Origin: Octopus sinensis
Lineage: Eukaryota
DNA: 64,000 bases
NCBI RefSeq assembly: GCF_006345805.1
Contig: NC_043008.1
Location: 78,616,001-78,680,000 of the forward strand
Direction of reading: 5' to 3'
Below the pieces are notes generated by a model. It worked only from the letters and a program-made list of their open reading frames with translations, searched no databases and had not been told where the DNA came from. Made by a program: the position numbers and the translations under genes. Positions within the stretch are counted from its first letter, which is position 1, and each line of letters starts with the position of its first letter. Below, piece by piece: positions 1 to 64,000 of the stretch.

Positions 1-830
1 TTTATTTAGGTGTTAACATGTGTCTGTGTCTGTGTGTGTGTCATAAGTACATACATAATGATGATAATAATCATAATAATAATAGACAACAGACAGGATG
101 TCATGCATACATAATGTGTATGTGTGTACAAACAAGGGTGTATGCGTGTGATAAAAATAATTAATGGCAGAGACACACACATACTCACATACACACACAT
201 AACATCCCCACCAACACAAAACACACAAACATACACACGCACAAACAGACGCACACATACATATGCACCCTCACACACACACAGACAAGGACAATTAAAA
301 CACAAAATACTCAGAGAGACACACACACACACACGTACACACACATAACATCCCCACCAACACAAAACACACAAACGTACATACGCACACACACTGACGC
401 ACACATACACACATGCGAACAAATACATAAACACACACAACACCCTGACAAATACCATTCACACACATACACACACACACCACCACCAGAACAATTATAA
501 CAACACAAACATACTCAGAGACACACACACTCACGTACACACACATAACATTCCCACCAGCACAAAACACGCAAACATACAGACGCACACATACACACGC
601 GCGAACAAATACATGTGCACACACTAACACCCTAACAAATATTAATCACACACATACACACACAAGCATGCACACATATACACACACCATCCTACCAAAT
701 ATAAAACACACACAGACCCATATACACACGCCATAATAATCTCTGAGACCAATCAAAAAAGGCCCACAAACACAAACACATGTATACACACACACATAGA
801 GACGTGCACAGAGACACACACACTCACATC
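1..830. repeat. Degenerate (CA)n-rich minisatellite
   Basis: Recurring acacacataacatccccaccaacacaaaacac units. The ORFs over it are low-complexity artefacts. Confidence 0.8.
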
Positions 831-1263
831 ATTCTGACCTCTAAGACCAGTCCCAAATCCACTGAACCATGACAGACAAGCCCAGAAACGAAAACATCCT
901 TTTAATTCCACATTGCTCCTCCTTACCCCCCACCCAACCAACCTCCTACACTGTCCCTAAAAATAGCAAACATTCCTTAGCTACACACAAGACAGAAAAA
1001 TGCCAAAAAGACAGGTTGGCTCCTCTCCAATTTTTTGTAAATTCTTAAATATATCTCATTCTGTGTGTAATATATATACTACCAAACAAACATGATTTTT
1101 ATTGAACTCCTAATAGTTTTTGTTGAATATTTTCTTAAATACTTTCTTGTAAACTGTTTTCATTGTTTTCTTATTATTATCAAAGAATGTATATATGTAT
1201 TTTTATACTTTTGTGACAACCACCCACTACTTAACACAACAAGGCTTATACAAAGCTTTACTT

Positions 1264-1311
1264 TTTACTTTTGACAATATTTTTCTAAAAAAGTGAAACC
1301 GGTCAAGTGAA
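1264..1311 (+). ncRNA. Decayed type I hammerhead ribozyme motif
   Basis: tttactt-TTGACAA (from CTGACGA)-stem II-GAAACCGGTC-aagtgaa. Stem I pairs and stem III is the palindrome ACCGGT, but the core is mutated. Confidence 0.5.
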
Positions 1312-1719
1312 TAAACATTTACTTATTATCTACAAACATAAGAATTAAGATTTTCTCCAGTGTTTGTATTATTATTGATATTATTTTTAATTTTTTGTAA
1401 CTTATTCTTATTTTCATGACGATTATACTTGTTTATAGAATAACGGGGACATTTGAAGTTAGCTGCTGCTTTTAACTGAGACCTTATCACTGAAATGTCA
1501 AGTGAACTATTTTATTCCACGCTATATGTTTTGATCATTTTTGTATACCATTGCATTTTCAGATTTCCCAGCAACAGTGTCTTAACTTCATTGATGTCTT
1601 CCCTGTCTACATTGCATGATTCTATCTAGCCATTAATGGCATGCTTCATGTTGATATGCCTTGATTCTTTATGGAATATAATAACTCTAATTTATATTTT
1701 GTATATATACATATATATA

Positions 1720-1762
<43 letters not shown>

Positions 1763-1764
<2 letters not shown>

Positions 1765-2165
1765 CGCAGGAGTGGCTGTGTGGTAAGTAGCTTGCTAAAC
1801 AACCACATGGTTCCGGGTTCAGTCCCACTGCGTGGCATCTTGGGCAAGTGTCTTCTGCTATAGCCCTGGGCCGACCAATGCCTTGTGAGTGGATTTGGTA
1901 GACGGAAACTGAAAGAAGCCTGTCGTATATATGTATATATATGTATGTGTGTGTGTTTGTGTGTCTGAGTTTGTCCCCCTAGCATTGCTTGACAACCGAT
2001 GCTAGTGTGTTTACATCCCCGTCACTTAGCGGTTCGGCAAAAGAGATTGATAGAATAAGTACTGGGCTTACAAAGAATAAGTCCCGGGGTCGATTTGCTC
2101 GACTAAAGGCGGTGCTCCAGCATGGCCACAGTCAAATGACTGAAACAAGTAAAACAGTAAAAGAG

Positions 2166-2210
<45 letters not shown>

Positions 2211-2611
2211 CGCAGGAGTGGCTGTGTGGTAAGTAGCTTGCTAAACAACCACATGGTTCCGGGTTCAGTCCCACTGCGTGGCATCTTGGGCAAGTGTCTT
2301 CTGCTATAGCCCTGGGCCGACCAATGCCTTGTGAGTGGATTTGGTAGACGGAAACTGAAAGAAGCCTGTCGTATATATGTATATATATGTATGTGTGTGT
2401 GTTTGTGTGTCTGAGTTTGTCCCCCTAGCATTGCTTGACAACCGATGCTAGTGTGTTTACATCCCCGTCACTTAGCGGTTCGGCAAAAGAGATTGATAGA
2501 ATAAGTACTGGGCTTACAAAGAATAAGTCCCGGGGTCGATTTGCTCGACTAAAGGCGGTGCTCCAGCATGGCCACAGTCAAATGACTGAAACAAGTAAAA
2601 CAGTAAAAGAG

Positions 2612-2614
<3 letters not shown>
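1763..2614 (+). mobile_element. Two tandem copies of a tRNA-derived SINE (1763-~2168 and 2209-~2614)
   Basis: A-box/B-box-like head (gtggctgtgtggtaag...gggttcagtccc), internal (TG)n, tail ...gactgaaacaagtaaaa. Period 446 nt, copies separated by (TA)n. Confidence 0.9.
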
Positions 2615-2651
<37 letters not shown>

Positions 2652-2654
2652 TCT

Positions 2655-2860
2655 TTTCTACTCTAGGAACAAGGCCCAAATTTTGTGAGGAGGGGGCCAG
2701 TCGATTAGATTGAACTCAGTACGAAACTGGTACTTAACTTATCGATCCTGAAAGGCAAAGTTGACCTCGGCAGAATTTGAACTCAGAACACAAAGACAGA
2801 TGAAATACCACTAAGTATTTCACTCGGCATGCTAACGTTTCCGCCAACTTGCCGCCTTTA
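2655..2860 (-). mobile_element. Second SINE family (related copies at ~19790-20180 and ~23150-23330)
   Basis: Shared ctagg..caaggcccaaa...gaaaggcaaagt.gacctcggcagaatttgaactcagaac...ctaac.ttc.gcca sequence; the reverse strand has a gagttcaaattc B-box. Confidence 0.7.
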
Positions 2861-2944
2861 TATTTATATATATATATACATATATGTGTATGTATTTTTA
2901 TTGCATATGTATATTTATAAAATTTCATAATGTAATTCGTTGTG

Positions 2945-3055
2945 GAGGACGTCTTCCTGATGAAGGGAACATTATTTACTAGGATAAGTTAAATCTTCAA
3001 ACTTTCTTACCTTACTAAAATGTACCCCAGAAACGGCCGTTGAATGGACCTCCTC
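2945..3055 (+). ncRNA. Type I hammerhead ribozyme motif
   Basis: gaggacgtcttc-CTGATGA-agggaacatt...aatgtaccc-GAAACGGCCGTT-gaatggacctcctc. Palindromic stem III ACGGCCGT, GUU site. Confidence 0.65.
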
Positions 3056-3584
3056 TAATAACAGGACTTTTCTTTAATGTTTAATCTTTTATTGTAATGT
3101 AGTTATTTGTTCTTTGAACAGTCTAAAAAGTTTTTTTGCTACTTGATGACTTAGACGCTTTCCTACTGTTGTTTTACATAATCCATATATGTTTTACCTT
3201 ATTTACACTGCGAATATTTTTACATTCTTTTAATCTATGTTGTTATCTATATATTTATATGCGATACTTTTATATATATAGATCTGTATTAAATTGTATT
3301 AACTGATGTATATTTTTAAAAGTATGTTTAAAATTTTGCGTCTGGGAATTTGTTGATTGACCAACACTTTGTTTCTGAATTTACCTCTTTAATTATCATT
3401 TGTCTCAGATATTCCAAGCACATTTCAGTTGCAGCCCATATATTTCAAAAGAATGATTTGATAGAATATATATATGCTCCGATGAAGCATATATATATCT
3501 CCGATGAAGGGATATTATTAATTAATATCCTAGACTAATATCTATACAGCCTTGGTTTTTTTATCTTATTACGCAAAAAATTCT

Positions 3585-3617
<33 letters not shown>

Positions 3618-4065
3618 GTATATATGCAGAAACCTAATGTAGGTATGTAGAGTAAAATCCCAGCTGTTTTCTCTTGAAACACATCTGCTTATTCCATTAT
3701 TACAATCCAGTATGTAGCTGCTGTCATTGTTGTGTAGGTGCAAAGTACATATTAAAGATGAAAATTCTGCTTGCAGAGTTATTGTTTGTAGCGAAAATAT
3801 TGTTTGCAAAGTTATTGTGTAACTTTGCAGGAAGTAGGAAAACTTATTGGTATTATTTATTCACCATTACACATGTTTTATTTGCTAATAGGTATTACAG
3901 AGTTTTACATGTTAGATATAAGGAAGGAATTTCATATTAGAAATACTTCAGACAGAGAAATTAAATAATGGTGTTATTAAATAATACCAGTAAATTTTCC
4001 AAATTCTTGTTTTGTTTTATATATATATATATATATTATATATATATATATATATATATTTATTT

Positions 4066-4740
4066 TTAATCAATATAGGGTGGCAAAAAAAATTTTGTAG
4101 AATTTTTTTGCCACCAGCGGCCTAGTGGGAAAAAATTAAATAGTCATATACCATTTTTAAGTTCAACATCACAATCAAGGAACGGCCATAATAGGCCATT
4201 CACCCACTAGAAATAACAGCCAAACGCTTCAACCGCAAAATAACATCAATTCCGTAAACCAGGAGAAAATTAAAAAACATTTACCCTGTAATTTCTTATA
4301 CGATGCACCGTTTCATCTACTGTTTAATGGTAAACTAACCTGATTAAATTAAATCAAGCCAATCTACCATAGGCCCTTAGATTCATCAGTAAGAAATAGC
4401 CAAGTCGGAACAGATATTTTTCACGAGGCATTCCCGTCCCTGCCTCGGCAATATCTGACCTAAAATTTTCAAATCATCGCACTCGCGCCAAATTTATCGG
4501 CAGCAAATAAATATAAGCCGCCGATTCCATTACGGAATTAACCAGAAAATTCATAATTAATCAATATAGGGTGGCAAAAAAAATTTTGTAGAATTTTTTT
4601 GCCACCAGCGGCCTAGTGGGAAAAAATTAAATAGTCATATACCATTTTTAAGTTCAACATCACAATCAAGGAACGGCCATAATAGGCCATTCACCCAGTG
4701 GTGGGTGAATGGCCTATTATGGCCGTTCCTTGATTGTGAT
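4066..4740 (-). mobile_element. Retrozyme-like non-coding element: 491-nt unit, partial tandem repeat and terminal fold-back
   Basis: 4066-4206 is repeated at 4557-4697. 4701-4740 is the reverse complement of ~4659-4697. Contains an HHR and is flanked by (TA)n on both sides. Confidence 0.75.
4291..4397 (-). ncRNA. Type I hammerhead ribozyme, intact core
   Basis: Minus strand reads atttctta-CTGATGA-atcta...tagat-GAAACGGTGCATCGTA-taagaaat. 8-bp perfect stem I, long stem II, near-palindromic stem III, GUA site. Confidence 0.85.
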
Positions 4741-5060
4741 ATATATATATATATATATATATAATTCAAATTTATTGAAAAACAAAGATGAAGACAGGTG
4801 TAGGAACAAGAAAGTGTATTAGTTTGATGCTCAGAAAAGATCGAAAAGTCTTTTACATTTCAAGCCTACGCTCTTCGACAGAGGAGAATAAGAGGAAATA
4901 GAGAGAGAATGAAAAGAAAACGTGTTGAGTTCAGAGGTCCAACATGGTAATGTGTGTGTGTGTGTGTGTGTGTGCATATGCATGTGTGTGTATACATATG
5001 CACAGAGAAAAAGAGTGAGAAATGGAAGAAACTATAAATTGTAATCAATTGAATTCAATT

Positions 5061-5234
5061 TTAAATTGCTTCAAGTGATTTATATACGGCATCTAACAAA
5101 GTTTTCCATCTATAATCATCCTGAAGAGAGACAGGATCTAAATGGTTTGTAATATAAGCAACTCCAATATTTTTCTCTTTGTCTCCAAATGCCAGCTGAC
5201 CTCCATATCCTAAATGTCCAAACACATATTTGCC
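5061..5234 (-). CDS. Beta-lactamase-family serine hydrolase (beta-lactamase domain-containing protein), terminal coding exon
   Basis: Acceptor ttttttcattttag, then GKYVFGHLGYGGQLAFGDKEKNIGVAYITNHLDPVSLQDDYRWKTLLDAVYKSLEAI-stop (TAA at 5063-5061). FGHxGxGG is the family's C-terminal motif. Phase 0 matches the exon at 25786-26031. Confidence 0.9.
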   Translation of the reverse strand, partial: GKYVFGHLGYGGQLAFGDKEKNIGVAYITNHLDPVSLQDDYRWKTLLDAVYKSLEAI

Positions 5235-5576
5235 CTAAAATGAAAAAAAGTAGGAATATGTAATTGAAAATCAAAAGCAAGCTTTAAAATATTTAATCAA
5301 CTTTTACTTTGTCATTAATTCAAAATATGTTAGTACTGTATCTCATTAACAAGGTGGCCTTTTGATCACTATTAGTGAAAAAGAAGGTATAGCTGTAATT
5401 TTGTAATGTTGAATACATAAAGCTTAACTCTTGAGGTGTAAGTTCCTCCATGCGTCTCCATTCAAATATCATTTCCCACTTCATTTACTTCATTTTAATC
5501 TCTCTCTCCCTCCTTCCTTCTCCCCTTCTCTCTATGTCTGTATGTATATATGTGTGAGTATATATATATATATATA

Positions 5577-5780
5577 AAGTTAATCCAAACATGAAAACAC
5601 AAAGAGAAAACACAACAACGCGAGGACATGGAACAAATATAGTATTATTGGACACTCAGGAAAGAAGGAAAGGAGGGTTTAACGTTTCGAGCAGAGCTCT
5701 TCGTCAGGAACATAGGAAGAGGAAAGATCCAGAGAAGGGAAGACGGAGGAAAAAAAGTCGCCAACGGTACACATGTGGTC
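5577..5780 (-). mobile_element. Short non-autonomous repeat with a minimal HHR at 5677-5711
   Basis: Minus strand reads gttc-CTGACGA-agagc-tct-gctc-GAAACGTT-aaac. Decayed relatives at ~4760-4950 (-), ~18455-18660 (-) and ~35900-36050 (+). Confidence 0.7.
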
Positions 5781-5784
5781 AGGA

Positions 5785-8700
5785 TTCAAATTATCATCGG
5801 CATATTTTGGCAATTTAAATAAGAATGTTAAAATCTTAAGTTCTAAGATTTATATCTTCAGGATTCGCAGTACACTTGAAATTTCAAAATTATGTGAAAT
5901 AGACTTATCGACTTTGTTTTCCTCATTATTTTTAATACTAGGTCACCAAATATGTGTTACAAGGGGTATTGATTACATACACATTAGAATAAAATTACGT
6001 GTTAACCAATTTTTTTATTCATTTTGGTGATAAAAATAATTAGCATTTCCAATTTATTTGAAACAATTCCATGTAACTAAATAATACAAATCGTTGTAGT
6101 GCATTGCTTTTCAACTAAACAATTCTAATTGATTATTGCTGTATTACCTTTCAATTTGAAGTCCTTTTTTGTCCCAAACATCAAGATTTTTTCTCTTGAT
6201 TCGATCTGACTCCTAATGAAACCGTCTCGACAAACATTAGATGATACTTCTGTCAAGTTTTACATATCTCTCCACAGCTTGGGTGTGGCATGGTAATTTT
6301 CCAGTTGCATCAAATGCCTCTGTTGAATGAAGGTATCGATTTCTTCATCGGAATATGCCTGTGTTAGAGGTGGTTCAGTAACAATAGTCTCCGGCCAGTT
6401 AATTATGTTTGAGGCAGCAAAGTTTAGGGTAGGAATTTTGTACGGTCTCACTATACTATGTTCGAGCCTGCTTTATGTGCCTCCATGCTAATTCTCGAAT
6501 GTGGTTCCGTTCATTGCTTATCATGACCAGTAAAATATTTTCTGCATGCGTGAAGAAAGCATTCTGTTGTATAACTGGAAATACAATGTTTTATATCACT
6601 TGATCCATTTCTCTCGAACACTCAACCTTCTTGAACACATTTAGAGCCCCATTTTCTGAGGAAGTGTTGCATTTAATTGTGAACCATATTGGCACATAAA
6701 CTTTCATTACATAAGCAACAATTGATTTCATTGTATTAGAAGGAATTTCGGTGGCAACATACAACCGTAGCATATGATTTGCAGTTGTAAACCATCGAGA
6801 GTGTGCCATTTTATCACGATTCTTTAATGCCATTTCAGATGAACATTTCCCATTGGAAATAGACCGGTGGATATCAAGAAGGTATTTTTAATCAGTGCTG
6901 AGATCGTTTCTGTCCATTGGAATCCGATTAAATTTCACAACACTTAGTGTTTCACATCGCTCTAGTCTCTTACCAAGAAATCCACGAGGCCTGGTAGTTT
7001 TTCCGTCGTGATCATTAATAAGATGATGTAAGGGAAGCTCATTTGCATGGAGTTGACACACAAACCAATGCAATGGCTTCTTCAATTTATTCACCAAAAG
7101 TCTAACGGTGCCGCTTCTTGATCCTGTATTGACTGCAGCACCATCGCAACTTACAGCTATCATGTGATTGGTTACTATCTCAATGGTTTCCAAATAATTC
7201 AACCATTGGAAATAGCTTTTGCAGAACCTGTTTTAACAGAAAAGCGCCCAAGATAGTGGGACATAGGTTCTTCTATCAATGAAATGTGTTCTTGAATTGT
7301 TTTCTTACGAAATGCTTTTCTCATTTGTTCACTTATGAGGGTTGTGTCTCACCTTCCATCAAAATACACAGCAGACAATGTTTTATGTGGCCTACCTACC
7401 CTAACTCTACCTACCCGCTGCAGGGATTTACATTGTCTGGATTGCTCCCTCCTTACCTTCGATCTGTCTATAACGAAAGAACATTCACCAGATGTACTTG
7501 CCATTAAGTTTCTGATGACCAAACCTGTAAGAAAAGCAGCAGCACGGTCTGACATACTGGTGCGGTCACAGGCAGAAGCTAATTCTAAGAATTTCGTTCG
7601 TTTTATTGGGGTTTTTTGAACTTACGTTTTTTGTTGACTTCTTTTCGTTTCATGGAAAATGGAATTGGAAATCTTCATCTTTGCCAGCTGTTCTATTTCC
7701 AGATTCACTACTTGATGAAAACGCAATCAATTCAGAATCCTTTGCTGGCATACAAGGGTGACTGTGGTCTGGTCGATTCTTTCTAATCAACCTCTGAATG
7801 TTCTGTTTAGATACTGCTTGATCTATTCTGCCAATGATCATTTTTTGATTTGTTCAGTGATCCTGTAAAAAAATCTTGTTCTCTCTATGGTATTTTTTGT
7901 CTCTGCTACAACTGCGTTTTTAAAGGAGTTACACTTGCAACTGGAAATATCAAATAAATCTTTTGTTGCATAGTTTTTAAACACATTACACTTTGTTTGA
8001 AACAATGACACATTTTTTTTTATTTTTCACAAATTTTAGTAATGCTTGGTACTTTGGATAAAAGTTTAAGATTTTTGGTTTAACTGACTCAATCGTAATA
8101 CATGGAATGGATGCCTTTTGGCAAAGAAGAATTATCTTTTCTGCTACATTCTTGACAATTTGTTTAATTGAAGAATCTTTATTACATTCTTTTCTTTTTC
8201 TCATTCAAATAAAACATATTTTATGTCCTTGTAAGTTGGGAAAACCCACATGCTAACATCACATGGAGTATCAAATATTGGATATTCACTATCATCACGT
8301 GCTAATGGCTTATGAGTCATCGCTAAATGTAAACAACACTAAATTTAACACAATCATTAATTTTAATACAATAGTCTAAAATCAAGGTACAAAGCAGAAA
8401 ACTTCACACACATACAATGTACGTCCACATGCAATGAACATTGCAGCGATACTGGAGAAGTCACACTCCTATTCTCTTTATAGTCAATATGGAACCTCAA
8501 GATATTAATCAATTGTATTAAAACTTGGTATGCAACCTCTTAAGAGTACTATATTTACTGTTTTGCATTCTGCTATGAAGACATATATACTCGTTGCGAC
8601 TTATAATACATGAAATCCAAAATTCGATCAAAAATAGCGATTTTTAAAATTTTCAATTGCATTGCGGAGCCCCAAAAAATATTTAGCCACAAAGTTCTTT

Positions 8701-8787
8701 TTACACCTTTCTTCTCACTCTAATTTGAAACAACATATTGGTTCTTGATTACCAATTTCCAAAGCTGCACTTTTTGTTCCACCTTAA
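5785..8787 (-). mobile_element. Decayed hAT-superfamily (hATm-like) DNA transposon
   Basis: Fragmented ORFs: QKASIPCI, SDRAAA..VIDRSKVRRE, YFDGR, SCDGAAVNTG..LHWFVCQLHANELPL, HSRWFTTAN.LRLY, CHTQAVER. End reads ttaaggtgg on the minus strand; many stops and frameshifts. Confidence 0.7.
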
Positions 8788-8885
8788 TATTTATATATTT
8801 GATTTTTGATTTTTTGATTTTTCCAGTTTCAGCTAATGAGCTGTGGCCATGCTGGGGCACCGCCATATATATATATATATATATA

Positions 8886-9028
8886 CTGTTGTGTCTGGGG
8901 AAAGTCATTTTCTTTTTGTGCCGTATAATTTAACACACTCACCGGTAAAATAAGAAATAAGTGGAAATTTTACCGGTGTGTTAAATTATAAGGCACAAAA
9001 AGAAAATTACTCTCCCCAGATACAACAG
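8886..9028. repeat. Short fold-back repeat with ~60-bp inverted arms
   Basis: ctgttgtgtctgggga...accggtaaaat pairs with atttaccggt...ccccagatacaacag. A non-inverted relative lies at ~15061-15185. Confidence 0.75.
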
Positions 9029-9217
9029 AATATGCTTCGACGCACAAACTCACATAAAGAATCTTGCAAACCAAATCCCAAAACAATATATATATTAATA
9101 AAAGGAATTCCAGCCTTGTCTGATTTTCACATTTTATTTACAATCTTATAATGATATAATATAGGATAATATAATATAATAAAATAAAATAATAGAATGT
9201 TAAATGTTCATTCTGAT

Positions 9218-9262
9218 TGAACTAGTACTTTCATGCATTAAATTATGCAATCTTCAGGTTCA
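9218..9262 (-). ncRNA. Minimal type I HHR in PLE-1 3' pLTR
   Basis: tgaac-CTGAAGA-ttgcat-aattta-atgcat-GAAAGTACTA-gttca. Palindromic stem III AGTACT. Confidence 0.85.
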
Positions 9263-11685
9263 TGTAGTAGTGGTGACAGTCATGCTTCACAATTTTTGAC
9301 TGTAGCAAGATGGTTAAATCTGTGCCTTAAATACACCTGTGTAGGCTCCAGATTGCTAAGTTTTGCAAACTGTATTCTGACCAATCAGTGTGTAGCATCA
9401 CTCAATTACTTAAGCTGATTGGTTTAGGCATCACACTTTGTTGAACATGTCAAGAGTCCTGTATCTTAACCCTGGCTGAGGCAGCAATTGTTGGGCTATT
9501 TTTAGAAATGTTGTGAATAGCCTTTGTCAGGGATTTTTATATTTCAATTGTCATCATCATCATTGTCAGCACCTTAATTATTGTTGCTAGTGGTGATGGT
9601 GGTGGCAATAGAACTTTTAACCCTAAATAAGATAATTTTCCTGCTATCTTCATCTTGATCACCTTTAGTATTGTTGTTGTTGTTAGTGGTCATGGTCGTA
9701 GCAGTAGAAGTAGTACCTCTAAGTATTATTATTATTGCTTATTTAGCTTGGGTTCGAATTTATCAATAAAATTCTTTTCTCTGATTTTCCTCTCGATTTC
9801 ACTTGGGCTGTGTAATTTGTAGAATGGAAATATTATATATATTTTCCAATCACATGTTGCTAGGTGGTTACTCAAAGGTATCTGACGGACCTCTGGGTTT
9901 CTAATCTGTTGTCGGTGTACACGTGAGCGTTCTGATAGTGCATTTCCTGTCTGACCTACATATATTTCTTCACAATTTGGGCATTTGATGCAGTAAATTA
10001 AATTTCTGCTTTTGCAGTTCATATTCGCGTTTGTGAATATTTTCCCGGTTTTTGTGTTTATATATTGGCCGGTATGTATGAATTGGCATGTGCCACTCGG
10101 CTATCATTGCATTTAGATACAGTGAATGTTTGGTCTTTGTTGCTAAGGTCAAATTTTGCCTTTGTTAGTAATTTTTTCAAGTTTTTACGCTGTCTTTTAC
10201 TAAGAATCATAGCTCGATCCGTGATTATATCTTTTAATTCATTACTTTGAGCAATGATTGGTAGGTTTGCTTTGGCAATGTTGAAGATATTCTGGTGACA
10301 TGAGTTGTGTGTCACTATGAATGGTATGACTTGTTCTTATTTTCCTCTTCCTTGGGTTGTCCTAAGTTGTTGTATGGGTATTTTTATAGCCCGCTGTATG
10401 CCATTTTCTATAAGTAGAGATGGGTATTTTTGTTTGAGCAAAAGTTCTGTTAGGTGTTTGTTCCTGATATTTGCATCTTCTACAATGGTACAAATTCTTC
10501 TGGCTAGGCAGTATGGGATGTTGCGTTTTGTATGTGATGGATGGCATGACTTAAAATTCAGGTATTGATGTGTGTCTGTGTGTTTATAGTATATATCTGT
10601 GGTGATGGTGGTGTCCTTTTTAATTACCATTATATCTAGGAATGGTAATTTGGTACTACTCATCTCCTTTGTAAATTGGAGAGATGGGTATAGGTTGTTC
10701 AGGAGGATATTGAACTCTTCCAGAGTATTTAGAGATTCTGTCCAGATTATGAAGCAGTCGTCAAGGTTCTAAATCCAGTGCTATAGTTTACCTTCACCTC
10801 TTGGTAGAGTTGTTGTTCTAAGTATCCCATTAGAGTTGGCGTAAATGGGAGCAAACCTCGTTCCCATCACTGTGCCTCTAATTTGGATGTAATTCTTTCC
10901 ATTGAAGAAGAATGTGTTGTTTTCTTGAATAAGTTTGACTGTGTCTAATATAAATGGCACTGTGAATCTGCTGGGAATCACTTCTCTATGTTTTTCTAAC
11001 CAGTATTTAGTCGCCTTTATTCCTAAATTGTGTGGAATATTGGTGTAGAGGCTTACCACATCAAAACTTAGTAAAACTGAATTTGTTTCTGTTGTTTTGG
11101 GAAGATGGGACAGGAAGTCGATGTCATCCCTGATGAAACTGGGTATGTAAGTACATAGTGGTTTCAAAACAATGTCAATAAAATTGCTTAGGGCATGCTG
11201 GACCAGTTATAATAGGTCTAAGTTTTAGGTCTTTTGGATGTAGTAATTTTATGTACTCACTTTCTTGTTCTTTTACTGCATGTTGAATATCTTTTGATTT
11301 ATGTATTTTCGGTAAGCCATAGAAATTGCTGGGTTTTGGTTCGAAATTGGTGATGTAGTCTCTTTCATTATCGGTAAGTGAGTTGTAGTGTTTTGAAATC
11401 AGGTTGTTGATCTTTTTCATGATGTGGCTATTCACAACATTTCTAAAAATAGCCCAACAATTGCTGCCTCAGCCAGGGTTAAGATACAGGACTCTTGACA
11501 TGTTCAACAAAGCGTGATGCCTAAACCAATCAGCTTAAGTAATTGAGTGATGCTACACACTGATTGGTCAGAATACAGTTTGCAAAACCTAGCAATCTGG
11601 AGCCTACACAGGTGTATTTAAGGCACAGATTTAACCATCTTGCTACAGTCAAAAATTGTGAAGCATGACTGTCACCACAACTACA

Positions 11686-11730
11686 TGAACCTGAAGATTG
11701 CATAATTTAATGCATGAAAGTACTAGTTCA
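11686..11730 (+). ncRNA. Minimal type I HHR in the inverted PLE-1 pLTR
   Basis: Reverse-complement copy of 9218-9262. Confidence 0.85.
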
Positions 11731-12510
11731 ATCAGAATGAACATTTAACATTCTATTATTTTATTTTATTATATTATATTATCCTATATTATATCATTAT
11801 AAGATTGTAAATAAAATGTGAAAATCAGACAAGGCTGGAATCCCTTTTATTAATATATTCTTCTATACACAATCACACACACCCGTATATATATATATCT
11901 ATATATATATATACATATATATATATATACATGACTCTATTATTTTTCTATTCTTTCATTCCTTCCTTCTTTCTAACAGGTCTTTCACACTTACTTCGTT
12001 TATTCCACTCTTCATTTTTTCGTTCCCCCTCTCTCACATTTCCTGGCCTTCTCTTTATGCTCACTTTCCCTCCTCTTTCACTTCACTCTGTCCCTTTCAT
12101 TTTTTTCTTGCCCCTCCTTAATTCTTCTATCCCTCTACCTCTACCTCTCTCTCATTTCTCCCCACGTGACCAGTGTTTGGCCAAGCCTGATCTTTCTTTC
12201 TTGGTTTGACTACCATCCGTGCGACATCTATATTCCTCCCTGTGTCAAACCCTATGTCCCTGCCATCTCTCTCTCTCTCTCTCTCTCTTTCTCAATATAT
12301 ATATATATATATATATATGCGTATATGGGTACAGGATGTCACCAACTGCAAACAACACGAAGTACGAAAACAAATTAGTGAAATATGCAAACAAAGAGAG
12401 AAAAAATGGAAAACAGGACAAGTAACACGAAGAATGACCCTTCATCAGTTGGCGGCTATCTATCTACTCCACATATATATGTATGTATCTGTGTATGTGT
12501 ATATATATAC

Positions 12511-12598
<88 letters not shown>

Positions 12599-12609
12599 CT
12601 ATCTTTCTA

Positions 12610-12811
12610 TCTTTCTATCTTTTACTTGTTTCAGTCATTTGACTGCAGCCATGCTGGAGCACCGCCTTTAGTCGAGCAAATCGACCCCGGGACTTATTCT
12701 TTGTAAGCCCAGTACTTATTCTATCGGTCTCTTTTGCCGAACCGCTAAGTGACGGGGACGTAAACACACTAGCATTGGTTGTCAAGCAATGCTAGGGGGA
12801 CAAACACACAA

Positions 12812-12846
<35 letters not shown>

Positions 12847-13395
12847 CATATATACGACAGGCTTCTTTCAGTTTCCGTCTACCAAATCCACTCACAAGGC
12901 ATTGGTCGGCCCGGGGCTATAGCAGAAGACACTTGCCCAAGATGCCACGCAGTGGGACTGAACCCGGAGCCATGTGGTTGGTTAGCAAGCTACTTACCAC
13001 ACAGCCTCTCCTTTATTTTTATTCTTTTACTTGTTTCAATCATTTGACTGCGGCCATGCTGGAGCATCACCTTTAGTCGAACAAATGGACCTCAGGACTT
13101 ATTCTATCAGTCTCACTTTTGCTGAACCGCTAAGTTATGGGGATGTAAACACACCAGCATCAGTTGTCAAGCGATGGTGGGGGAGACAAATACAGACACA
13201 CAAACACACACACATGCACACGCACACATATATATATGATGAGCTTCTTTCAGTTTCCATCTACCGAATCCACTCACAAGGCTTTGGTTGGCTCGAAGCT
13301 ATAGTAGAAGACACTTGCCCGAGGTGCCACACAATGGGATTGAACCCGGACCCATGTGGTTGGTAAGCAAACTACTTAACACACTGTTACTTATG
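12610..13395 (-). mobile_element. Two tandem tRNA-SINE copies (younger ~12610-13010, older ~13020-13395)
   Basis: Reverse complement of the SINE at 1763-2168. Confidence 0.85.
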
Positions 13396-13489
13396 CGTCT
13401 GTCTGTATGTATAAGATGCATGTGTGTGTGTGTGTATTATATATGTATATATAATATATATTATATATATATAATATATTAAAATATAA

Positions 13490-14100
13490 AGTTAAAGTCT
13501 GGTCATAGAGTGACCAATGGTTTTGTATGGTTTCGTATCCAGGAAAGCTACAGCCTTGAGGACAGCTCATCAGACACTATACAAAAACAATTTTGACTTT
13601 TCACCTCGCAGAAGCAGAGAAACACTAGGACAATAATATAAAACGGCTAACAGAGAAAAAAGTTAATGAGGATGGGTTATCTCCCCTGGACCAGAGGTTA
13701 AATGGAAGCTAGTATTTATTTCATTAAACAGCAAACGGAAAGACCCAATGGTGTTTGTTCTGGGGTCGATGACATTAGAGCTAGTAATTGTGCTATTGTC
13801 ATTGCCTCCAGCGCCATTATTGTACATTGTTGATAATGTTGTTGCCAAGTCATAGTGTCACCATAGCCTTATAAATGACTCTTTCGGCCGTGCATCAGCC
13901 CCCTACTGGACAGTTATTGTACACCCTGCAAGAGCAACCTGCCTCTTCTCTTGGTTTGCAAGTGTTATTTAAAATACTTTTTATATTGGGTGCACAATTC
14001 AAGGAGACCCTTAGGTTGCACCTGTTGAATAAATGTCTGTATCTGTGTCTGTGTGTGAAATGTTTGTGGATTAATCTGTGAAATATCCTTCCCACACAAG
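13490..14100 (-). mobile_element. Decayed PLE 3' fragment (GIY-YIG region) with HHR at 13505-13580
   Basis: HRYRHLFNRCNLRVS..CSCRVYNNCPVGG resembles PLE-2. Downstream the minus strand reads atagtgt-CTGATGA-gctgtcc...ggatac-GAAACCA...TGGTC-actctat. Confidence 0.7.
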
Positions 14101-14236
14101 TCTTGACGCTGAATGAGAAGGGTGGGGCAAACCAAACGACATTTCAGCGGCACCTCCTTTTCTGGATGCTAGGGCCTGGCATGTACAAGATACTGTCCTT
14201 AAACACACTAGAGCTGAAATGTGTAAAAGACTAAAA

Positions 14237-14291
<55 letters not shown>

Positions 14292-15454
14292 CCACAATTG
14301 TCCTTATACGATAAGTATATTTTTTCTCTAGCATTGATACGACTCTTAATCTGTCTCTTTCTCTCTCTCTCTCTCCTCCCTTATTCCCCTTCCTTTCTTT
14401 CCCTCTCCATCCGTCTTCCCCCCCCCCTTCTACGTTTCTCTATCTCTCTCACCTCCAGCCCCCTCGATCTGTCTCTTTCTTCTCCTCCCTCGTCCACCTT
14501 CTCTCTCTTTTCATCTGTCCCTTTCTCCTGTCTTTTGTTCTCACGTGACCGCTAGCCGCTGTTGAGCGCTCTTTTCGTTCCAGCAGTCGCCGAAGCAACA
14601 CGTATTTGTTCGTCTCCCTGCGGCCATTAGGCACAACTTCATAAGCCAGCCCCATACTCAACTCGTCCTGTCGAAAGACCCTTGTCCTACGTCCTGGTTT
14701 TGTTTTGTTTTTTATTTTTACCGTTATTGTTTTTACGTTTTTGTATTCTTATTGGTGTCACGTATTCTGTATTTTTGTTCGTGTACTTCGTTCGTTTTCC
14801 GTCCTCGTGTTGTATACATTCGAAGCTTTCTTCCAGGGGATCTAATGCGCTTGGCTTAGATTTCCCTTGGCGGGCTGCCCATATCGGAGCAATCTCAAGA
14901 TTAATCAGCCGAAATTGCTAAGATGATCTGGTTCTTGACTGATGACTGAGGGCTTCGAATGTCCCGTCCTGTGGTTCTTGTGTCGTCTCTGTGGTGTTTC
15001 ATGTTCTTGTCCATGTCTGTAATTATTTTTACTGTTTACCTATATATATATATATATATACTGTTGTGTCTGGGGAGAGTCATTCTCTTTTGGTGCCTTA
15101 TAATTTAACACACTCACTGGTAAAATTTCCACTTAATTCTTTTTTATTTTTCTAAAATTTTCATTGCATCAAGCAACCTTTTCAATAGTTTTGACTGTCC
15201 GTTACTCACACTGCGTTCTGTTTTGTTTGTTTGTGTGCATGTGTGTGTGGAGCAGTGTGTGTGTGTGTGCCTAAACATACATGCATGTATGTATGAATGC
15301 ATGTGTGTGTGTGTGCATGTATGTGTGTGTGAGTATATGAATCTATGTGTGTACATTTGTATGTATGTATTCTGTATATTCATGTGTTTGCATGTCCATG
15401 TTTGTGTGTTTTTATGTATGTGCATGTGTGTGTGTACCTCTGTTTCCTTGTGTA

Positions 15455-16615
15455 TGCAAACATGCTTGGTATTCCTGCTTGCTTGAGGACTTCTTTGTTG
15501 GGGACATGATTCTGCCATTTGATGCGAAAGATTTTCTGGAGGCAGTGCAGGTAAAAGATATTTAAGCGACACTCTTGGCGTGTGTATGGCGTCCAAGTTT
15601 CACTTCCATACAGCAGAGTGCTAAGTACACATGCCTGGTAAATCTTCATTTTTGTGGTCTTGGTCAGCTTATTGTTGTCCCATGCCCGTTTGGAGAGTTG
15701 GGCCATCACAGCAGCTGCCTTGCCAATGCGTATATTGAGCTCAGCATCAAGAGATAGGTTGTAGGTGACGGTAGAGCCAAGATAGGTAAACTTCTCCACC
15801 TCCTGTAATCTGTGGTTTCCAATATGTATGTTTAGGATGTCTTGGCATGCAGGTGCGAGAGATTGAACAGTTTCCTGTCACTTCTACTGTGCAGAATCAC
15901 TCCATCATCTGATGTCTGAAAGGCATGTGAGAGCAGCGGCGAGAAGAAGATGCCAAATAATGTAGGAGCAAGGACACAACCTTGCTTTACCCCGTTTTTT
16001 ATTTGGAAGGCAGCTGATGTTGAACCATGGTGCTGTATGGTGCCTTGCATATCATGGAAAGATGTGATGATCTTCAGCAGCTTTGATGGACATCCGATTT
16101 TTTTGGAGCCGGATGAAGAGGCTTTTTCTGCTTACCAAGTAAAAGGCCTTTGTCAGATCAATGAAGGTCATATATAATGACATTTTCTGCTCTCTGGACT
16201 TCTCCTGAAGTTGGCGTATGGAGAATATCATGTCAATAGTTGATCTGCTTCTTCTAAAGCCACACTGCAATTCTGGATAAATTTGAGAAGCAAGCAGTTG
16301 TAGCCTGGACAGGATAATGCAAGCAAAGGTCTTTCCAACAGTGCTTAGAAGAGATATTCCACGGTAATTGTTACAATCACCATGGTCACCTTTGTTTTTG
16401 TAAAGCGTGATGATGTTAGCATCCCACATATCCTGAGGGACTGTACCCTCTTCCCAGCACTGACACAGAAGCTCATGAAGGTACCAGAGCAGGATGGTGT
16501 TTTTGCTGGCTTTGATGATCTCTGAGGGGCTGCCGTCTTTTCCCGGAGCCTTGTTACTTGTTAGGGAGTCAATAGCCTTGGTGAGCTCTGCTATAGATGG
16601 CTGACTGACAAGGGA
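15455..16615 (-). mobile_element. Decayed RTE/BovB-like LINE RT fragment
   Basis: WDANIITLYKNKGDHGDCNNYRGISLLS, QCGFR..RSTIDMIF, FIDLTKAF, GVKQGCVLAPTLF, LLYGSETW; frameshifted. Confidence 0.85.
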
Positions 16616-16734
16616 GGCAAGCTCCCTAAGGTCGCAGATATAGCGAGAATATTGATGATTCTATCTATCTATCTGTCTACCTACCTACTTAACTATTTAT
16701 CTACTTATTAGCTTGCCTATCTTCCCATCTATCT

Positions 16735-18390
16735 ACATAGTTGGGTTTATGGTCCTTAAGATTAATTCTAGAGGTTTCAGGCTTGTAAGGTTCAGTTTTA
16801 TCTTCTAAATTATATTTTTCCATAATACCTTTAGCTAGCAAGTTAAGTTGTGTAAGGTTGTTAGAATTTGTGACTTTATAGCTTTTAGTTATTTCTTTTT
16901 TGAGTAGTGTATAGTATTGGTATTGGGTTAAATGATACAAGTTACCGTTTTAACCACATGCACTAAAATTCTTTCTTTTTCCTTAAGCTCCTCTGAATAA
17001 AAAATATATGCCATACAGCAAAATGAAAATAAAACTGCTACAATTGATTGAAATCTGAATAAACATTTCAAAACCATGCTTCAACTTTAATACCAATAGA
17101 GCTGATTATAAGACCAGAATCCCATTGGTTTTAAAAAGTAACGTTATCACCTCCAACTGAATACCGATGCAGAATGCTTGTTTGAATCAGTTCACTTTGA
17201 AAACATCATGATTGACCCTTGAAATTGCAGTGACTGGGATCCATAATTGCATACAGAGCAATGTGCAGTCACTGCAATTGAAACATATGCTGTAAAAAAA
17301 ACTTTTTAATAAAAAAGTTTTGACTGTGAATAAATCTCCACTCTCCTTTTCCTTATCAATCATATACGCTAGAGAATATTTGCAGTTCTGAATAGAAATA
17401 CGGAACTACCTAACAAGCAAAGCTTACCAGTACAAGTATCTCTTTTAAGCTTGGGCTCTATGTAATGGACCATTGTGGATAGCCAATTTGTGAGATAATA
17501 CGTTAACCACCAGGATAACTTAACCCTTTCATACTCTAATCAAAGTAACTCTCAGTTTTTAACAAGCAAATATGGCAGAAAACCAGAGAATAAAGAGAAT
17601 TAATATCAACGCATCCCTTAAGGATATTCCAATACCACAAAAGAAAGAATATATCAAAGACCTTATCTACAAAACCAATTCTTTCATACACAGATTGAGA
17701 TGTTGGACATACTTCCTTGACAAAAAAAGAGGAAGATTCTAACAACAACGCAACAGATGAACAGATGCAGCCAATTTTTTAAATGAGAAAATACTCACCA
17801 CCAAACCAACACCTAGCCGCCTTCAACTATGGAATATTATTAAGAATATTAAATTCTGTAAATTCTCCTTAAGAAGAAATAAACACCTCCAGAAACCACG
17901 CTACCAAGAGGTCCCATTCTCAGTCAATATTACTATACAAATAACTGACAAATATAATAGCAAACAAACTTAATGACGAAATAGAAACCAGGTAAATAGG
18001 CTATACACTTTTATGAAAAGCTTCAGTAGAAATAGAAATACATACCTCAATAACATAGATATCTCTGGCAATATCAAGTGGTATATAATTCCCTTTGCTA
18101 AACAAGTAATCTCCAGTATACCAAAATTGTTCTATTCAACATTGGTTAAACATTTTCCGAGACAGTAAATACCATAGTTTTGGCTATGAATAAATCTCCA
18201 CTCTCTTCTTCATTATCACTTATATACTCTAGAGGATACTACCCAACTACCCAACAAGTGAAGCTTGCCAGTACCAGTATCACCCTTAAGCTTTGGTACT
18301 ATGTAATAAACTGTTGTGGATAGCCACCATTGATACCAATTTGTGAGATAATACGGTATCCGCCAGAATAACTAATCCCTTTTATACTCT
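16735..18390. mobile_element. Old PLE-like fragments and a ~200-bp direct repeat (~17325-17540 and ~18185-18390)
   Basis: Minus strand KEITKSYK..INLKDHKPN; plus strand SLKDIPIPQKKEYIKDLIYKTNSFIHRLR; repeated tgaataaatctccactctc...taagctt.gg..ctatgtaat block. Confidence 0.5.
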
Positions 18391-18739
18391 CTCTCTCTCT
18401 CACTCTCTCTCTCTCACTCTCTCTCTCTCTCCATATACATATATATATATATATAATTAATTCAAAAAATGGAGAAAAAGACAAGAAACAACAACAATGT
18501 GAGGACGTAGCACATGTAAGGTATTATTATGGTCAGAGAGGGAAAAGAGTAGTTGTTTTACATTTCGAGCATAGCTCTTCTTTGGAAACAGGTAAAATAG
18601 GAAAGTCCAAAGGAAAAGGAAGAAGGAGGGGAAAAAATCGCCAACAGTCTACGTGTATTTACATTTTTGAAATGACCAAAAGTAGAAGGATGAAGAGAAA
18701 GTGCTTTCTGAGACAGGAGAGTAAGAAGAATGGTTGGTA

Positions 18740-19740
18740 CCTGTGTGCATGTGTGTGGTGGTGTGTGTGATAGCGTGTATGTATAGTAGTGTGTGTGTTT
18801 GGAGGAAGTAGCTGAGCATTTGTGTGTGTGGTAGCATGTGTACGTGTGGTGATATTGGTGTGTGTAATATCATAGGGAAACATCAGCAGCTATAGTGGCA
18901 GGTATGTGTATGGATGGGTGTGGCAGTATGTGTGTATGTGTGTTTTAGTACATGTGCATAGAAGGTATTATCAATAGTGAATTAGGGCAGTCTGAAGGGT
19001 GTGTAAGAGGCAGTCTGAAGCAGTGTGTGAATGGGTGGATGTGGATGTGCATTCATGTGCCTGTGTCTATGTGTGTTTGTACATAAAAGGGAGAGAAGTG
19101 AGGGTGCATTGTCTGAAGGAAATGCGAATGCGTGGCTGTGGCTATGTGAATGACCAAGGGTGGCTGTGTGTATGTGTGTGTGTGCAGGTGTATGGGTGTT
19201 GGTGTGTCTATCTTTGTGTGTCGTTATGTCACTCCTCTCAGTATATATATATATGTATATGGGTATGTGTACATGTGTGTGTGTGTGTGTTCGTATGTGC
19301 ATGCTTGTGTTGTGTGTGCAGATGTGTGTGGCGTATGTGTGGTGTGCGTGGTGTATGTGTAGTGTGTGGGTTGTGTGCATTTGTGCGCTTGTGTGTGTAG
19401 ACCTATGTGCGTGCATATGTGTGTGCATGTTTGTGTGTGCGAGTGTGTGAGTGTGTGCATGCGTGAGAGGGAGAGAGGAGTGAGGTGGTGTGTGTGTTTA
19501 TGTGTGGGTATCAGGTGTGTGAGCTTGCATGTGTGTGTATGCCTGTGTGAGTGCGTGTGTGTGGAGATGTGTGGGGGGTGTATGTACGTGCGTGTGTGTG
19601 TGTGCACGCGGGAGTGGGTGTCGTGTGTGTGGTGTATGTGTTGTGTGTGGTGTGTATGTGGTGCGTATGGTGTGTGTGTGTGGATTGTGAGGTGTGTGTG
19701 GATTGTGAGGTATGTGGTGTGTGGGGTGTGATGTGTGGTA
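18740..19740. repeat. Degenerate (TG)n-rich tract
   Basis: About 1 kb of imperfect GT repeats. Confidence 0.85.
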
Positions 19741-20399
19741 AAATATAAAATATAAAAATATAAAAATTAATACAATTAATAATCTTTTCTAATCTAGGCA
19801 TAAGGCCCAAAATTTGGGGGGAAGGGGCCAGTCAATTAGATCGACCCCAGTGTTTCACTGGTACTTAATTTATCAAAGCCGAAAGGATGAAAGGCAAAGT
19901 CGACTTCGGCAGAATTTGAACTCAGAACGTAAAGACAGACGAAATACCTATTTCTTTACTACCCACAAGGGGCTAAACACAGAGAGGACAAACAAGAACA
20001 GATAAACGGATTAAGTTGATTATATCGACCCTAGTGCGTAACTGGCACTTATTTAATCTACCCTGAAAGGATGAAAGGCAAAGTCGACCTTGGCGGAATT
20101 TGAACGCAGAACGTAGCGGCAGACAAAATACCGCTAAGCATTTCGCCCAGCGCGCTAACGATTCTGCCAGCTCACCGCCTTAATACAATTAGTAATGAAA
20201 AATAAATGACAAATGAAAAATAATAAATAAAATTTCGTAAAAAAAGATTATATGAGCAAATCAGTAAAATAAATAAATAAGATAAAAGAAATTAAAATAA
20301 AAATTAAGAATATGAAATAAAAGGAAAAAAGTCAAAATAAACCAATAAAATCATAACAGAAATAAATAAAAATGAATTTTAAGTTTTGTAATTCAGAAT

Positions 20400-21385
20400 A
20401 AACAAATCAAAAAGAAATTTAACAATTAAAGCATCAAAAAATCTGAATAAACCAATAATGAATAACCAAATAAAAGAATAAACAATATAAAATTGAAATA
20501 AGGGACAGTCATTGAGAACAGGGGTTGTCTGAAAGGAGTTTGAGTATGTAGAGTGAAATTGTAACGCTGTCCCAGGTGGAGCCTAGAGTAAAGGCCAAAG
20601 ACGGTCATATGTGAGATGGAGTAGGTGACCAACCAAAAATGATGGTCGACGTGTGCGTTCGTACGTAGATGAACATCTCGAAGATGTTCGGTGAACTGGT
20701 CAGCTAGCTGGCAGCCCATCTGACCAACATAAAGTTTGTTGCAGTGATTACAACCGATGCAGTAAATAACGCTGGAAGAAGTGCAGAAGAAGGAATTCCT
20801 AATGTAGAGGGTGTTCTGGTTGGGTCCAGTGAGAGAGGTGGTGTTAGTGATGAAGAGACAGGTGTGGCAACGGGATCTGAAGCAAAGAAAGAATCCAGGT
20901 GGGGCTAGAATGGAGGGGTAGCTATGGACCAGTAGATTGCATAGGTTATGGGTGCGTTTGAAGGAGGGCAAGGGTAGGTTGGGAAAAATAGGGAGGGTGG
21001 TGGGATTTAGTTGGAGGCGATGGAAGGCTCACAGGATCCTCTGACAAAGGGTTAGGGTGGAGGGATGGAAAAGAAGAGGAAAGGGGTGGCGTTTAGGGGA
21101 CTGGTGTGGGGAAGGATTTGACGAGCACGAGTAAAGCAATTTGGACAAGGGTTGATGAGTATCCATGATGCATGAACAAGCAGGCCAGGTACTGGGACTG
21201 GGTCTTGAAATCCTGGTTCTGACTGCACAGGCATTGGAGGCGGGGGAACTGGGAACAGGGGATGTCCCGTTTGGCGTGGGAGGGATGGGAGGAGGAAAAG
21301 TTGAGGTAGAGGTAAAAGTTTGCGGGTTTGAAGAAGGCAGAGGTGGTGAGAGAGTGGGAGAGGGATTCAATGGAGAGAGGACTTT
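20400..21385 (-). mobile_element. Decayed Penelope-like element (RT C-terminus + GIY-YIG)
   Basis: SSSHPSHAKRDIP in a shifted frame; CFRSRCHTC, FFCTSSSVIYCIGCNHCNKLYVGQMGCQLADQFTEHL. Confidence 0.75.
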
Positions 21386-21472
21386 TGAAATTTTTATATT
21401 TATTTACAATTTTTACATCAGTGTTTAAAGTTCAATTCCTTCTAAAAATTTGAAATGCTTTTATAACTAAGA

Positions 21473-21554
21473 ATCTCTGATGAAGGAAATGTGATCACCG
21501 AAGCTGAAAAGACGTATCTACCTTTTCGCACATTCCCTGAAACAGCCGTAAGAT
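21473..21554 (+). ncRNA. Type I hammerhead ribozyme motif
   Basis: atct-CTGATGA-aggaaatgtg...cacattccct-GAAACAGCCGTA-agat; GUA site. Confidence 0.75.
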
Positions 21555-22136
21555 GTTTTTCATCTTATTTGATACATTCAAGGACTTTCTTTTAAATTAC
21601 TGTTATCTTATCCACTGGTGACTTTTAATTTAATTATATATATTCATCTGTATATGTGTATGCACGGTGTCATCCAATTTTGATTTTGAATGGGATCGTA
21701 TGAAGAAATATATATGGTATAATAAATATTTATGTATAAATATAGTTATGCTCCCAGCTTGAATATGTGTTGGTTTTGACCAAGAATAACTTGATATCCG
21801 ACTCTATCTTCCTTTATTGAATTCTGATATCCCCACTTGATATATTGAGCCCTTCATTGTTGTTCTGTGAAAGAGTTACTATCTTTTAATATTCAGGTCT
21901 ATATTTATATATATATGTGTGTGTATATATATATATAGGGTAGTGAATATTTATAGAAATTTCACTACCAGTGGCCTAGCATGTATAAAAAGTCAATAGA
22001 CAACATATTCTCAGTTCGGCATTTTTCATTGACTGCCAACTGAAATTGCACTTGCACGGGGAATTTGAAAAATTATAACATATAATGATGAGACACGTGT
22101 TATTTGTCTCTTAATTATATATTAGTGTTATCACAC

Positions 22137-22206
22137 GGTTACTGATGAGAATTTCACCTGGCAAATTATTTTATTTGCTAAAAAAATTTGAAATCTAGGT
22201 ATAACC
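22137..22206 (+). ncRNA. Type I hammerhead ribozyme motif
   Basis: ggtta-CTGATGA-gaattt...aaattt-GAAATCTAGGTA-taacc. Stem III derives from the palindrome ACCTAGGT. Confidence 0.75.
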
Positions 22207-22280
22207 ATAAAAAAATAACACGGTAAAAGTTTTTATTTTTCATTCCTTCGAAATTGCTCTTAAATGTGGTTTTGGTCGTG

Positions 22281-22315
<35 letters not shown>

Positions 22316-22635
22316 CGACCAAAACCACATTTAAGAGCAATTTCGAAGGGAATGAAAAATAAAAACTTTTACCTATATATATATACATAAATATGTAGAT
22401 ATATATATTTATGTATATATATATATGTATATACATATGTACATATATACAAAAGTTCTATAATTATTAGCATAATTATAATTAGGGTACAGCAAAATTT
22501 GCTTCACCACATACCAAAATTTAGAAATAGCAGTTAAAATACTATTCTACTACCATAAGATATCTCCCAGACAGGAATACTCAACAACTCATGCAGGTAA
22601 AGAGAAAAAATAACGATTCCACCTGGCTCTGATTA

Positions 22636-22718
22636 ACTGTATACACGTTTTGGGGTTAGAGAGATGTAAAAAATGTAAAATCATATTTTTACTCACTCAT
22701 TCTCTCCATCAGTACAGT
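22636..22718 (-). ncRNA. Decayed type I HHR motif
   Basis: Minus strand actgta-CTGATGG-agaga...ctctct-aaccccAAAACGTGTA-tacagt; core partly mutated. Confidence 0.45.
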
Positions 22719-23420
22719 ATTTCAAATTTTAAATTTGAGAGCACTGATAATTAATATATGTATTCGACCAAGCGCCATCAAATAGCAGTACTTCCGAATT
22801 CAAACAGATGAATGAGATCTCATCAAACAGAAGAATGAGATCCTTTATTTATATACTGTTCAGTTTTTCCGCGTTGAAAAAAATTTCTTTCTACTTGTTC
22901 TACAATACATTTCAACACTTCAAAAACAAACTTATGTTTGTTTACATATGACATAATCTGTCTGTCTGTCTGCCTGCCTGCCTACATGCATGCCTGTATG
23001 TATGTATGTATGTATGTATGTTGATTATACTGAGTGTATTTGGCAAATTTTTTAGTCTTAAATGGAAAATCTCACAGATTTTTCTTTCATCTACCAGATG
23101 TCAATATGATAAGTACCAGTAAGGTGCTAAGCTGGCATAATCATTAGCACTTCATGCAAAATGCTTAGTGGTGTTTCATGTCTTCTTGGTCTGATTTCAA
23201 ATTCCAATGAGGTCAACATTGCCTTTCATCCTTTTGGGATTGATATAATAAGTCAGTTGGGTATTAGGGTCAAAGTAATCGACTTACCCCTACTCCCAAA
23301 ACTGCTCGATCTGTACTAAAATTTGAAACCAACATAAGTATCAGTGTATAAAATAATTACTAAAGTTGATGTAACCAACCATATACCAAAAGGCTGATCC
23401 CCAACATGGATACATAAATT

Positions 23421-24877
23421 CAGAATCATGCTAATAGGTTAGGAGTGAAATTTAGGATTTCTCGGTTTTCTGTGAATCGATTTTGATAAAACTTTTCGCA
23501 GCTGGTTTGCACACTATGACAACATCATTATGTTTTCATTTTTCTGTGTAATGTCTTTTCTTTTTTTATTTCAGCTTCTTCAGTTTTTGAGTGAACTATG
23601 CAAATAGCTTTTGAATAGAAATAGCCCATCTAAACATTGTTTTTCAGAAGTATATACTTGGTATACATCAAGTATATATTTAACAGAAAAATATAATATT
23701 ATAACATTTATTGACATAATGAATTATTTAGCCACATGAGCACCATTTTGATGGGTCGCTTCAAAAACCTTATTAGTTATGGAATCTATTAATTTCTTTA
23801 TAGTAGCAGATTGGACTACCTCTGCTGCAGCTTTGATGGTCGCCCATAAGACATCTTCTGACATAAATTGGCATCCATCAACATAAACATCTTGTTTAAT
23901 GATGGATCAAAGATTTTCAATAGGATTGAGATCTGGAGATGCGAGCGGCCACACCATCAACCTTTCACCTTGTATATCATAAGACCCTAAGAATATTTGG
24001 GTAGTCCTAGCAAAGTAGGAAGGAGTGTTGTCATGCATGAATACAAGATTCCGGAGAAGTGACAGTGGTATGGCATCTAGCTAGGGATCCAAGACCTCCT
24101 TCAGGAGATTGCAGTAGGCGGCTGCAGTCACTTTAACTTCTTCAGGCACCCTGACTGGACCAACAAGTCTGTCCCCAATGATACCAGCCCACAACATGAC
24201 ACCTCCACCCTGTTGTTGATGTTGGTGGTGCTCATCTCCAAAATAAACCCAACCATTTGCCCAACCATCAGGTTCGTCAAGAGTCACCCTGGTTTTGTCA
24301 GTGAACAGAATACAACTCATGTCTAACTCCTATAAAAAGGCAGTTTCAGGAGTTCTTGCACGGAAATCATGGCCCTGAGGATGCGATTTCTGGTGGTTTT
24401 TGGTACATGAGGAATTTCGGAGGTGGTAAATATGGCTTTGCTTGTTTGTCCAGCTTTCCCACTTAACTTGCAGCCAATATTCCTTAAATCCCTAGCTGTC
24501 ACAGTCTTGGAGGTCCCACAATCAGATCAATTCTTCCTTGGTGCTCATGTGGCTAAATAATCCATTATGCCAATAAATGTTATAAAATTATGTTAAATAT
24601 ATACTCATACTCAATGTATGCTTAATATGTATCATTATCCCTCATTTTCTGAAAAACAATGTTTAGATGGGCTATTTCTATTCAAAAGCTATTTGCATAG
24701 TTCATCCCAAAATTGAAGAATCTGAAATAAAAAAGAAAGGATGTTACACAGAATAATGAAAACATAACAATGATGTTGCCATAGTGTGCACACCAGCTGA
24801 AAAAAGTTTTATCAAAATCAAGTCACAGGAAACTAAGAAATCCTAAATTTCACTCCTAAGTTATTAGCATGATTCTG
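23421..24877 (-). mobile_element. Tc1-like DNA transposon, decayed, with ~220-bp TIRs
   Basis: TIRs cagaatcatgctaata...aaatagcccatctaaacattg and their reverse complement at ~24655-24877. Transposase remnants ILFTDKTR, GGVMLWAGI, FMHDN, SPDLNPIENLW. Confidence 0.88.
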
Positions 24878-25785
24878 GGTGTATAAATATCTGAAACCAT
24901 TAAAAGAAGAAAAAATATATACTTTTGTTTCTATGCTCCTTATATCTTTCACTACCTATTGAATTTCAGCTTATTTTTGTTGTGTATTTATCTCTATATC
25001 AGATTATTTACCATTTTGGTGGCCTTGCAAACATACAATTGTCTGTCAGAAAACCATTTCAAAAGGATTCTAACATTTACACATGCTCGGAAGGAAACTT
25101 ACTTATGAGCTCTGGCCATACCTAACTGCAAACAATCAGCCATGTCAGTGGGAAGAGGGTGAGTCCCCTTTCCCATGCCAGAAAGAGCTTTAAGTCAACT
25201 AAAAGAATTTATCTTGTTTTACTGTTCTAATAAACAGCATAGTCCTTTTTCTTTTATTTTTATGGAGGCATGTTTGAAACACTGGCTGGTTTAACACCAC
25301 AACTTGGAATTTGGTTACTTTTAATGGATTTCAGTTTCTAATAAGCATTTGGACTGGCACTTGGCTTCAGAATAACAACACCTTTTGACATGCGACTTCC
25401 CATTACATGTTTCCTTTCTCAGTGCCAGTGTTTGTAAAATAGTGCAGTAGGAGGAACTTTCCTAGTTAAGTCATGTCACCAAATAAGAACAGATACTTTG
25501 CTTTGTCCGTAATATCTCGAGAGAGATACCTTATCAGCTGGAACATAATCCTATATTATCATTCTATGTTTGTTACTAATGACCCAAGAAGTACAGAATT
25601 TTGAAAAATCACCTGCAGCAGCTCATGTCCTGCTAAACTACATAAAAGAATTGAATTAGAGATTAATAGCAACTTATGGGTCTCAGTTTCCTAAGCAAGA
25701 GGAAACTGAGACCCATGGGTAAAAAAAAAACACTTTAAACCACATAAAATATATACTTGCATGCATATAATCTAATAATACTGAC

Positions 25786-26031
25786 CGTTGGTACAGGAAT
25801 CTTCATTAATCCTACACTCCAAGCAATTTCAAATTTTAAAACTGCATCAGTTCCATTTATTAAAACTTTGTCAAGAAGTTCAACAGTAGGTTTTGACAAA
25901 ATATCTTTTCCTTTGTTGTTACCAGTATTGACAAGATTCCCATATAGTTTAGCCAATGCTCTGGCAGTGCTATAACCATTGAAACTGGAACATGGCAAAC
26001 GCCTAACTTCTCTGTCAGTAAGTGGACCAAA
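25786..26031 (-). CDS. Beta-lactamase-family serine hydrolase, internal exon
   Basis: ttttatag acceptor and gtcagt donor; 246 nt, phase 0/0. Reads [33 protein letters not shown]...[12 protein letters not shown], matching the family's PSxNGxxTARxLAxLY motif. Confidence 0.9.
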
Positions 26032-26096
26032 CTATAAAAGTAAAGAAATACAATTATAAAGAAGATATTAATAGATTTATACGCTCCCAGTTACAC

Positions 26097-26128
<32 letters not shown>

Positions 26129-26202
26129 TATATATATAATATATATATATATACACATACACACGTGTGTGTGTGTCTTTATATGTATGTATGTATATAT
26201 AT

Positions 26203-26262
<60 letters not shown>

Positions 26263-26425
26263 TGTATATATATATATATTATATATATATATATATATAT
26301 ACATAAATTATTAGAGAGTCATCCACTATGTGGATAACTCTAGTGCTAAAAATAGCTCCGAAGCAACCACAGAAGATCCGTTTCCAACTAGATTATTAAA
26401 TTAATATCGATTTTTCACCCTCATT

Positions 26426-26459
<34 letters not shown>

Positions 26460-26461
<2 letters not shown>

Positions 26462-27080
26462 TGGATATAGAATGTCACCAACAGTAAACAACATGAAGCA
26501 CATAAACAAGCGATTTAAATATGCAAGCAATGAGAAAAAATGGAAAACAGGACAAGTAACACAAAGAACGACCCTTCATCAGTTGGCGGTTGTCTATCTA
26601 CTCCTCATTTTGAGCATTCAATGACAATATGAGTTATCGAAGACAGTTGCTCCCATAACTTCCAAAATGAAATTTTAGATTTTACAGCAGACCAAACTTG
26701 GGAACAAAAACAGGACAGTGGAGACATACAAGGAAACCGAACAAAAACAAACATGCAGGGTCGTTAGACCTGAATGAGGGTAAAATAGTGAACGCTGAGA
26801 GAAATATTTTTTTTGGAAAGAGAAAAGATAGAAGAAAGAGATATAAAACGTCCTGTCTTTCGTACGTCTGTGCAGGAAAAGAAAGATGGATGCTGGTCAT
26901 GTGTGAGCAACAAGAGAGAGGAAAAGAGAAAGAGGGGAGGGGGAGAGAGACAGCTAGAAAATGGTGATGGAGGGAGGGGAGAAAAAGGGAATTAGAGAAG
27001 GATGGGTAAGAAAACAGTACAGAGTAGAGTTGCATCAAAAAGGTTAAGATAAACTAATTTGGAAATGGATGCCTGGTGTT
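26460..27080 (-). mobile_element. Unclassified non-autonomous repeat (relatives at ~12320-12470 and ~28800-29360)
   Basis: Shared aaaaatggaaaacaggacaagtaacac..gacccttcatcagttggc..tctatctactcc block; the copy at ~28900-29360 is inverted relative to this one. Confidence 0.6.
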
Positions 27081-27091
27081 CACTTGAATAA

Positions 27092-27144
<53 letters not shown>

Positions 27145-27146
<2 letters not shown>

Positions 27147-28743
27147 ATAAAACGGTAAGATAACAAAAGAAAGAAAGAGACCTCAATATTATGTAAATAG
27201 AGGAAATTTATCTATACAATATGTTACATTACTCGGTAGTCAAGATAAAACTCTGAGTTTCAGATGCCGAAGTGGAAATCCACAACACCATCTCTTCGGT
27301 TATCTGGCTATTTGAAAACGTTATGAAAAAATACCGTTAAAAATGAAGGGAAATTACTCTGTTATAACTCTGCTTTGCCTGTGTACTTATACATCGCTCG
27401 CATTTTTCGTCATAAAAATTATATAAAAATACATAAAAAAAAATACATAAAAAAAAAATAAAAATATATAAAAATATATAAAATCTTCTTGGGACATTAC
27501 ACAGAAAGCATGTTCTATCCGTTTTCTTTAGGGGACCAAAAACGTAACAGAAATTTAGTCACATGTGGGCATGATCCGAAAAGCTCTGTCCTTGTATTTA
27601 GACATGTGGTAGGGTCTAAGCTGCTTTTCCAGATAAGCCATCTCTCCATGTCGCATAAACCGCACCTTCCGCTGCCGTTGGTATAGGGCTTACATCTGGC
27701 CAAAATCTTCCATTGTATGTTATAATCGACACCTTTATCTCTTAAAGACCAAATATGATTAGATAATTGTGTCGCTTTTCTTTTGTTCCAGTGCCTAAAG
27801 CTCAAAGTGTGGTTATTGAACCTGGCCTTGAAATTACCCTCTGTCAGGCCCACGTATTTCTTCGTCGAAACGGTGTCTTTAGTGGTTATAGAGTTTACGG
27901 TAGCTTCATATATGATGGTCTTGGACATGCAAGCTCCATTTAGCGGGCACAATTCTTTATTCCTGCATGAACAGCTGTTTTCTTCTTGTGTTTTTTGTAT
28001 GTTATGATTGATTATGTTTTTAAAATTGGTAGTTGAACTAAAACTAATTTTTAAATTGTGTCTATTAAAGAGTTTCCTATAAGCATGGTTAACTGGAAAA
28101 TGTCTATCTATCAGTGCTAGGAAATATTTACCTATATTGAAGGCCACCTCGGGTGAGTAAGGGCGGCGTAAACCAAAGAAAAGCGACACAATTATCCAAT
28201 CATATTTGGTCTTTAAGAGATAAAGGTGTCGATTATAACATACAATGGAAGATTTTGGCCAGATGTAAGCCCTATACCAACGGCAGCGGAAGGTGCGGTT
28301 TATGCGACATGGAGAGATGGCTTATCTGGAAAAGCAGCTTAGACCCTACCACATGTCTAAATACAAGGACAGAGCTTTTCGGATCATGCCCACATGTGAC
28401 TAAATTTCTGTTACGTTTTTGGTCCCCTAAAGAAAACGGATAGAACATGCTTTCTGTGTAATGTCCCAAGAAGATTTTATATATTTTTATATATTTTTAT
28501 ATATTTTTATGTATTTTTTTTTAATGTATTTTTATATAATTTTTATGACGAAAAATGCGAGCGATGTATAAGTACACAGGCAAAGCAGAGTTATAACAGA
28601 GTAATTTCCCTTCATTTTTAACGGTATTTTTTCATAACGTTTTCAAATAGCCAGATAACCAAAGAGATGGTGTTGTGGATTTCCACTTCGGCATCTGAAA
28701 CTCAGAGTTTTATCTTGACTACCGAGTAATGTAACATATTGTT

Positions 28744-28745
<2 letters not shown>
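27145..28745 (-). mobile_element. Penelope-like element 2 (GIY-YIG end), 5'-truncated, with ~570-bp inverted 3' end
   Basis: ORF 27515-28189: NIGKYF..LFNRHNLKISFS..CPLNGAC..IIYEATV..YVGLTEGNFKARFNNH..CGLCDME. ~28175-28745 is the reverse complement of ~27211-27785. HHR variants at 27243-27305 (-) and 28653-28715 (+). Confidence 0.92.
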
Positions 28746-28783
<38 letters not shown>

Positions 28784-29420
28784 AATATATATATACATGT
28801 ATATATGGGTACAAGACGTCACCAACTATACTGCTTTCTCCTCCATCCTTTTTCCCCCTTCACCGTTTTGTATCTGTCTCTCTCTTTCTCTCTTTCTCTT
28901 TTTCTCTCTCTCTCGTTGCTCACACATGACCATCATCCATCTTTCTTTTCTACATGTGACTATCTTTTCCTGCACAGACATTCTAAGGACTGGATGTCTT
29001 CTATCTTTTCTCTTTTCAAAGAAAACATTTCTCTCAGCGTTCACTATTTCTCCTTGTTCTGGTCTAATGACCCTTCATGTTTATTTTCGTTCGGTTTCTT
29101 TGTATGTCTCCATTGTCCTGTTTTTGTACCCAACTTTCATCCTCCATAAAATCCAAACTTTTATTTTGGCATTTATGGGAGCAACTGTCTTCAAAAACTT
29201 ATATTGTCATTGAATGCTCGAAATGAGGAGTAGATAGACAGCTGCCAACTGATGAAGGGTCGTTCTTTGTGTTACTTGTCCTGTTTTCCTTTTTTTTCTC
29301 ATTGTTTGCATATTTAATTAATTTGTTTTCATACTTGCAGTTGGTAACGTCCTGTACCAATATATATTTATTATTTATATTATTATTTAATTGAATGCTA
29401 CACATTTCCAAGTAAGTATA

Positions 29421-29467
<47 letters not shown>

Positions 29468-29469
29468 TG

Positions 29470-29504
<35 letters not shown>

Positions 29505-29527
29505 ATACATATATATATACATATATG

Positions 29528-29560
<33 letters not shown>

Positions 29561-29689
29561 TGATATATATATATATAGATTACATATATGATATTATATA
29601 TATATATATGCATATATGATATATATATATATATAGATATATATATATATATATATATATATAGATATATATATATATACATATATGAT

Positions 29690-29732
<43 letters not shown>

Positions 29733-29916
29733 TATAATATATATATAATATATATATATATTGAATTAGATAAAAACCACTATTATGTAATTCAAACAAT
29801 GATAGACATAAATCATACCATATAGAAAAAATAAAATATAGGATAAATAATTTATCTAGATCACAAAAGTACATAATAATAAATAAACATTAGGAAAATA
29901 ATAATAATAATAAATA

Positions 29917-30415
29917 GGCATTAGGAAGGGCATCCAGCTGTAGAAACACTACCAAATCAGATTGGGGCCTGATGCAGCCTCCTGGCTTCCTAAACCCCAG
30001 TCGAGCTATCCAACCCATGCCAGCATGGAAAATGGATATTAAACGATGATAATGATGATGATGATGATGATGATACATATATATATATAAATATATCAGC
30101 ATCATCATCGTTGTTTAATATCCACTTTCTATGCTGGCATGGGTTGGACGGTTTGACTGAGGACTGGCGAGCTAGATGGCAGCACCAGGCTCCAATCTGA
30201 TCTGGCAGAGTTTCTACACCTGGATGCCCTTCATAAAGCCAACCACTCCAAGAGTGTACGGGTGCTTTCATGTACCACTGACATGAGGGCCAGTCAGACG
30301 GTTTTGGCAATGGCCATGTTCAAATGGTGTTTTTTATCTGCCACCTGCACATGGGCCAGTCCAGCAGCACTTGGCAATGACCTCGCGCAAATGTTGTTTT
30401 CCACGTGCCAGTAAG
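29917..30415. mobile_element. Two RTE 3'-end fragments, tail to tail
   Basis: ggcattaggaagggcatccagctgtagaaac...aaacgatgat(gat)n on plus and its reverse on minus; the same tail as the LINE at 61190-61330. Confidence 0.75.
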
Positions 30416-30427
30416 GCATGTACATAT

Positions 30428-30469
<42 letters not shown>

Positions 30470-31264
30470 ACACATATATAAATACATATATGCATACGTT
30501 TATAGATATATATATATATACATATATATGTATACATATATATATATACACACATATATACACACACACACATATATATATATGTATATATACGTGTATA
30601 TGTATGTATATGTATGTATGTGTGTATATATATATATATAGATGTACATACATAGATGTACATATATGTTTATATATATGCATACATAGATGTGTATGTA
30701 TAATATATATATATATACATAGTTCTACATATGTATATATACATACAAAGTTGTACATATATATAAGCATATATACATATATAAACATAGATGATATATA
30801 TACATAGATGTATATATAAATTATACATACAGTGAACATTTAAACACATAAGAGATGGCCATAATCGGACATCTAAACTGCTAGTAGTTAAAATCTCAAA
30901 CCACAATTAGGGGTAATTTCGAAAGGGAATGAAAAATAAAAACATTTACCATTTATTAGATGTGTCTATACACACACAAACACACACGCACGCACACACA
31001 CACACATATATATATACATATACATATTACACATATACATAGATGTATGTATATATATATAGATGTGTGTGTATATATATATCGATGTATATATAATGCG
31101 TATATAGATGTGTGTATGTATATCTATACATATATACACATACACCTACGTTTATATACATCTATCTATCAATATATTCATTTATATATATATATATATA
31201 GGAAAGGAAAAAATAATAATAATAATAGAGCAGAATGCCAAATTGCAAGCAAATTTTAATATAA

Positions 31265-31850
31265 ATGGGTGTAAGAAAGATTAAAAAGGATTTCAAAACG
31301 GCTTTCATTGCATGCCCCTGCCTACTTGAAGGTTCTGAATTTACTTTCAAACAAGGAATAAAGTTTAAAATCAAGACCAACTTCTTTCGTTCCTCCAAGA
31401 ACGTCCTTACATGCATAGGTTGCCAACACAATTATATCAGACGGACGAGCCTTCATTTACGCAGAAGAGAAAGAGTGAAAAACCTCATAAAAAATTATTT
31501 TCGAATTTTTTTCTTATGAGGTTTTTCACGCTAACTACCTGATAATTTCTTGTTAAGATTCCTTATCAAGATTTTATCCTTAATTGTTAAATTTATTCCG
31601 AAGAAAAACTTTTCCTACCGACATGCTGTTCGAAAGAGCCCGCCATTTACCGAATATATGATGAATAAACATTTCCATGTGCTTCGCCGAGGGGAGCAGA
31701 TGTCTGTTTGGCTTCGCTAGGTATGTTGGTTGTTTATTTATGATGTGTTCAGAATCTGTTCTACTGAAGAACAAAAGACGTATTTTGATACGTTAATTGT
31801 GAAATCACAGGTGATATAGAACTAAATTCAGTTTTTTAAACGTCTTGCTT
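31265..31850 (+). mobile_element. Decayed PLE fragment with intact HHR at 31758-31822
   Basis: CPCLLEGSEFTFKQGIKFKIKTNF..CIGCQHNYI resembles PLE-3. HHR reads gttcta-CTGAAGA-acaa...ttgt-GAAATCACAGGTGATA-tagaac. Confidence 0.7.
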
Positions 31851-32034
31851 TGGGAACTGCATTAGGTATGATTAGTTAAATTTTGGTAGTAATGACTTAT
31901 GTCCCTCTTAGCGTGAAGCATTTATGTGTAATAATGCCCTCTATACAATATATATATATACATATATATATACATATATACATATGCATATATATATATA
32001 CATATATATTTAAATATATATACATATATATATA

Positions 32035-32066
<32 letters not shown>

Positions 32067-32164
32067 CATATGCATATATATTCATATTTATATATACATA
32101 TATATGCATGTATATATATTCATATATATACATATATACAAATATAAATACATACAAATATATA

Positions 32165-32400
32165 TATACAAAAGAATGAAAGAGACCTCGATATTATGTA
32201 AACAGAAGAATTTATCTGTAAATATAATATGTGACAATTATTCGGTAGCCATGATAAAACTTTGAGTCTCGGATGTTGGGGCGGAAACCTATGCCGGCAT
32301 CTCTTCAGTTATCAGGCCATCGAAAAAAATGCTAAGAAAATGACCGTTAAACAAATGGAAATTACTGTGTGATTGACCATTATTAAGACAAAAGCGCTAT
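32165..32400 (-). mobile_element. Older relative of the PLE-2 3' terminus
   Basis: aaagagacctc.atattatgtaaa...tcggtag...gataaaact.tgagt matches 27170-27370. Confidence 0.65.
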
Positions 32401-32599
32401 TAGAATGACCGCTTAGTAAGGGGAGGTAGTAAGGGAAGGGAGTAAAAATGTTCATAGGAATCGCGTAAGCGCACATGTCCATACATACACTTGCGCGTCT
32501 GCACAACCACGTACATGTGCCTATATGTATATACTCATCCACCTTTACTTGAAACACACACACATGCTCATCCACACATTTGCTAAAAAGAATACACTT

Positions 32600-33468
32600 C
32601 TTGTAGTTCCATGTAACGTCCTATTGCCTCCTTTGCACATAAAGCTTGGACTGATGAAACAGTTTATAAAAGACACTAGGGAAGAGAAATACCAGAAGTT
32701 TTGAGTATACTGTAGAAAAATTTCCCAAAATCACACAGACAAAGTTGAAAGAGGGTATCTTTGTTGGAACCCAAATTAGAGAAGTACTCAAAGATGTCGA
32801 CTTCAAGACAACACCGGGTGAACTGAAGCTGCCTGCCTGAAATGCTTTCAATTGGACCTGTGAGAATTTCTTGGGCAACAAGAAGGCAATGGACTACAAA
32901 GCTGGCATCAAAAATCTCCTGAAATGTTATTCAGCAATGGGTTGTCAAATGTCACTGACAGTTCACTTCTTGGGCTCCCATCTGGATTTCTTCGCAGACA
33001 AACTTGGAGCAGTATCTGATAAACATGGTGAAAGATTTCACCAGGACATTAGTGCTATGGAGAAACAGTACCAAGGCTTCTAGAGTGACAGCATGCTGGC
33101 TAAACTACTACTGGACACTTTACCGTGATCAACCAGATCAGGAACACCGCAGGAAATCCAAGTCACAATGTTTCTTACGCTGTTGTTCTAACTTTGTTTT
33201 GTCTGACCCATTTTTTATGTATTTATTCTATGTAGAATAATAGTGAAGATTTTAATTCAATAAACTCATTCTACAAATATTATGTCCTTATTTATTACAT
33301 TAATGATTTCTTATATACAAAAATATAAATATTTGCATGTATCTACTGAAAAACTGATACGTGCTGCATACAAATGGAGTGAAATTTTGAAATCAGCATG
33401 AAAATTAGTCTAGAAAAGTTAGTTTGCAATCATAATGAGTACAATACATTTAGTTTTGTTGACCAGTG
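32600..33468 (+). mobile_element. Chapaev3-like (CMC) DNA transposon, 3' part
   Basis: KLKEGIFVGTQIR, FLGNKK, MSLTVHFLGSHLDFF..LGAVSDKHGERFHQDI..MEKQYQG; terminus ...gttgaccagtg (CAC/GTG type). Confidence 0.75.
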
Positions 33469-34272
33469 GGATCTTTTTCTTTTGAACGGTACTTTGTAAC
33501 ATAATTTCTAGGTAACTAAAAAGTTTTAAACTTCGTATACTGGTAGAATGTGTTTATAAAACATCATTTTTTCTTGGCTTTATTGAGAAAATTCTATGTT
33601 GCAAAATACTTTGTCTTTAATTTCGAACATTTCGGCAATTTTAACCAATCGCTGACGTCCATTTAGGTAAATAACATTGTGCATAATGAATATGTCCCTC
33701 CTTTAAGAAACCCATTGGGTTTATTTACATTTGTGAAGAAAAAAGATACCCTTCCCCCACCCTAACCCTAACTAACCCTAAATCTAAAATAGATTGAAAT
33801 GCAATAGATCGATAGTAGGGTTATAATTATGGGTGACGCTACAGAAAATGGGATTTTTTCTAGCGGTGTCAAATGAAAATGTCACCCATAATTATGGCCC
33901 TAGTATCGATCTATTGCATTTCAATCTATTTTAGATTTAAGGTTAGAGTTAGGGTTAGTTAGGGTTAGGGTTAGGGGTTGGGGAAGGGTATCTTTTTTTC
34001 TTCACAAATGTAAATAAACCCAATCTGTTTCTTAAAGGAGGGACATATTCATTATGCACAGAATGTCATTTACCTAAATGGACGTCAGAGATTGATTAAA
34101 ATTGCCGAAATGCTCGAAATTAAAGACGAAATATCTTACAACCTATAGAATTTTCTCAATAAAGCTAAGAGAATATGATGTTTTATAAACACATTCTACC
34201 AGTATACGAGTTTAAAACTTTTTAGTTACCTAGAAATTATGTTACAAAGTGCCGTTCAAAAGGAAAAGATCC
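33469..34272. mobile_element. Fold-back MITE, ~370-bp TIRs, probable 8-bp TSD, internal TTAGGG repeats
   Basis: Termini ggatctttt...aaaagatcc; flanks gaccagtg and aaccagtg; (CCCTAA)-like at ~33760-33781 and (TTAGGG)-like at ~33943-33977. Confidence 0.85.
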
Positions 34273-34280
34273 AACCAGTG

Positions 34281-35743
34281 TAATTAAACAATTATCAGTG
34301 TACCCTTTACATGGTGTCTTGCACGAGTACATCCTATGCGCCATTAAACGAGAATGCATTTTTCGTGGGTAGACAATTTGGCATCTACTTTCTGCATGTA
34401 AGGAAACCACTTTTTGGCTTTCCTCTTATATTTGAATATAATTTGCAGTCCTTGAACGTTTTTACGCATGCTGACCACTAGTATAAATAGTTATTTTTTT
34501 AAATAATAATTTTTACCCTTAGTACTTATTTTTTAAATATTTTAGTTCTTGAGTTGGGTAAGCCACTGCTGAATTTTATTCACTACTTATTTATTCTGGC
34601 TTGGCACGGTGGTTGAAAACATTTGAATTGAACACATGATGTATAATGGTAGAAATTTATATGCACGTGTGTCATTTCACAGAAAGGTTATATATTCGAG
34701 TTCTATTATGTGTTCCCAGTGGATTCCACTGAAGATCCACAGATAATTGTTTAATTATTGATGGTGAAACTTCGAAGTATGGAATTGACTGGACCTTTTA
34801 AAACTTTTCATAGTCTCTTGCACGAGTACATCCAACTCGCCGTTAAATGAGAATGTATTTTTCATGGGTAGACGATTTGGCATCTACTTTCTGCATGTAA
34901 GGAATTCACTTAGTTGCTTTCCTCTTATATTTGAATATAATTTGCAGTCCTTGGACGTTTTTTTATGCATGCTGGCTACTGATATAAATTGTTATTTTTT
35001 AATAATTTTTACCCTTAGTAATTATATGTAAATACATATATATAAGTACCACACAGCATTATCTACACACCCACATATAATCTTCAGCAGCGTCATCACA
35101 CATACCACTATATGAGCAGCCACACACTGTTTAACATAGTACACACACTACACACCATCATGCTCACACACACACCCACATAAGCACATAATACCTGAAC
35201 AAAGACAATATAAACTCTCTCACCCACACAAGCACATAATTCCTGAACGCAGGCTATATATACATACACAGGCAACACACATTAACATATGCAACATACA
35301 TAGACAAAAATAACTTTCGCCCACATACATACACTATAGACATGCACACTCTTTGGTCACAGATTCACACACTCACACACCACATGAAAAAGCATACATC
35401 AACTGCTACACGCAACACACACGTTACACACTCACACATGTTGGAGTCACTCAGCTTACATATTTGTATTTACATATAATTACTAAGGGTAAAAATAACA
35501 ATTTATATCAGTGGCCAGCATGCATAAAAAAACGTCCAAGGACTGCAAATTATATTCAAATATAAGAGGAAAGCCACTAAGTGATTTCCTTACATGCAGG
35601 AAGTAGATGGCAAATTGTCTACCCACGAAAAATGCATTCTCATTTAACGGCGTGTTGGATGTATTCATGCAAGAGACTATGAAAAGATATAAAAGGCCTA
35701 GTCAATTCCATACTTCGAAGTTTCACCATTAATAATTAAACAA
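34281..35743 (+). mobile_element. Retrozyme-like ~500-nt unit with partial tandem repeat and an inverted partner
   Basis: ~34317-34525 is repeated at ~34816-35020; ~35460-35743 is the reverse complement of ~34746-35035. Confidence 0.7.
34723..34785 (+). ncRNA. Type I hammerhead ribozyme, intact core
   Basis: attcca-CTGAAGA-tcca...tggt-GAAACTTCGAAGTA-tggaat. Perfect palindromic stem III ACTTCGAAGT, GUA site. Confidence 0.85.
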
Positions 35744-36069
35744 TACACACACACACACCCTCTCTTGCTGGGATCACTAGCACTACTATTATCGCTCTTT
35801 CATTCAATCTGTTTGTTTATTATCATCTCCCTTTCTTTCAACCTCTTTTTTTCCAATCTTTCTCCATGTTTGACTGCTGAACTCCACACATTTTTTTTTC
35901 CATTCTCTCTGATTATCTTCTCTTATTCCTTTCTGTTGAAGAGTGTAGGCTCAAAATGTAAAAGACTATTTCATTTTTCCTAAACTTCAAACTAATACAT
36001 TTACTTTTGTTCATACACCCATTTTCGACTTTTGTTTTTCTATAAATTTCAACTATATATATATATATA

Positions 36070-37130
36070 TATTGGGTCATCCTATAAATAATGCGTTTTT
36101 TTTTACTTCTTTTATTATTCAAAATTAAAGTTCTTTTTTAATCTAAAATATACTTTCCTTCATTTTCTACAATGCTCTTGCAACTATCTCATAGACATGC
36201 AAGGCAGGCCCCTCTTCCAAAATTCACTTGTCCATGGTGAAAAATACTCCCCCAGTACTGGTCTACAGAATTCATATTTTTTCCGTCCAAATGATTTTGA
36301 AGACTGTGGAATAAATGATAATCAGATGGACCAATGTCCGCCGAATATGTTGGGTGGGGTATCGTTTCCCATACAAACTGCTCCAGCCTTTGGAATGTCA
36401 TCCTCGCTGTATATAGCCGAGTATTATCCCAATGGAAGAACAACTTTCATCTTGAAACCAAAGATGGCCGTTTTTCTTCTAGCGCTGACTTAAGTCGATG
36501 AAGCTGCTCATTGTTATCATTTGGCTTGGGTTTAAAAATTTTAAGTGGACTAAACCTTTCATATCCCACCAAACAGATAACAACACCTTATGTGGGTGAA
36601 GACCTTCTTTAGCCTGGGGCACCAGTGTTTCTACCCACTGTCTTTGACACTTGACATTTTTATAGAGAACCTATTTCTCATCACCAATCACTCTTCAGTC
36701 CAAAAAAGGTTCATTCATGAGGCATGACAGCAAAGAAGAGCACACATTCACTCTCTGCACGTGATTGGACTTGGAAAGTTTGTGAGGCATTGCACATGCA
36801 TCCATGTGCTGCTATCTGTTGGCATGCTACAGAACTAGTCCAGGAACTTTTTGAAATATATAGAATTAAAGGAAAGACTTTAAATGGATCAGTATGAATA
36901 GAAATAGAGTGAAAGTAGTGATGCTGATTAAGAGTATCAGCAATAAAGCTGAGAAACAACTGAGTATAAACATACTTATACACAACCAGACGACTTTAAC
37001 ATATGTAATATAGTAAAGTGAAAACCTTTGATTAAATGAGATTACCCATGTAATTAGAAAATAGAATTTCCTTTTGGAGGCATTGTGAATCTAAAAACAG
37101 TAACAAGAAAATAAACAACCAGCTAATAAG
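36070..37130 (-). mobile_element. Decayed mariner (DD34D) transposon
   Basis: FLD*RVIGDEK*VLY, FFHWDNTRLYTA, PHPTYSADIGPSDYHLF (YSPDLAPSD-like). Confidence 0.8.
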
Positions 37131-38070
37131 ATTAAAACTTGTCTGTTACTAGTCGATTGGGTGCTGTTTTTAGATATAAAAAAACTTTGTTATGATTGAT
37201 AACTTCAGTTAAGTGATAACTTTTAATTTACAATAATTATATCTGTGGGACCTTGCCATATGCATATTTAATATGCAGAATACTCTCCTGAATATGCAGA
37301 ATACTCTCCTAATATGCAGTATACTCTCTGTCCTATTGTTTATATCATATTTCATTGACATTTATCATATCCACACCTGAATGTAATTATATAATACAAG
37401 AAACTGACCAAAGTTTTTCATTTCTTAATGATTGATTCAAATAGACTCTATCAATATCATATATACAATGTTTTCTGGTAAACATCAATAATAAATGTTT
37501 TGTACCATTTTACAGAGGGGCTTAATGAAATACAACATTTAGATTCCACATTTAGAAAGAAGCAATTCATAAGTTAGAGCTTATGCCTCTGCTATTTAAA
37601 CTGCTTTTCCAAAGTAATTGTTCAAGTTTACTCCAAATCAGTACTTCACTAACACTTACAACTACTGAATAAAGTATTTTTACCTCCTAGAGTTAGAATT
37701 TCATTTCTTTTATATCAACGATGCCTCTTAAAAGAAGAATCATTCATAGAAGATTATCCAAGAAGTCTCTTCCTTAAAAACTTCATATTCCATTACATTG
37801 CAACAAATGAGGATTTTGTTTTCTACAATAGTTTGATAGAATAGTAGTTTCCATTACATCACATTTATATATTCTGTTTAACAATTATCTCAAGTTATAA
37901 CATCCCCCTTTTTAGCATTATGTGCAAAACAATGTTCTGTTCATTAATTGAGAAAGGCTATTCTCAGCTTAGTTTATTGCTGGGTTTAGAAAGACTGTAT
38001 TATAGCATATATTCTTGAATATAATATCAACCCTTGTATAACATACACTCATAGTAGTACTTCTACTTAC

Positions 38071-38240
38071 TCTTAATGTTTCTATAGTTTTCATTAGATT
38101 TTCATTGGTAAATGTTATCAAAGTAATAAAATTAAGTATGTTTTGGTAAGAAGTTAGATATTCCCACCAATGTTTATCAACAACCTGTGGCGCTGCGCGA
38201 TAGTGTTCTGAATAAGGAAGCCCTTGATAGAAATCAATAC
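38071..38240 (-). CDS. Beta-lactamase-family serine hydrolase, internal exon
   Basis: ttctttgtag acceptor and gtaagt donor; 170 nt, phase 1/0. Reads (G)IDFYQGLPYSEHYRAAPQVVDKHWWEYLTSYQNILNFITLITFTNENLMKTIETLR. Confidence 0.88.
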
Positions 38241-38454
38241 CTACAAAGAAGTAGAAATATAAATATAGTTAGTATTACAGCTGGGAATTGTAAAGAAATA
38301 GAATGACAGAAGCTTAACTAAGAATTCACTTGTGTCACTGTAAGTTAAAATAGATCATTTGAAAGAAGAATCTAGGAAGTGATAAATCGTAATATTTTTA
38401 CCCCAGTAAAAGGAACAGAAATGGAATGAGAGAAGGAAATAATTGGTGAGTGAA

Positions 38455-39465
38455 CGCTTTTGCAGTTTGGTCAAGATGTTTTTCTTGCAGTCTAGAGATT
38501 AGAACTTCAGCTGTATTCTTGGAAAGACCCAAATCACACACTAAATCATTCAGTTTTGTTTGGTTAAACTGTTGAGGAGTTGATTTTTCAGTATCATAAT
38601 TAAACAATACACACACACACACCCTCTCTTGCTGGGATCACTAGCACTACTATTATCGCTCTTTCATTCAATCTGTTTGTTTATTATCATCTCCCTTTCT
38701 TTCAACCTCTTTTTTTCCAATCTTTCTCCATGTTTGACTGCTGAACTCCACACATTTTGGAATTCTGAAGTAATTTCTTCATTATCGTTCTCATACTCTT
38801 GTTCACTAGCTTTGTCTTTGGAAGAAACAAACCCAAGGAAAACTGGAATCATGAGTGTCACACAGTGCATAATAGGTCTAATTGCTGAAGGAATATTGGG
38901 ATAGATATTTTACACCTATTTTTTTGCCTTCTTTGTTGACCATACAAAAATAGCGGTCACTTGTGTGGTCCCTCAGCTCTTGTCAAACCATAGAAACTCC
39001 AAACAGCAGGCCCTTTCATTTTCATTTTGTCCAGCCATGAAGCATTTCATCACAGTTATGACACATGAGGGGCCCATTTTTTGTCTTGGTCACCTAGGGG
39101 AATTCCAAAATAGGCTTCATAAGCCCATCTCACAAACAATGTGATATTGTTCTTTTGACAAATAAGCGTGAAGGAACCACAGACATAGCAGAAGCCATCA
39201 AGGTTATTCACACATCTATGTCAACTTGAAGAAGCCATGATCAGAGCTGAAAAAACACAATTGTCAATTTTTTGTAAGAATGATATATGTATCTCTCTAT
39301 GTCAAATTTAACAATAAATATATAAAAAGTTAATCTTCAAATTGCAAGAAAACTAGAGCACAGAGAGCAAAACTGATTACAGATTTGAAATTAGCACAAA
39401 AAAGACAGAATCAGTAAAAAAAATCTCATACAACAGAAATTTTTTTTTAAATTGTTGTCCAATGT
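38455..39465 (-). mobile_element. Chapaev3-like transposon, 5' part, decayed
   Basis: CVNNLDGFCYVCG, YFGIPLGDQDKKWAPHVC, YPNIPSAIRP, FNQTKLNDLVCDLGLSK; terminus cattggacaacaa. Confidence 0.75.
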
Positions 39466-39519
39466 TATTTTTAAAACTGTTACTTGTTTTTTTAAACAAT
39501 GGTGGCTCAGTAAGCAGTA

Positions 39520-40330
39520 ACCCCATAGAGAAAGCCTTCACCTTCACTGCCTACTTTGCCACACTACACAAACTTAGCTAATCTTCACCTTCTACTCCTA
39601 TAGGCTCCCAACCTCACACACACACTAAGTACAAAAATATCTCTGGCTGCTTCAAACAAAGCCATTAGCCCTGACAATGTTCCTTTCATATAAACATTAC
39701 ACTTCAACATTGCAACTTAGAACTTACTACTATACTCATCAAACTTTAATCTCTCACACTCTACATGGATATACCTTGACATTCGGAAGCATACTTCATT
39801 GTGTCCCATTTCAAAGAAAGACAATCCTTTCAACCCAACCAAAGCTTTCATTTCTAACATCTCTAATGGAAACAGCCATTAATCACAATACTCTCTAAAC
39901 ACCTTGAATCACTCTTTCCTCAGTGACACCCTGGAACAGTGCCAGAACTACTAGAGACCAACTCTCTTATGTTATTTACCAGTGGGTTCTCACTTTAGAG
40001 AAATTCAATGAAAGTGACATAATTCTAGACACCAGCAAAAACCTTCAACAATATATGGCATACAAGTTTACAAACAAAATTTCCTGTCTATGGGCTTCAT
40101 CCATCTCTCATCCTTTGTATCAGAAGCTTCCTATCAAGTCACACCTTTGTAGCATGTGTAGATGGAGCCCTTTTTCTCCCACTCTCAATCAGTTCTGGTG
40201 CTCTCTGTGGCTTAGTTTTGTCTCCAATTCTCTTCCTTCTATACATCAATTACTTCTATATCTTACAACTCCCACTCTTATGCAGACGATATTACCCTAC
40301 ATTCATCCCCAACTTTCCTAAGCTATTTAT
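39520..40330 (+). mobile_element. Highly decayed LINE RT remnant (Jockey/CR1-like)
   Basis: SISSGALCGLVLSPILFLLYIN and YADD in shifted frames. Confidence 0.5.
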
Positions 40331-40870
40331 CATTCACATGTAACATAGACATTATCATCACTTTTCCATGCCGGTATAAGTCAGAGAGAATATGCTGATT
40401 CAGATTTTCCATAACCAGATGCTCTTCCTGTCACAAACCCTCAGTAAGGTAATATTTTTCCATGATTGGATATGTTTTCATGGAATACTGGAAATGAAGG
40501 ACACTGCTTGTAAGACAGTGGAACTTGCTTACAAATACTACACGATGTTCATGCAAGGGGACAGTAACACACGTATGTGCGTACATACGTATGTACGAAA
40601 ATCCTGCATGTATAGCATTCAGAATGCTCACAGTGGAATCTTCAAATGTTGGATCTTACTATCACCAAAGGTCTCTTCTAGGCCACAAGGTATTTCAACC
40701 TTCAACTACTGTTGATACTCTACAAGGCCTACAATGGACTACTGTGTTCACATCTGTAATGCTACTGCTATTACACAACACAGGTATCCTGGACTGCATC
40801 CAGAGTACTTGACTGAGTGGCATTTAGTCACTGAGAAGCATACTTCAGCTTCTTGTCCACAGGCACGCTA

Positions 40871-40931
<61 letters not shown>

Positions 40932-40974
40932 TTCAGTGTTATAATGGCTTCTGTTTCTCAGATCTTGTTGATTT

Positions 40975-41335
40975 CCACCACTGAATGCTAGACCAAGCCA
41001 TGAAAGTTACTGAGAGGGTTATAGCTAAATTGATTAGAAATAGAATTAAACTAGAAGAGATGCAGTTTGGTTTTGTACTTGGAAAGAGAACTACAGATGC
41101 CATTGTACTTAGCCTTCACCGACTTGGAGAAAACTTTCAACAGAGTTCCCCTCCCTGTTATATGGTGGTCTCTAAGAACATTAGGAGTAGAGGAGTGGCT
41201 TGTTAGAGCTGTACAAGCTATGTACAGTGGTGCTGTCAGTAAGGTGAGAGTTTGTCATGAATACAGTGATGAATTTAGTGTACAGGTAGGGGTTCATCAG
41301 GGCTCAGTTCTCAGCCCACTCTTATTCATTATAGT
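40975..41335 (+). mobile_element. RTE LINE fragment related to the element at 58680-61330
   Basis: MKVTERVIA..EMQFGFV, DLEKTFNRVP, VGVHQGSVLSPLLF. Confidence 0.85.
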
Positions 41336-41559
41336 AGAAAAGTATATTATCCAATGTTTCTTTCCTTTTGAAAATGATAGGATGTGATTTGAGGAATAGT
41401 GGACTGCTTTTTCTGGTGAGTTGAATGGCAATGGCTCATGCCCCATTACATTTCTAAACACAGGTGAAATAAACATTGGAGATGCTTTGTTCCATGCAGA
41501 AACTGAAGGAGCTATTCAGAGGTATTGCAAACTCTTCTAAATCCATCACAATGTTGAAA

Positions 41560-41960
41560 ATCCTGTATAAGTAGGTGTCTCAGGATCAAAAGCATTTCAC
41601 TCCTTAGCTTTTGCCTGAGTGGAGCAACAAAGACTCAATTAGTGTTCACTTGTGAAAAGGTTCCACCTGTAGTCTCTTGTCAACAACTGCCACAATGAGC
41701 TCACCTCAGCTGTTATGCCTATCTCTATGGTGGCTTTCTTCAGTTGTCTGGGTCCCAGACCAATCTTCTGCAAGAAATAGCATGCAGATCTAACTGGAAA
41801 GCTGTGGTAGCTGGTTCCAATAGGAAATGAAATTACATGTCATCTCTTGACAAGGGTCTTGATGATAAAATCCTGATATTAGATTTTCTTTTGCTGGTCA
41901 AAAATTTCGAATCTGTCCTCCCAGGGTACTGTAAGTTCAATTGTGCTGACTGTTTATGAG
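41560..41960 (-). mobile_element. Remnant of an RLE-type non-LTR retrotransposon (R2/HERO-like) 3' end
   Basis: Minus strand at ~41950-41900 reads IELTVPWEDRFE, typical of the restriction-like endonuclease domain. Confidence 0.55.
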
Positions 41961-42248
41961 TGCAAAAACAATCATCACAATTGAACAGTACAGTCTACAT
42001 TTCATTGTAGACTCTAAGCTCTCACCTTCATACCTGAAAGTCATGCCATACAGTAACTACTAAGAATTTTTTAAATATTAAAGCACAATATCATAAATTC
42101 ATAGCTGGGAGAAATGTGATGGTTACATTCTTAACATTCTCAATCAAACAGCAGTGTAAATGAAATGGCTTTAGAAAAAATCCATAAATGGCTGGTAATT
42201 TGCTCTTTTTTTACTGTTATGGCCATATTTGTCGGTAATTATACTTAC

Positions 42249-42371
42249 CAAAAGGCATCATTATTTCTTCTTGATAGATTTGTTCTATTGAACGTTTCAG
42301 GGGATCTACTTTTGTTAAAAGTACATCAACATAAAGGCCAAAAGTAAAGGCATGATAACCTGATTGTGTAC
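42249..42371 (-). CDS. Beta-lactamase-family serine hydrolase, internal exon with catalytic Tyr motif
   Basis: attttgtag acceptor and gtaagt donor; 123 nt, phase 1/1. Reads (G)TQSGYHAFTFGLYVDVLLTKVDPLKRSIEQIYQEEIMMPF, matching the PGTxxGYHxxTFG motif. Confidence 0.92.
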
Positions 42372-43064
42372 CTACAAAATACAAAAACAAAGAAAAATAT
42401 ATTTACATAAAATAATCATACTTATTTCTGATATGAACTCTGTATTCCTGATGGTGTTTAATGAAATTAAAAGAAACTAGTAGTGACTAGACCCAGTGAA
42501 AGAATTATATCTTTGATGTCTGCGCCATTTAACTAGTATATATCTACATTCATTATGCACATATTTTCCCCCCAAAGGAACTTTTTGTTTCCCTCTGTCA
42601 TTTTCTAATAAAAGCTTAGCTTAGGTACATCAAACAACATACCTATAATATGAAATATATAGACACCATCAATATTTAAGAGTGTAAGAAAGTTCAACAT
42701 GAAAGACTCGAAATGATTGATAACTTCTGATGTTCTAAAAGTTATTTCAGAATTCATTTTATTTCAAAATATAATTAAATTTAGTCACACATTCAATTTG
42801 TTTATTATGCTTATTAAAAAGTAACTTTTGTCATATCAACTTTTAATCTTTGAATAGAAATGCATAAATGAATGTATTGTTAGAAAATATATTTAAGCAA
42901 TACGTTCATTGATGAGAAGTGGAGAGGAATTAATAAGAATTTGTTGGGTTCATTCTGATTAAGAACGCTACTTATTAGTTTAAAGTTTCAATAATTTATA
43001 TTAATTTTTCAGTATAAAAAAAAACCATGTAACTGTATGTTTTCCTTAAATTAAGTATACTTAC

Positions 43065-43170
43065 CAGGAATCCAATTAGGTTTTTGGGCAGCTAGGATGG
43101 AAATAAAACGTTCATAATCAGAAGAAATCAAACTTAATTCCAATGGCTTATCAAAAGCATTCAGACCAGC
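43065..43170 (-). CDS. Beta-lactamase-family serine hydrolase, internal exon
   Basis: ctttttacag acceptor and gtaagt donor; 106 nt, phase 0/1. Reads AGLNAFDKPLELSLISSDYERFISILAAQKPNWIP(G). Confidence 0.9.
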
Positions 43171-44171
43171 CTGTAAAAAGTAAGAATTAATTAGAACAAA
43201 ATGAATTCTTCTACAAAAAGAAATTTCCATGAAATCTAAACAACTGGTTTGGATATCAAAGTGGAAGCCTGTTTCCATTCAACTTTATAAAATGAAAACA
43301 ATGGCAATCAATTGTACAGAAATAAATAACATAAAGCTAATGTTCATATAACAATGTCTGTGAAGTCTGTGTCTACAAGCTGACACACATTGATTAATAT
43401 ATGTCCACCATTAGTTATAAAACAAAAGACACAAATAGCAAGTATACTTCCTGTTAGCACATGGAACTAACTAACAAACTAAACCTCACTTCCCTAATAT
43501 AAATATACAGTAATCCCTTGACTATCATAGGTGTTACATTCCCAAATCCCCTGTGGTAGGTGAAAATCCATAAAGTACAAATAGTACTGTTATTTTTATA
43601 ATTTGTATATATTTATTTTATCATAAATGCAAAACAACACCATGGAAGAATTGACGTAAGCTTAAATAATGAACCACGATAGGATTACTATATATCTAAA
43701 ATGTTTTCCAACACACACAAAAGAAATGTCTTTGAAAACATAAGATATCAAAATGTGCCATCTTTGGTACTCAATTTGTGGTACAGTTTCCTTGAAAGTC
43801 TGTGCTAATTTCTACTAGATCTATACAAACTTCAATGTTTTTGGGGAGATTTTTAATTACTTAAAAATCAGTAGATGGTCAATCAATCTGAAACTTTTAC
43901 TCCAAACTAGCTTTTAGCAATCTATTAGTCAAATTGTCTGTTTTTCCTTTCTCTTCTTGCTTAAAATTTCAAGTAAGATAAGCAAACAGAGGTAATTTGC
44001 AAAGAAAATGAAACCTAGCTTAAAAGTTCAGATACAAATATGTAAACATGCTACCACCATGTGAAGAATATGAAACCTTGTAGCCAACTTAAGCTGTTGA
44101 AACAACTTTCTTTTAATATCGGAAAACATTTCTGAAAGTAAACTTCTCTCTCTAAATTTTGTATTTCAAAT

Positions 44172-47100
44172 AGTCGTGGCAAGAGTCACGACACCCCCTG
44201 TAAGAATAGACTTGACCAAAAGACTATAAACAGTGGCGGTGTCAGTGAGCAGGAGAGTAGGCATTAATCACAGGAAGTCGTAAAGTGTTATTTTGGTAAT
44301 TTGTCAGAATATCGTTTGTTGGTTCGTGTATTGTTCATGGAGAGTTTGTTGGATTGTTGTACTGTTGTAATCCTGCTTCGTTATATTTTTCATATATGGA
44401 AAGCGGACGCTAAATGATGATGATGATGATGATGATGATGTTACTACACGGTTATAGTGTAAACAAGTATTGTCATAAATAGTGGCAATACAACAATAAT
44501 TGGTGACAAGTAAGTATGAAACAATATTGGCAACAAGGATTCGAAGCTCACGCAGGTCAGTTAATAAATTTTTGTGATACAAATTTGTTAATGATGGAAG
44601 ACCTATTAGCTTCTATAATACTGTTACACCAACAACTGCAACAGTTAATGAAGCTGTATCTTAAGAAATCCAGAAACATTATAAGTTTGTTTTCGCCAGA
44701 CTACATATCAAACTCTATAACAGAATCCCAGAGGAGGGTATAACATTTGCAACATACTTTAGAAGGTACAAAGACATCTTCAGAGAAGATTGCAAGTCAT
44801 AGACAAACAATGGAAAAGTAAGACTATTAATACATAAATCAGCACCAGCTAAACATGAAAAATATTGTAATTTCATACTACCGAAAAAAAACAAGTGAAA
44901 TTTGTTTCCAGAAAACAGTCAAACCACTATCAAAAATATTCAGCGGTAAGAGTTCCTTATTTAACACTTGATGGGAGTGTTGGAATCTAGTTAAAAGAGA
45001 GAGGATGAAGACTTTGTCACATATGCCAGGACCGTACATGTGCGAAAGATCTAAAGTGAAGGAACTAACTCCTGATATATTTAAGTGCCTCACTTTTGTA
45101 CAAGGGCTTACGGCAAACAAAGATGCAGAGATATATGCAAGAATTCTCATAAAACTTGAACAAGCAGACCAAAGTTTAACCCTGTAGGCAGTTGCCAAGG
45201 AGTGTCAAAGAATGGTAAGTTTACATTAGGAGTAAAGAAAATTGAAGAGAAGGTGTTCTCACTAGTACAAGCATGCTAACCGAGAAGGTATAAACAAAAA
45301 AATGTTAAGACCAAACCCATGCTACAGATGTGGAGCCCTACATTTCAGGAAGGATTATCCTTTCAAAACGCAAAAATGTTACAGCTGCCAAAAAGTAGGA
45401 CACAAGAGCTCACATTTCAAAGCAAAGTTAGTAAGGTCGAACATAAAAAAATTCTAAAGTTTTCTCAACAATAAGTAGTAGCGACACCAAAAAGAGGAAA
45501 TTTGTACATGTAAATGTAAACAAAGTGAATATTAAGTTACAACTAGATACTGGTAGCGACATCTCGATTATTAATACTGACATGTGGATAAGAATTGGGA
45601 AACCAATATTAAGTAAAACATCAAAAATTGCCACTGCACTTCGTAGGTGAAATATGGAGTGATATCACATTTCGGGAGAAAAACCTGTTGAACAAAAGTT
45701 TTTGTGGTAAAAAATGCATCCAATCTGTTCAGTATGAACTAGTTGAAATTGTTTGACTTATGGGACCTCTCCATAAGTCTGTTGTGTAAAAATATAAATA
45801 GCTGTCCCACCAGTGAAAATAATTCAGCAGTTGAATTGAAGAAAAAATTTTAAAACTTGTTTCCTGAACTGCTGTCAGATAAATTATATCTCTAAGACTG
45901 AGGCCTGTTTTCAAATAAAGGAAAATGTTGTAACTGTATCCAAACCTGGTAGAAAGGTACCATTTGCTGTGATGAAGCAGACATAGGAAGAATTAGACAG
46001 ACTGAAGAAATTATGAAATATTCAAAAGTAGAGTGGGCAGCACCAACTGTGTGCATTAAAAAAATAACAAAATCAGGGTGTATACCAATGCCTCCCCCAA
46101 CTAACATATTTGACATTACATGCTTTTCTTGGCCTAGCGAACTATTATGAAAATTACATCCAAAGCATGTATGAATTGAGAGCTCCACTTAATAATTTGC
46201 TAAAGAAAGACACCAAATGGAATTGTTCAAATAAGGGAATCTCGTGATCAGCATATCGAACATGTGAAGTGTGTTTTTCAAAAAATTAGAGATTACATTT
46301 TCACACTCATTCAGGAGAAATATGAATTCTTTTTGCCTAAAATTAGATATTTAGTACAAATTATAGATAAAAATGGATGATGACGTGACCCGTCAAGAGC
46401 AGACGCAATTAAAAAGATGCCTCCCCCAACTAACATATTTGACATTACATGTTTTTCTTGGCCTAGCGAACTATTATGAAAATTACATACAAAGCATGTA
46501 TGAATTGAGAGCTCCACTTAATAATTTGCTAAAGAAAGACACCAAATGGAATTGTTCAAATAATTGTCAAAAGGCATTTCTGGATATTAAAAAATATTAA
46601 TTTTGGATTTGTCGCTGACTCATTTTGCTCCTGTTGTAGCTTCTGAATATGGTATAGGAGCAATTTTACTACACAAATATAAAGATGGTAATATGAAGAT
46701 GGTGGTTCATGCCTCACGTGCTCTAAGTGCAGCAGAAAAAAAAACTACAGTCAGATAGAGAAAGAAGCTCTAGTGATTATTTTTGCCATGAAGAAATTTC
46801 AGATTTCTCCATGGTAGAAGTTTTTGGCTTCAGATGGACCACCAACCGTTACTATCAATTTTTGGGTCAAAGAAAGGAATTCCTACCCGTACAGCAAAGA
46901 GATTACAATGCTGGGGTACAATATTGTTAAGTTATAATTTTAAGAAGGAGTACATTCGTTCTAAGAAAATTGGTCATGTGGATTGTTTATCTAGACTAAT
47001 TCTGAAGAATGCAGAACCACTGGAAGATAGGATGATCACCACATTACAATCAGAAAAAGAGATTGAAAGGTAATCTCATAATCAGCATATCAAACATGAG

Positions 47101-48767
47101 ATTTAAAACGTTATGTGTAATGTCATTCAGGAGTTGCCAGTGACTGTATAGGATATAAAAAGTAAATCAGCAGAAGACAAATACATCATAAAAATGAAGG
47201 AAACCTTGAAAAATAAACAAAAAAGAAACACGAATGTGAATCATTTTTCACTCTGTGACCATGTATTAATGTACGCACAAAGAGTGTTAGTACCAACTGC
47301 ACTACAGAAATGGATATTACATGAATTTCAATGTGGACACCTGGGGATGTGAAGAATGAAAGCTTTGATGATGAGTTACGGGTATTGGCTGACAATGGAC
47401 TGAGAGATTGAAAATTTGGTAAAATCATGTAGAGGTTTGTGCTAGCAGCCAAGGCACCATAGGTGAAATACCAATTGTGCCCTGAGATAGATAGTCCATG
47501 TTCCAGGATACATACTCTTTACTTGTTTCAGTCATTTTGACTGTGGCCATGCTGGAGCACCACCTTTAAGATAAATAATAGATAAAAATGGACCAGTGAC
47601 TGGTATGTACTACTTAATCATTGTCGACAGCTTTACCAAGTGGCTTGAAGTATGTAGGTGCAGTCAACCTACCCCAATGGCTACAATAAAGTTCCTGCAC
47701 GAACTTTTTGCTTGATACGTTGTTCTGGACACCATAGTATCGGACAATGGGACACAATTTACAGGGTACAAGTTCATAAAATTCTGCAAAATACATGCAA
47801 TGAAGCATATGTTTACCCTGCCCTACCACCCGAGATCAAATGAGCAAGTAGAACAATACTTTCAAGAGAGTGCTAAAAAAAGCAAGGAACGAGTTAGGAA
47901 ATGATGAAGTGCTAAATTCTTAAGGGTGTACAGAATACTAATTCAGGCAAGTCACCTGCAGACCTAATGTTACTCGAAAGATTAAATCAATCTTCAACAA
48001 ATCGTTGCCAAAGGAAAAACGTACAAAGAAAATACAAAAAATTCAACTAAACATTTTGATGTCAGAGATGAAGTCAATTTCAAAGTATACAAGAATGGTA
48101 AAGAGAGTTGGGAGGACATTGTAGTGACTAAAAGAAGTGGAAACATGATGTATTTAATAAAAGGTTGATGATGGGAGCATAAACCACACCTAAATCAATT
48201 AAAAATCAGACATACAGAAGAAAGGAAAGAAATTCCAATGGAAGTGTTTGACGACATGCTCGATGTGCCAGCACCAAAAGAGATTGAGCCTAGAAGGAGC
48301 AGTGACAGAAAACATAAACAGACAAACATTTAGAAATAATTCTTAAGAATAAAAGGTACTGAACTCATTAGAGAAGCAAAATTTCAAAAAGGGAGGTGTT
48401 GGAAAGAAGGAAAAAAAATAATAAAATAAATTTTGTTTCCTACAGAAGCCAAAATCTCAAAACGAGAGATATGGCAAGAGTCATGACACCCCCTTTGAGA
48501 ATAGACTTGTCCAAACGGCTATAAATAGTAACAACCAGAGTGAGAGGAAGAATAGGCGTTAATAGCAGGTAGTCGTAAGGTGTCGTTTTGGTAGTTTGTC
48601 AGAATATCATTTGTAGGTGCATATATAGCTTGTGGAGAGTTTGTTGGACGTTGTTGTAATCTTGCTTTGTTATATATTTTATTGTTCTTACAAGCTTATA
48701 GTGTAAACAAGTATCGTCATAAATAGTGGCGATACAACAATAATTAGCAACAAGTAACTATGTTACA
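44172..48767 (+). mobile_element. Decayed Ty3/Gypsy provirus with two diverged LTRs (~44172-44523 and ~48470-48767)
   Basis: LTRs ggcaagagtca.gacaccccc...gtgtaaacaagtat.gtcataaatagtggc; PBS-like tggcaacaagg at ~44528. Gag Zn knuckles CYRCG/CYSCQKVGH, protease LDTGSD, RNase H NYSQIEKEAL, integrase IVSDNGTQF; many stops. Confidence 0.9.
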
Positions 48768-49500
48768 AAACTTATAATTTATGATTTAACTGAGAAAAGG
48801 TTTGAAAATCTTCAGCTAATCTTAATGTCTGTTTTCTCACCGGTGATTTCAGCATACTTAGATCCCAGTCATTGAAATCAATCATTTTTCATGATTTCAT
48901 GCCTCTCCTGCTCTATATAAACTTCCTTTTTATCTTTCTTAACATTCTTCTATAATTACTAGAAATCCTCACATACTCATGTTTTGTAATTTCATGTATT
49001 GTTCCCAAGTTTAATAATTGTAGCATAACTAAATATGCATTTTAAATGTTCATAGAAAATTTAAATGTAGTGAATATTTTAAACATCTAAACTTTACATT
49101 AATGATTTTAATACATGCTTTACTACCACATTTGAAATTTTTTCAAAATTCCATAGTCATAAGCAATTACATCATAGAAAAACTATTTTAGTGATCTAAA
49201 AATTCCCCAAACTGTAAAATTCACATTACATTTATTTCTTGAAGCATCAAAAATATTTGTGTACACCTGCAATTTGGTCTCTGACACAATTTCACTACAT
49301 AATATAACTAAAAAAATTCCTACATTTGTTATTCTAAAATATAGAGTTCATGTTTAATTATTCACTTCATTATAAATTATTGCTTTCATACTAGGGTTAC
49401 ATCATTTGAACTGCAAATTTCACCCAGGAAAATATTGAAAAAATTTTAATCCAATAATAGGAAATTTTTATAAAGAAAAGAAAAGAAGTAATATATTTAC

Positions 49501-49600
49501 CTGGTGATTCACCAACATTTCCACAGTAATTGCTTCCTTATTATTCTGAGCAAATTCTGGCCAGTAGTGACTAACTCGTTGTTTGTAATCCAGGTAACCT
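49501..49600 (-). CDS. Beta-lactamase-family serine hydrolase, most 5' exon found in the window
   Basis: aaatcag acceptor and gtaaat donor; 100 nt. Reads GYLDYKQRVSHYWPEFAQNNKEAITVEMLVNHQ and splices to AGL, giving the classic YWPEFAxNxKxxITVxxLxxHxAGL motif. Confidence 0.9.
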
Positions 49601-49914
49601 CTGATTTATATATATATATATAAGCAATAATTATAACAATAGAGAATATGGAGACTTGTTCATCCTCAAAATTTATTTCCTTTTATTTTACAATTTCATA
49701 GAGCATATTTTATGACTGACAACTCATAGTAGTCACTGACATTAAAAACTAATTGATGTGGTTAGCCATAACCTGGAACATAACTGAGAGTCACCACAGT
49801 ATCCACCCAGATAATATATTTCTCTAAACTCACATTAATTTATATATATATATAGGTTAAAGTAAAAGGGAGAGGCAATGAAAACCCCTTGTATTTCATT
49901 CAGAGTTTCGCATT

Positions 49915-49987
49915 TCTGTTTGGTGGACAGTTTTCTTTAGAATGCATATTGCAGGATGAACGGGAATGTGAAACTCTGAGTAACAGA
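49915..49987 (+). ncRNA. Decayed HHR motif
   Basis: tctgt-TTGGTGG-aca...tgt-GAAACTCTGAGTA-acaga. Stems I and III intact, core mutated. Confidence 0.45.
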
Positions 49988-50045
49988 TTCTGAAATATCT
50001 TTGCTGCTTTTTTAATAAAGTATATATATATATATATATATGCGC

Positions 50046-50106
<61 letters not shown>

Positions 50107-50160
50107 TATATATACATATACATACACACACACACATATATACATACACACACATACACA

Positions 50161-50255
<95 letters not shown>

Positions 50256-50477
50256 GAAATGAGTACTCAGAAATTCAGATGGTTTTATATTTACAGATAT
50301 TTATTTGTATATTTCACGTTTTTATACATCATATAACTTAGATCATGTATTAGCACTTTCTCCCATTCTAGTGGGGTTTTCAAATGGAACTTATATCTGT
50401 AAATATAAAACCATCCGAATTTCTGAGTACCTCATTTCTTCTAATATAAAATACCTGTACATCATCTCCAAACCTTT

Positions 50478-50527
<50 letters not shown>

Positions 50528-51327
50528 CATATATATATATATACATATATATTCATACATACATATATACATATATATACATATACACATATATACATAT
50601 TACCACACTAACCAAAACATCAATCCTAACCCATCATCTCTAACCGCCATGTATTTTTCTGTATCTCTTTATTCTTATCTCACTTTATCTCTATGTCCAC
50701 TTTTTTATTTTTTTTATCCTTTATCCTTTTATTTTTCATCTTTATTTTTTCACTTCTTTATCTTTATTTTTATTTCCCTGTTATTTTTTACTTTTCATTT
50801 TACTCTTTACCCCTTAGGTCTTGTACCTTCTACACTGTCACAATACATTTCTAGAATTTATGACCATATACATGACATCCTTTGTATCTCTATATACTTA
50901 TTTATTTACATCTTTGCTCTTTTATTACATTTTGCACTTACTACTATCCTGTATAATCATGTTTAAATTTATACATATACTTTTTCCTCTTTATGATCCC
51001 AACTTCATTAAAGATTCACCCCCTTCTACCTCTTTCTCTCAACATCCAAACCCCTCATTCTCTATCGAGTGAAAAATGGTATGGACGTTTTGTTTTGGTG
51101 TCTCGCTATGCGACTATAAGGATTTACCTTCCCAATGAAACTCGTTTTTTTCCAAAACTTTTTCTCAAACCTGCTATAAAGTAATATATGTTTTTGGTGT
51201 GGTAATTGTACATGGCTGAAGAAGGCTGTTGACCTACATGTTATATCAATTATGCATTGATATAAATTATTCAATAAAGCCAGAAACATATGTACCGCAA
51301 AATCCTTTGCATCCTGTTTTCCTTTTG

Positions 51328-51402
<75 letters not shown>

Positions 51403-51417
51403 TATACATGTATATAT

Positions 51418-51463
<46 letters not shown>

Positions 51464-52237
51464 TAGAAATATATATATACATATATATACATATATATAT
51501 ACAAATATATATATACACACATATATATATACATATATATACATATATTAGAAAAAAATAAGGTACTCAGAAACCTGGATGGTTGTACATTTACAAATTT
51601 TTATTAATACGTCACATATTTTTATAAATCATATATTAACATTTGCATCTACTCTAGTAGATTCTTCAGGTTTGAATTTTTTGAGGGAATTCCTCTCTTG
51701 TTATAGTATTATTCAGTGTGTATGAATGGAAAGAGATATAGGATAGTAAAAGAGGGTGAGGAATGGGAAGAAAGTGAGAGAGAGAAAGAGTCTGTGTGTG
51801 TGTGTGTGTATCTGAATGGAGTGTCAATGGAAAAGAGAAGGAAAGAAAGAAGGAAGAGAGAAAGAAGAAAAAATATGTTTATGTCTATACAGTTGGTCAG
51901 TTCTTTCAATAGAAAGTGATGAGTTGATTCTTGGCCTTTAAAAATGGCAAAACCAGGGGCCTACTCTAAGGAAGGGGGGGGGGTCTTGTTTTGATAAAAG
52001 TTATTTTTTTTAAAAATTGTCTGGATTTATTATCATTGTCATCATCATTGTCCAGTGAGAGGGAGTGTGTGTGTGTTTTTCTTTTTTTGTGTGTGTGCCT
52101 GTGTATCTGAAAGTAGTGTCAATGGAAAAGTGAAGGAAAGAGAGAAGGAAGAAAGGAAGAAAAAAGTGTGTTTACATCTATACAGCTGTTCAGTTCTTTC
52201 AATAAATGACAAGTTGGTTAATAACTTTTGTATGTAT

Positions 52238-52285
<48 letters not shown>

Positions 52286-52583
52286 AAAATAGTAAAGAGT
52301 GAAAAAATGACAGAAGGCTTAAATGTTAAAAAATATATATATTTGCGTCAAAATGTCTGGAGAATATTGGAAAAATTTTTTTCCCCTCCTTAAAATGACA
52401 TAATTTTATAATTTTTAAAGAAATACCGGTTTCGCAGTTAGCTCTTCAAATTTCTTGTGACTTAATGTTTATTTTTAATAACGTAATCCTTGTATTTTTG
52501 CTACGGAGAGTTCTAAATAAGGGAAAGTAGTGAGTGATTTCTTCTGGTGTAAGGGAGATAATCGCTTAAAAACATTTTTTCCT

Positions 52584-53748
52584 TTAGTGTGAATTTCTCT
52601 GTATTATTGAGTTCGGATAGTTGAGTCTGGGTTTGTACTTTTCAATGAAGAATGTTTCCTTATTTAGTCTAATTTGTGATGATGATCCGAAAGCACATTG
52701 GTAAAATGGAAAGATTAAAAATTGTGGTTGTAGTTGCTTTGCGCATTTCTCAATGTGTTCACTAAAAGGTATCATTCTATATTCTGGGAATGCAATCTGT
52801 TGTCGATGCAGTGTGCATCTACGTCTGAGTGATAGTCCCGTGGACCCCACGTAGTCTTGGTGGCAGCCCGAGCATTTAATGACATAAATTATGTTTTCAG
52901 AGGCACAAGTAAAGTTAGATTTGATCTTGAATTTCTGTCCCTCTTTAAAGAAGAATTCTGATCCTTCCAATAGGTTAGGACATGTTGCACAGTTCGATCT
53001 ACCACATTTTTTTACTTTTGCATCCGTAATTTTAGAAGACAATTTTGCCTTTGTGAGAATCTTTTTAAGTGATTTAGGCTGTTTGTAGCTTTTAATGATT
53101 TGGTGTATGTTTAGAATTTCCTTTAATTTGGGGTTTTTATGAAGTATTGGTAAATTCTGGGTGATGATGGTGAAAGCTTCTTTGTTTCTGGGGTTGTATG
53201 TAGATATGTAAGGTAGTATTTTCGGGGAAGGTGTGTTGTTGTGTTGAACTTTTCTTAAAGTTTCTATGTTGATTTCTGTTGCACGTCTGATCCCATCCTC
53301 TATGAGTTGAGTTGGGTAATGTCTGTCAATTAAGGTGTTTTTGAGTTCTTGCAGTCTGAAGTTCCTGGTGTTTTGTTCTGACACTATTGTGCATATCCTT
53401 CTTGCAAGGTTGAAGGGGATGTTTGTTTTAGTGTGTCTTGGGTGGCATGAACTAAAAAGAAGGTATTGTTTGGCGTCTGTGGCTTTGTAGAAAATGTCTG
53501 TTTCTATTTTAAGGTTAATTTTTTTAATTAGTATATCCAAGAACGGGAGTTCCTTTTGGTTGTATTCCATTGTGAACTGTATATTTGGGTTTATGCTGTT
53601 CAATAGGTTTTTAAATTTTAAGAGTTTATCTGTGTTTTCATTCCAGAGAATAAAACAATCGTCCAAGAATCGTTTCCAGTTCTCTTTTATGTATTGAGAG
53701 AGGGGGTTTCCAAAGATTGATAAGGATTCCTGGTAAATGGTTATTTCC
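52584..53748 (-). CDS. PLE RT C-terminus + GIY-YIG endonuclease, uninterrupted but 5'-truncated (left arm)
   Basis: WKRFLDDCF, LPFLDILI, YLLFSSCHP, CGRSNCATC, IIYVIKCSGCHQDYVGST, EHIEKC. The N-terminal MIRIP is read from the opposite arm. Confidence 0.85.
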
Positions 53749-53750
53749 AT

Positions 53751-54897
53751 AGGAATCCTTATCAATCTTTGGAAACCCCCTCTCTCAATACATAAAAGAG
53801 AACTGGAAACGATTCTTGGACGATTGTTTTATTCTCTGGAATGAAAACACAGATAAACTCTTAAAATTTAAAAACCTATTGAACAGCATAAACCCAAATA
53901 TACAGTTCACAATGGAATACAACCAAAAGGAACTCCCGTTCTTGGATATACTAATTAAAAAAATTAACCTTAAAATAGAAACAGACATTTTCTACAAAGC
54001 CACAGACGCCAAACAATACCTTCTTTTTAGTTCATGCCACCCAAGACACACTAAAACAAACATCCCCTTCAACTTGCAAGAAGGATATGCACAATAGTGT
54101 CAGAACAAAACACCAGGAACTTCAGACTGCAAGAACTCAAAAACACCTTAATTGACAGACATTACCCAACTCAACTCATAGAGGATGGGATCAGACGTGC
54201 AACAGAAATCAACATAGAAACTTTAAGAAAAGTTCAACACAACAACACACCTTCCCCGAAAATACTACCTTACATATCTACATACAACCCCAGAAACAAA
54301 GAAGCTTTCACCATCATCACCCAGAATTTACCAATACTTCATAAAAACCCCAAATTAAAGGAAATTCTAAACATACACCAAATCATTAAAAGCTACAAAC
54401 AGCCTAAATCACTTAAAAAGATTCTCACAAAGGCAAAATTGTCTTCTAAAATTACGGATGCAAAAGTAAAAAAATGTGGTAGATCGAACTGTGCAACATG
54501 TCCTAACCTATTGGAAGGATCAGAATTCTTCTTTAAAGAGGGACAGAAATTCAAGATCAAATCTAACTTTACTTGTGCCTCTGAAAACATAATTTATGTC
54601 ATTAAATGCTCGGGCTGCCACCAAGACTACGTGGGGTCCACGGGACTATCACTCAGACGTAGATGCACACTGCATCAACAACAGATTGCATTCCCAGAAT
54701 ATAGAATGATACCTTTTAGTGAACACATTGAGAAATGCGCAAAGCAACTACAACCACAATTTTTAATCTTTCCATTTTACCAATGTGCTTTCGGATCATC
54801 ATCACAAATTAGACTAAATAAGGAAACATTCTTCATTGAAAAGTACAAACCCAGACTCAACTATCCGAACTCAATAATACAGAGAATTCACACTAAA
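53751..54897 (+). pseudogene. Mirror copy of the PLE-3 ORF with two 1-nt deletions
   Basis: Same peptide split into ORFs 53816-54097 and 54097-55005; frameshifts near 54073 and 54885. Confidence 0.8.
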
Positions 54898-55023
54898 GGA
54901 AAAAATGTTTTTAAGCGATTATCTCCCTTACACCAGAAGAAATCACTCACTACTTTCCCTTATTTAGAACTCTCCGTAGCAAAAATACAAGGATTACGTT
55001 ATTAAAAATAAACATTAAGTCAC

Positions 55024-55062
55024 AAGAAATTTGAAGAGCTAACTGCGAAACCGGTATTTCTT
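55024..55062 (+). ncRNA. Variant minimal HHR in the PLE-3 3' UTR (mirror at 52418-52456, minus)
   Basis: aagaaat-TTGAAGA-gc-taact-gc-GAAACCGGTA-tttctt; C3U core, palindromic ACCGGT. Confidence 0.55.
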
Positions 55063-55295
55063 TAAAAATTATAAAATTATGTCATTTTAAGGAGGGGAAA
55101 AAAATTTTTCCAATATTCTCCAGACATTTTGACGCAAATATATATATTTTTTAACATTTAAGCCTTCTGTCGTTTTTTCACTCTTTACTATTTTCTTATA
55201 TATTCACCCACGTGCTTTACCAAACAAACTTTCTTATCTATATATATATATATATATATACAGTGGTAAGATTGTAAATATATATGTATATACTA

Positions 55296-56670
55296 TCATC
55301 ATTTAACATCCGTTTTCCATACCAGCATGGATTGAACAGTTTGACAAGTTGACCAGCTGAAGGGCTGTTCAGGTTTCATGTCTTGTTTGGCATGGTTTCT
55401 ATGGTTGGATGCCCTTCCTAATACCAACCACTGTACAGAGTGTATTGGTTGCTATTACACAGCACTTATGAGCCCACAAGATTAGGGATGCTCTGCTGGA
55501 GATGGTTGCAAGGAATGAGCCTGGACACAAGGGCAACCACGCTTTTACTCAGCTTGGTGTGTCGTTTGTCCCACATCTTCCTGAGTCTACCCCTTCCACA
55601 TGTTCCTTCTACAATTAGAGATCAGTACCTCTTTATGCAATTGTTCTCACTCATATGCATTATATGGCCTTACCAGCGCAGTCTTCTCTCTTGCACACTA
55701 CATCAAATATTACATATACCTAGTTTTTCTCTCAAATCACTTATTTCTGTCATATGTGCACACTGACATCATCCATCCAGCAAAGCATACTGGCTTCATT
55801 TCTTTCAATTCTTCACATATCCTCAGTAGTCACAGCCCATGTAGCATAAATGTCTGTACACAAGCATCATACAACCTGCCTTTCACTCTGAGGAAGAGGC
55901 CCTTTGTTACCAACAGTAGTTCTCTGAACTTCGCCCAGCCTATTCTTATACTAGCAGCTATGCTTTTGGTACAACCACTCCACTACTAACTTGGTCACCC
56001 AAGTAACAGAAACTGTCTACTACTTTTAGGGATTCCACCTGCCATACAAAGGTGTTTATTTTTTTTAATTCCTGATGTTTAATGTACTTGTACATCTGCC
56101 ACAGGTAAAGATTACCCTCTCCATTAGTTGTCCAGTGATACCAATGCATCTCTTATGTGTCCATAGTTTGCACTGGGTACACCTAAGGGAGTTGCTCCCT
56201 GAAGGATTTTTTGATTTGTCTGTTTTCCAACTCATCAATACTTTGGTCTTTGCTACATTAACTCTAAGGCTTTGCTTCCATACCTGAAATTTCTTCTCTA
56301 GTTCTGGTAGTGATTCAGCAATAAGAACAAGGTTATCAGCATAGAGGAGCTCCCAGGGGTAGCCAATTGAATATTCTTCAGTTATAGCTTAGAGGACCAT
56401 GATCAATAAGAGGGGGATAATAACCAGCCCCTAGTGGACTCCTTGTACACTAAACTCCTTGCTATACTCATTGGTGACACTAACTTTACTAATGACATCC
56501 TTGTACATGGCTCGCACAGCTCTCACTAACTATTTATCTATCCCTAGCTGCTGCATTGTCCACCAGATAAGGGAGCAGGGAACCCTGTCAATGGTTTGCT
56601 CCATGTCAACAAAAGCCAGAAACAGAGGTTTATTTTTGGCCCAGTATATCTCCTGCAGTTACCTCACTGC
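55296..56670 (-). mobile_element. Older RTE LINE copy (RT to 3' tail)
   Basis: Decayed reverse-complement match to ~59490-61330 (ELLYADNL, VVDSFCYLGDQVS); (gat) tail at ~55296. Confidence 0.85.
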
Positions 56671-57640
56671 TATCTCCACATTTCTGCTACCTTTACATCC
56701 AACTTCGCTGCTGTCAACTACCTGAACACTACTCGTCCCCTTCTACTTGCTTGCAGAGGAAGTTTGAGAGGCAGCAACTTCCCTTTGGCCTTTTCTCTGG
56801 CTGCAGTTTCGAGCGATATGCCAAGTCTGCCTGCACCAGTAACAAACGGGACCAGGCTTCGTCTTTGTGCAGTCCCTTGCCATGTGTGCTCTATGGTAGT
56901 TTTTTTCTCCTCATTCTTTACTGGTCAGTGCACTACTTCACAGGCGTCCACAGCTGCCATTGCCACTGCCTCTGCCTGGTGTTTTGTCTCAACACATGGA
57001 CTTGAGCAATGAACTTGCTCATTGCCATTTTCTCGCTAAATGGCTATTGTTGCAGTTGCACCAATATCTCGCCGGGAAAGCCATTTACAAAGGGCAGTCA
57101 TGCCACCTTCTCTAGAGCCTCTCCAGTAGAACTGGATAGCATGGCCAGTCTCTGAACTTCTGTGGCATATTTGTCAAACTGTTCTCCAGTCCACCTGACT
57201 GTTCCCAGCTGAGCAAACACGGCATACATTCCCTCCATATAGGCTTCCCTCAAGTGCTGCTCAATCTTTGCCATGCTTGGTTGGTCTTCCTCATCTATCA
57301 TGAGGTACAACGCCAACACACTTCCCTCCAGGTACAGGGCCATAAGACCTGCTACATTGTTGATGCCTTGTAGCCTGGCCACCACCAGATCCAGGTGATT
57401 ACATTTCCTTCGCAATAGAAAGGTCTGACAGTATCACTACCAATTCTTATCTTCACTGCCATTTCATGGAAGGGGACAACATCAAAGGAAAAATATATTT
57501 ATATACGAGAGCTGAAACAGCTTGTGGTATGAGGTAACTGTAATGCAAGGAATAAAATATGGTTCACCAACCTCTCATTGTTGGCTGTCCAATTGTGTTA
57601 AGCCCAAACACATGCCCCACCCATCTCACCTAATGTTAGC
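56670..57640 (-). mobile_element. Gypsy-like gag fragment
   Basis: MAVKIRIGSDTVRPF.., LVVARLQGINNVAGLMALYLEG..LALYL, zinc knuckle CYWCRQTWHIARNC. Confidence 0.7.
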
Positions 57641-57871
57641 AACTGCTACTACCAATGCCCGCTAGCTCACTCCATTCCTGTCCATTCACCACGACTGCCC
57701 CAGGTCAAAAAAGGATGACTCTGATCTTGCTTCCCTCACTTCCTCTCTCCCCTTTCCTGTTCCAGTGGGACCCCTTGACCATTGACATCACAGCCCATTC
57801 CTTCCGGTTCATCTCGTTCCCATGCATCTTGGTGTCTGGTGAGAATGTAATCAATTTGGCTTGTGTGTGTA

Positions 57872-58265
57872 TAGGAGTGGCTGTGTGGTAAGAACCTTGC
57901 TTTCCAACCACATGGTTGCTTGTTCAGTCCCACTACATGGCACCTTGGACAGGTGTCTTCTACTATAGCTTCGAGCTGACCAAAACCTTGTGAGTGGATT
58001 TGGTAGACGGAAACTGAAAGAAACCTGTCGTATATATATATATGTGTGTATGTGTGTATTTGTGTGCCTGTATTTGTCCACCCACCATCGCTTTACAACC
58101 GATGTTGGTGTGTTTACATCACTGTAACTAGTGGTTTGGCAAAGGAGACGAATACAATAAGTACTAGGCTTACAAAGAATAAGTCCCGGGGTTGATTTTT
58201 CGACTGAAGACAGTGCTCTAGCATGGCTGTAGTCAAATGACTGAAACAAGTAACAGAATAAAGGA
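57872..58265 (+). mobile_element. tRNA-derived SINE, older copy
   Basis: Diverged match to 1763-2168. Confidence 0.85.
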
Positions 58266-58308
<43 letters not shown>

Positions 58309-58679
58309 TGTGTATATGTATATATAAATGTATGTGTATTTTTTGTGTAGAAATAACACGGAAGAAAGAAATAAATAGTTACCAGTGTAGCAAAAATTCA
58401 CATAAGTGCCAAGGATGTTACAGCCTACTTATAAAGGCAGAAATTCCAGGGTTTAGTGAAATGTTTTTAAATAACATAGATATTAAGAAATGGAGTTAAA
58501 CACAGGAGTTATTCACATCTTTATACTTCCGACAAATGTTTTGAAGAAAACATTGGTATTATTCCTGAAGGAATAAAATGATGTAAAACAATGTAATCAT
58601 CTTATCAGGGGTAAAAGAGAAACAAAACACATCAATAAACCATTTTAACCGAATGTGATTATTGTATATATGATGGTTC

Positions 58680-60754
58680 TTACCACCAAGGTTACGTGGT
58701 GGTGGAACAGTGTTGTAGACAGGGCTATTAGAGAAAAGAGACAGACTTGGAAACACTGGAAGAATGGTGGTAGCAGGGAATTGTATCAGACTGCTAAAAG
58801 GGAAGCTAGGAGACAGGTGTATTTAGCCAGAGGGGAAGCAGATAAGAAAAAATTTGCCAATGTTCTGCGCCATGAGGACCAAAGACTGGTGTTTCGCGTT
58901 GCAAGACAGTGTGTGAGAGAGAATTGTGATGTGGTAGGAGAGAAGTGTGCTCGCATGGAAGATGGTTCCCTTGCGCTAAATGAGGATGCAAAGAGAGAGG
59001 TTTGGAGACGCCACTATGAAAGGTTGCTGAATAAAGAAAATGAATGGGATAAAGAGAGTCTGCCGAATGTCAACCCAACAGAGGGACCAGCTATCAGAGT
59101 TGATAGTTCCTTGGTAGTTAAGGCAATTAGAAGCATGAAGACAGGGAAAGCCCCAGGCCCATCAAGTATCACTGCAGAGATGTTCAAAATATCTGGTAGT
59201 GTCGGCTATAGCCTAGTCACCCGTATAGTTAATCAGGTGATACACAAAGAAGTCATACCCAATGACTGGTGTAGCAGCATAATAGTCAACTGCTACAAAG
59301 GTAAAGGTGACGCCCTAGATACAAATAATTACAGAGGTATCAAGCTGTTGGATCAGGTGATGAAGGTTACAGAGAGGATCATAGCCCAACTAATTAGAGA
59401 GAGAGTTAGTTTAGATGAGATGCAGTTTGGGTTCGTGCCAGGGAAAAGTACCACTGATGCTATATTCCTGGTAAGGCAGCTGCAGGAGAAATACCTAGCC
59501 AAAGATAAGCTCCTGTACCTGGCTTTTGTTGACATGGAGAAAGCCTTCGACAGGGTCCCCCAATCCCTCATCTGGTGGTCAATGAGGAAACTAGGGATAG
59601 ATGAATGGTTAGTGAGAGCTGTGCGAGCCATGTACAGGGACGCTGCTAGTAAGGTGAGGGTTGGAAACGAGTACAGTGAAGAATTCTGGGTAGAGGTTGG
59701 GGTCCACCAAGGCTCAGTCCTCAGCCCCCTCCTATTTATCATAGTCCTCCAGGCAATAACAGAGGAATTCAAGACAGGATGCCCCTGGGAGCTCCTCTAT
59801 GCTGATGACCTTGCTCTAATTGCTGAGTCACTATCAGAACTGGAGGAGAAGTTTCAGGTGTGGAAGCAAGGTTTAGAATCGAAGGGCCTTAGAGTCAATC
59901 TAGCTAAAACCAAAGTCGTAATAAGTAGGAAGGTAGACAAATCACAAACGCCTTCAGGTAGATGGCTCTGCTCAATCTGTAGAAAAGGTGTAGGTAGAAA
60001 CTCTATAAGATGCACCAAGTGTAAGCTATGGACACATAAGAGGTGCAGCAATGTCAAAGGAAGGCTAACTAGGAAGATGGTTTTTGTATGTGGCAAATGC
60101 TCGGGAGCATTAACCTCTGAAAATCTGCAGAAAACAACTTCCGTCACTTTCCAGGGGGAAAAACTAGAAGTAGTTGATAGCTTCCGTTATCTTGGTGACC
60201 AAGTCAGTTGTTGGGGTGGGTGTGCTGAAAGTGTAACTGCTAGAGTAAGAATAGCCTGGGCAAAGTTTAGGGAGCTCTTACCTCTGCTGGTGACTAAAGG
60301 CCTCTCGCTCAGAGTAAAAGGCAGACTGTATGATGCATGTGTACGAACAGCCATGCTACATGGCAGTGAAACATGGGCCGTGACTGCTGAGGACATGCGT
60401 AAGCTCACGAGAAATGAAGCCAGTATGCTCCGATGGATGTGTAATGTCAGTGTGCATGCTCGACAGAGCGTTAGTACCCTGAGAGAAATGTTGGACCTAA
60501 AGAGCATCAGTTGTGGTGTGCAAGAGAGACGATTGCGCTGGTATGGTCATGTGGCGAGAATGGATGAAGATAGGTGTGTGAAAAAGTGCCAATCCCTAGC
60601 AGTGGAGGGAACCCGTGGAAGAGGTAGACCCAGGAAAACTTGGGACGAGGTGGTGAAGCACGACCATCGAACTTTAGGTCTCACTGAGGAAATGACCAGC
60701 GACCGAGACCTTTGGAAATATGCTGTGCGTGAAAAGACCAGGCAGGACAAGTAA
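58680..60754 (+). CDS. RTE reverse transcriptase (partial) with internal PHD-like C4HC3 finger
   Basis: NYRGIKLL, MQFGFVPGKST, FVDMEKAFDRV, GVHQGSVLSPLLF, LYADD, CSIC..CTKC..HKRC..CGKC, FRYLG, RRLRWYGHV, RGRPRKTW. The listed start at 58655 lies in the flanking PLE arm. Confidence 0.9.
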
Positions 60755-61330
60755 GTCCAGCCCACTTATGCATGCCTTTCCTCCCTTGGACACACAAAGA
60801 CCTGTTGAGGCAAGCAAAGTCAATATCGAACCTCATCCGACGACAGGTCTTGCTTGTGAAGACCTGTTGGGGCAAGTGAAATCGGAATCGAAATTGAACC
60901 AATCCTATGACTGGCACCCGGCAGATGCCAGGACCCCTGGACTGGAGATATGTAAAAAGCACTATCCGAATCGTGGCCGATGCCAGCACCGCCTTGACTG
61001 GCTTCCATGTCGGTGGCACGTAAAAACCATCATCCGCATCGTGGCCGAAGCCAGTGCCGCCTCGACTGGCTTCCGTGCAGGTGGCACGTAAAATGCACCA
61101 ATCCGACCGTGGCCAATGCCAGCCTCGCCTGGCACCAGTGCAGGTGGCATGTAAAAAGCACCCACTACACTCACGGAGTGGTTGGCGTTAGGAAGGGCAT
61201 CCAGCTGTAGAAACATTGCCAGATAAGACCGGAGCCTGGTGCAGCCTTCTGGCTTCCCAGATCCCCGGTCGAACCGTCCACCCATGCTAGTATGGAGATC
61301 AGACATTAAATGATGATGATGATGATGATG
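58680..61330 (+). mobile_element. Young 5'-truncated RTE-clade LINE
   Basis: Uninterrupted RT ORF, 3' UTR with ~68-nt tandem units (~60952-61160), (GAT)n tail; no APE domain retained. Confidence 0.92.
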
Positions 61331-61613
61331 GAAATGAAATGTAAGAAGACAGATAAGAGTTGAATTTTATAGGTTGGTAGAAACTATTTATAGGTACTAA
61401 ATGTATGCTTTTGCCAATGTTTGTAACAATAAACGATAAATTATCAACAATTAATTATCAGTTCACACCGAATTAGAATATAGTTTTCAAGCACCAAAAA
61501 CCTTTCATAAATCATCTCATCACATAACAATAAGTTGTTAAATACAAATCCACTTAATGAAATTAATAACATTGATATTAACATTAACCATTCTTTGAAC
61601 AATAATAACAATA

Positions 61614-62037
61614 CAGTTCTATATTTAAAAGATCAGGAATTATGTACATTATTTACATTATTTATAGTTGACGGATATTTCTCTTCATCTTGTTTGTTGT
61701 TAACACAATGTTTCAGCTGATATACCCTCCAGCCTTCATCAGGTGTTTTGGGAAAATTTTGAACCTGGGTTCTCATTCCTATGGTATTTTTTGATGTTAT
61801 TGTTATTATTATTATTATATTATTATTATTATTAAGGTCACTGCCTAGAATTGAACTCAGAATCTTGGGGTTAGTAGCCCGTACTCTTAACCACTACACC
61901 ATATGCCCAAGAGAGCCCAAGTTCAAAATTTCCCCAAGACACCTGATGAAGGCTGGAAGATATATCAGCTGAAACGTTGTGTTAACAACAAACAAGATGA
62001 GGACAAATATCCATCAAAAATAAATAATGTAAATAAT
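61614..62037 (-). mobile_element. tRNA-headed SINE with HHR tail and inverted 3'-end copy
   Basis: tRNA-like head 61908-61836 (TGGTGTAGTGG A box, GAGTTCAATTC B box), (TAA)n, HHR at 61746-61703. 61911-62037 is the reverse complement of 61648-61774. Confidence 0.75.
61939..61982 (+). ncRNA. Minimal type I HHR
   Basis: acac-CTGATGA-aggctg...cagct-GAAACGTT-gtgt; palindromic AACGTT stem III. Confidence 0.8.
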
Positions 62038-63164
62038 AACGATATTAGTATTTCTGATATAAATTTCAATCACATTCATTTCCTTAGCAGTAGTTCTAAG
62101 ACTAGAAACTCTATTTATCAATGTAAAATTACTTCCCGTTCTGATGTCTTTTTTTTACATAGGTAAAACATCTCAGTTGTCCAAAACAATATCTAACCAT
62201 TACTCTACATTTAGACATATCAATAAATGCAGCAATACTGGGCTTAGTAAATTAATTTGGTCTCTTAAGGAACATAATAAACAACTTGATTTGGAATGGA
62301 ATATTCTATCTAGATCCTTTCTGTATGATAAAGGTAAATCTTTTTGTCCGCTCTGTAACGAAGAACAGTATCTCATTTTGTTCTCAGAGAATTCTCTTGT
62401 AAACATGTTTAAAGAACATGTTTATTATTGCAAACATTGACAAAAACATACCTTTAGTTCCTATAAGTAATTTCTATCAAGCTATAAAATTTGACTTTTA
62501 TCTGTCTTCTTACATTTTATTTCCACTACATATATCTATTTACATGCTTTATTTCCACTCATCTTTATTTCCACTCATCTATCGCATTATATTTATCCAC
62601 TCTTAATTTTCCATTAATTTCTTTCTTTCTCCTCTTTTTCTTTCTCCAAATTGCCTTTGACATTAAATCTATTAACAGTTTTTTAAGAAATAACTGGCCA
62701 ATGTTCCCTTCATCATATACGCGGTAATCACATTCGGTTAAAATGGTTTATTGATGTGTTTTGTTTCTCTTTTTTCCCTGATCAGATGATTACATTGTTT
62801 TACATCATTTTATTCCCTCAGGAATAATACCAAGGTTTTCTTCGAAACATGTGTGGGAAGAATAAAAATTTGAATAGCACCTATGTTTAACTCCATTTTT
62901 AGATTTGTGTGTGTGTGTGGTGTCCCAGCATGGCCACAGCCTTAGCACTAAAATGCTTAAAAGACTATTGATCTGGGTAGTGTGCATAATATAATCGTTC
63001 TGGTTAGTATGTATGTATATATATATATGATACACATTATGTACAAGACATCACCAACAAGTGAAAAATACGTAAACACACACACATATACACATGCACA
63101 CATATATGTAGATAGACATACACATTTAGGGAACTATGGTTAACAATCAATTTCTCTAACACCT

Positions 63165-64000
63165 TCATCATCATCATCATTTAACGTCTGTTGTCCATGC
63201 TGACAAGGGTTGGACAGTTGACCAGGCTTGCACGCTGAAAGGCTGAACCAGACTCCAGTCTGATTTGGTGTGGTTTTCTACAATTCGATGCCCTTCCTAA
63301 TGCCAACCACTCTGAGGGTGTAATGGGTGCTTTACATACCACCAGCATGGGTACCATTTGCATAACACTGGTATCTGCCATGACTGCAATTTTGCACAGT
63401 TTCATGGCTCTACTTCTCAAGCACAACATAATGCCAAAGGTCTTGATCATTGCCTCCATGGGGCCCAACACTCGAAAGGAACTCAGCCCCTTTGCCTCCG
63501 TGAGGTCCAATGTGTGAAAGGAACTCAGCCACTTTACCTCTGTGAGGCCCAATGCTCAAACGGTGCTCTTAACATGCCACCAGCATGGGTGCCAGTTACG
63601 TGACATCAACATCAGTCATGACTATGCTTTCACTTGGCTTAACAGGTCTTCTCAAGCACAGTATATCACCAAAGGTTTGAGCCATTAGTTATTGCTTCTG
63701 TGAGGGTCAAAGTTCAAAGATCATGCTTCACCACTTCATCCCATGCCTTCCTGGGTTTACTTTACCTCTACCACAGGTTCCCTCCACAGTTAGAGATCGG
63801 CATTTCTTTACACAGCTATCCTTGTCCATATGTATTGCATGACCATACCAACATAGTTGTCTCTCTTGCACACCACATCTGATGCCTCTTATGCCTAATT
63901 TTTCCTCTCAAGATGCTTATACTCTGTTGAACATGCACACTAACATTGCACATCAAGCGAAGCATACTGACTTTATTTCTTTCAAGTCTAACCTTGTTTT
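63165..64000 (-). mobile_element. Older RTE LINE 3' part, continuing beyond the window
   Basis: (cat)n tail, gatgcccttcctaatgccaacc and RT C-terminal similarity to 60400-60750. Confidence 0.8.

Follow-up and report, generated by a model that had tools for sequence, protein, structure and literature searches.

Penelope-like elements, a hammerhead tandem unit and a tRNA-headed SINE of Octopus sinensis share a two-armed insertion architecture that suggests double priming

We find that Penelope-like elements (PLEs), a hammerhead tandem unit and a tRNA-headed SINE of the octopus have a common two-armed architecture that is nearly missing from RTE and other SINE families. Each family has a proximal end site (A) and a distal one (B), 30-155 nt apart depending on the family, and in 73 of the 74 loci where both arms reach the family end, one arm ends at A with no tail and the other at B with a tail. 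Target-site duplications (TSDs) and shared variants support that both arms of a locus represent one insertion event. We consider it reasonably probable that a Penelope-type RT/GIY-YIG complex cuts each of the two target strands and uses both nicks to start cDNAs on one RNA, and that the hammerhead tandem RNA and the tRNA-headed SINE likely travel by the same complex.

Two-armed elements in a genomic window

The window is a 64,000-nt stretch of Octopus sinensis (GCF_006345805.1, NC_043008.1 positions 78,616,001-78,680,000, forward strand). A sequence-only reading had described at least six unrelated elements in it, each a 5'-truncated copy continuing into an inverted copy of its own sequence. 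All six inverted arms exist at about the places it gave, the PLE-4 pair being matched through the end coordinate of that reading.

4066-4697, minus strand: 491-nt hammerhead tandem unit (non-LTR retrozyme-like), long arm of 1.3 copies, ending at distal site B in (TA)n
4291-4397, minus strand: predicted type I hammerhead of the 491-nt unit, with 8-bp stem I, core at 4389, long stem II and predicted cut near 4298 (z -4.8)
4701-4740, plus strand: inverted arm of the 491-nt unit, reaching proximal site A within (TA)n; the arms lie 3 nt apart (inverted repeat 4168-4207/4701-4740, 40 nt, 100%)
9090-11425, minus strand: PLE-1 body, 5'-truncated, RT-GIY-YIG frame broken, ending at site A with no tail; predicted hammerhead 9218-9262
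11426-11888, plus strand: PLE-1 inverted arm, B-ended, its 30-nt tail (11859-11888) missing from the body; predicted hammerhead 11686-11730 (inverted repeat 9090-9522/11426-11858, 433 nt, 99%)
27146-28170, minus strand: PLE-2 body, CxCX5C linker, Hydra-like, ending at site B with a 60-nt tail (27146-27205)
28171-28751, plus strand: PLE-2 inverted arm, ending at site A (inverted repeat 27206-27787/28171-28751, 98%)
52277-53750, minus strand: PLE-3 left arm, ending at site A, with 19 nt (53732-53750) missing from the right arm
53751-55239, plus strand: PLE-3 right arm, B-ended, its tail spanning 36 nt (55204-55239); the palindrome, 52277-55203, is 2.9 kb at 99.4% with a 19-nt spacer
58331-58675, minus strand: PLE-4 inverted arm, outer piece, extending at least 150 nt beyond the body end; outer boundary approximate
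58676-61328, plus strand: RTE-type LINE fragment inserted in the PLE-4 arm, outside the system and used as control
61329-61434, minus strand: PLE-4 inverted arm, inner piece (inverted repeats 61329-61434/62420-62525 and 58488-58675/62711-62898, separated by the RTE)
61435-62905, plus strand: decayed PLE-4 body with an endonuclease remnant at 62156-62377; the stretch 61435-61613 is included on position only
61601-61613, plus strand: left copy of a 13-nt TSD, right copy 62032-62044 with one mismatch
61614-61909, minus strand: tRNA-headed hammerhead SINE, full length, ending at site B; predicted hammerhead 61702-61747
61911-62031, plus strand: SINE inverted arm, ending at site A; predicted hammerhead 61938-61983 (inverted repeat 61648-61774/61911-62037, 127 nt, 91%)

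The claim that an arm simply inverts the body's own sequence often fails: in PLE-1, PLE-3 and PLE-4 neither arm is contained in the other, the short arm having a tail that the long arm is without. The 19 nt private to the left arm of PLE-3 extend onward in other copies of the family. PLE-2, the 491-nt unit and the SINE are nested in the window.

To judge from their translations, PLE-1 and PLE-3 are EN+ PLEs of a Neptune/Nematis-like type. Both have RT motif text upstream of a C-terminal GIY-YIG, whose profile scores E=4e-7 in PLE-1 and weakly (0.004-0.009) in PLE-3; Pfam RVT_1 had no match on these fragments. The two are 42-55% alike, and their linker, as read from translations only, contains CX4CxxC plus CCHH. 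PLE-2, whose family is very young, shows in translation the CxCX5C linker, a GIY-YIG without internal CxxC and the (TA)n target that define the Hydra clade in the available text of PMC8557442, while PLE-4 is placed there by 39% similarity to PLE-2 only. Pfam found nothing on PLE-2 or PLE-4, and the window copies of both have lost the RT by truncation. At least two clades appear to be present (Hydra-like PLE-2 and PLE-4; PLE-1 and PLE-3), and tail length differs family by family.

Predicted type I hammerheads occur in five of the elements, as had been proposed. Motif scanning gave clean minimal motifs in PLE-1 and the SINE, and scanning with folding gave variant cores in PLE-2 and PLE-3 and the long-stem form of the 491-nt unit. 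The calls stand on motif scan and folding only, because Rfam reported zero hammerheads in three scans and left that of the 491-nt unit undetected; a strict motif scan did not pick up the minimal ones.

Two arms are enriched in PLE and hammerhead families

To compare families we surveyed 1.4 Mb of octopus genome, sampled blind. Head-to-head arms were found at 12 of 53 PLE/hammerhead loci compared to 2 of 470 RTE and other SINE loci (Fisher p=3e-11), which bears out the proposal that PLEs and non-coding passengers have an architecture in common. The tRNA-headed hammerhead SINE has arms in 5/15 loci, a similar-aged tRNA SINE in 1/192 and RTE-tail repeats in 0/123. Head-to-head was the only polarity observed. 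An old hammerhead-bearing family (window 4745-4947) had arms in 0/13 loci.

Two other comparisons were set aside as dominated by neighbouring SINEs, namely self-alignment at coding remnants (7/22 PLE, 12/44 RTE) and same-family pairs within 3 kb (for SINE_A, 27 head-head and 25 tail-tail). An inverted pair at 23421-24877 has no PLE similarity and no second copy within the 1.4 Mb.

Paired arms with one A end and one B end

The one-of-each rule holds for the 491-nt unit (16/16), PLE-3 (12/12), PLE-1 (4/4), PLE-2 (8/8) and the SINE (33 of 34 two-arm loci reaching the 3' region), with one SINE locus, L005, as the sole B+B exception. Part of the PLE and SINE locus sets came from tailed queries, so that a B end is built into every locus picked in this way; among the SINE loci chosen by a tail-blind head pattern, the rule holds in 14/14. 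The longer arm is A-ended in some loci and B-ended in others. Non-nested arms were found in 11/34 SINE loci (one marginal), including 8 of the 14 pattern-picked ones, in 3/12 PLE-3, 2/4 PLE-1 and 3/8 PLE-2 loci, and in two 491 arrays (L178, L182). Two PLE-2 copies (L250, L254) continue past B into the same sequence, which places B inside a tandem RNA.

Arms of one locus share letters that are rare elsewhere. Compared to the number expected from other loci, we observed 15 vs 1.0 in the 491-nt unit (14 loci), 19 vs 5.5 in PLE-3 (9 loci) and 18 vs 4.5 in PLE-1 (4 loci); the excess is weaker in PLE-2 (12 vs 6.9) and the old SINE (43 vs 29.6). Gene conversion between arms may be an alternative source of these letters.

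The sequence-only reading had expected TSDs to be absent, whereas they are present where the target is unique, which among these families makes the assay feasible for the SINE only. Direct repeats of 7-16 nt flank 24/34 two-arm SINE loci compared to 2/34 mismatched-end controls, and 2 of those 24 also match the SINE itself. No direct repeat longer than 7 nt was found at 10 SINE loci without two complete arms, and 43 copies of the control SINE_A gave no TSD signal. That the arms are not independent insertions thus agrees with one TSD per locus and with the shared private variants.

Two candidate non-coding passengers

The 491 family is dispersed through the genome as young tandem arrays (95-100%). 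These are non-coding repeats with a predicted type I hammerhead in each, as in retrozymes. Private variants span all covering units in both arms of four arrays (L177, L187, L191, L198), with rare variants in L182, and such array-wide variants indirectly support a putative circular RNA of the unit. Some arms of two loci (L173, L184) end at neither A nor B. No autonomous PLE partner was found in a small sample of the genome's PLE candidates.

The SINE, of which a first look gave 36,967 candidates, has a complete tRNA-like head and so is not 5'-truncated as had been claimed. It lies within PLE-4 between 13-nt direct repeats rather than in the supposed (TA)n, and a non-hammerhead SINE at 1763 does lie in (TA)n, so this siting is unspecific. 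With whole loci scanned, an A-box pattern is present in 55/65 and a B-box pattern in 48/65; ARAGORN made a few Ser(ACT)-like calls at low threshold, and neither its default setting nor Rfam called a tRNA in the SINE. The SINE end is fixed, without poly(A) or repeat tail; no LINE-like end being seen, we do not file it as LINE-dependent. A tail of 25-50 nt is optional. The SINE tail has an open frame of 51 codons, present in 22/34 copies, which may be a captured ORF start or chance. The SINE carries the full PLE insertion signature of inverted 5' copy, optional tail and, where the target is unique, TSD. We infer that it combines a Pol III tRNA head with the pseudo-LTR of a PLE, including hammerhead and A/B sites. 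A tRNA-headed hammerhead SINE with a PLE signature was not found in the literature.

A single machinery for all six elements, as first proposed, is too strong a claim given at least two PLE clades, family-specific tail lengths and no autonomous partner found for either passenger.

Double priming and its alternatives

We hypothesize that staggered nicks about 9-16 nt apart would leave two 3'-OH ends, one priming at A and the other at B on the same RNA, which for the 491-nt unit would probably be a circle read by rolling-circle reverse transcription. The two cDNAs would stop independently; microhomology-type repair would then link their 3' ends head-to-head, in some cases following a short self-primed snap-back, and fill-in would create the TSD. 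At the junctions we observe microhomology, small templated inserts or snap-backs of 18-54 nt. This two-priming model is read from inserted copies. Biochemical work on a PLE protein showed that it cleaves both strands, extends them and begins reverse transcription at two internal positions of the RNA, one on either side of the tail (PMC11167929); the same study reports no difference in start site between strands, so A/B exclusivity is not yet shown in that system. A bolder form, to which we give a little less than an even chance, is that a SINE of tens of thousands of copies rides Penelope-type machinery and not a LINE, and that PLE integration is obligately asymmetric double priming, in which two RT subunits, primed by the two target nicks, would each begin at its own fixed site on a shared RNA (a circle for retrozymes, otherwise linear), so that the RNA is copied twice and the copies joined head-to-head.

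The serious rival, unlikely in our estimate, adds endonuclease trimming to the self-priming first proposed: a single cDNA would fold back, serve as template for its own second strand right to the terminus, and have one arm cut at A by GIY-YIG during integration. It accounts for same-template arms and snap-backs, and it has precedents in the self-priming hypothesised in PMC3846280, in the resolution of the tail by the endonuclease in PMC8557442 and in earlier work, cited in PMC11167929, where the tail is needed for Penelope endonuclease recognition. The SINE head is itself a small palindrome, exact over 32 nt in 76 cases compared to 0 for the control. Its hairpin loop relative to the tailed arm reads AC in 12, GT in 6 and ambiguously in 3 of 21 one-tail loci, a mixture that does not single out the cDNA that folds; 14 of 35 head-pattern loci have no tailed arm, many having just a snap-back of 20-25 nt. 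Trimming would nonetheless require the first-made arm to be the trimmed one in about half of the unbiased loci (8/14) and a stagger of 30-155 nt that varies by family. Moreover, the tail lies between the two in vitro start sites (PMC11167929), and SINE A ends spread over q245-278 inside an AT-rich repeat fit primer annealing better than a fixed cut. Pure fold-back, where the arm is a partial copy of the first cDNA and nothing more, would suit the nested cases (23/34 SINE loci and the three in the window) and short inverted pieces with ends off A and B (L215, L216, L233, L238, L250). It cannot yield a tail missing from the body, nor a stop at the same site A across dozens of loci, and we judge it very improbable. 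The self-priming proposed earlier therefore stands for the short snap-backs at junctions and is contradicted for full arms by the non-nested loci, with their two fixed end sites and sequence in each arm that the other lacks.

It seems improbable to us that the arms derive from separate RNAs, or from one insertion following another in the same place, and were made alike afterwards by gene conversion. PLEs do insert next to one another, the predicted protein dimer could hold two RNAs (PMC11167929), and PLE-2 and the SINE show little within-locus excess of shared letters; independent events would not be expected to leave a single TSD around both arms, strict A+B pairing, head-to-head-only polarity and, in very young arrays, private variants shared across arms. 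We see a similarly slim chance that the SINE is moved by an RTE or other LINE, with inversions that arise in the hairpin of its head or by L1-like twin priming, independently of PLEs. The regions downstream of 20 GIY-YIG sequences, 60 PLE loci and the 1.4 Mb yielded no partner PLE with a matching 3' end; the best 150 of the 36,967 candidates have no frame above 199 aa, and searches with the DNA and the 51-codon frame returned just SINE copies and two named Octopus gene models including the SINE. Against a LINE stand the predicted PLE-type minimal hammerhead, the fixed end with its optional tail, arms that are duplicated beyond mere inversion, and their frequency relative to the similar-aged tRNA SINE and RTE-tail repeats. 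An assembly artefact of fold-back long reads is scarcely credible, even with a 2.9-kb palindrome such as PLE-3 and although no read-derived contig spans the 491 junction of the window with 31 nt to either side. Fixed tails distinguish the arms, old families show 9-25% divergence between them, TSDs flank them, and an RTE has later inserted into one. Other 491-family body-to-arm joints do appear in contigs from three separate runs, which is weak support because their short sides are just 26-29 nt.

Relation to known systems

L1 twin priming is a precedent for double priming: a further cDNA is started from the second target strand on the RNA already in use, the two are joined by microhomology and a TSD is retained. 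It yields inversion without duplication, at variable sites. In the octopus elements both primings would occur at fixed sites close to the 3' end, which would have the RNA copied twice.

Inverted pLTRs, tails and TSDs of PLEs are already published (PMC8557442, PMC3846280, PMC2377424). As far as the available text of these papers goes, EN+ PLEs resemble the octopus elements in 5' truncation, an adjoining inverted 5'-truncated copy, an optional one-end tail, a pseudo-LTR hammerhead, (TA)n targeting, trans-mobilisation by pLTRs and, in single cases, an 8-10 bp TSD. The octopus adds, counted over many loci, a strict one-tail rule, either arm being the longer and a same template; those of its tails that measure 60-155 nt exceed the 30-40 nt described there, and where those accounts offer a mechanism it is self-priming or endonuclease resolution instead of two primings. 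The Poseidon element PAc of Anolis carolinensis (PMC11167929) is alike in cutting and extending both strands, in two internal RT starts bracketing the tail, in AT-rich targets and in a predicted dimer; in the text available the two starts are not linked to an inverted arm, and the genomic exclusivity of A and B is an added observation.

Non-LTR retrozymes (PMC7761336, bioRxiv 10.64898/2026.07.22.740005) are likewise non-coding tandem type I hammerhead units, proposed as PLE passengers copied from circles, with 150-300 nt quoted for animals compared to 491 nt here. PMC7761336 reports no motif that indicates the partner; head-to-head 491 arrays with A/B ends give structural evidence on the integration route. 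Schistosome SINE-like repeats (as reviewed in PMC6765202) also combine a Pol III promoter and a hammerhead in a short retroposon; they are tandem, with no PLE-type tail or inverted arm described in the available text, while the octopus SINE is a dispersed monomer with the tRNA head first.

The origin of PLE inverted arms and tails is called undefined in PMC8557442, and the sole in vitro system (PMC11167929) does not reach as far as that question. The one-of-each, non-nested, same-template and TSD patterns make it directly testable with a protein already working in vitro. Two-armed loci resemble MITEs or assembly fold-backs and are probably misannotated. Double priming, which is likely, would explain a long-puzzling PLE structure and make the SINE a Penelope passenger. 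Even where sequence homology is missing, the two-arm signature allows non-coding passengers to be linked to PLEs; it also gives structural support for PLE mobilisation of retrozymes and points to a LINE-independent class of SINE.

Two-armed elements in the window

The window (G000:C12:78616001-78680000, in a genome of 2.72 Gb) is repeat-rich and contains remnants of Penelope-like elements (PLE), RTE fragments, several SINEs, hairpin elements and (TA)n. All six inverted pairs proposed in a sequence-only reading were found (6/6): PLE-1 to PLE-4, the tandem 491-nt unit at 4066 and the tRNA-headed hammerhead SINE at 61614-61909 (minus). PLE-1 and PLE-3 encode a reverse transcriptase followed by GIY-YIG, with a CX4CxxC linker. 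The PLE-2 linker is CxCX5C, a Hydra clade feature according to PMC8557442, and PLE-4 is a decayed relative whose arm is interrupted by an RTE. Of the hammerheads claimed, those of PLE-1 and the SINE are clean motifs, that of the 491 unit is long-stemmed (fold z -4.8) and those of PLE-2 and PLE-3 are variants; Rfam scans detected none. The SINE had been described as 5' truncated; instead, its 5' end is complete, and it is inserted within PLE-4 rather than in (TA)n.

Other features of the window are as follows.

1721-2650: non-hammerhead tRNA SINE, two tandem copies 99.8% identical, period 446, (TA)n between; either a recent duplication or an assembly stutter
4745-4947 and 35864-36072: old family represented by its 3' ends, with a hammerhead-like core similar to that of PLE loci L313/L314; the 491 array is inserted in the (TA)n that terminates it
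8881-9033, 22222-22373 and 29917-30240: short hairpin elements, some with a (TA)n centre; the last is two tail-to-tail RTE-tail repeats
20426-21403 (minus), 13859-14122 (minus) and 31277-31468: coding remnants of other PLE families, no arms evident
23421-23745 and 24539-24877: inverted pair (84%), no PLE similarity, no second copy in 1.4 Mb
26435-27093 and 28790-29380: older family with a hammerhead-like core on both sides of PLE-2, also at 12295-12474; the right copy has its own inverted 3' arm of roughly 40 nt and is probably a seventh two-armed element
27145-27420: PLE-2, near invariant (L241-L260; 40 matches at about 100% over 276 nt) and therefore probably recently or still active
33466-34275: MITE-like imperfect palindrome, 810 nt, 85%, TTAGGG-like repeats in both arms
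34746-35744 and 34305-34539: terminal inverted repeats of 250-300 nt around a CA-rich core, with a third arm copy

Specificity of head-to-head arms

We sampled 1.4 Mb at sites picked blind to content and scored as an arm any same-family piece of at least 35 nt lying head-to-head at most 100 nt away. Arms were present at 5/15 loci of the hammerhead SINE, 5/10 of PLE-2, 1/5 of PLE-1 and 1/1 of the 491 unit, and absent from PLE-3 (0/2), PLE-4 (0/2 and 0/3 for two queries with partly identical loci), the 28831 family (0/2) and the 4745 family (0/13). Among controls, the 1763 tRNA SINE had 1/192, the RTE-tail repeat 0/123, RTE 1/40 and 0/4, and the 2603 family, of undefined orientation, 0/111 (tail-to-tail 2/111). 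Inversions are thus not equally frequent in non-PLE repeats (12/53 for PLE and hammerhead families versus 2/470 for controls, p=3e-11; SINE versus SINE, p=6e-6). The two-armed insertions are real and specific, and are found in some hammerhead families, not all. Also common in this sample is a 170-nt non-coding element with arms that derives from the 3' end of PLE-2.

Two fixed 3' ends

In each family the 3' end falls preferentially at one of two places, a proximal one without tail (site A) and a distal one with tail (site B); the stretch between them is the published PLE "tail". Nearly all loci with two arms extending to these places pair an A end with a B end.

Table. Preferred 3' ends and arms by family. 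Pairing (A+B) was counted at loci whose two arms both extend to a family end. Excluded were loci with an end beyond the retrieved sequence, repeat records of a single array, two 491 arrays in which one arm stops at another place, and SINE loci with a short snap-back as sole second arm. Rare letters are those that both arms have in common and that are rare at other loci, observed v expected.
Family; 3' ends; A+B; non-nested genome-wide; rare letters
Hammerhead SINE (old); 245-278 or 295-296; 33/34; 11/34 (one marginal); 43 v 29.6
491 unit (retrozyme arrays); ~105 nt apart; 16/16; two arrays; 15 v 1.0
PLE-1; query 359 or 387-389; 4/4; 2/4; 18 v 4.5
PLE-2; 60 nt apart; 8/8; 3/8; 12 v 6.9
PLE-3; query 504 or 540-541; 12/12; 3/12; 19 v 5.5

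The tailed queries guarantee one B end at many of these loci, not the A end of its partner. Tail-blind SINE loci chosen by head pattern gave 14/14 A+B, with 8/14 non-nested; among 35 head-pattern loci the tailed arm is absent in 14 and none has two tailed arms.

Origin of the arms

Of 34 two-arm SINE loci, 24 lie between exact direct repeats of 7-16 nt, compared to 2/34 mismatched-end controls, with 2 of the 24 also matching the element itself; at ten loci without two complete arms the repeat is at most 7 nt. Target site duplications (TSD) are therefore present at these SINE loci and place both arms in a single insertion event; they are unreadable within (TA)n targets. In several 491 arrays both arms show a private letter in all units that cover its position, which is what a single circular template would give; gene conversion, or a source array that had been homogenised, would leave the same picture.

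We rather favour twin priming, a process known from L1. The target would be nicked at two staggered positions and one RNA copied from both nicks, with cDNA synthesis starting at A from one nick and at B from the other; the two cDNAs would then be joined head-to-head, and fill-in would create the TSD. Twin priming fits the in vitro result of PMC11167929, in which a PLE protein cuts and extends both strands and uses two start sites bracketing the tail, although neither strand favoured one of these sites in that study. The rivals partly overlap. An arm copied from its own first cDNA, as initially proposed, would be contained in that cDNA. In the window, PLE-1 carries a 30-nt tail on the short arm that its body lacks, PLE-3 has the tail on the right arm and 19 extra 5' bases, continuing in other copies, on the left, and the PLE-4 arm extends at least 150 nt beyond the body; these and the non-nested loci genome-wide contradict such copying. 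A self-primed hairpin with one arm trimmed by the endonuclease also accounts for same-template arms, and we regard this main rival as unlikely. Pure fold-back, two RNAs with conversion, artefact and, for the SINE alone, LINE-driven insertion are weaker explanations.

Self-priming itself does occur, but as a brief event where the arms are joined. No two junctions inspected are alike; in most, the arms overlap by 1-12 nt, are separated by a small gap filled with templated sequence, or have a short additional inverted piece between them. At its start the SINE head forms a hairpin of 4 bp with a 2-nt loop that is found in both orientations; exact 32-nt head palindromes number 76 genome-wide versus 0 for a reversed control, and many loci run from arm through an 18-54 nt snap-back to full body. 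The palindromes and snap-backs are what point to this brief self-priming. The two mirror loop forms in the leader (L261-L295, L012-L027) suggest that snap-back products become new source copies. No read-derived contig bridges the window's 491 junction with 31 nt on each side; contigs of three runs hold other 491 body-to-arm joints (sides 26-29 nt) and some contigs stop at site A against (TA)n, which hints at these structures.

Candidate passengers

The 491 unit forms young tandem arrays, 95-100% alike, and by these sequence criteria is a putative non-LTR retrozyme. The hammerhead SINE, with tens of thousands of candidate copies, combines A/B-box patterns and a minimal hammerhead with arms, a tail and TSDs, and its fixed end has no poly(A). 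The family is also present within gene models of Octopus sinensis and O. bimaculoides, which shows the host to be an octopus. In 22/34 copies the 3' part of the SINE (61648-61810 minus; L001-L030, L261-L295) reads open for 51-57 codons, starting at an ATG and reaching the B end; this frame is included in named Octopus gene models and is possibly a captured PLE ORF start. Because no autonomous partner was found in the regions downstream of 20 GIY-YIG frames, at 60 PLE loci, in 1.4 Mb or among the best 150 peptide matches, it is their signature that points to PLE dependence of the passengers. Stop-free GIY-YIG frames of 760-1008 aa are many genome-wide and represent several intact-looking PLE families usable for biochemistry.

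Octopus tRNA-derived SINEs were described in the 1990s, and this family may be one of them. It may also be listed in the repeat library of PMC13282606, and supplements of bioRxiv 10.64898/2026.07.22.740005 may bear on retrozyme orientation.

Relation to known PLE

The inverted pLTR and tail, TSDs of 8-10 bp, trans-mobilisation and self-priming are all to be found in PMC3846280 already; related literature includes PMC2377424, PMC7761336, PMC6765202, PMC4209133, PMC6962438 and PMC8969392. A literature search, with most subscription journals and Repbase/Dfam outside its scope, returned no PLE-driven tRNA SINE and no PLE twin priming. The PLE architecture is already known, and the mechanism first proposed for it needs replacing. 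Two things are added here: the A+B rule, together with arms that are non-nested and of the same template, and the PLE signature in a tRNA SINE.

Follow-up and report, generated by a model that had tools for sequence, protein, structure and literature searches.

Structure of the locus

The insert described here, together with the TA tracts at its ends, lies between positions 52231 and 55203 of the window, i.e. the whole stretch of 64,000 nucleotides of Octopus sinensis DNA that was analysed. Two 5'-truncated copies of one Penelope-like element (PLE) make it up, lying head to head at a (TA)n site; Table 1 lists its features. An earlier note on this DNA had described a near-perfect 2.9-kb palindrome with ~1450-bp arms differing by two 1-nt deletions and two substitutions, and pairwise alignment agreed with this description. 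The arms (52277-53731 and 53751-55203, each including 7 nt of TA at the outer end) share 99.7% identity over ~1,450 bp, which is far too unlikely for a chance match, and are separated by a spacer of 19 nt (53732-53750). There are exactly two substitutions, at 52308/55172 and 52804/54677, and exactly two 1-nt deletions, both located in short homopolymers of the right arm, opposite 52594 and 53408. An open frame of 388 codons is formed by the left arm together with the spacer (53750-52587, minus strand); the frame of the right arm is broken by two frameshifts.

Table 1. Features of the PLE insert (positions refer to the window)
Feature	Position	Strand	Remarks
(TA)n tract	52231..52283	.	Left junction; TRF period 2, 27 copies; adjoins element 3' end at 52284
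Left arm	52284..53731	-	5'-truncated PLE copy with intact frame: RT DD motif, thumb, Cys linker, GIY-YIG domain, 300-nt 3' UTR
ORF remnant	52584..53749	-	388 codons; FLDD at 53669-53658; CX4CxxC linker at 53006-52980; GIY-YIG-type core with CxxC at 52889-52845; His at about 52808 and 52757
Native spacer part	53732..53749	-	Codes E-I-T-I-Y; 7-bp bulged hairpin with T53731, + (cDNA) strand
Extra junction bases	53750..53751	+	2 nt beyond a clean snap-back product, from register comparison and Met in 0 of 186 homologues
Right arm	53751..55196	+	Inverted 5'-truncated copy, two 1-nt deletions
Minimal hammerhead-like motif	55031..55056	+	Pattern scan; mirror copy at about 52449-52424, minus strand
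Short TA run	55197..55203	.	Right junction, followed by a flank unlike the left flank

As the earlier note had proposed, both outer ends of the insert are element 3' ends (52284 and 55196). The symmetry stops at the 3' end of the element on either side, and the left and right flanks are unlike each other. The (TA)n tract on the left is likely the target microsatellite. Lacking the RT's N-terminal half, the insert is a dead copy. A function for the host is not evident in such a single copy, and we propose none.

Identity of the element

Among longer proteins, the best match of the ORF remnant was a full-length protein of about 750 aa (P0001), with 59% identity over 97% of the query, and a relative with an upstream RT (P0120) was 75% identical. 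In all, 118 longer homologues of about 680-1,100 aa were found, most of them annotated with RT and/or GIY-YIG families, and a protein search at similar length retrieved a family member with 97% identity. The closest named match was a protein of O. sinensis (78-79% identical), and Argonauta proteins were also present among the matches. Pfam returned no matches at 0.001; at a relaxed threshold the GIY-YIG match of the remnant had E=0.008, i.e. below the cut-off, and matches to SIR2 and cytochrome families at the same relaxed threshold were rejected as noise. The interpretation of the insert as a MITE or a DNA transposon was likewise rejected, because the arms are retroelement coding sequence.

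The order of the domains, a DD motif followed by a GIY-YIG-type core, is that of the ORF of EN+ PLEs (RT with C-terminal GIY-YIG). The CCHH motif is present, with the CxxC within residues 288-302 and His at 315 and 332; over 18 sequences C293, C296 and H315 are invariant and H332 nearly so. The linker CX4CxxC (residues 249-257), whose three Cys are invariant over 18 sequences, falls within the CX2-5CxxC pattern of Neptune and Nematis. Since the GIY-YIG domain lies C-terminal of the RT motifs, the layout is not the Naiad/Chlamys one, with its N-terminal EN. The domain order RT then GIY-YIG with a Cys linker has been assigned to the Neptune and Nematis clades, and a (TA)n target bias has been tied to the Cys linker in Neptune (PMC8557442). 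The Penelope identity given in the earlier note is thus upheld by the homologues together with the DD motif, linker and GIY-YIG-type core in that order. Judged from its sequence, the insert is the 3' half of a predicted RT + GIY-YIG PLE with a Neptune/Nematis-type linker, by which it may belong to either clade. The inverted copy corresponds to the pLTR arrangement of tandem or inverted 5'-truncated copies, and no direct tandem copy was present in the window. A one-sided tail of 30-40 bp, a feature treated as optional in the papers, is absent from the insert, both arms ending at the same element base.

It should be noted that some of the PLE proteins (L040-L042, P0024, P0026 and P0141) are filed under bacterial genomes or symbionts. 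They are likely host-animal contamination of metagenome-assembled genomes.

The 3' UTR contains a minimal hammerhead-like motif, in which U3 is combined with G8 and only 1 bp of stem II is evident; its MFE fold differs from a hammerhead, and Rfam gave no matches in the whole window, this motif included. In most of the family depth U3 is combined with A8 (position 55036), in three of four runs, and the hammerhead-like pattern was found in 7 of 42 related loci. Minimal hammerheads of PLEs, including a U3-A8 variant and motifs located 100-700 bp apart on opposite strands, have been described (PMC4209133).

Spacer and junction

The earlier note had taken the whole 19-nt spacer as a continuation of the native ORF. 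This stands for 18 nt: the encoded E-I-T-I-Y agrees with the sequences LEITLYQK and LEIIIYQE of the two closest relatives that cover the spacer (P0120 and P0239, respectively). The outermost codon of the spacer reads Met, a residue found in none of 186 homologues (Leu in 168 of them), which indicates that T53750 is probably not native; the native sequence would then end at 53749, giving a native spacer of 18 nt rather than 19.

The segment 53731-53749 folds at -1.7 kcal/mol into a weak hairpin closing exactly on the last arm base. In post hoc tests, an equally stable closing was found in 3 of 1,447 stretches of this length taken from the element, or in 30 of 1,435 when both ends were allowed to slip by 2 nt, and a 3'-anchored hairpin of this stability was found at 23 of 1,440 possible 3' ends; 28 of 200 shuffles of the spacer 19-mer folded as well, and the hairpin is not unusual with respect to its own shuffles. 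The proposed hairpin pairs T53731 with A53749. Because the arms are in the register T53731:A53751, and not T53731:A53749, two nucleotides must have been added or re-copied, and the bases 53750-53751 are likely the result of untemplated addition or slippage. The hairpin noticed earlier at the centre is therefore retained as a 3'-anchored structure in the right register and uncommon along the element, but a clean snap-back would have left a junction shorter by 2 nt. A longer, perfect native hairpin, using Gly-Phe-Leu-Glu codons, was dropped because the two closest relatives read Gly-Tyr-Leu-Glu. A search of metagenome and genome contigs for native family DNA across the junction or upstream of 53749 gave no matches.

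The family and the template of the arms

Contigs, not raw reads, from four runs (three organism labels) were compared over 53690-56500. The matches listed were 32 of about 75,300 pieces, 15 of 267 joints, 24 of 2,464 loose ends and 40 of 70 difference rows. No piece, joint or loose end at the centre or the right junction was among the matches listed for the four runs, and none of the 24 of 2,464 loose ends listed lay upstream of 53749. The flank pieces from 55269 on occur in public DNA contigs without differences. The C missing from the right arm at 54072 is carried by family contigs at 50-81% of the depth in all four runs, and the A missing near 54884 is carried by them in two of the four. 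Summed contig depth over the arm, which is not a copy number, was very high in all the runs and rose towards the 3' end; this pattern fits a high-copy, often 5'-truncated family.

The family contigs differ from the right arm at at least 28 coding positions (40 of 70 rows listed), and at 27 of the 28 listed both arms carry the same letter. Therefore, both arms come from one template lineage. The 28th position is an arm-specific CpG loss, changing Arg to Gln. As many as 19 of the 27 shared differences are synonymous, compared with an expected 20-27% (p<1e-5), and because of this excess the shared differences must have arisen under selection in the transposing lineage and not after insertion. Gene conversion from arm to arm was rejected as the source of the shared variants for the same reason, i.e. 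they are mostly synonymous. The family behind the palindrome is thus under purifying selection and may still be active, as the earlier note presumed.

Both substitutions between the arms are of the CpG type; with 22 CpGs in the arm, the probability of this by chance is about 1-4e-4, a post hoc figure. At 54677 the family letter is G in all four runs and matches the left arm. The position 55172 is absent from the 40 of 70 rows listed, which suggests that there the left arm is the derived one.

Neighbouring elements in the window

Two more PLE insertions in the window are arranged head to head. The one at 9090-11858 has arms of 433 nt with 4 substitutions and a spacer of 1,903 nt, and its protein is 42-47% identical. 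It is of the linker type and on the minus strand, with a broken ORF comprising most of the RT and the EN and an inverted 3' segment at the 5' truncation; a hammerhead-like pattern lies within its arm. The other, at about 27144-28751, covers the EN region on the minus strand and is located between TA tracts, with arms of 572 nt and a spacer of 383 nt. It carries a one-sided 3' extension of roughly 55-70 nt, whose recurrence at 32.2 kb shows that it belongs to the element. The overlap at the junction near 28171 is imperfect, with 4 of 5 pairs formed across what is likely a native Trp codon. The head-to-head layout is thus routine in the window, and the palindrome is its short-spacer extreme; judged by arm identity, it is the youngest of the three inverted PLE pairs.

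Several other repeats were observed. Fragments related to the insertion at 27144-28751 occur at 13859-14122, 32160-32375 and 62156-62377, and decayed protein fragments of linker-type PLEs were detected by tblastn at 20648-21431 and 31277-31567. Older inverted pairs, with arms of 140-300 nt that are about 88-91% identical, are located at 34746-35744, 58484-62901 and 61648-62037. At 1721-2650 a SINE-like repeat of 446 nt, with TA tracts, is duplicated in tandem almost perfectly; further copies of it are present at 12.6-13.4 kb and 57.9-58.3 kb.

Outside the window, inverted repeats were found in 4 of 42 related loci, none of them tied to an arm of the element; the contigs are short, so a blank says little. 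Short-spacer palindromes that do not match the PLE ORF were observed near PLE relatives (L019:2704-2956, L037:3553-3768, L017:119-183 and L036:278-344), and are possibly other fold-back elements.

Origin of the palindrome

We consider the chances to be about even that a single integration produced the whole insert: the first-strand cDNA would have turned back on itself at a short hairpin and so supplied the primer for the second strand. As suggested by PLE biology, the GIY-YIG domain would nick AT-rich DNA, and on the left target end the RT would start the cDNA from the 3' end of the element. Native sequence breaks off at 53749, about 1,465 nt from that end and within the RT region, and cDNA synthesis would have ended there. 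The last 7 bases of the cDNA, which in the computed hairpin pair with 53731-53739, could then have served as the primer; after about 2 added or slipped bases, extension from T53731 would copy the whole cDNA up to the element 3' end. The new end would be joined to the right target end via TA microhomology, and each arm would later have lost one CpG. Copy-back is favoured because the spacer is native on one strand only, because the last arm base is precisely where the hairpin closes, and because both arms derive from one template lineage. The self-priming put forward in the earlier note is the model already present in PMC3846280, where junction palindromes were reported and self-priming on the antisense strand was inferred in 2013. 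At the present locus this model gains from the native spacer, the 3'-anchored hairpin and the outermost position of the 3' ends, but a clean snap-back leaves 2 nt unexplained, so that an extra step is needed, and two annealed cDNAs would give the same sequence: the same bases could anneal between two separately primed cDNAs, and sequence alone does not tell fold-back from annealing.

In the case of two cDNAs, the PLE would nick both target strands, and two cDNAs started from the element 3' end would stall close to each other, anneal via the same short complementarity and be filled in, so that both outer ends would be primed 3' ends without a final jump. We regard such dual priming as possible, if somewhat doubtful. 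In vitro, an anole PLE cuts both strands of its target and extends each of them; it is a predicted dimer, with two RT start sites delimiting the one-sided tail (PMC11167929). The one-sided 3' tail of the insertion at 27.1-28.8 kb, shared with the copy at 32.2 kb, fits two priming sites better than copy-back. For the palindrome, however, dual priming would require two truncations within 19 nt in an element of roughly 3 kb, unless there is a shared stall site, as well as two RNAs of the same subfamily, and the insertion is without a tail at either end.

It is unlikely that the palindrome is a sequencing or assembly artefact, in which a fold-back read of one copy was bridged to a near-identical copy elsewhere. 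Fold-back reads do account for about 0.55-0.6% of ONT genomic reads, often without adapter sequence (PMC12870357); each of the two indels is a deletion in a homopolymer of the right arm, the pattern that long-read errors would give, and may be a consensus error; and the matches listed included no contig across the centre or either junction. On the other hand, the flanks are not mirrored, the symmetry ending at the element 3' end on both sides, the two substitutions are both of the CpG type and apparently one per arm, and the layout recurs in two further PLE copies of the window, whose spacers are long and whose arms have diverged. The palindrome is likely a real locus, considering that both substitutions are CpG losses and that the flanks differ. 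Repair by the host, i.e. snap-back synthesis that mended a break in a longer inserted copy and thereby added its 3' half a second time in inverted orientation, appears very unlikely. The 2-nt insertion at the junction would fit end joining, in which insertions of this size are common, but snap-back synthesis would have no reason to stop at the element 3' end, and the layout is common to three PLE insertions in 64 kb.

Age and persistence

Two substitutions over 1,453 bp, at the rate of 2.4e-9 per site per generation used in PMC13669787, correspond to an age of about 290,000 generations (95% Poisson range 35,000-1,040,000). This clock is void if the arms came from two RNAs. In addition, CpG sites may mutate faster, which would lower the estimate. 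The divergence of the arms suggests tens of thousands of generations or more, and the very recent event of the earlier note is not borne out, the two CpG-type differences between the arms suggesting ageing in place.

Long palindromes with short spacers are fragile in yeast and mammalian cells (PMC7999016), and our literature search found no report of the persistence of long palindromes in germlines. If the locus is real and old, a kb-scale, short-spacer palindrome can persist in a mollusc germline, and this persistence would be mildly notable. We advance only tentatively the wider proposal that a PLE snap-back palindrome with 1.45-kb arms and a 19-nt spacer survived 10^4-10^6 generations in the octopus germline without central deletion, and that octopus PLE insertions, three of which are head to head in 64 kb, give rise to long palindromes on a genome scale, with junctions that would allow copy-back to be distinguished directly from dual priming. 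The locus offers a clean junction, with a native spacer, a hairpin in register and two extra bases. A single junction does not decide between the models, but a long-read assembly with a high-copy family would contain many of them.

Comparison with known systems

The surprise implied in the earlier note is low, considering that an inverted 5'-truncated copy is a standard feature of PLEs (PMC8557442), that self-priming was proposed in 2013 (PMC3846280), and that two more such insertions are present in the window. In vitro work on how PLEs make inverted structures has been called for (PMC8557442). In the literature searched, mostly open-access papers, no kb-scale PLE palindromes in octopus were listed; subscription papers and older PLE reviews may show equally long inverted copies.

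With the canonical EN+ PLE insertions, as far as they are described in PMC8557442 and PMC3846280, the insert shares the RT followed by a C-terminal GIY-YIG, the 5' truncation, the microsatellite target, an inverted copy placed 5', which leaves a 3' end on either outer side, and the small palindrome at the inverted junction; a candidate hammerhead-like motif likewise lies near its 3' end. It differs from them in the length of its inverted copy, which at 1.45 kb almost equals the direct copy, and in its spacer of 19 nt, whereas the inverted repeats in the Adineta examples of these papers are about 180-220 bp; in addition, it has neither a direct pLTR tandem nor a one-sided tail. The CX2-5CxxC linker between RT and endonuclease and the (TA)n target are shared with Neptune (or Nematis) PLEs (PMC8557442). 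Long-read fold-back artefacts (PMC12870357) are similar in being near-perfect palindromes whose turn holds hardly any foreign sequence or none, but they mirror the flank too, while the flanks of the palindrome differ and its arms differ at CpG sites.

Only the arm length and the short spacer stand out, layout and mechanism having already been described. As in the palindrome, twin priming of L1 leaves an inverted segment at the 5' end of the retrotransposon insertion, with microhomology at the junction. In L1, however, the inverted segment stems from another part of the RNA, lying further upstream, whereas in the palindrome it is the 3' part that is duplicated.

Follow-up and report, generated by a model that had tools for sequence, protein, structure and literature searches.

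A tRNA-like head and a minimal hammerhead ribozyme in the probable pseudo-LTR of a Penelope/Poseidon-type element of Octopus sinensis

A short repeat that begins with a tRNA-like head and carries a hammerhead ribozyme (HHR) may be a SINE that has borrowed the end of a PLE, or it may be a part of the PLE itself. This question is raised by a unit of ~300 nt on the minus strand (61908-61614) of the window, the stretch of 64,000 nucleotides of Octopus sinensis contig NC_043008.1 that was analyzed, in which a tRNA-like head is followed by a (TAA)n linker, a minimal HHR, and an A-rich tail. The initial annotation considered the unit to be a tRNA-derived SINE provided with a PLE-type tail. We instead regard it, with a probability of about 0.7, as the pseudo-LTR (pLTR) of a PLE of the Penelope/Poseidon type that includes the head, the short copies being likely products of the PLE RT made from an RNA that likely starts at the head.

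Architecture of the insertion and its genomic family

The head (61835-61908, minus strand) forms the 5' edge of the unit and contains an A box (61901-61891) and a B box (61856-61848), a putative Pol III-type promoter. It is followed by the linker (61797-61834, minus strand), which varies in length and is a frequent target of later insertions, and by the HHR of the long arm (61703-61746, minus strand); the last 34 nt (61614-61647, minus strand) are present on the long end of the insertion only, that end lying at 61614, and correspond to the PLE "tail" described in PMC3846280, PMC8557442, and PMC11167929. A PLE ORF begins within the unit (61614-61776, minus strand; ATG at 61776-61774) in a frame that runs through the HHR and tail and, in the window copy, meets a stop after 48 codons. 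Abutting the 5' end of the unit is an inverted short arm of 127 nt (61911-62037, plus strand), 91% complementary to the unit in the long arm, which represents a second, 5'-truncated copy of the pLTR (unit positions ~140-266) and terminates at the short end. The two ends of the insert are unequal by 34 nt. On either side of it lies a copy of a 13-bp TSD that contains a single mismatch: the right copy (61601-61613, minus strand) pairs with the left copy (62044-62032, minus strand), where there is a 6-nt microhomology overlap with the short end. The head with its A and B boxes, the linker, the minimal HHR, and the inverted 127-bp arm with an intact HHR core are all present as first described, and the absence of a simple-repeat or poly(A) 3' end was borne out. 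The insert is itself surrounded by an inverted pair of another repeat family (60410-61434 and 62420-63980), which has internal repeats of 42 and 63-68 nt and a (GAT)n end.

The core (CUGANGA/GAAA), stems I and II, and palindromic helix III of a minimal type I HHR, a motif described in PMC4209133, can all be recognized in the unit. The HHR of the inverted arm (61939-61982, plus strand) is a predicted ribozyme that folds as stem I and stem II with the core intact (z −2.1), and in the long arm an A for G at 61709 destroys the helix-III palindrome. CpG decay of this kind is present in 36 of 78 arms, and the core is intact in 15 of the 78. No pile-up of ends at the HHR cut site was seen among DNA copies or in RNA reads, and a dimeric HHR is not the minimum structure in a fold of two copies. 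HHR patterns with an alternative stem II or stem I yielded only mutant copies of the unit or unrelated pLTRs. Hammerhead-like cores also occur on the minus strand at positions 5707 and 13573 of the window, the first being part of a T/C-rich family of pLTRs with a (TA)n end that is also found in loci L110 and L243; at L110 3330-3750, a different PLE pLTR is arranged head-to-head as a near-perfect palindrome, in which 33 bp separate the two HHRs.

The A and B boxes of the window copy are in exact tRNA register, and the family majority matches 15 of 15 invariant or semi-invariant tRNA positions that were checked. The box pair occurs once in the window, whereas 30 shuffled windows contain it 0.0 times on average and 5000 shuffles of the head not once, and the head is 64-68% similar over 56-58 nt to the heads of other tRNA-like repeats. 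It should be noted that the description "tRNA-like" is founded on the boxes and their register, not on a cloverleaf, because ARAGORN found no tRNA in the window or in any of 35 family loci (0/35) and Rfam recovered neither tRNA nor hammerhead. The predicted fold of the head (z +1.3) does not support a cloverleaf, and a phage blast of the head gave only one weak tRNA match (E 0.05).

A DNA search of the genome returned 5,006 candidates, and all 40 of those scored were near full length; an exact HHR pattern gave 3,994 matches, compared with 0 for a control. Exact counts of 20-mers, each representing one oligomer whose conservation may differ, were 863 for the PLE 3' UTR, 4,938 for the head, 10,499 for the tail, and 103 for the ORF just past the long end, with 0 for reversed controls. 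After correction for decay, the size of the family is estimated roughly at 30,000-45,000 arms. Two sets of loci were studied: a position-ordered set of 83 found with HHR patterns (90 minus 3 overlapping loci and 4 unrelated HHRs), and a similarity-picked set of 58 (after 2 duplicates were dropped), 29 of which were retrieved by a query that included the long end. The head and the HHR tail are found together in thousands of copies and not at one locus only, the head being present in 54 and an inverted arm in 51 of the 83 position-ordered loci. Two-ended insertions have one long and one short end in 36 of 43 position-ordered and 40 of 43 similarity-picked cases, and have a TSD (of at least 10 bp in the position-ordered set) in 26 of 43 (mismatched pairs, 11/172) and 30 of 43 (mismatched controls, 6/172), respectively. 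The 3' ends of the unit are bimodal (positions 257-275 and 297-300), the arms are arranged head-to-head, the long and short ends lie ~34 nt apart, and the TSDs are 10-15 bp in length. The inverted pLTR, one-sided tail of 30-40 bp, junction palindromes, and TSDs constitute the PLE signature described in PMC3846280 and PMC8557442, and the PLE-type fold-back proposed for the window copy is a property of the family, which is real, high-copy, and PLE-made. The initial annotation had counted TSDs as a sign against a link with PLEs; the 13-bp TSD is present, but TSDs are expected for PLEs (PMC3846280) and therefore do not refute that link.

Among the first 47 exact head matches on contig C1, 16 have an exact tail match within 400 bp (counted by eye), about the proportion expected from full linkage at the observed level of decay; a large family of heads alone is therefore not apparent. 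Copies occur singly or head-to-head, the close same-strand pairs examined (L141-L143) being separate insertions; no tandem arrays of HHR units were met among them, and membership of the non-LTR retrozymes was rejected on this basis. At ~7% non-CpG divergence and with 551 aa as the longest open frame seen, the family looks inactive now. The (TAA)n linker hosts or adjoins at least three other repeat families that split the unit (L063, L070, L087, L132, L139, L144, L150, and L156) and looks like an insertion hotspot.

The autonomous partner

A short RT-motif pattern gave 777 matches in about four families, from which 10 copies were fetched. In all three copies of the family with WLRYVDDT in its RT (L261, L262, and L263), the whole unit, including the head, lies directly 3' of the ORF; no match to the unit was listed for the seven copies of three other RT families. 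In copy L272, a 551-aa RT and GIY-YIG frame is followed by a 3' UTR, head, linker, HHR, and short end, and an inverted arm with the long end is located on the opposite side of the element. The unit was found behind an RT/GIY-YIG ORF in 4 of the 4 copies whose 3' end was read, and in 9 of the 83 position-ordered loci the sequence continues into the 3' part of the PLE. On the 5' side of the ORF, the HHR and tail run in frame into the coding sequence in all three near-full-length copies (L273, L274, and L275). A match to the tail, which the initial annotation had suggested comparing with autonomous PLEs, was found in the same genome: over 146 nt, L273 and the unit are 97% identical. In L274, no more than the terminal 23 nt of the unit precede the ORF. 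The frame opens within the unit, at the ATG at window position 61776, and reads through the ribozyme, the unit "tail" being the first ~54 codons of the PLE ORF. A homolog, P0003, has the same N terminus (PDxG..PKRCVNN), and the N terminus of an 847-aa homolog from another source (56% identical) matches over the ribozyme-coding stretch. Reads and contigs from three other organisms match both the ORF and the unit; therefore the arrangement is not private to this assembly. In the three near-full-length copies, the upstream pLTR is truncated and headless, with starts at unit positions 155, 278, and 160, so that a head directly upstream of a full ORF was seen in 0 of 3 and a head-driven mRNA can be pieced together only by overlap.

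The 551-aa frame of L272 and L273 are 38-68% identical to proteins that mostly have PF00078 (RVT_1) and PF26215. The decayed L272 frame itself gave no Pfam family match, and a PDB sequence search gave only weak matches to group II intron RTs. The RT of the partner carries W.RYVDD, and its GIY-YIG-type region aligns with those of two Neptune ORFs that match PF01541. A Zn-finger-like linker between RT and EN, a feature of Neptune and Nematis according to PMC8557442, is present in L037 and L101 but absent in the partner and its seven relatives. Judged by architecture, the partner would therefore be of the Penelope/Poseidon type, a single-ORF EN+ PLE. Neptune-type PLEs are abundant in the genome, but two families of them were rejected as partners: nothing is shared with the unit tail by 50 GIY-YIG loci (30 and a further 20, which include a wider cut of L039) or by 20 loci from a second family. 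An apparent tandem in L271 proved to be an LTR-type insert (L271 184-3005) within a copy of the partner, with two ~630-bp repeats and ~180 bp of duplicated target.

Other PLEs were encountered in the same searches. L264-L270 represent three more PLE families, with YSRYVDDI; long frames are found in one of them (L269 and L270), which has no T4 run in 1.15 kb. In the window, 52620-54861 and 9735-11435 are pieces of Neptune-type PLE ORFs, the first a head-to-head inverted pair, and 20429-21371 (minus strand), with an HHR-like core at 21477 (plus strand), is a decayed relative of the second Neptune-type family. For that family, 150 matches were scored, with frames of up to ~1000 aa, and in these relatives of the window copy the 3' region is CA-rich and very long and contains a GC-rich island. 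At L010 1089-1500, an internally deleted unit, with the tail and ~120 nt of ORF start joined directly to the head, is possibly a short non-autonomous tandem form.

Comparison of 37 ORF-linked with 296 unlinked arms shows an identical majority base at 219 of 219 positions. The non-CpG divergence is 7.2% in the ORF-linked and 7.1% in the position-ordered unlinked arms (p = 0.86), and three positions differ in minor-allele frequency (p < 0.01). The location of the unit 3' of the ORF, the continuation of its HHR and tail in the ORF frame, and the equal divergence and majority bases therefore point to a PLE pseudo-LTR as opposed to a tail-borrowing SINE. An A/B-box head, as in tRNA-derived SINEs, is present; the 3' end is the start of the PLE ORF, with two fixed ends, rather than one shared with a LINE or an A-rich or simple-repeat end, and the comparison of arms reveals no lineage distinct from the partner. 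The proposal of a PLE-type tail on a SINE thus holds in that a PLE, not a LINE, moves the unit, but not in its division of the unit, since the head, linker, HHR, and tail all appear to be the PLE's own pLTR.

The start of the template RNA and alternative readings

The 5' starts of 65 head-bearing arms are at −8 to +6 in 38, inside the head in 19, at −15 in 1, and further into the PLE (beyond −20) in 7. This pile-up at tRNA +1 suggests that a Pol III-type start is located there. The 20-mer counts decrease 5.7-fold over ~60 nt from the head (4,938) to the sequence upstream (863), compared with 2.1-fold across the ~185 nt that separate the tail from the head; the decrease is 100-fold once the long end has been passed (103). 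When 121 head-edge arms were sorted into regex classes, 57 were found to abut an inverted head and 12 to run on into the PLE, the remaining 52 being joined to other sequence or the flank. Inverted heads join at a GCCC-AC-GGGC palindrome, in which the head-to-head junctions have a fixed two-base spacer; the spacer is the PLE sequence just upstream of the head, and therefore the templates reached a few bases past tRNA +1. Three features would be consistent with a Pol III-type start at the head edge: the presence of the boxes, the place at which the step falls, and a unit majority free of T4 runs. The depletion of T-runs in the ORF is not significant by piece (0 versus 1.7 and 2 versus 3.6 expected), another PLE family also having 0, and of the two T4 runs in L272, one is copy-specific. 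In a related organism, RNA reads cover both strands equally, with no pile-up of starts or ends.

The step at the head could have a different origin if the short copies were plain 5'-truncated products of long Pol II transcripts of the PLE and the head a silent captured SINE in the 3' UTR. The step would then arise from fold-back or template switching at the GCCC-AC-GGGC palindrome, which might be enough to halt the RT or make it change template. Both self-priming and palindromes at the junctions of inverted copies have been reported for PLEs (PMC3846280), and 57 of the 121 head-edge arms meet an inverted head at exactly this palindrome. The mapped promoter of Drosophila virilis Penelope is internal and LINE-like (PMC2377424), which differs from the head-edge start proposed here, and conservation is not clearly higher in the boxes than elsewhere in the head (73 changes in 1293 and 54 in 1204, compared with 503 in 7515). 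However, the 52 arms that join other sequence or flank have no inverted head, which is more readily explained by an RNA start than by a hairpin alone. A palindrome of 4 bp makes a weak stop, and the step (5.7-fold over ~60 nt versus 2.1-fold over ~185 nt) is located exactly where a tRNA-type promoter would start transcription. We consider the Pol II explanation unlikely. Variants common to both arms, examined as a sign of whether a single hairpin RNA or two RNAs had been copied, amounted to 8 of 197 within loci compared with 2.4% across loci (p = 0.077), a difference that does not discriminate between the two.

If the short copies are PLE products of a head-started RNA, their formation can be modeled on the anole Poseidon element PAc, for which in vitro studies show that reverse transcription is initiated internally, at two neighboring sites near the beginning of the ORF, that both target strands are cut and extended, that HHR cleavage is dispensable, and that the tail lies between the two sites (PMC11167929). 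The A and B boxes would set a Pol III start a few bases upstream of tRNA +1, within the palindrome, and the PLE protein would nick AT-rich DNA and prime cDNA synthesis internally at two sites ~30-40 nt apart, on both strands. The long and short ends of the octopus insertions would result from such two-site internal priming. Priming at the first tail in the RNA would allow only ~300 nt to be copied before the RNA start is reached, producing the SINE-like unit, and priming at the downstream tail would give ORF-bearing, 5'-truncated copies; the two arms may then join by microhomology, often via the palindrome. A lone minimal HHR would remain uncut, with retention of the head. The thousands of short copies would be accounted for by transcription that likely begins at the tRNA-like head, and one element likely yields both the long copies and the SINE-like family. 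A more far-reaching proposal, that the autonomous PLE took up a tRNA-derived Pol III promoter and that a single transcript serves as mRNA, as template for ORF copies, and as source of the SINE-like family, is tentative, and we are inclined to doubt it.

The unit could also be an independent non-autonomous SINE with master copies of its own that has nothing but its 3' part in common with the PLE and depends on it for movement; PLEs can mobilize pLTR-flanked sequence in trans (PMC3846280). The short copies outnumber the ORF-linked ones by ~6 to 1 and start at tRNA +1, the unit majority is without a run of four T, and any solo copy with intact boxes and tail could act as a source, all of which would suit a SINE. 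Against this, the head itself belongs to the autonomous element, and the fixed spacer at the junctions copies the bases upstream of the head in the PLE; since there is no diagnostic base and no offset in sequence or age between short and ORF-linked copies, an independent SINE lineage is not supported and appears improbable. A LINE-mobilized SINE or a fold-back DNA element (MITE) that resembles a PLE end by chance would be in keeping with the variable-length TSDs and tRNA head typical of SINEs or the long inverted arms of fold-back elements, but is refuted, to the point of being hardly credible, by the uninterrupted passage from unit to PLE ORF on either side, the 3' part being 97% identical to and in frame with the ORF start, and by a 3' end without simple repeat or poly(A) and ends unequal by ~34 nt.

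Relation to known elements

In the literature covered, as far as its available parts extend, the partners of SINEs are LINEs, and Pol III promoters in terminal repeats are restricted to non-autonomous LTR elements. Neither a PLE with a tRNA-derived pLTR nor a tRNA SINE mobilized by a PLE was found in that literature, which consisted of full texts, mostly non-subscription; Repbase, Dfam, and SINEBase were outside the search, and the unit may already be named there as a SINE or a Penelope element, and the supplements of PMC4209133 and PMC8557442 may list the family. The combination of a Pol III promoter with a hammerhead (SMalpha), non-autonomous derivatives of PLEs, and Pol III heads in the repeats of TRIMp3 are already known from the available parts of the reports cited below, and the element that is new relative to this literature is the tRNA head in the pLTR of an autonomous PLE. 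Such a head, with SINE-like copies made by internal priming of the PLE, would represent a third route. If the autonomous PLE is indeed driven by Pol III, this would be a SINE born inside its own partner. Repeat libraries would call the unit a tRNA SINE and miss its identity as a Penelope end. The tens of thousands of two-ended insertions with sharp ends would provide support on a genome scale for the two-site, two-strand priming of PAc, and they make the formation of PLE inverted ends testable.

With the Penelope/Poseidon PLEs described in the available portions of PMC3846280, PMC11167929, and PMC8557442 (D. virilis Penelope, anole PAc, and Adineta Pen2/Pen3), the octopus element has in common an RT with a C-terminal GIY-YIG and no Neptune linker, a pLTR that holds the ORF start and a minimal HHR, an optional tail of 30-40 nt at one end, and head-to-head inverted arms with a junction palindrome and TSDs. 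Unlike these elements, its pLTR has at its start a tRNA-derived head containing A and B boxes, at the edge of which most copies end; the TSDs are mostly 10-15 bp as compared with 8-10 bp in the Adineta examples.

The schistosome repeats SMalpha and Sjalpha similarly combine a Pol III-type promoter with a type I hammerhead in a short repeat (PMC6765202, PMC8490949). They form tandem arrays, from which cleavage is said to free monomers, and no autonomous partner is named in the available text of these reports, whereas the octopus copies are dispersed fold-backs in which the HHR is minimal and in a coding frame and the partner carries the whole unit. Animal non-LTR retrozymes are short HHR repeats related to PLE pLTRs and are proposed to be non-autonomous PLE derivatives (bioRxiv 10.64898/2026.07.22.740005); they occur as tandem arrays, and no tRNA head is described in the accessible part of that preprint, whereas the octopus unit appears to be the pLTR itself, with no arrays seen. 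The TRIMp3 elements Cassandra, Helenus, and Ajax likewise have a Pol III promoter derived from a small RNA in the terminal repeat, for which an origin by SINE insertion into the repeat has been proposed. According to the available sections of PMC10886601, these are non-autonomous LTR elements whose partners are argued not to share the promoter, whereas in the octopus the autonomous PLE carries it. The octopus SINEs OK, OR1, and OR2 (Ohshima and Okada 1994, as cited in PMC4758252 and PMC10886601) are likewise tRNA-derived short repeats; OR2 is listed in PMC4758252 as a CORE SINE.
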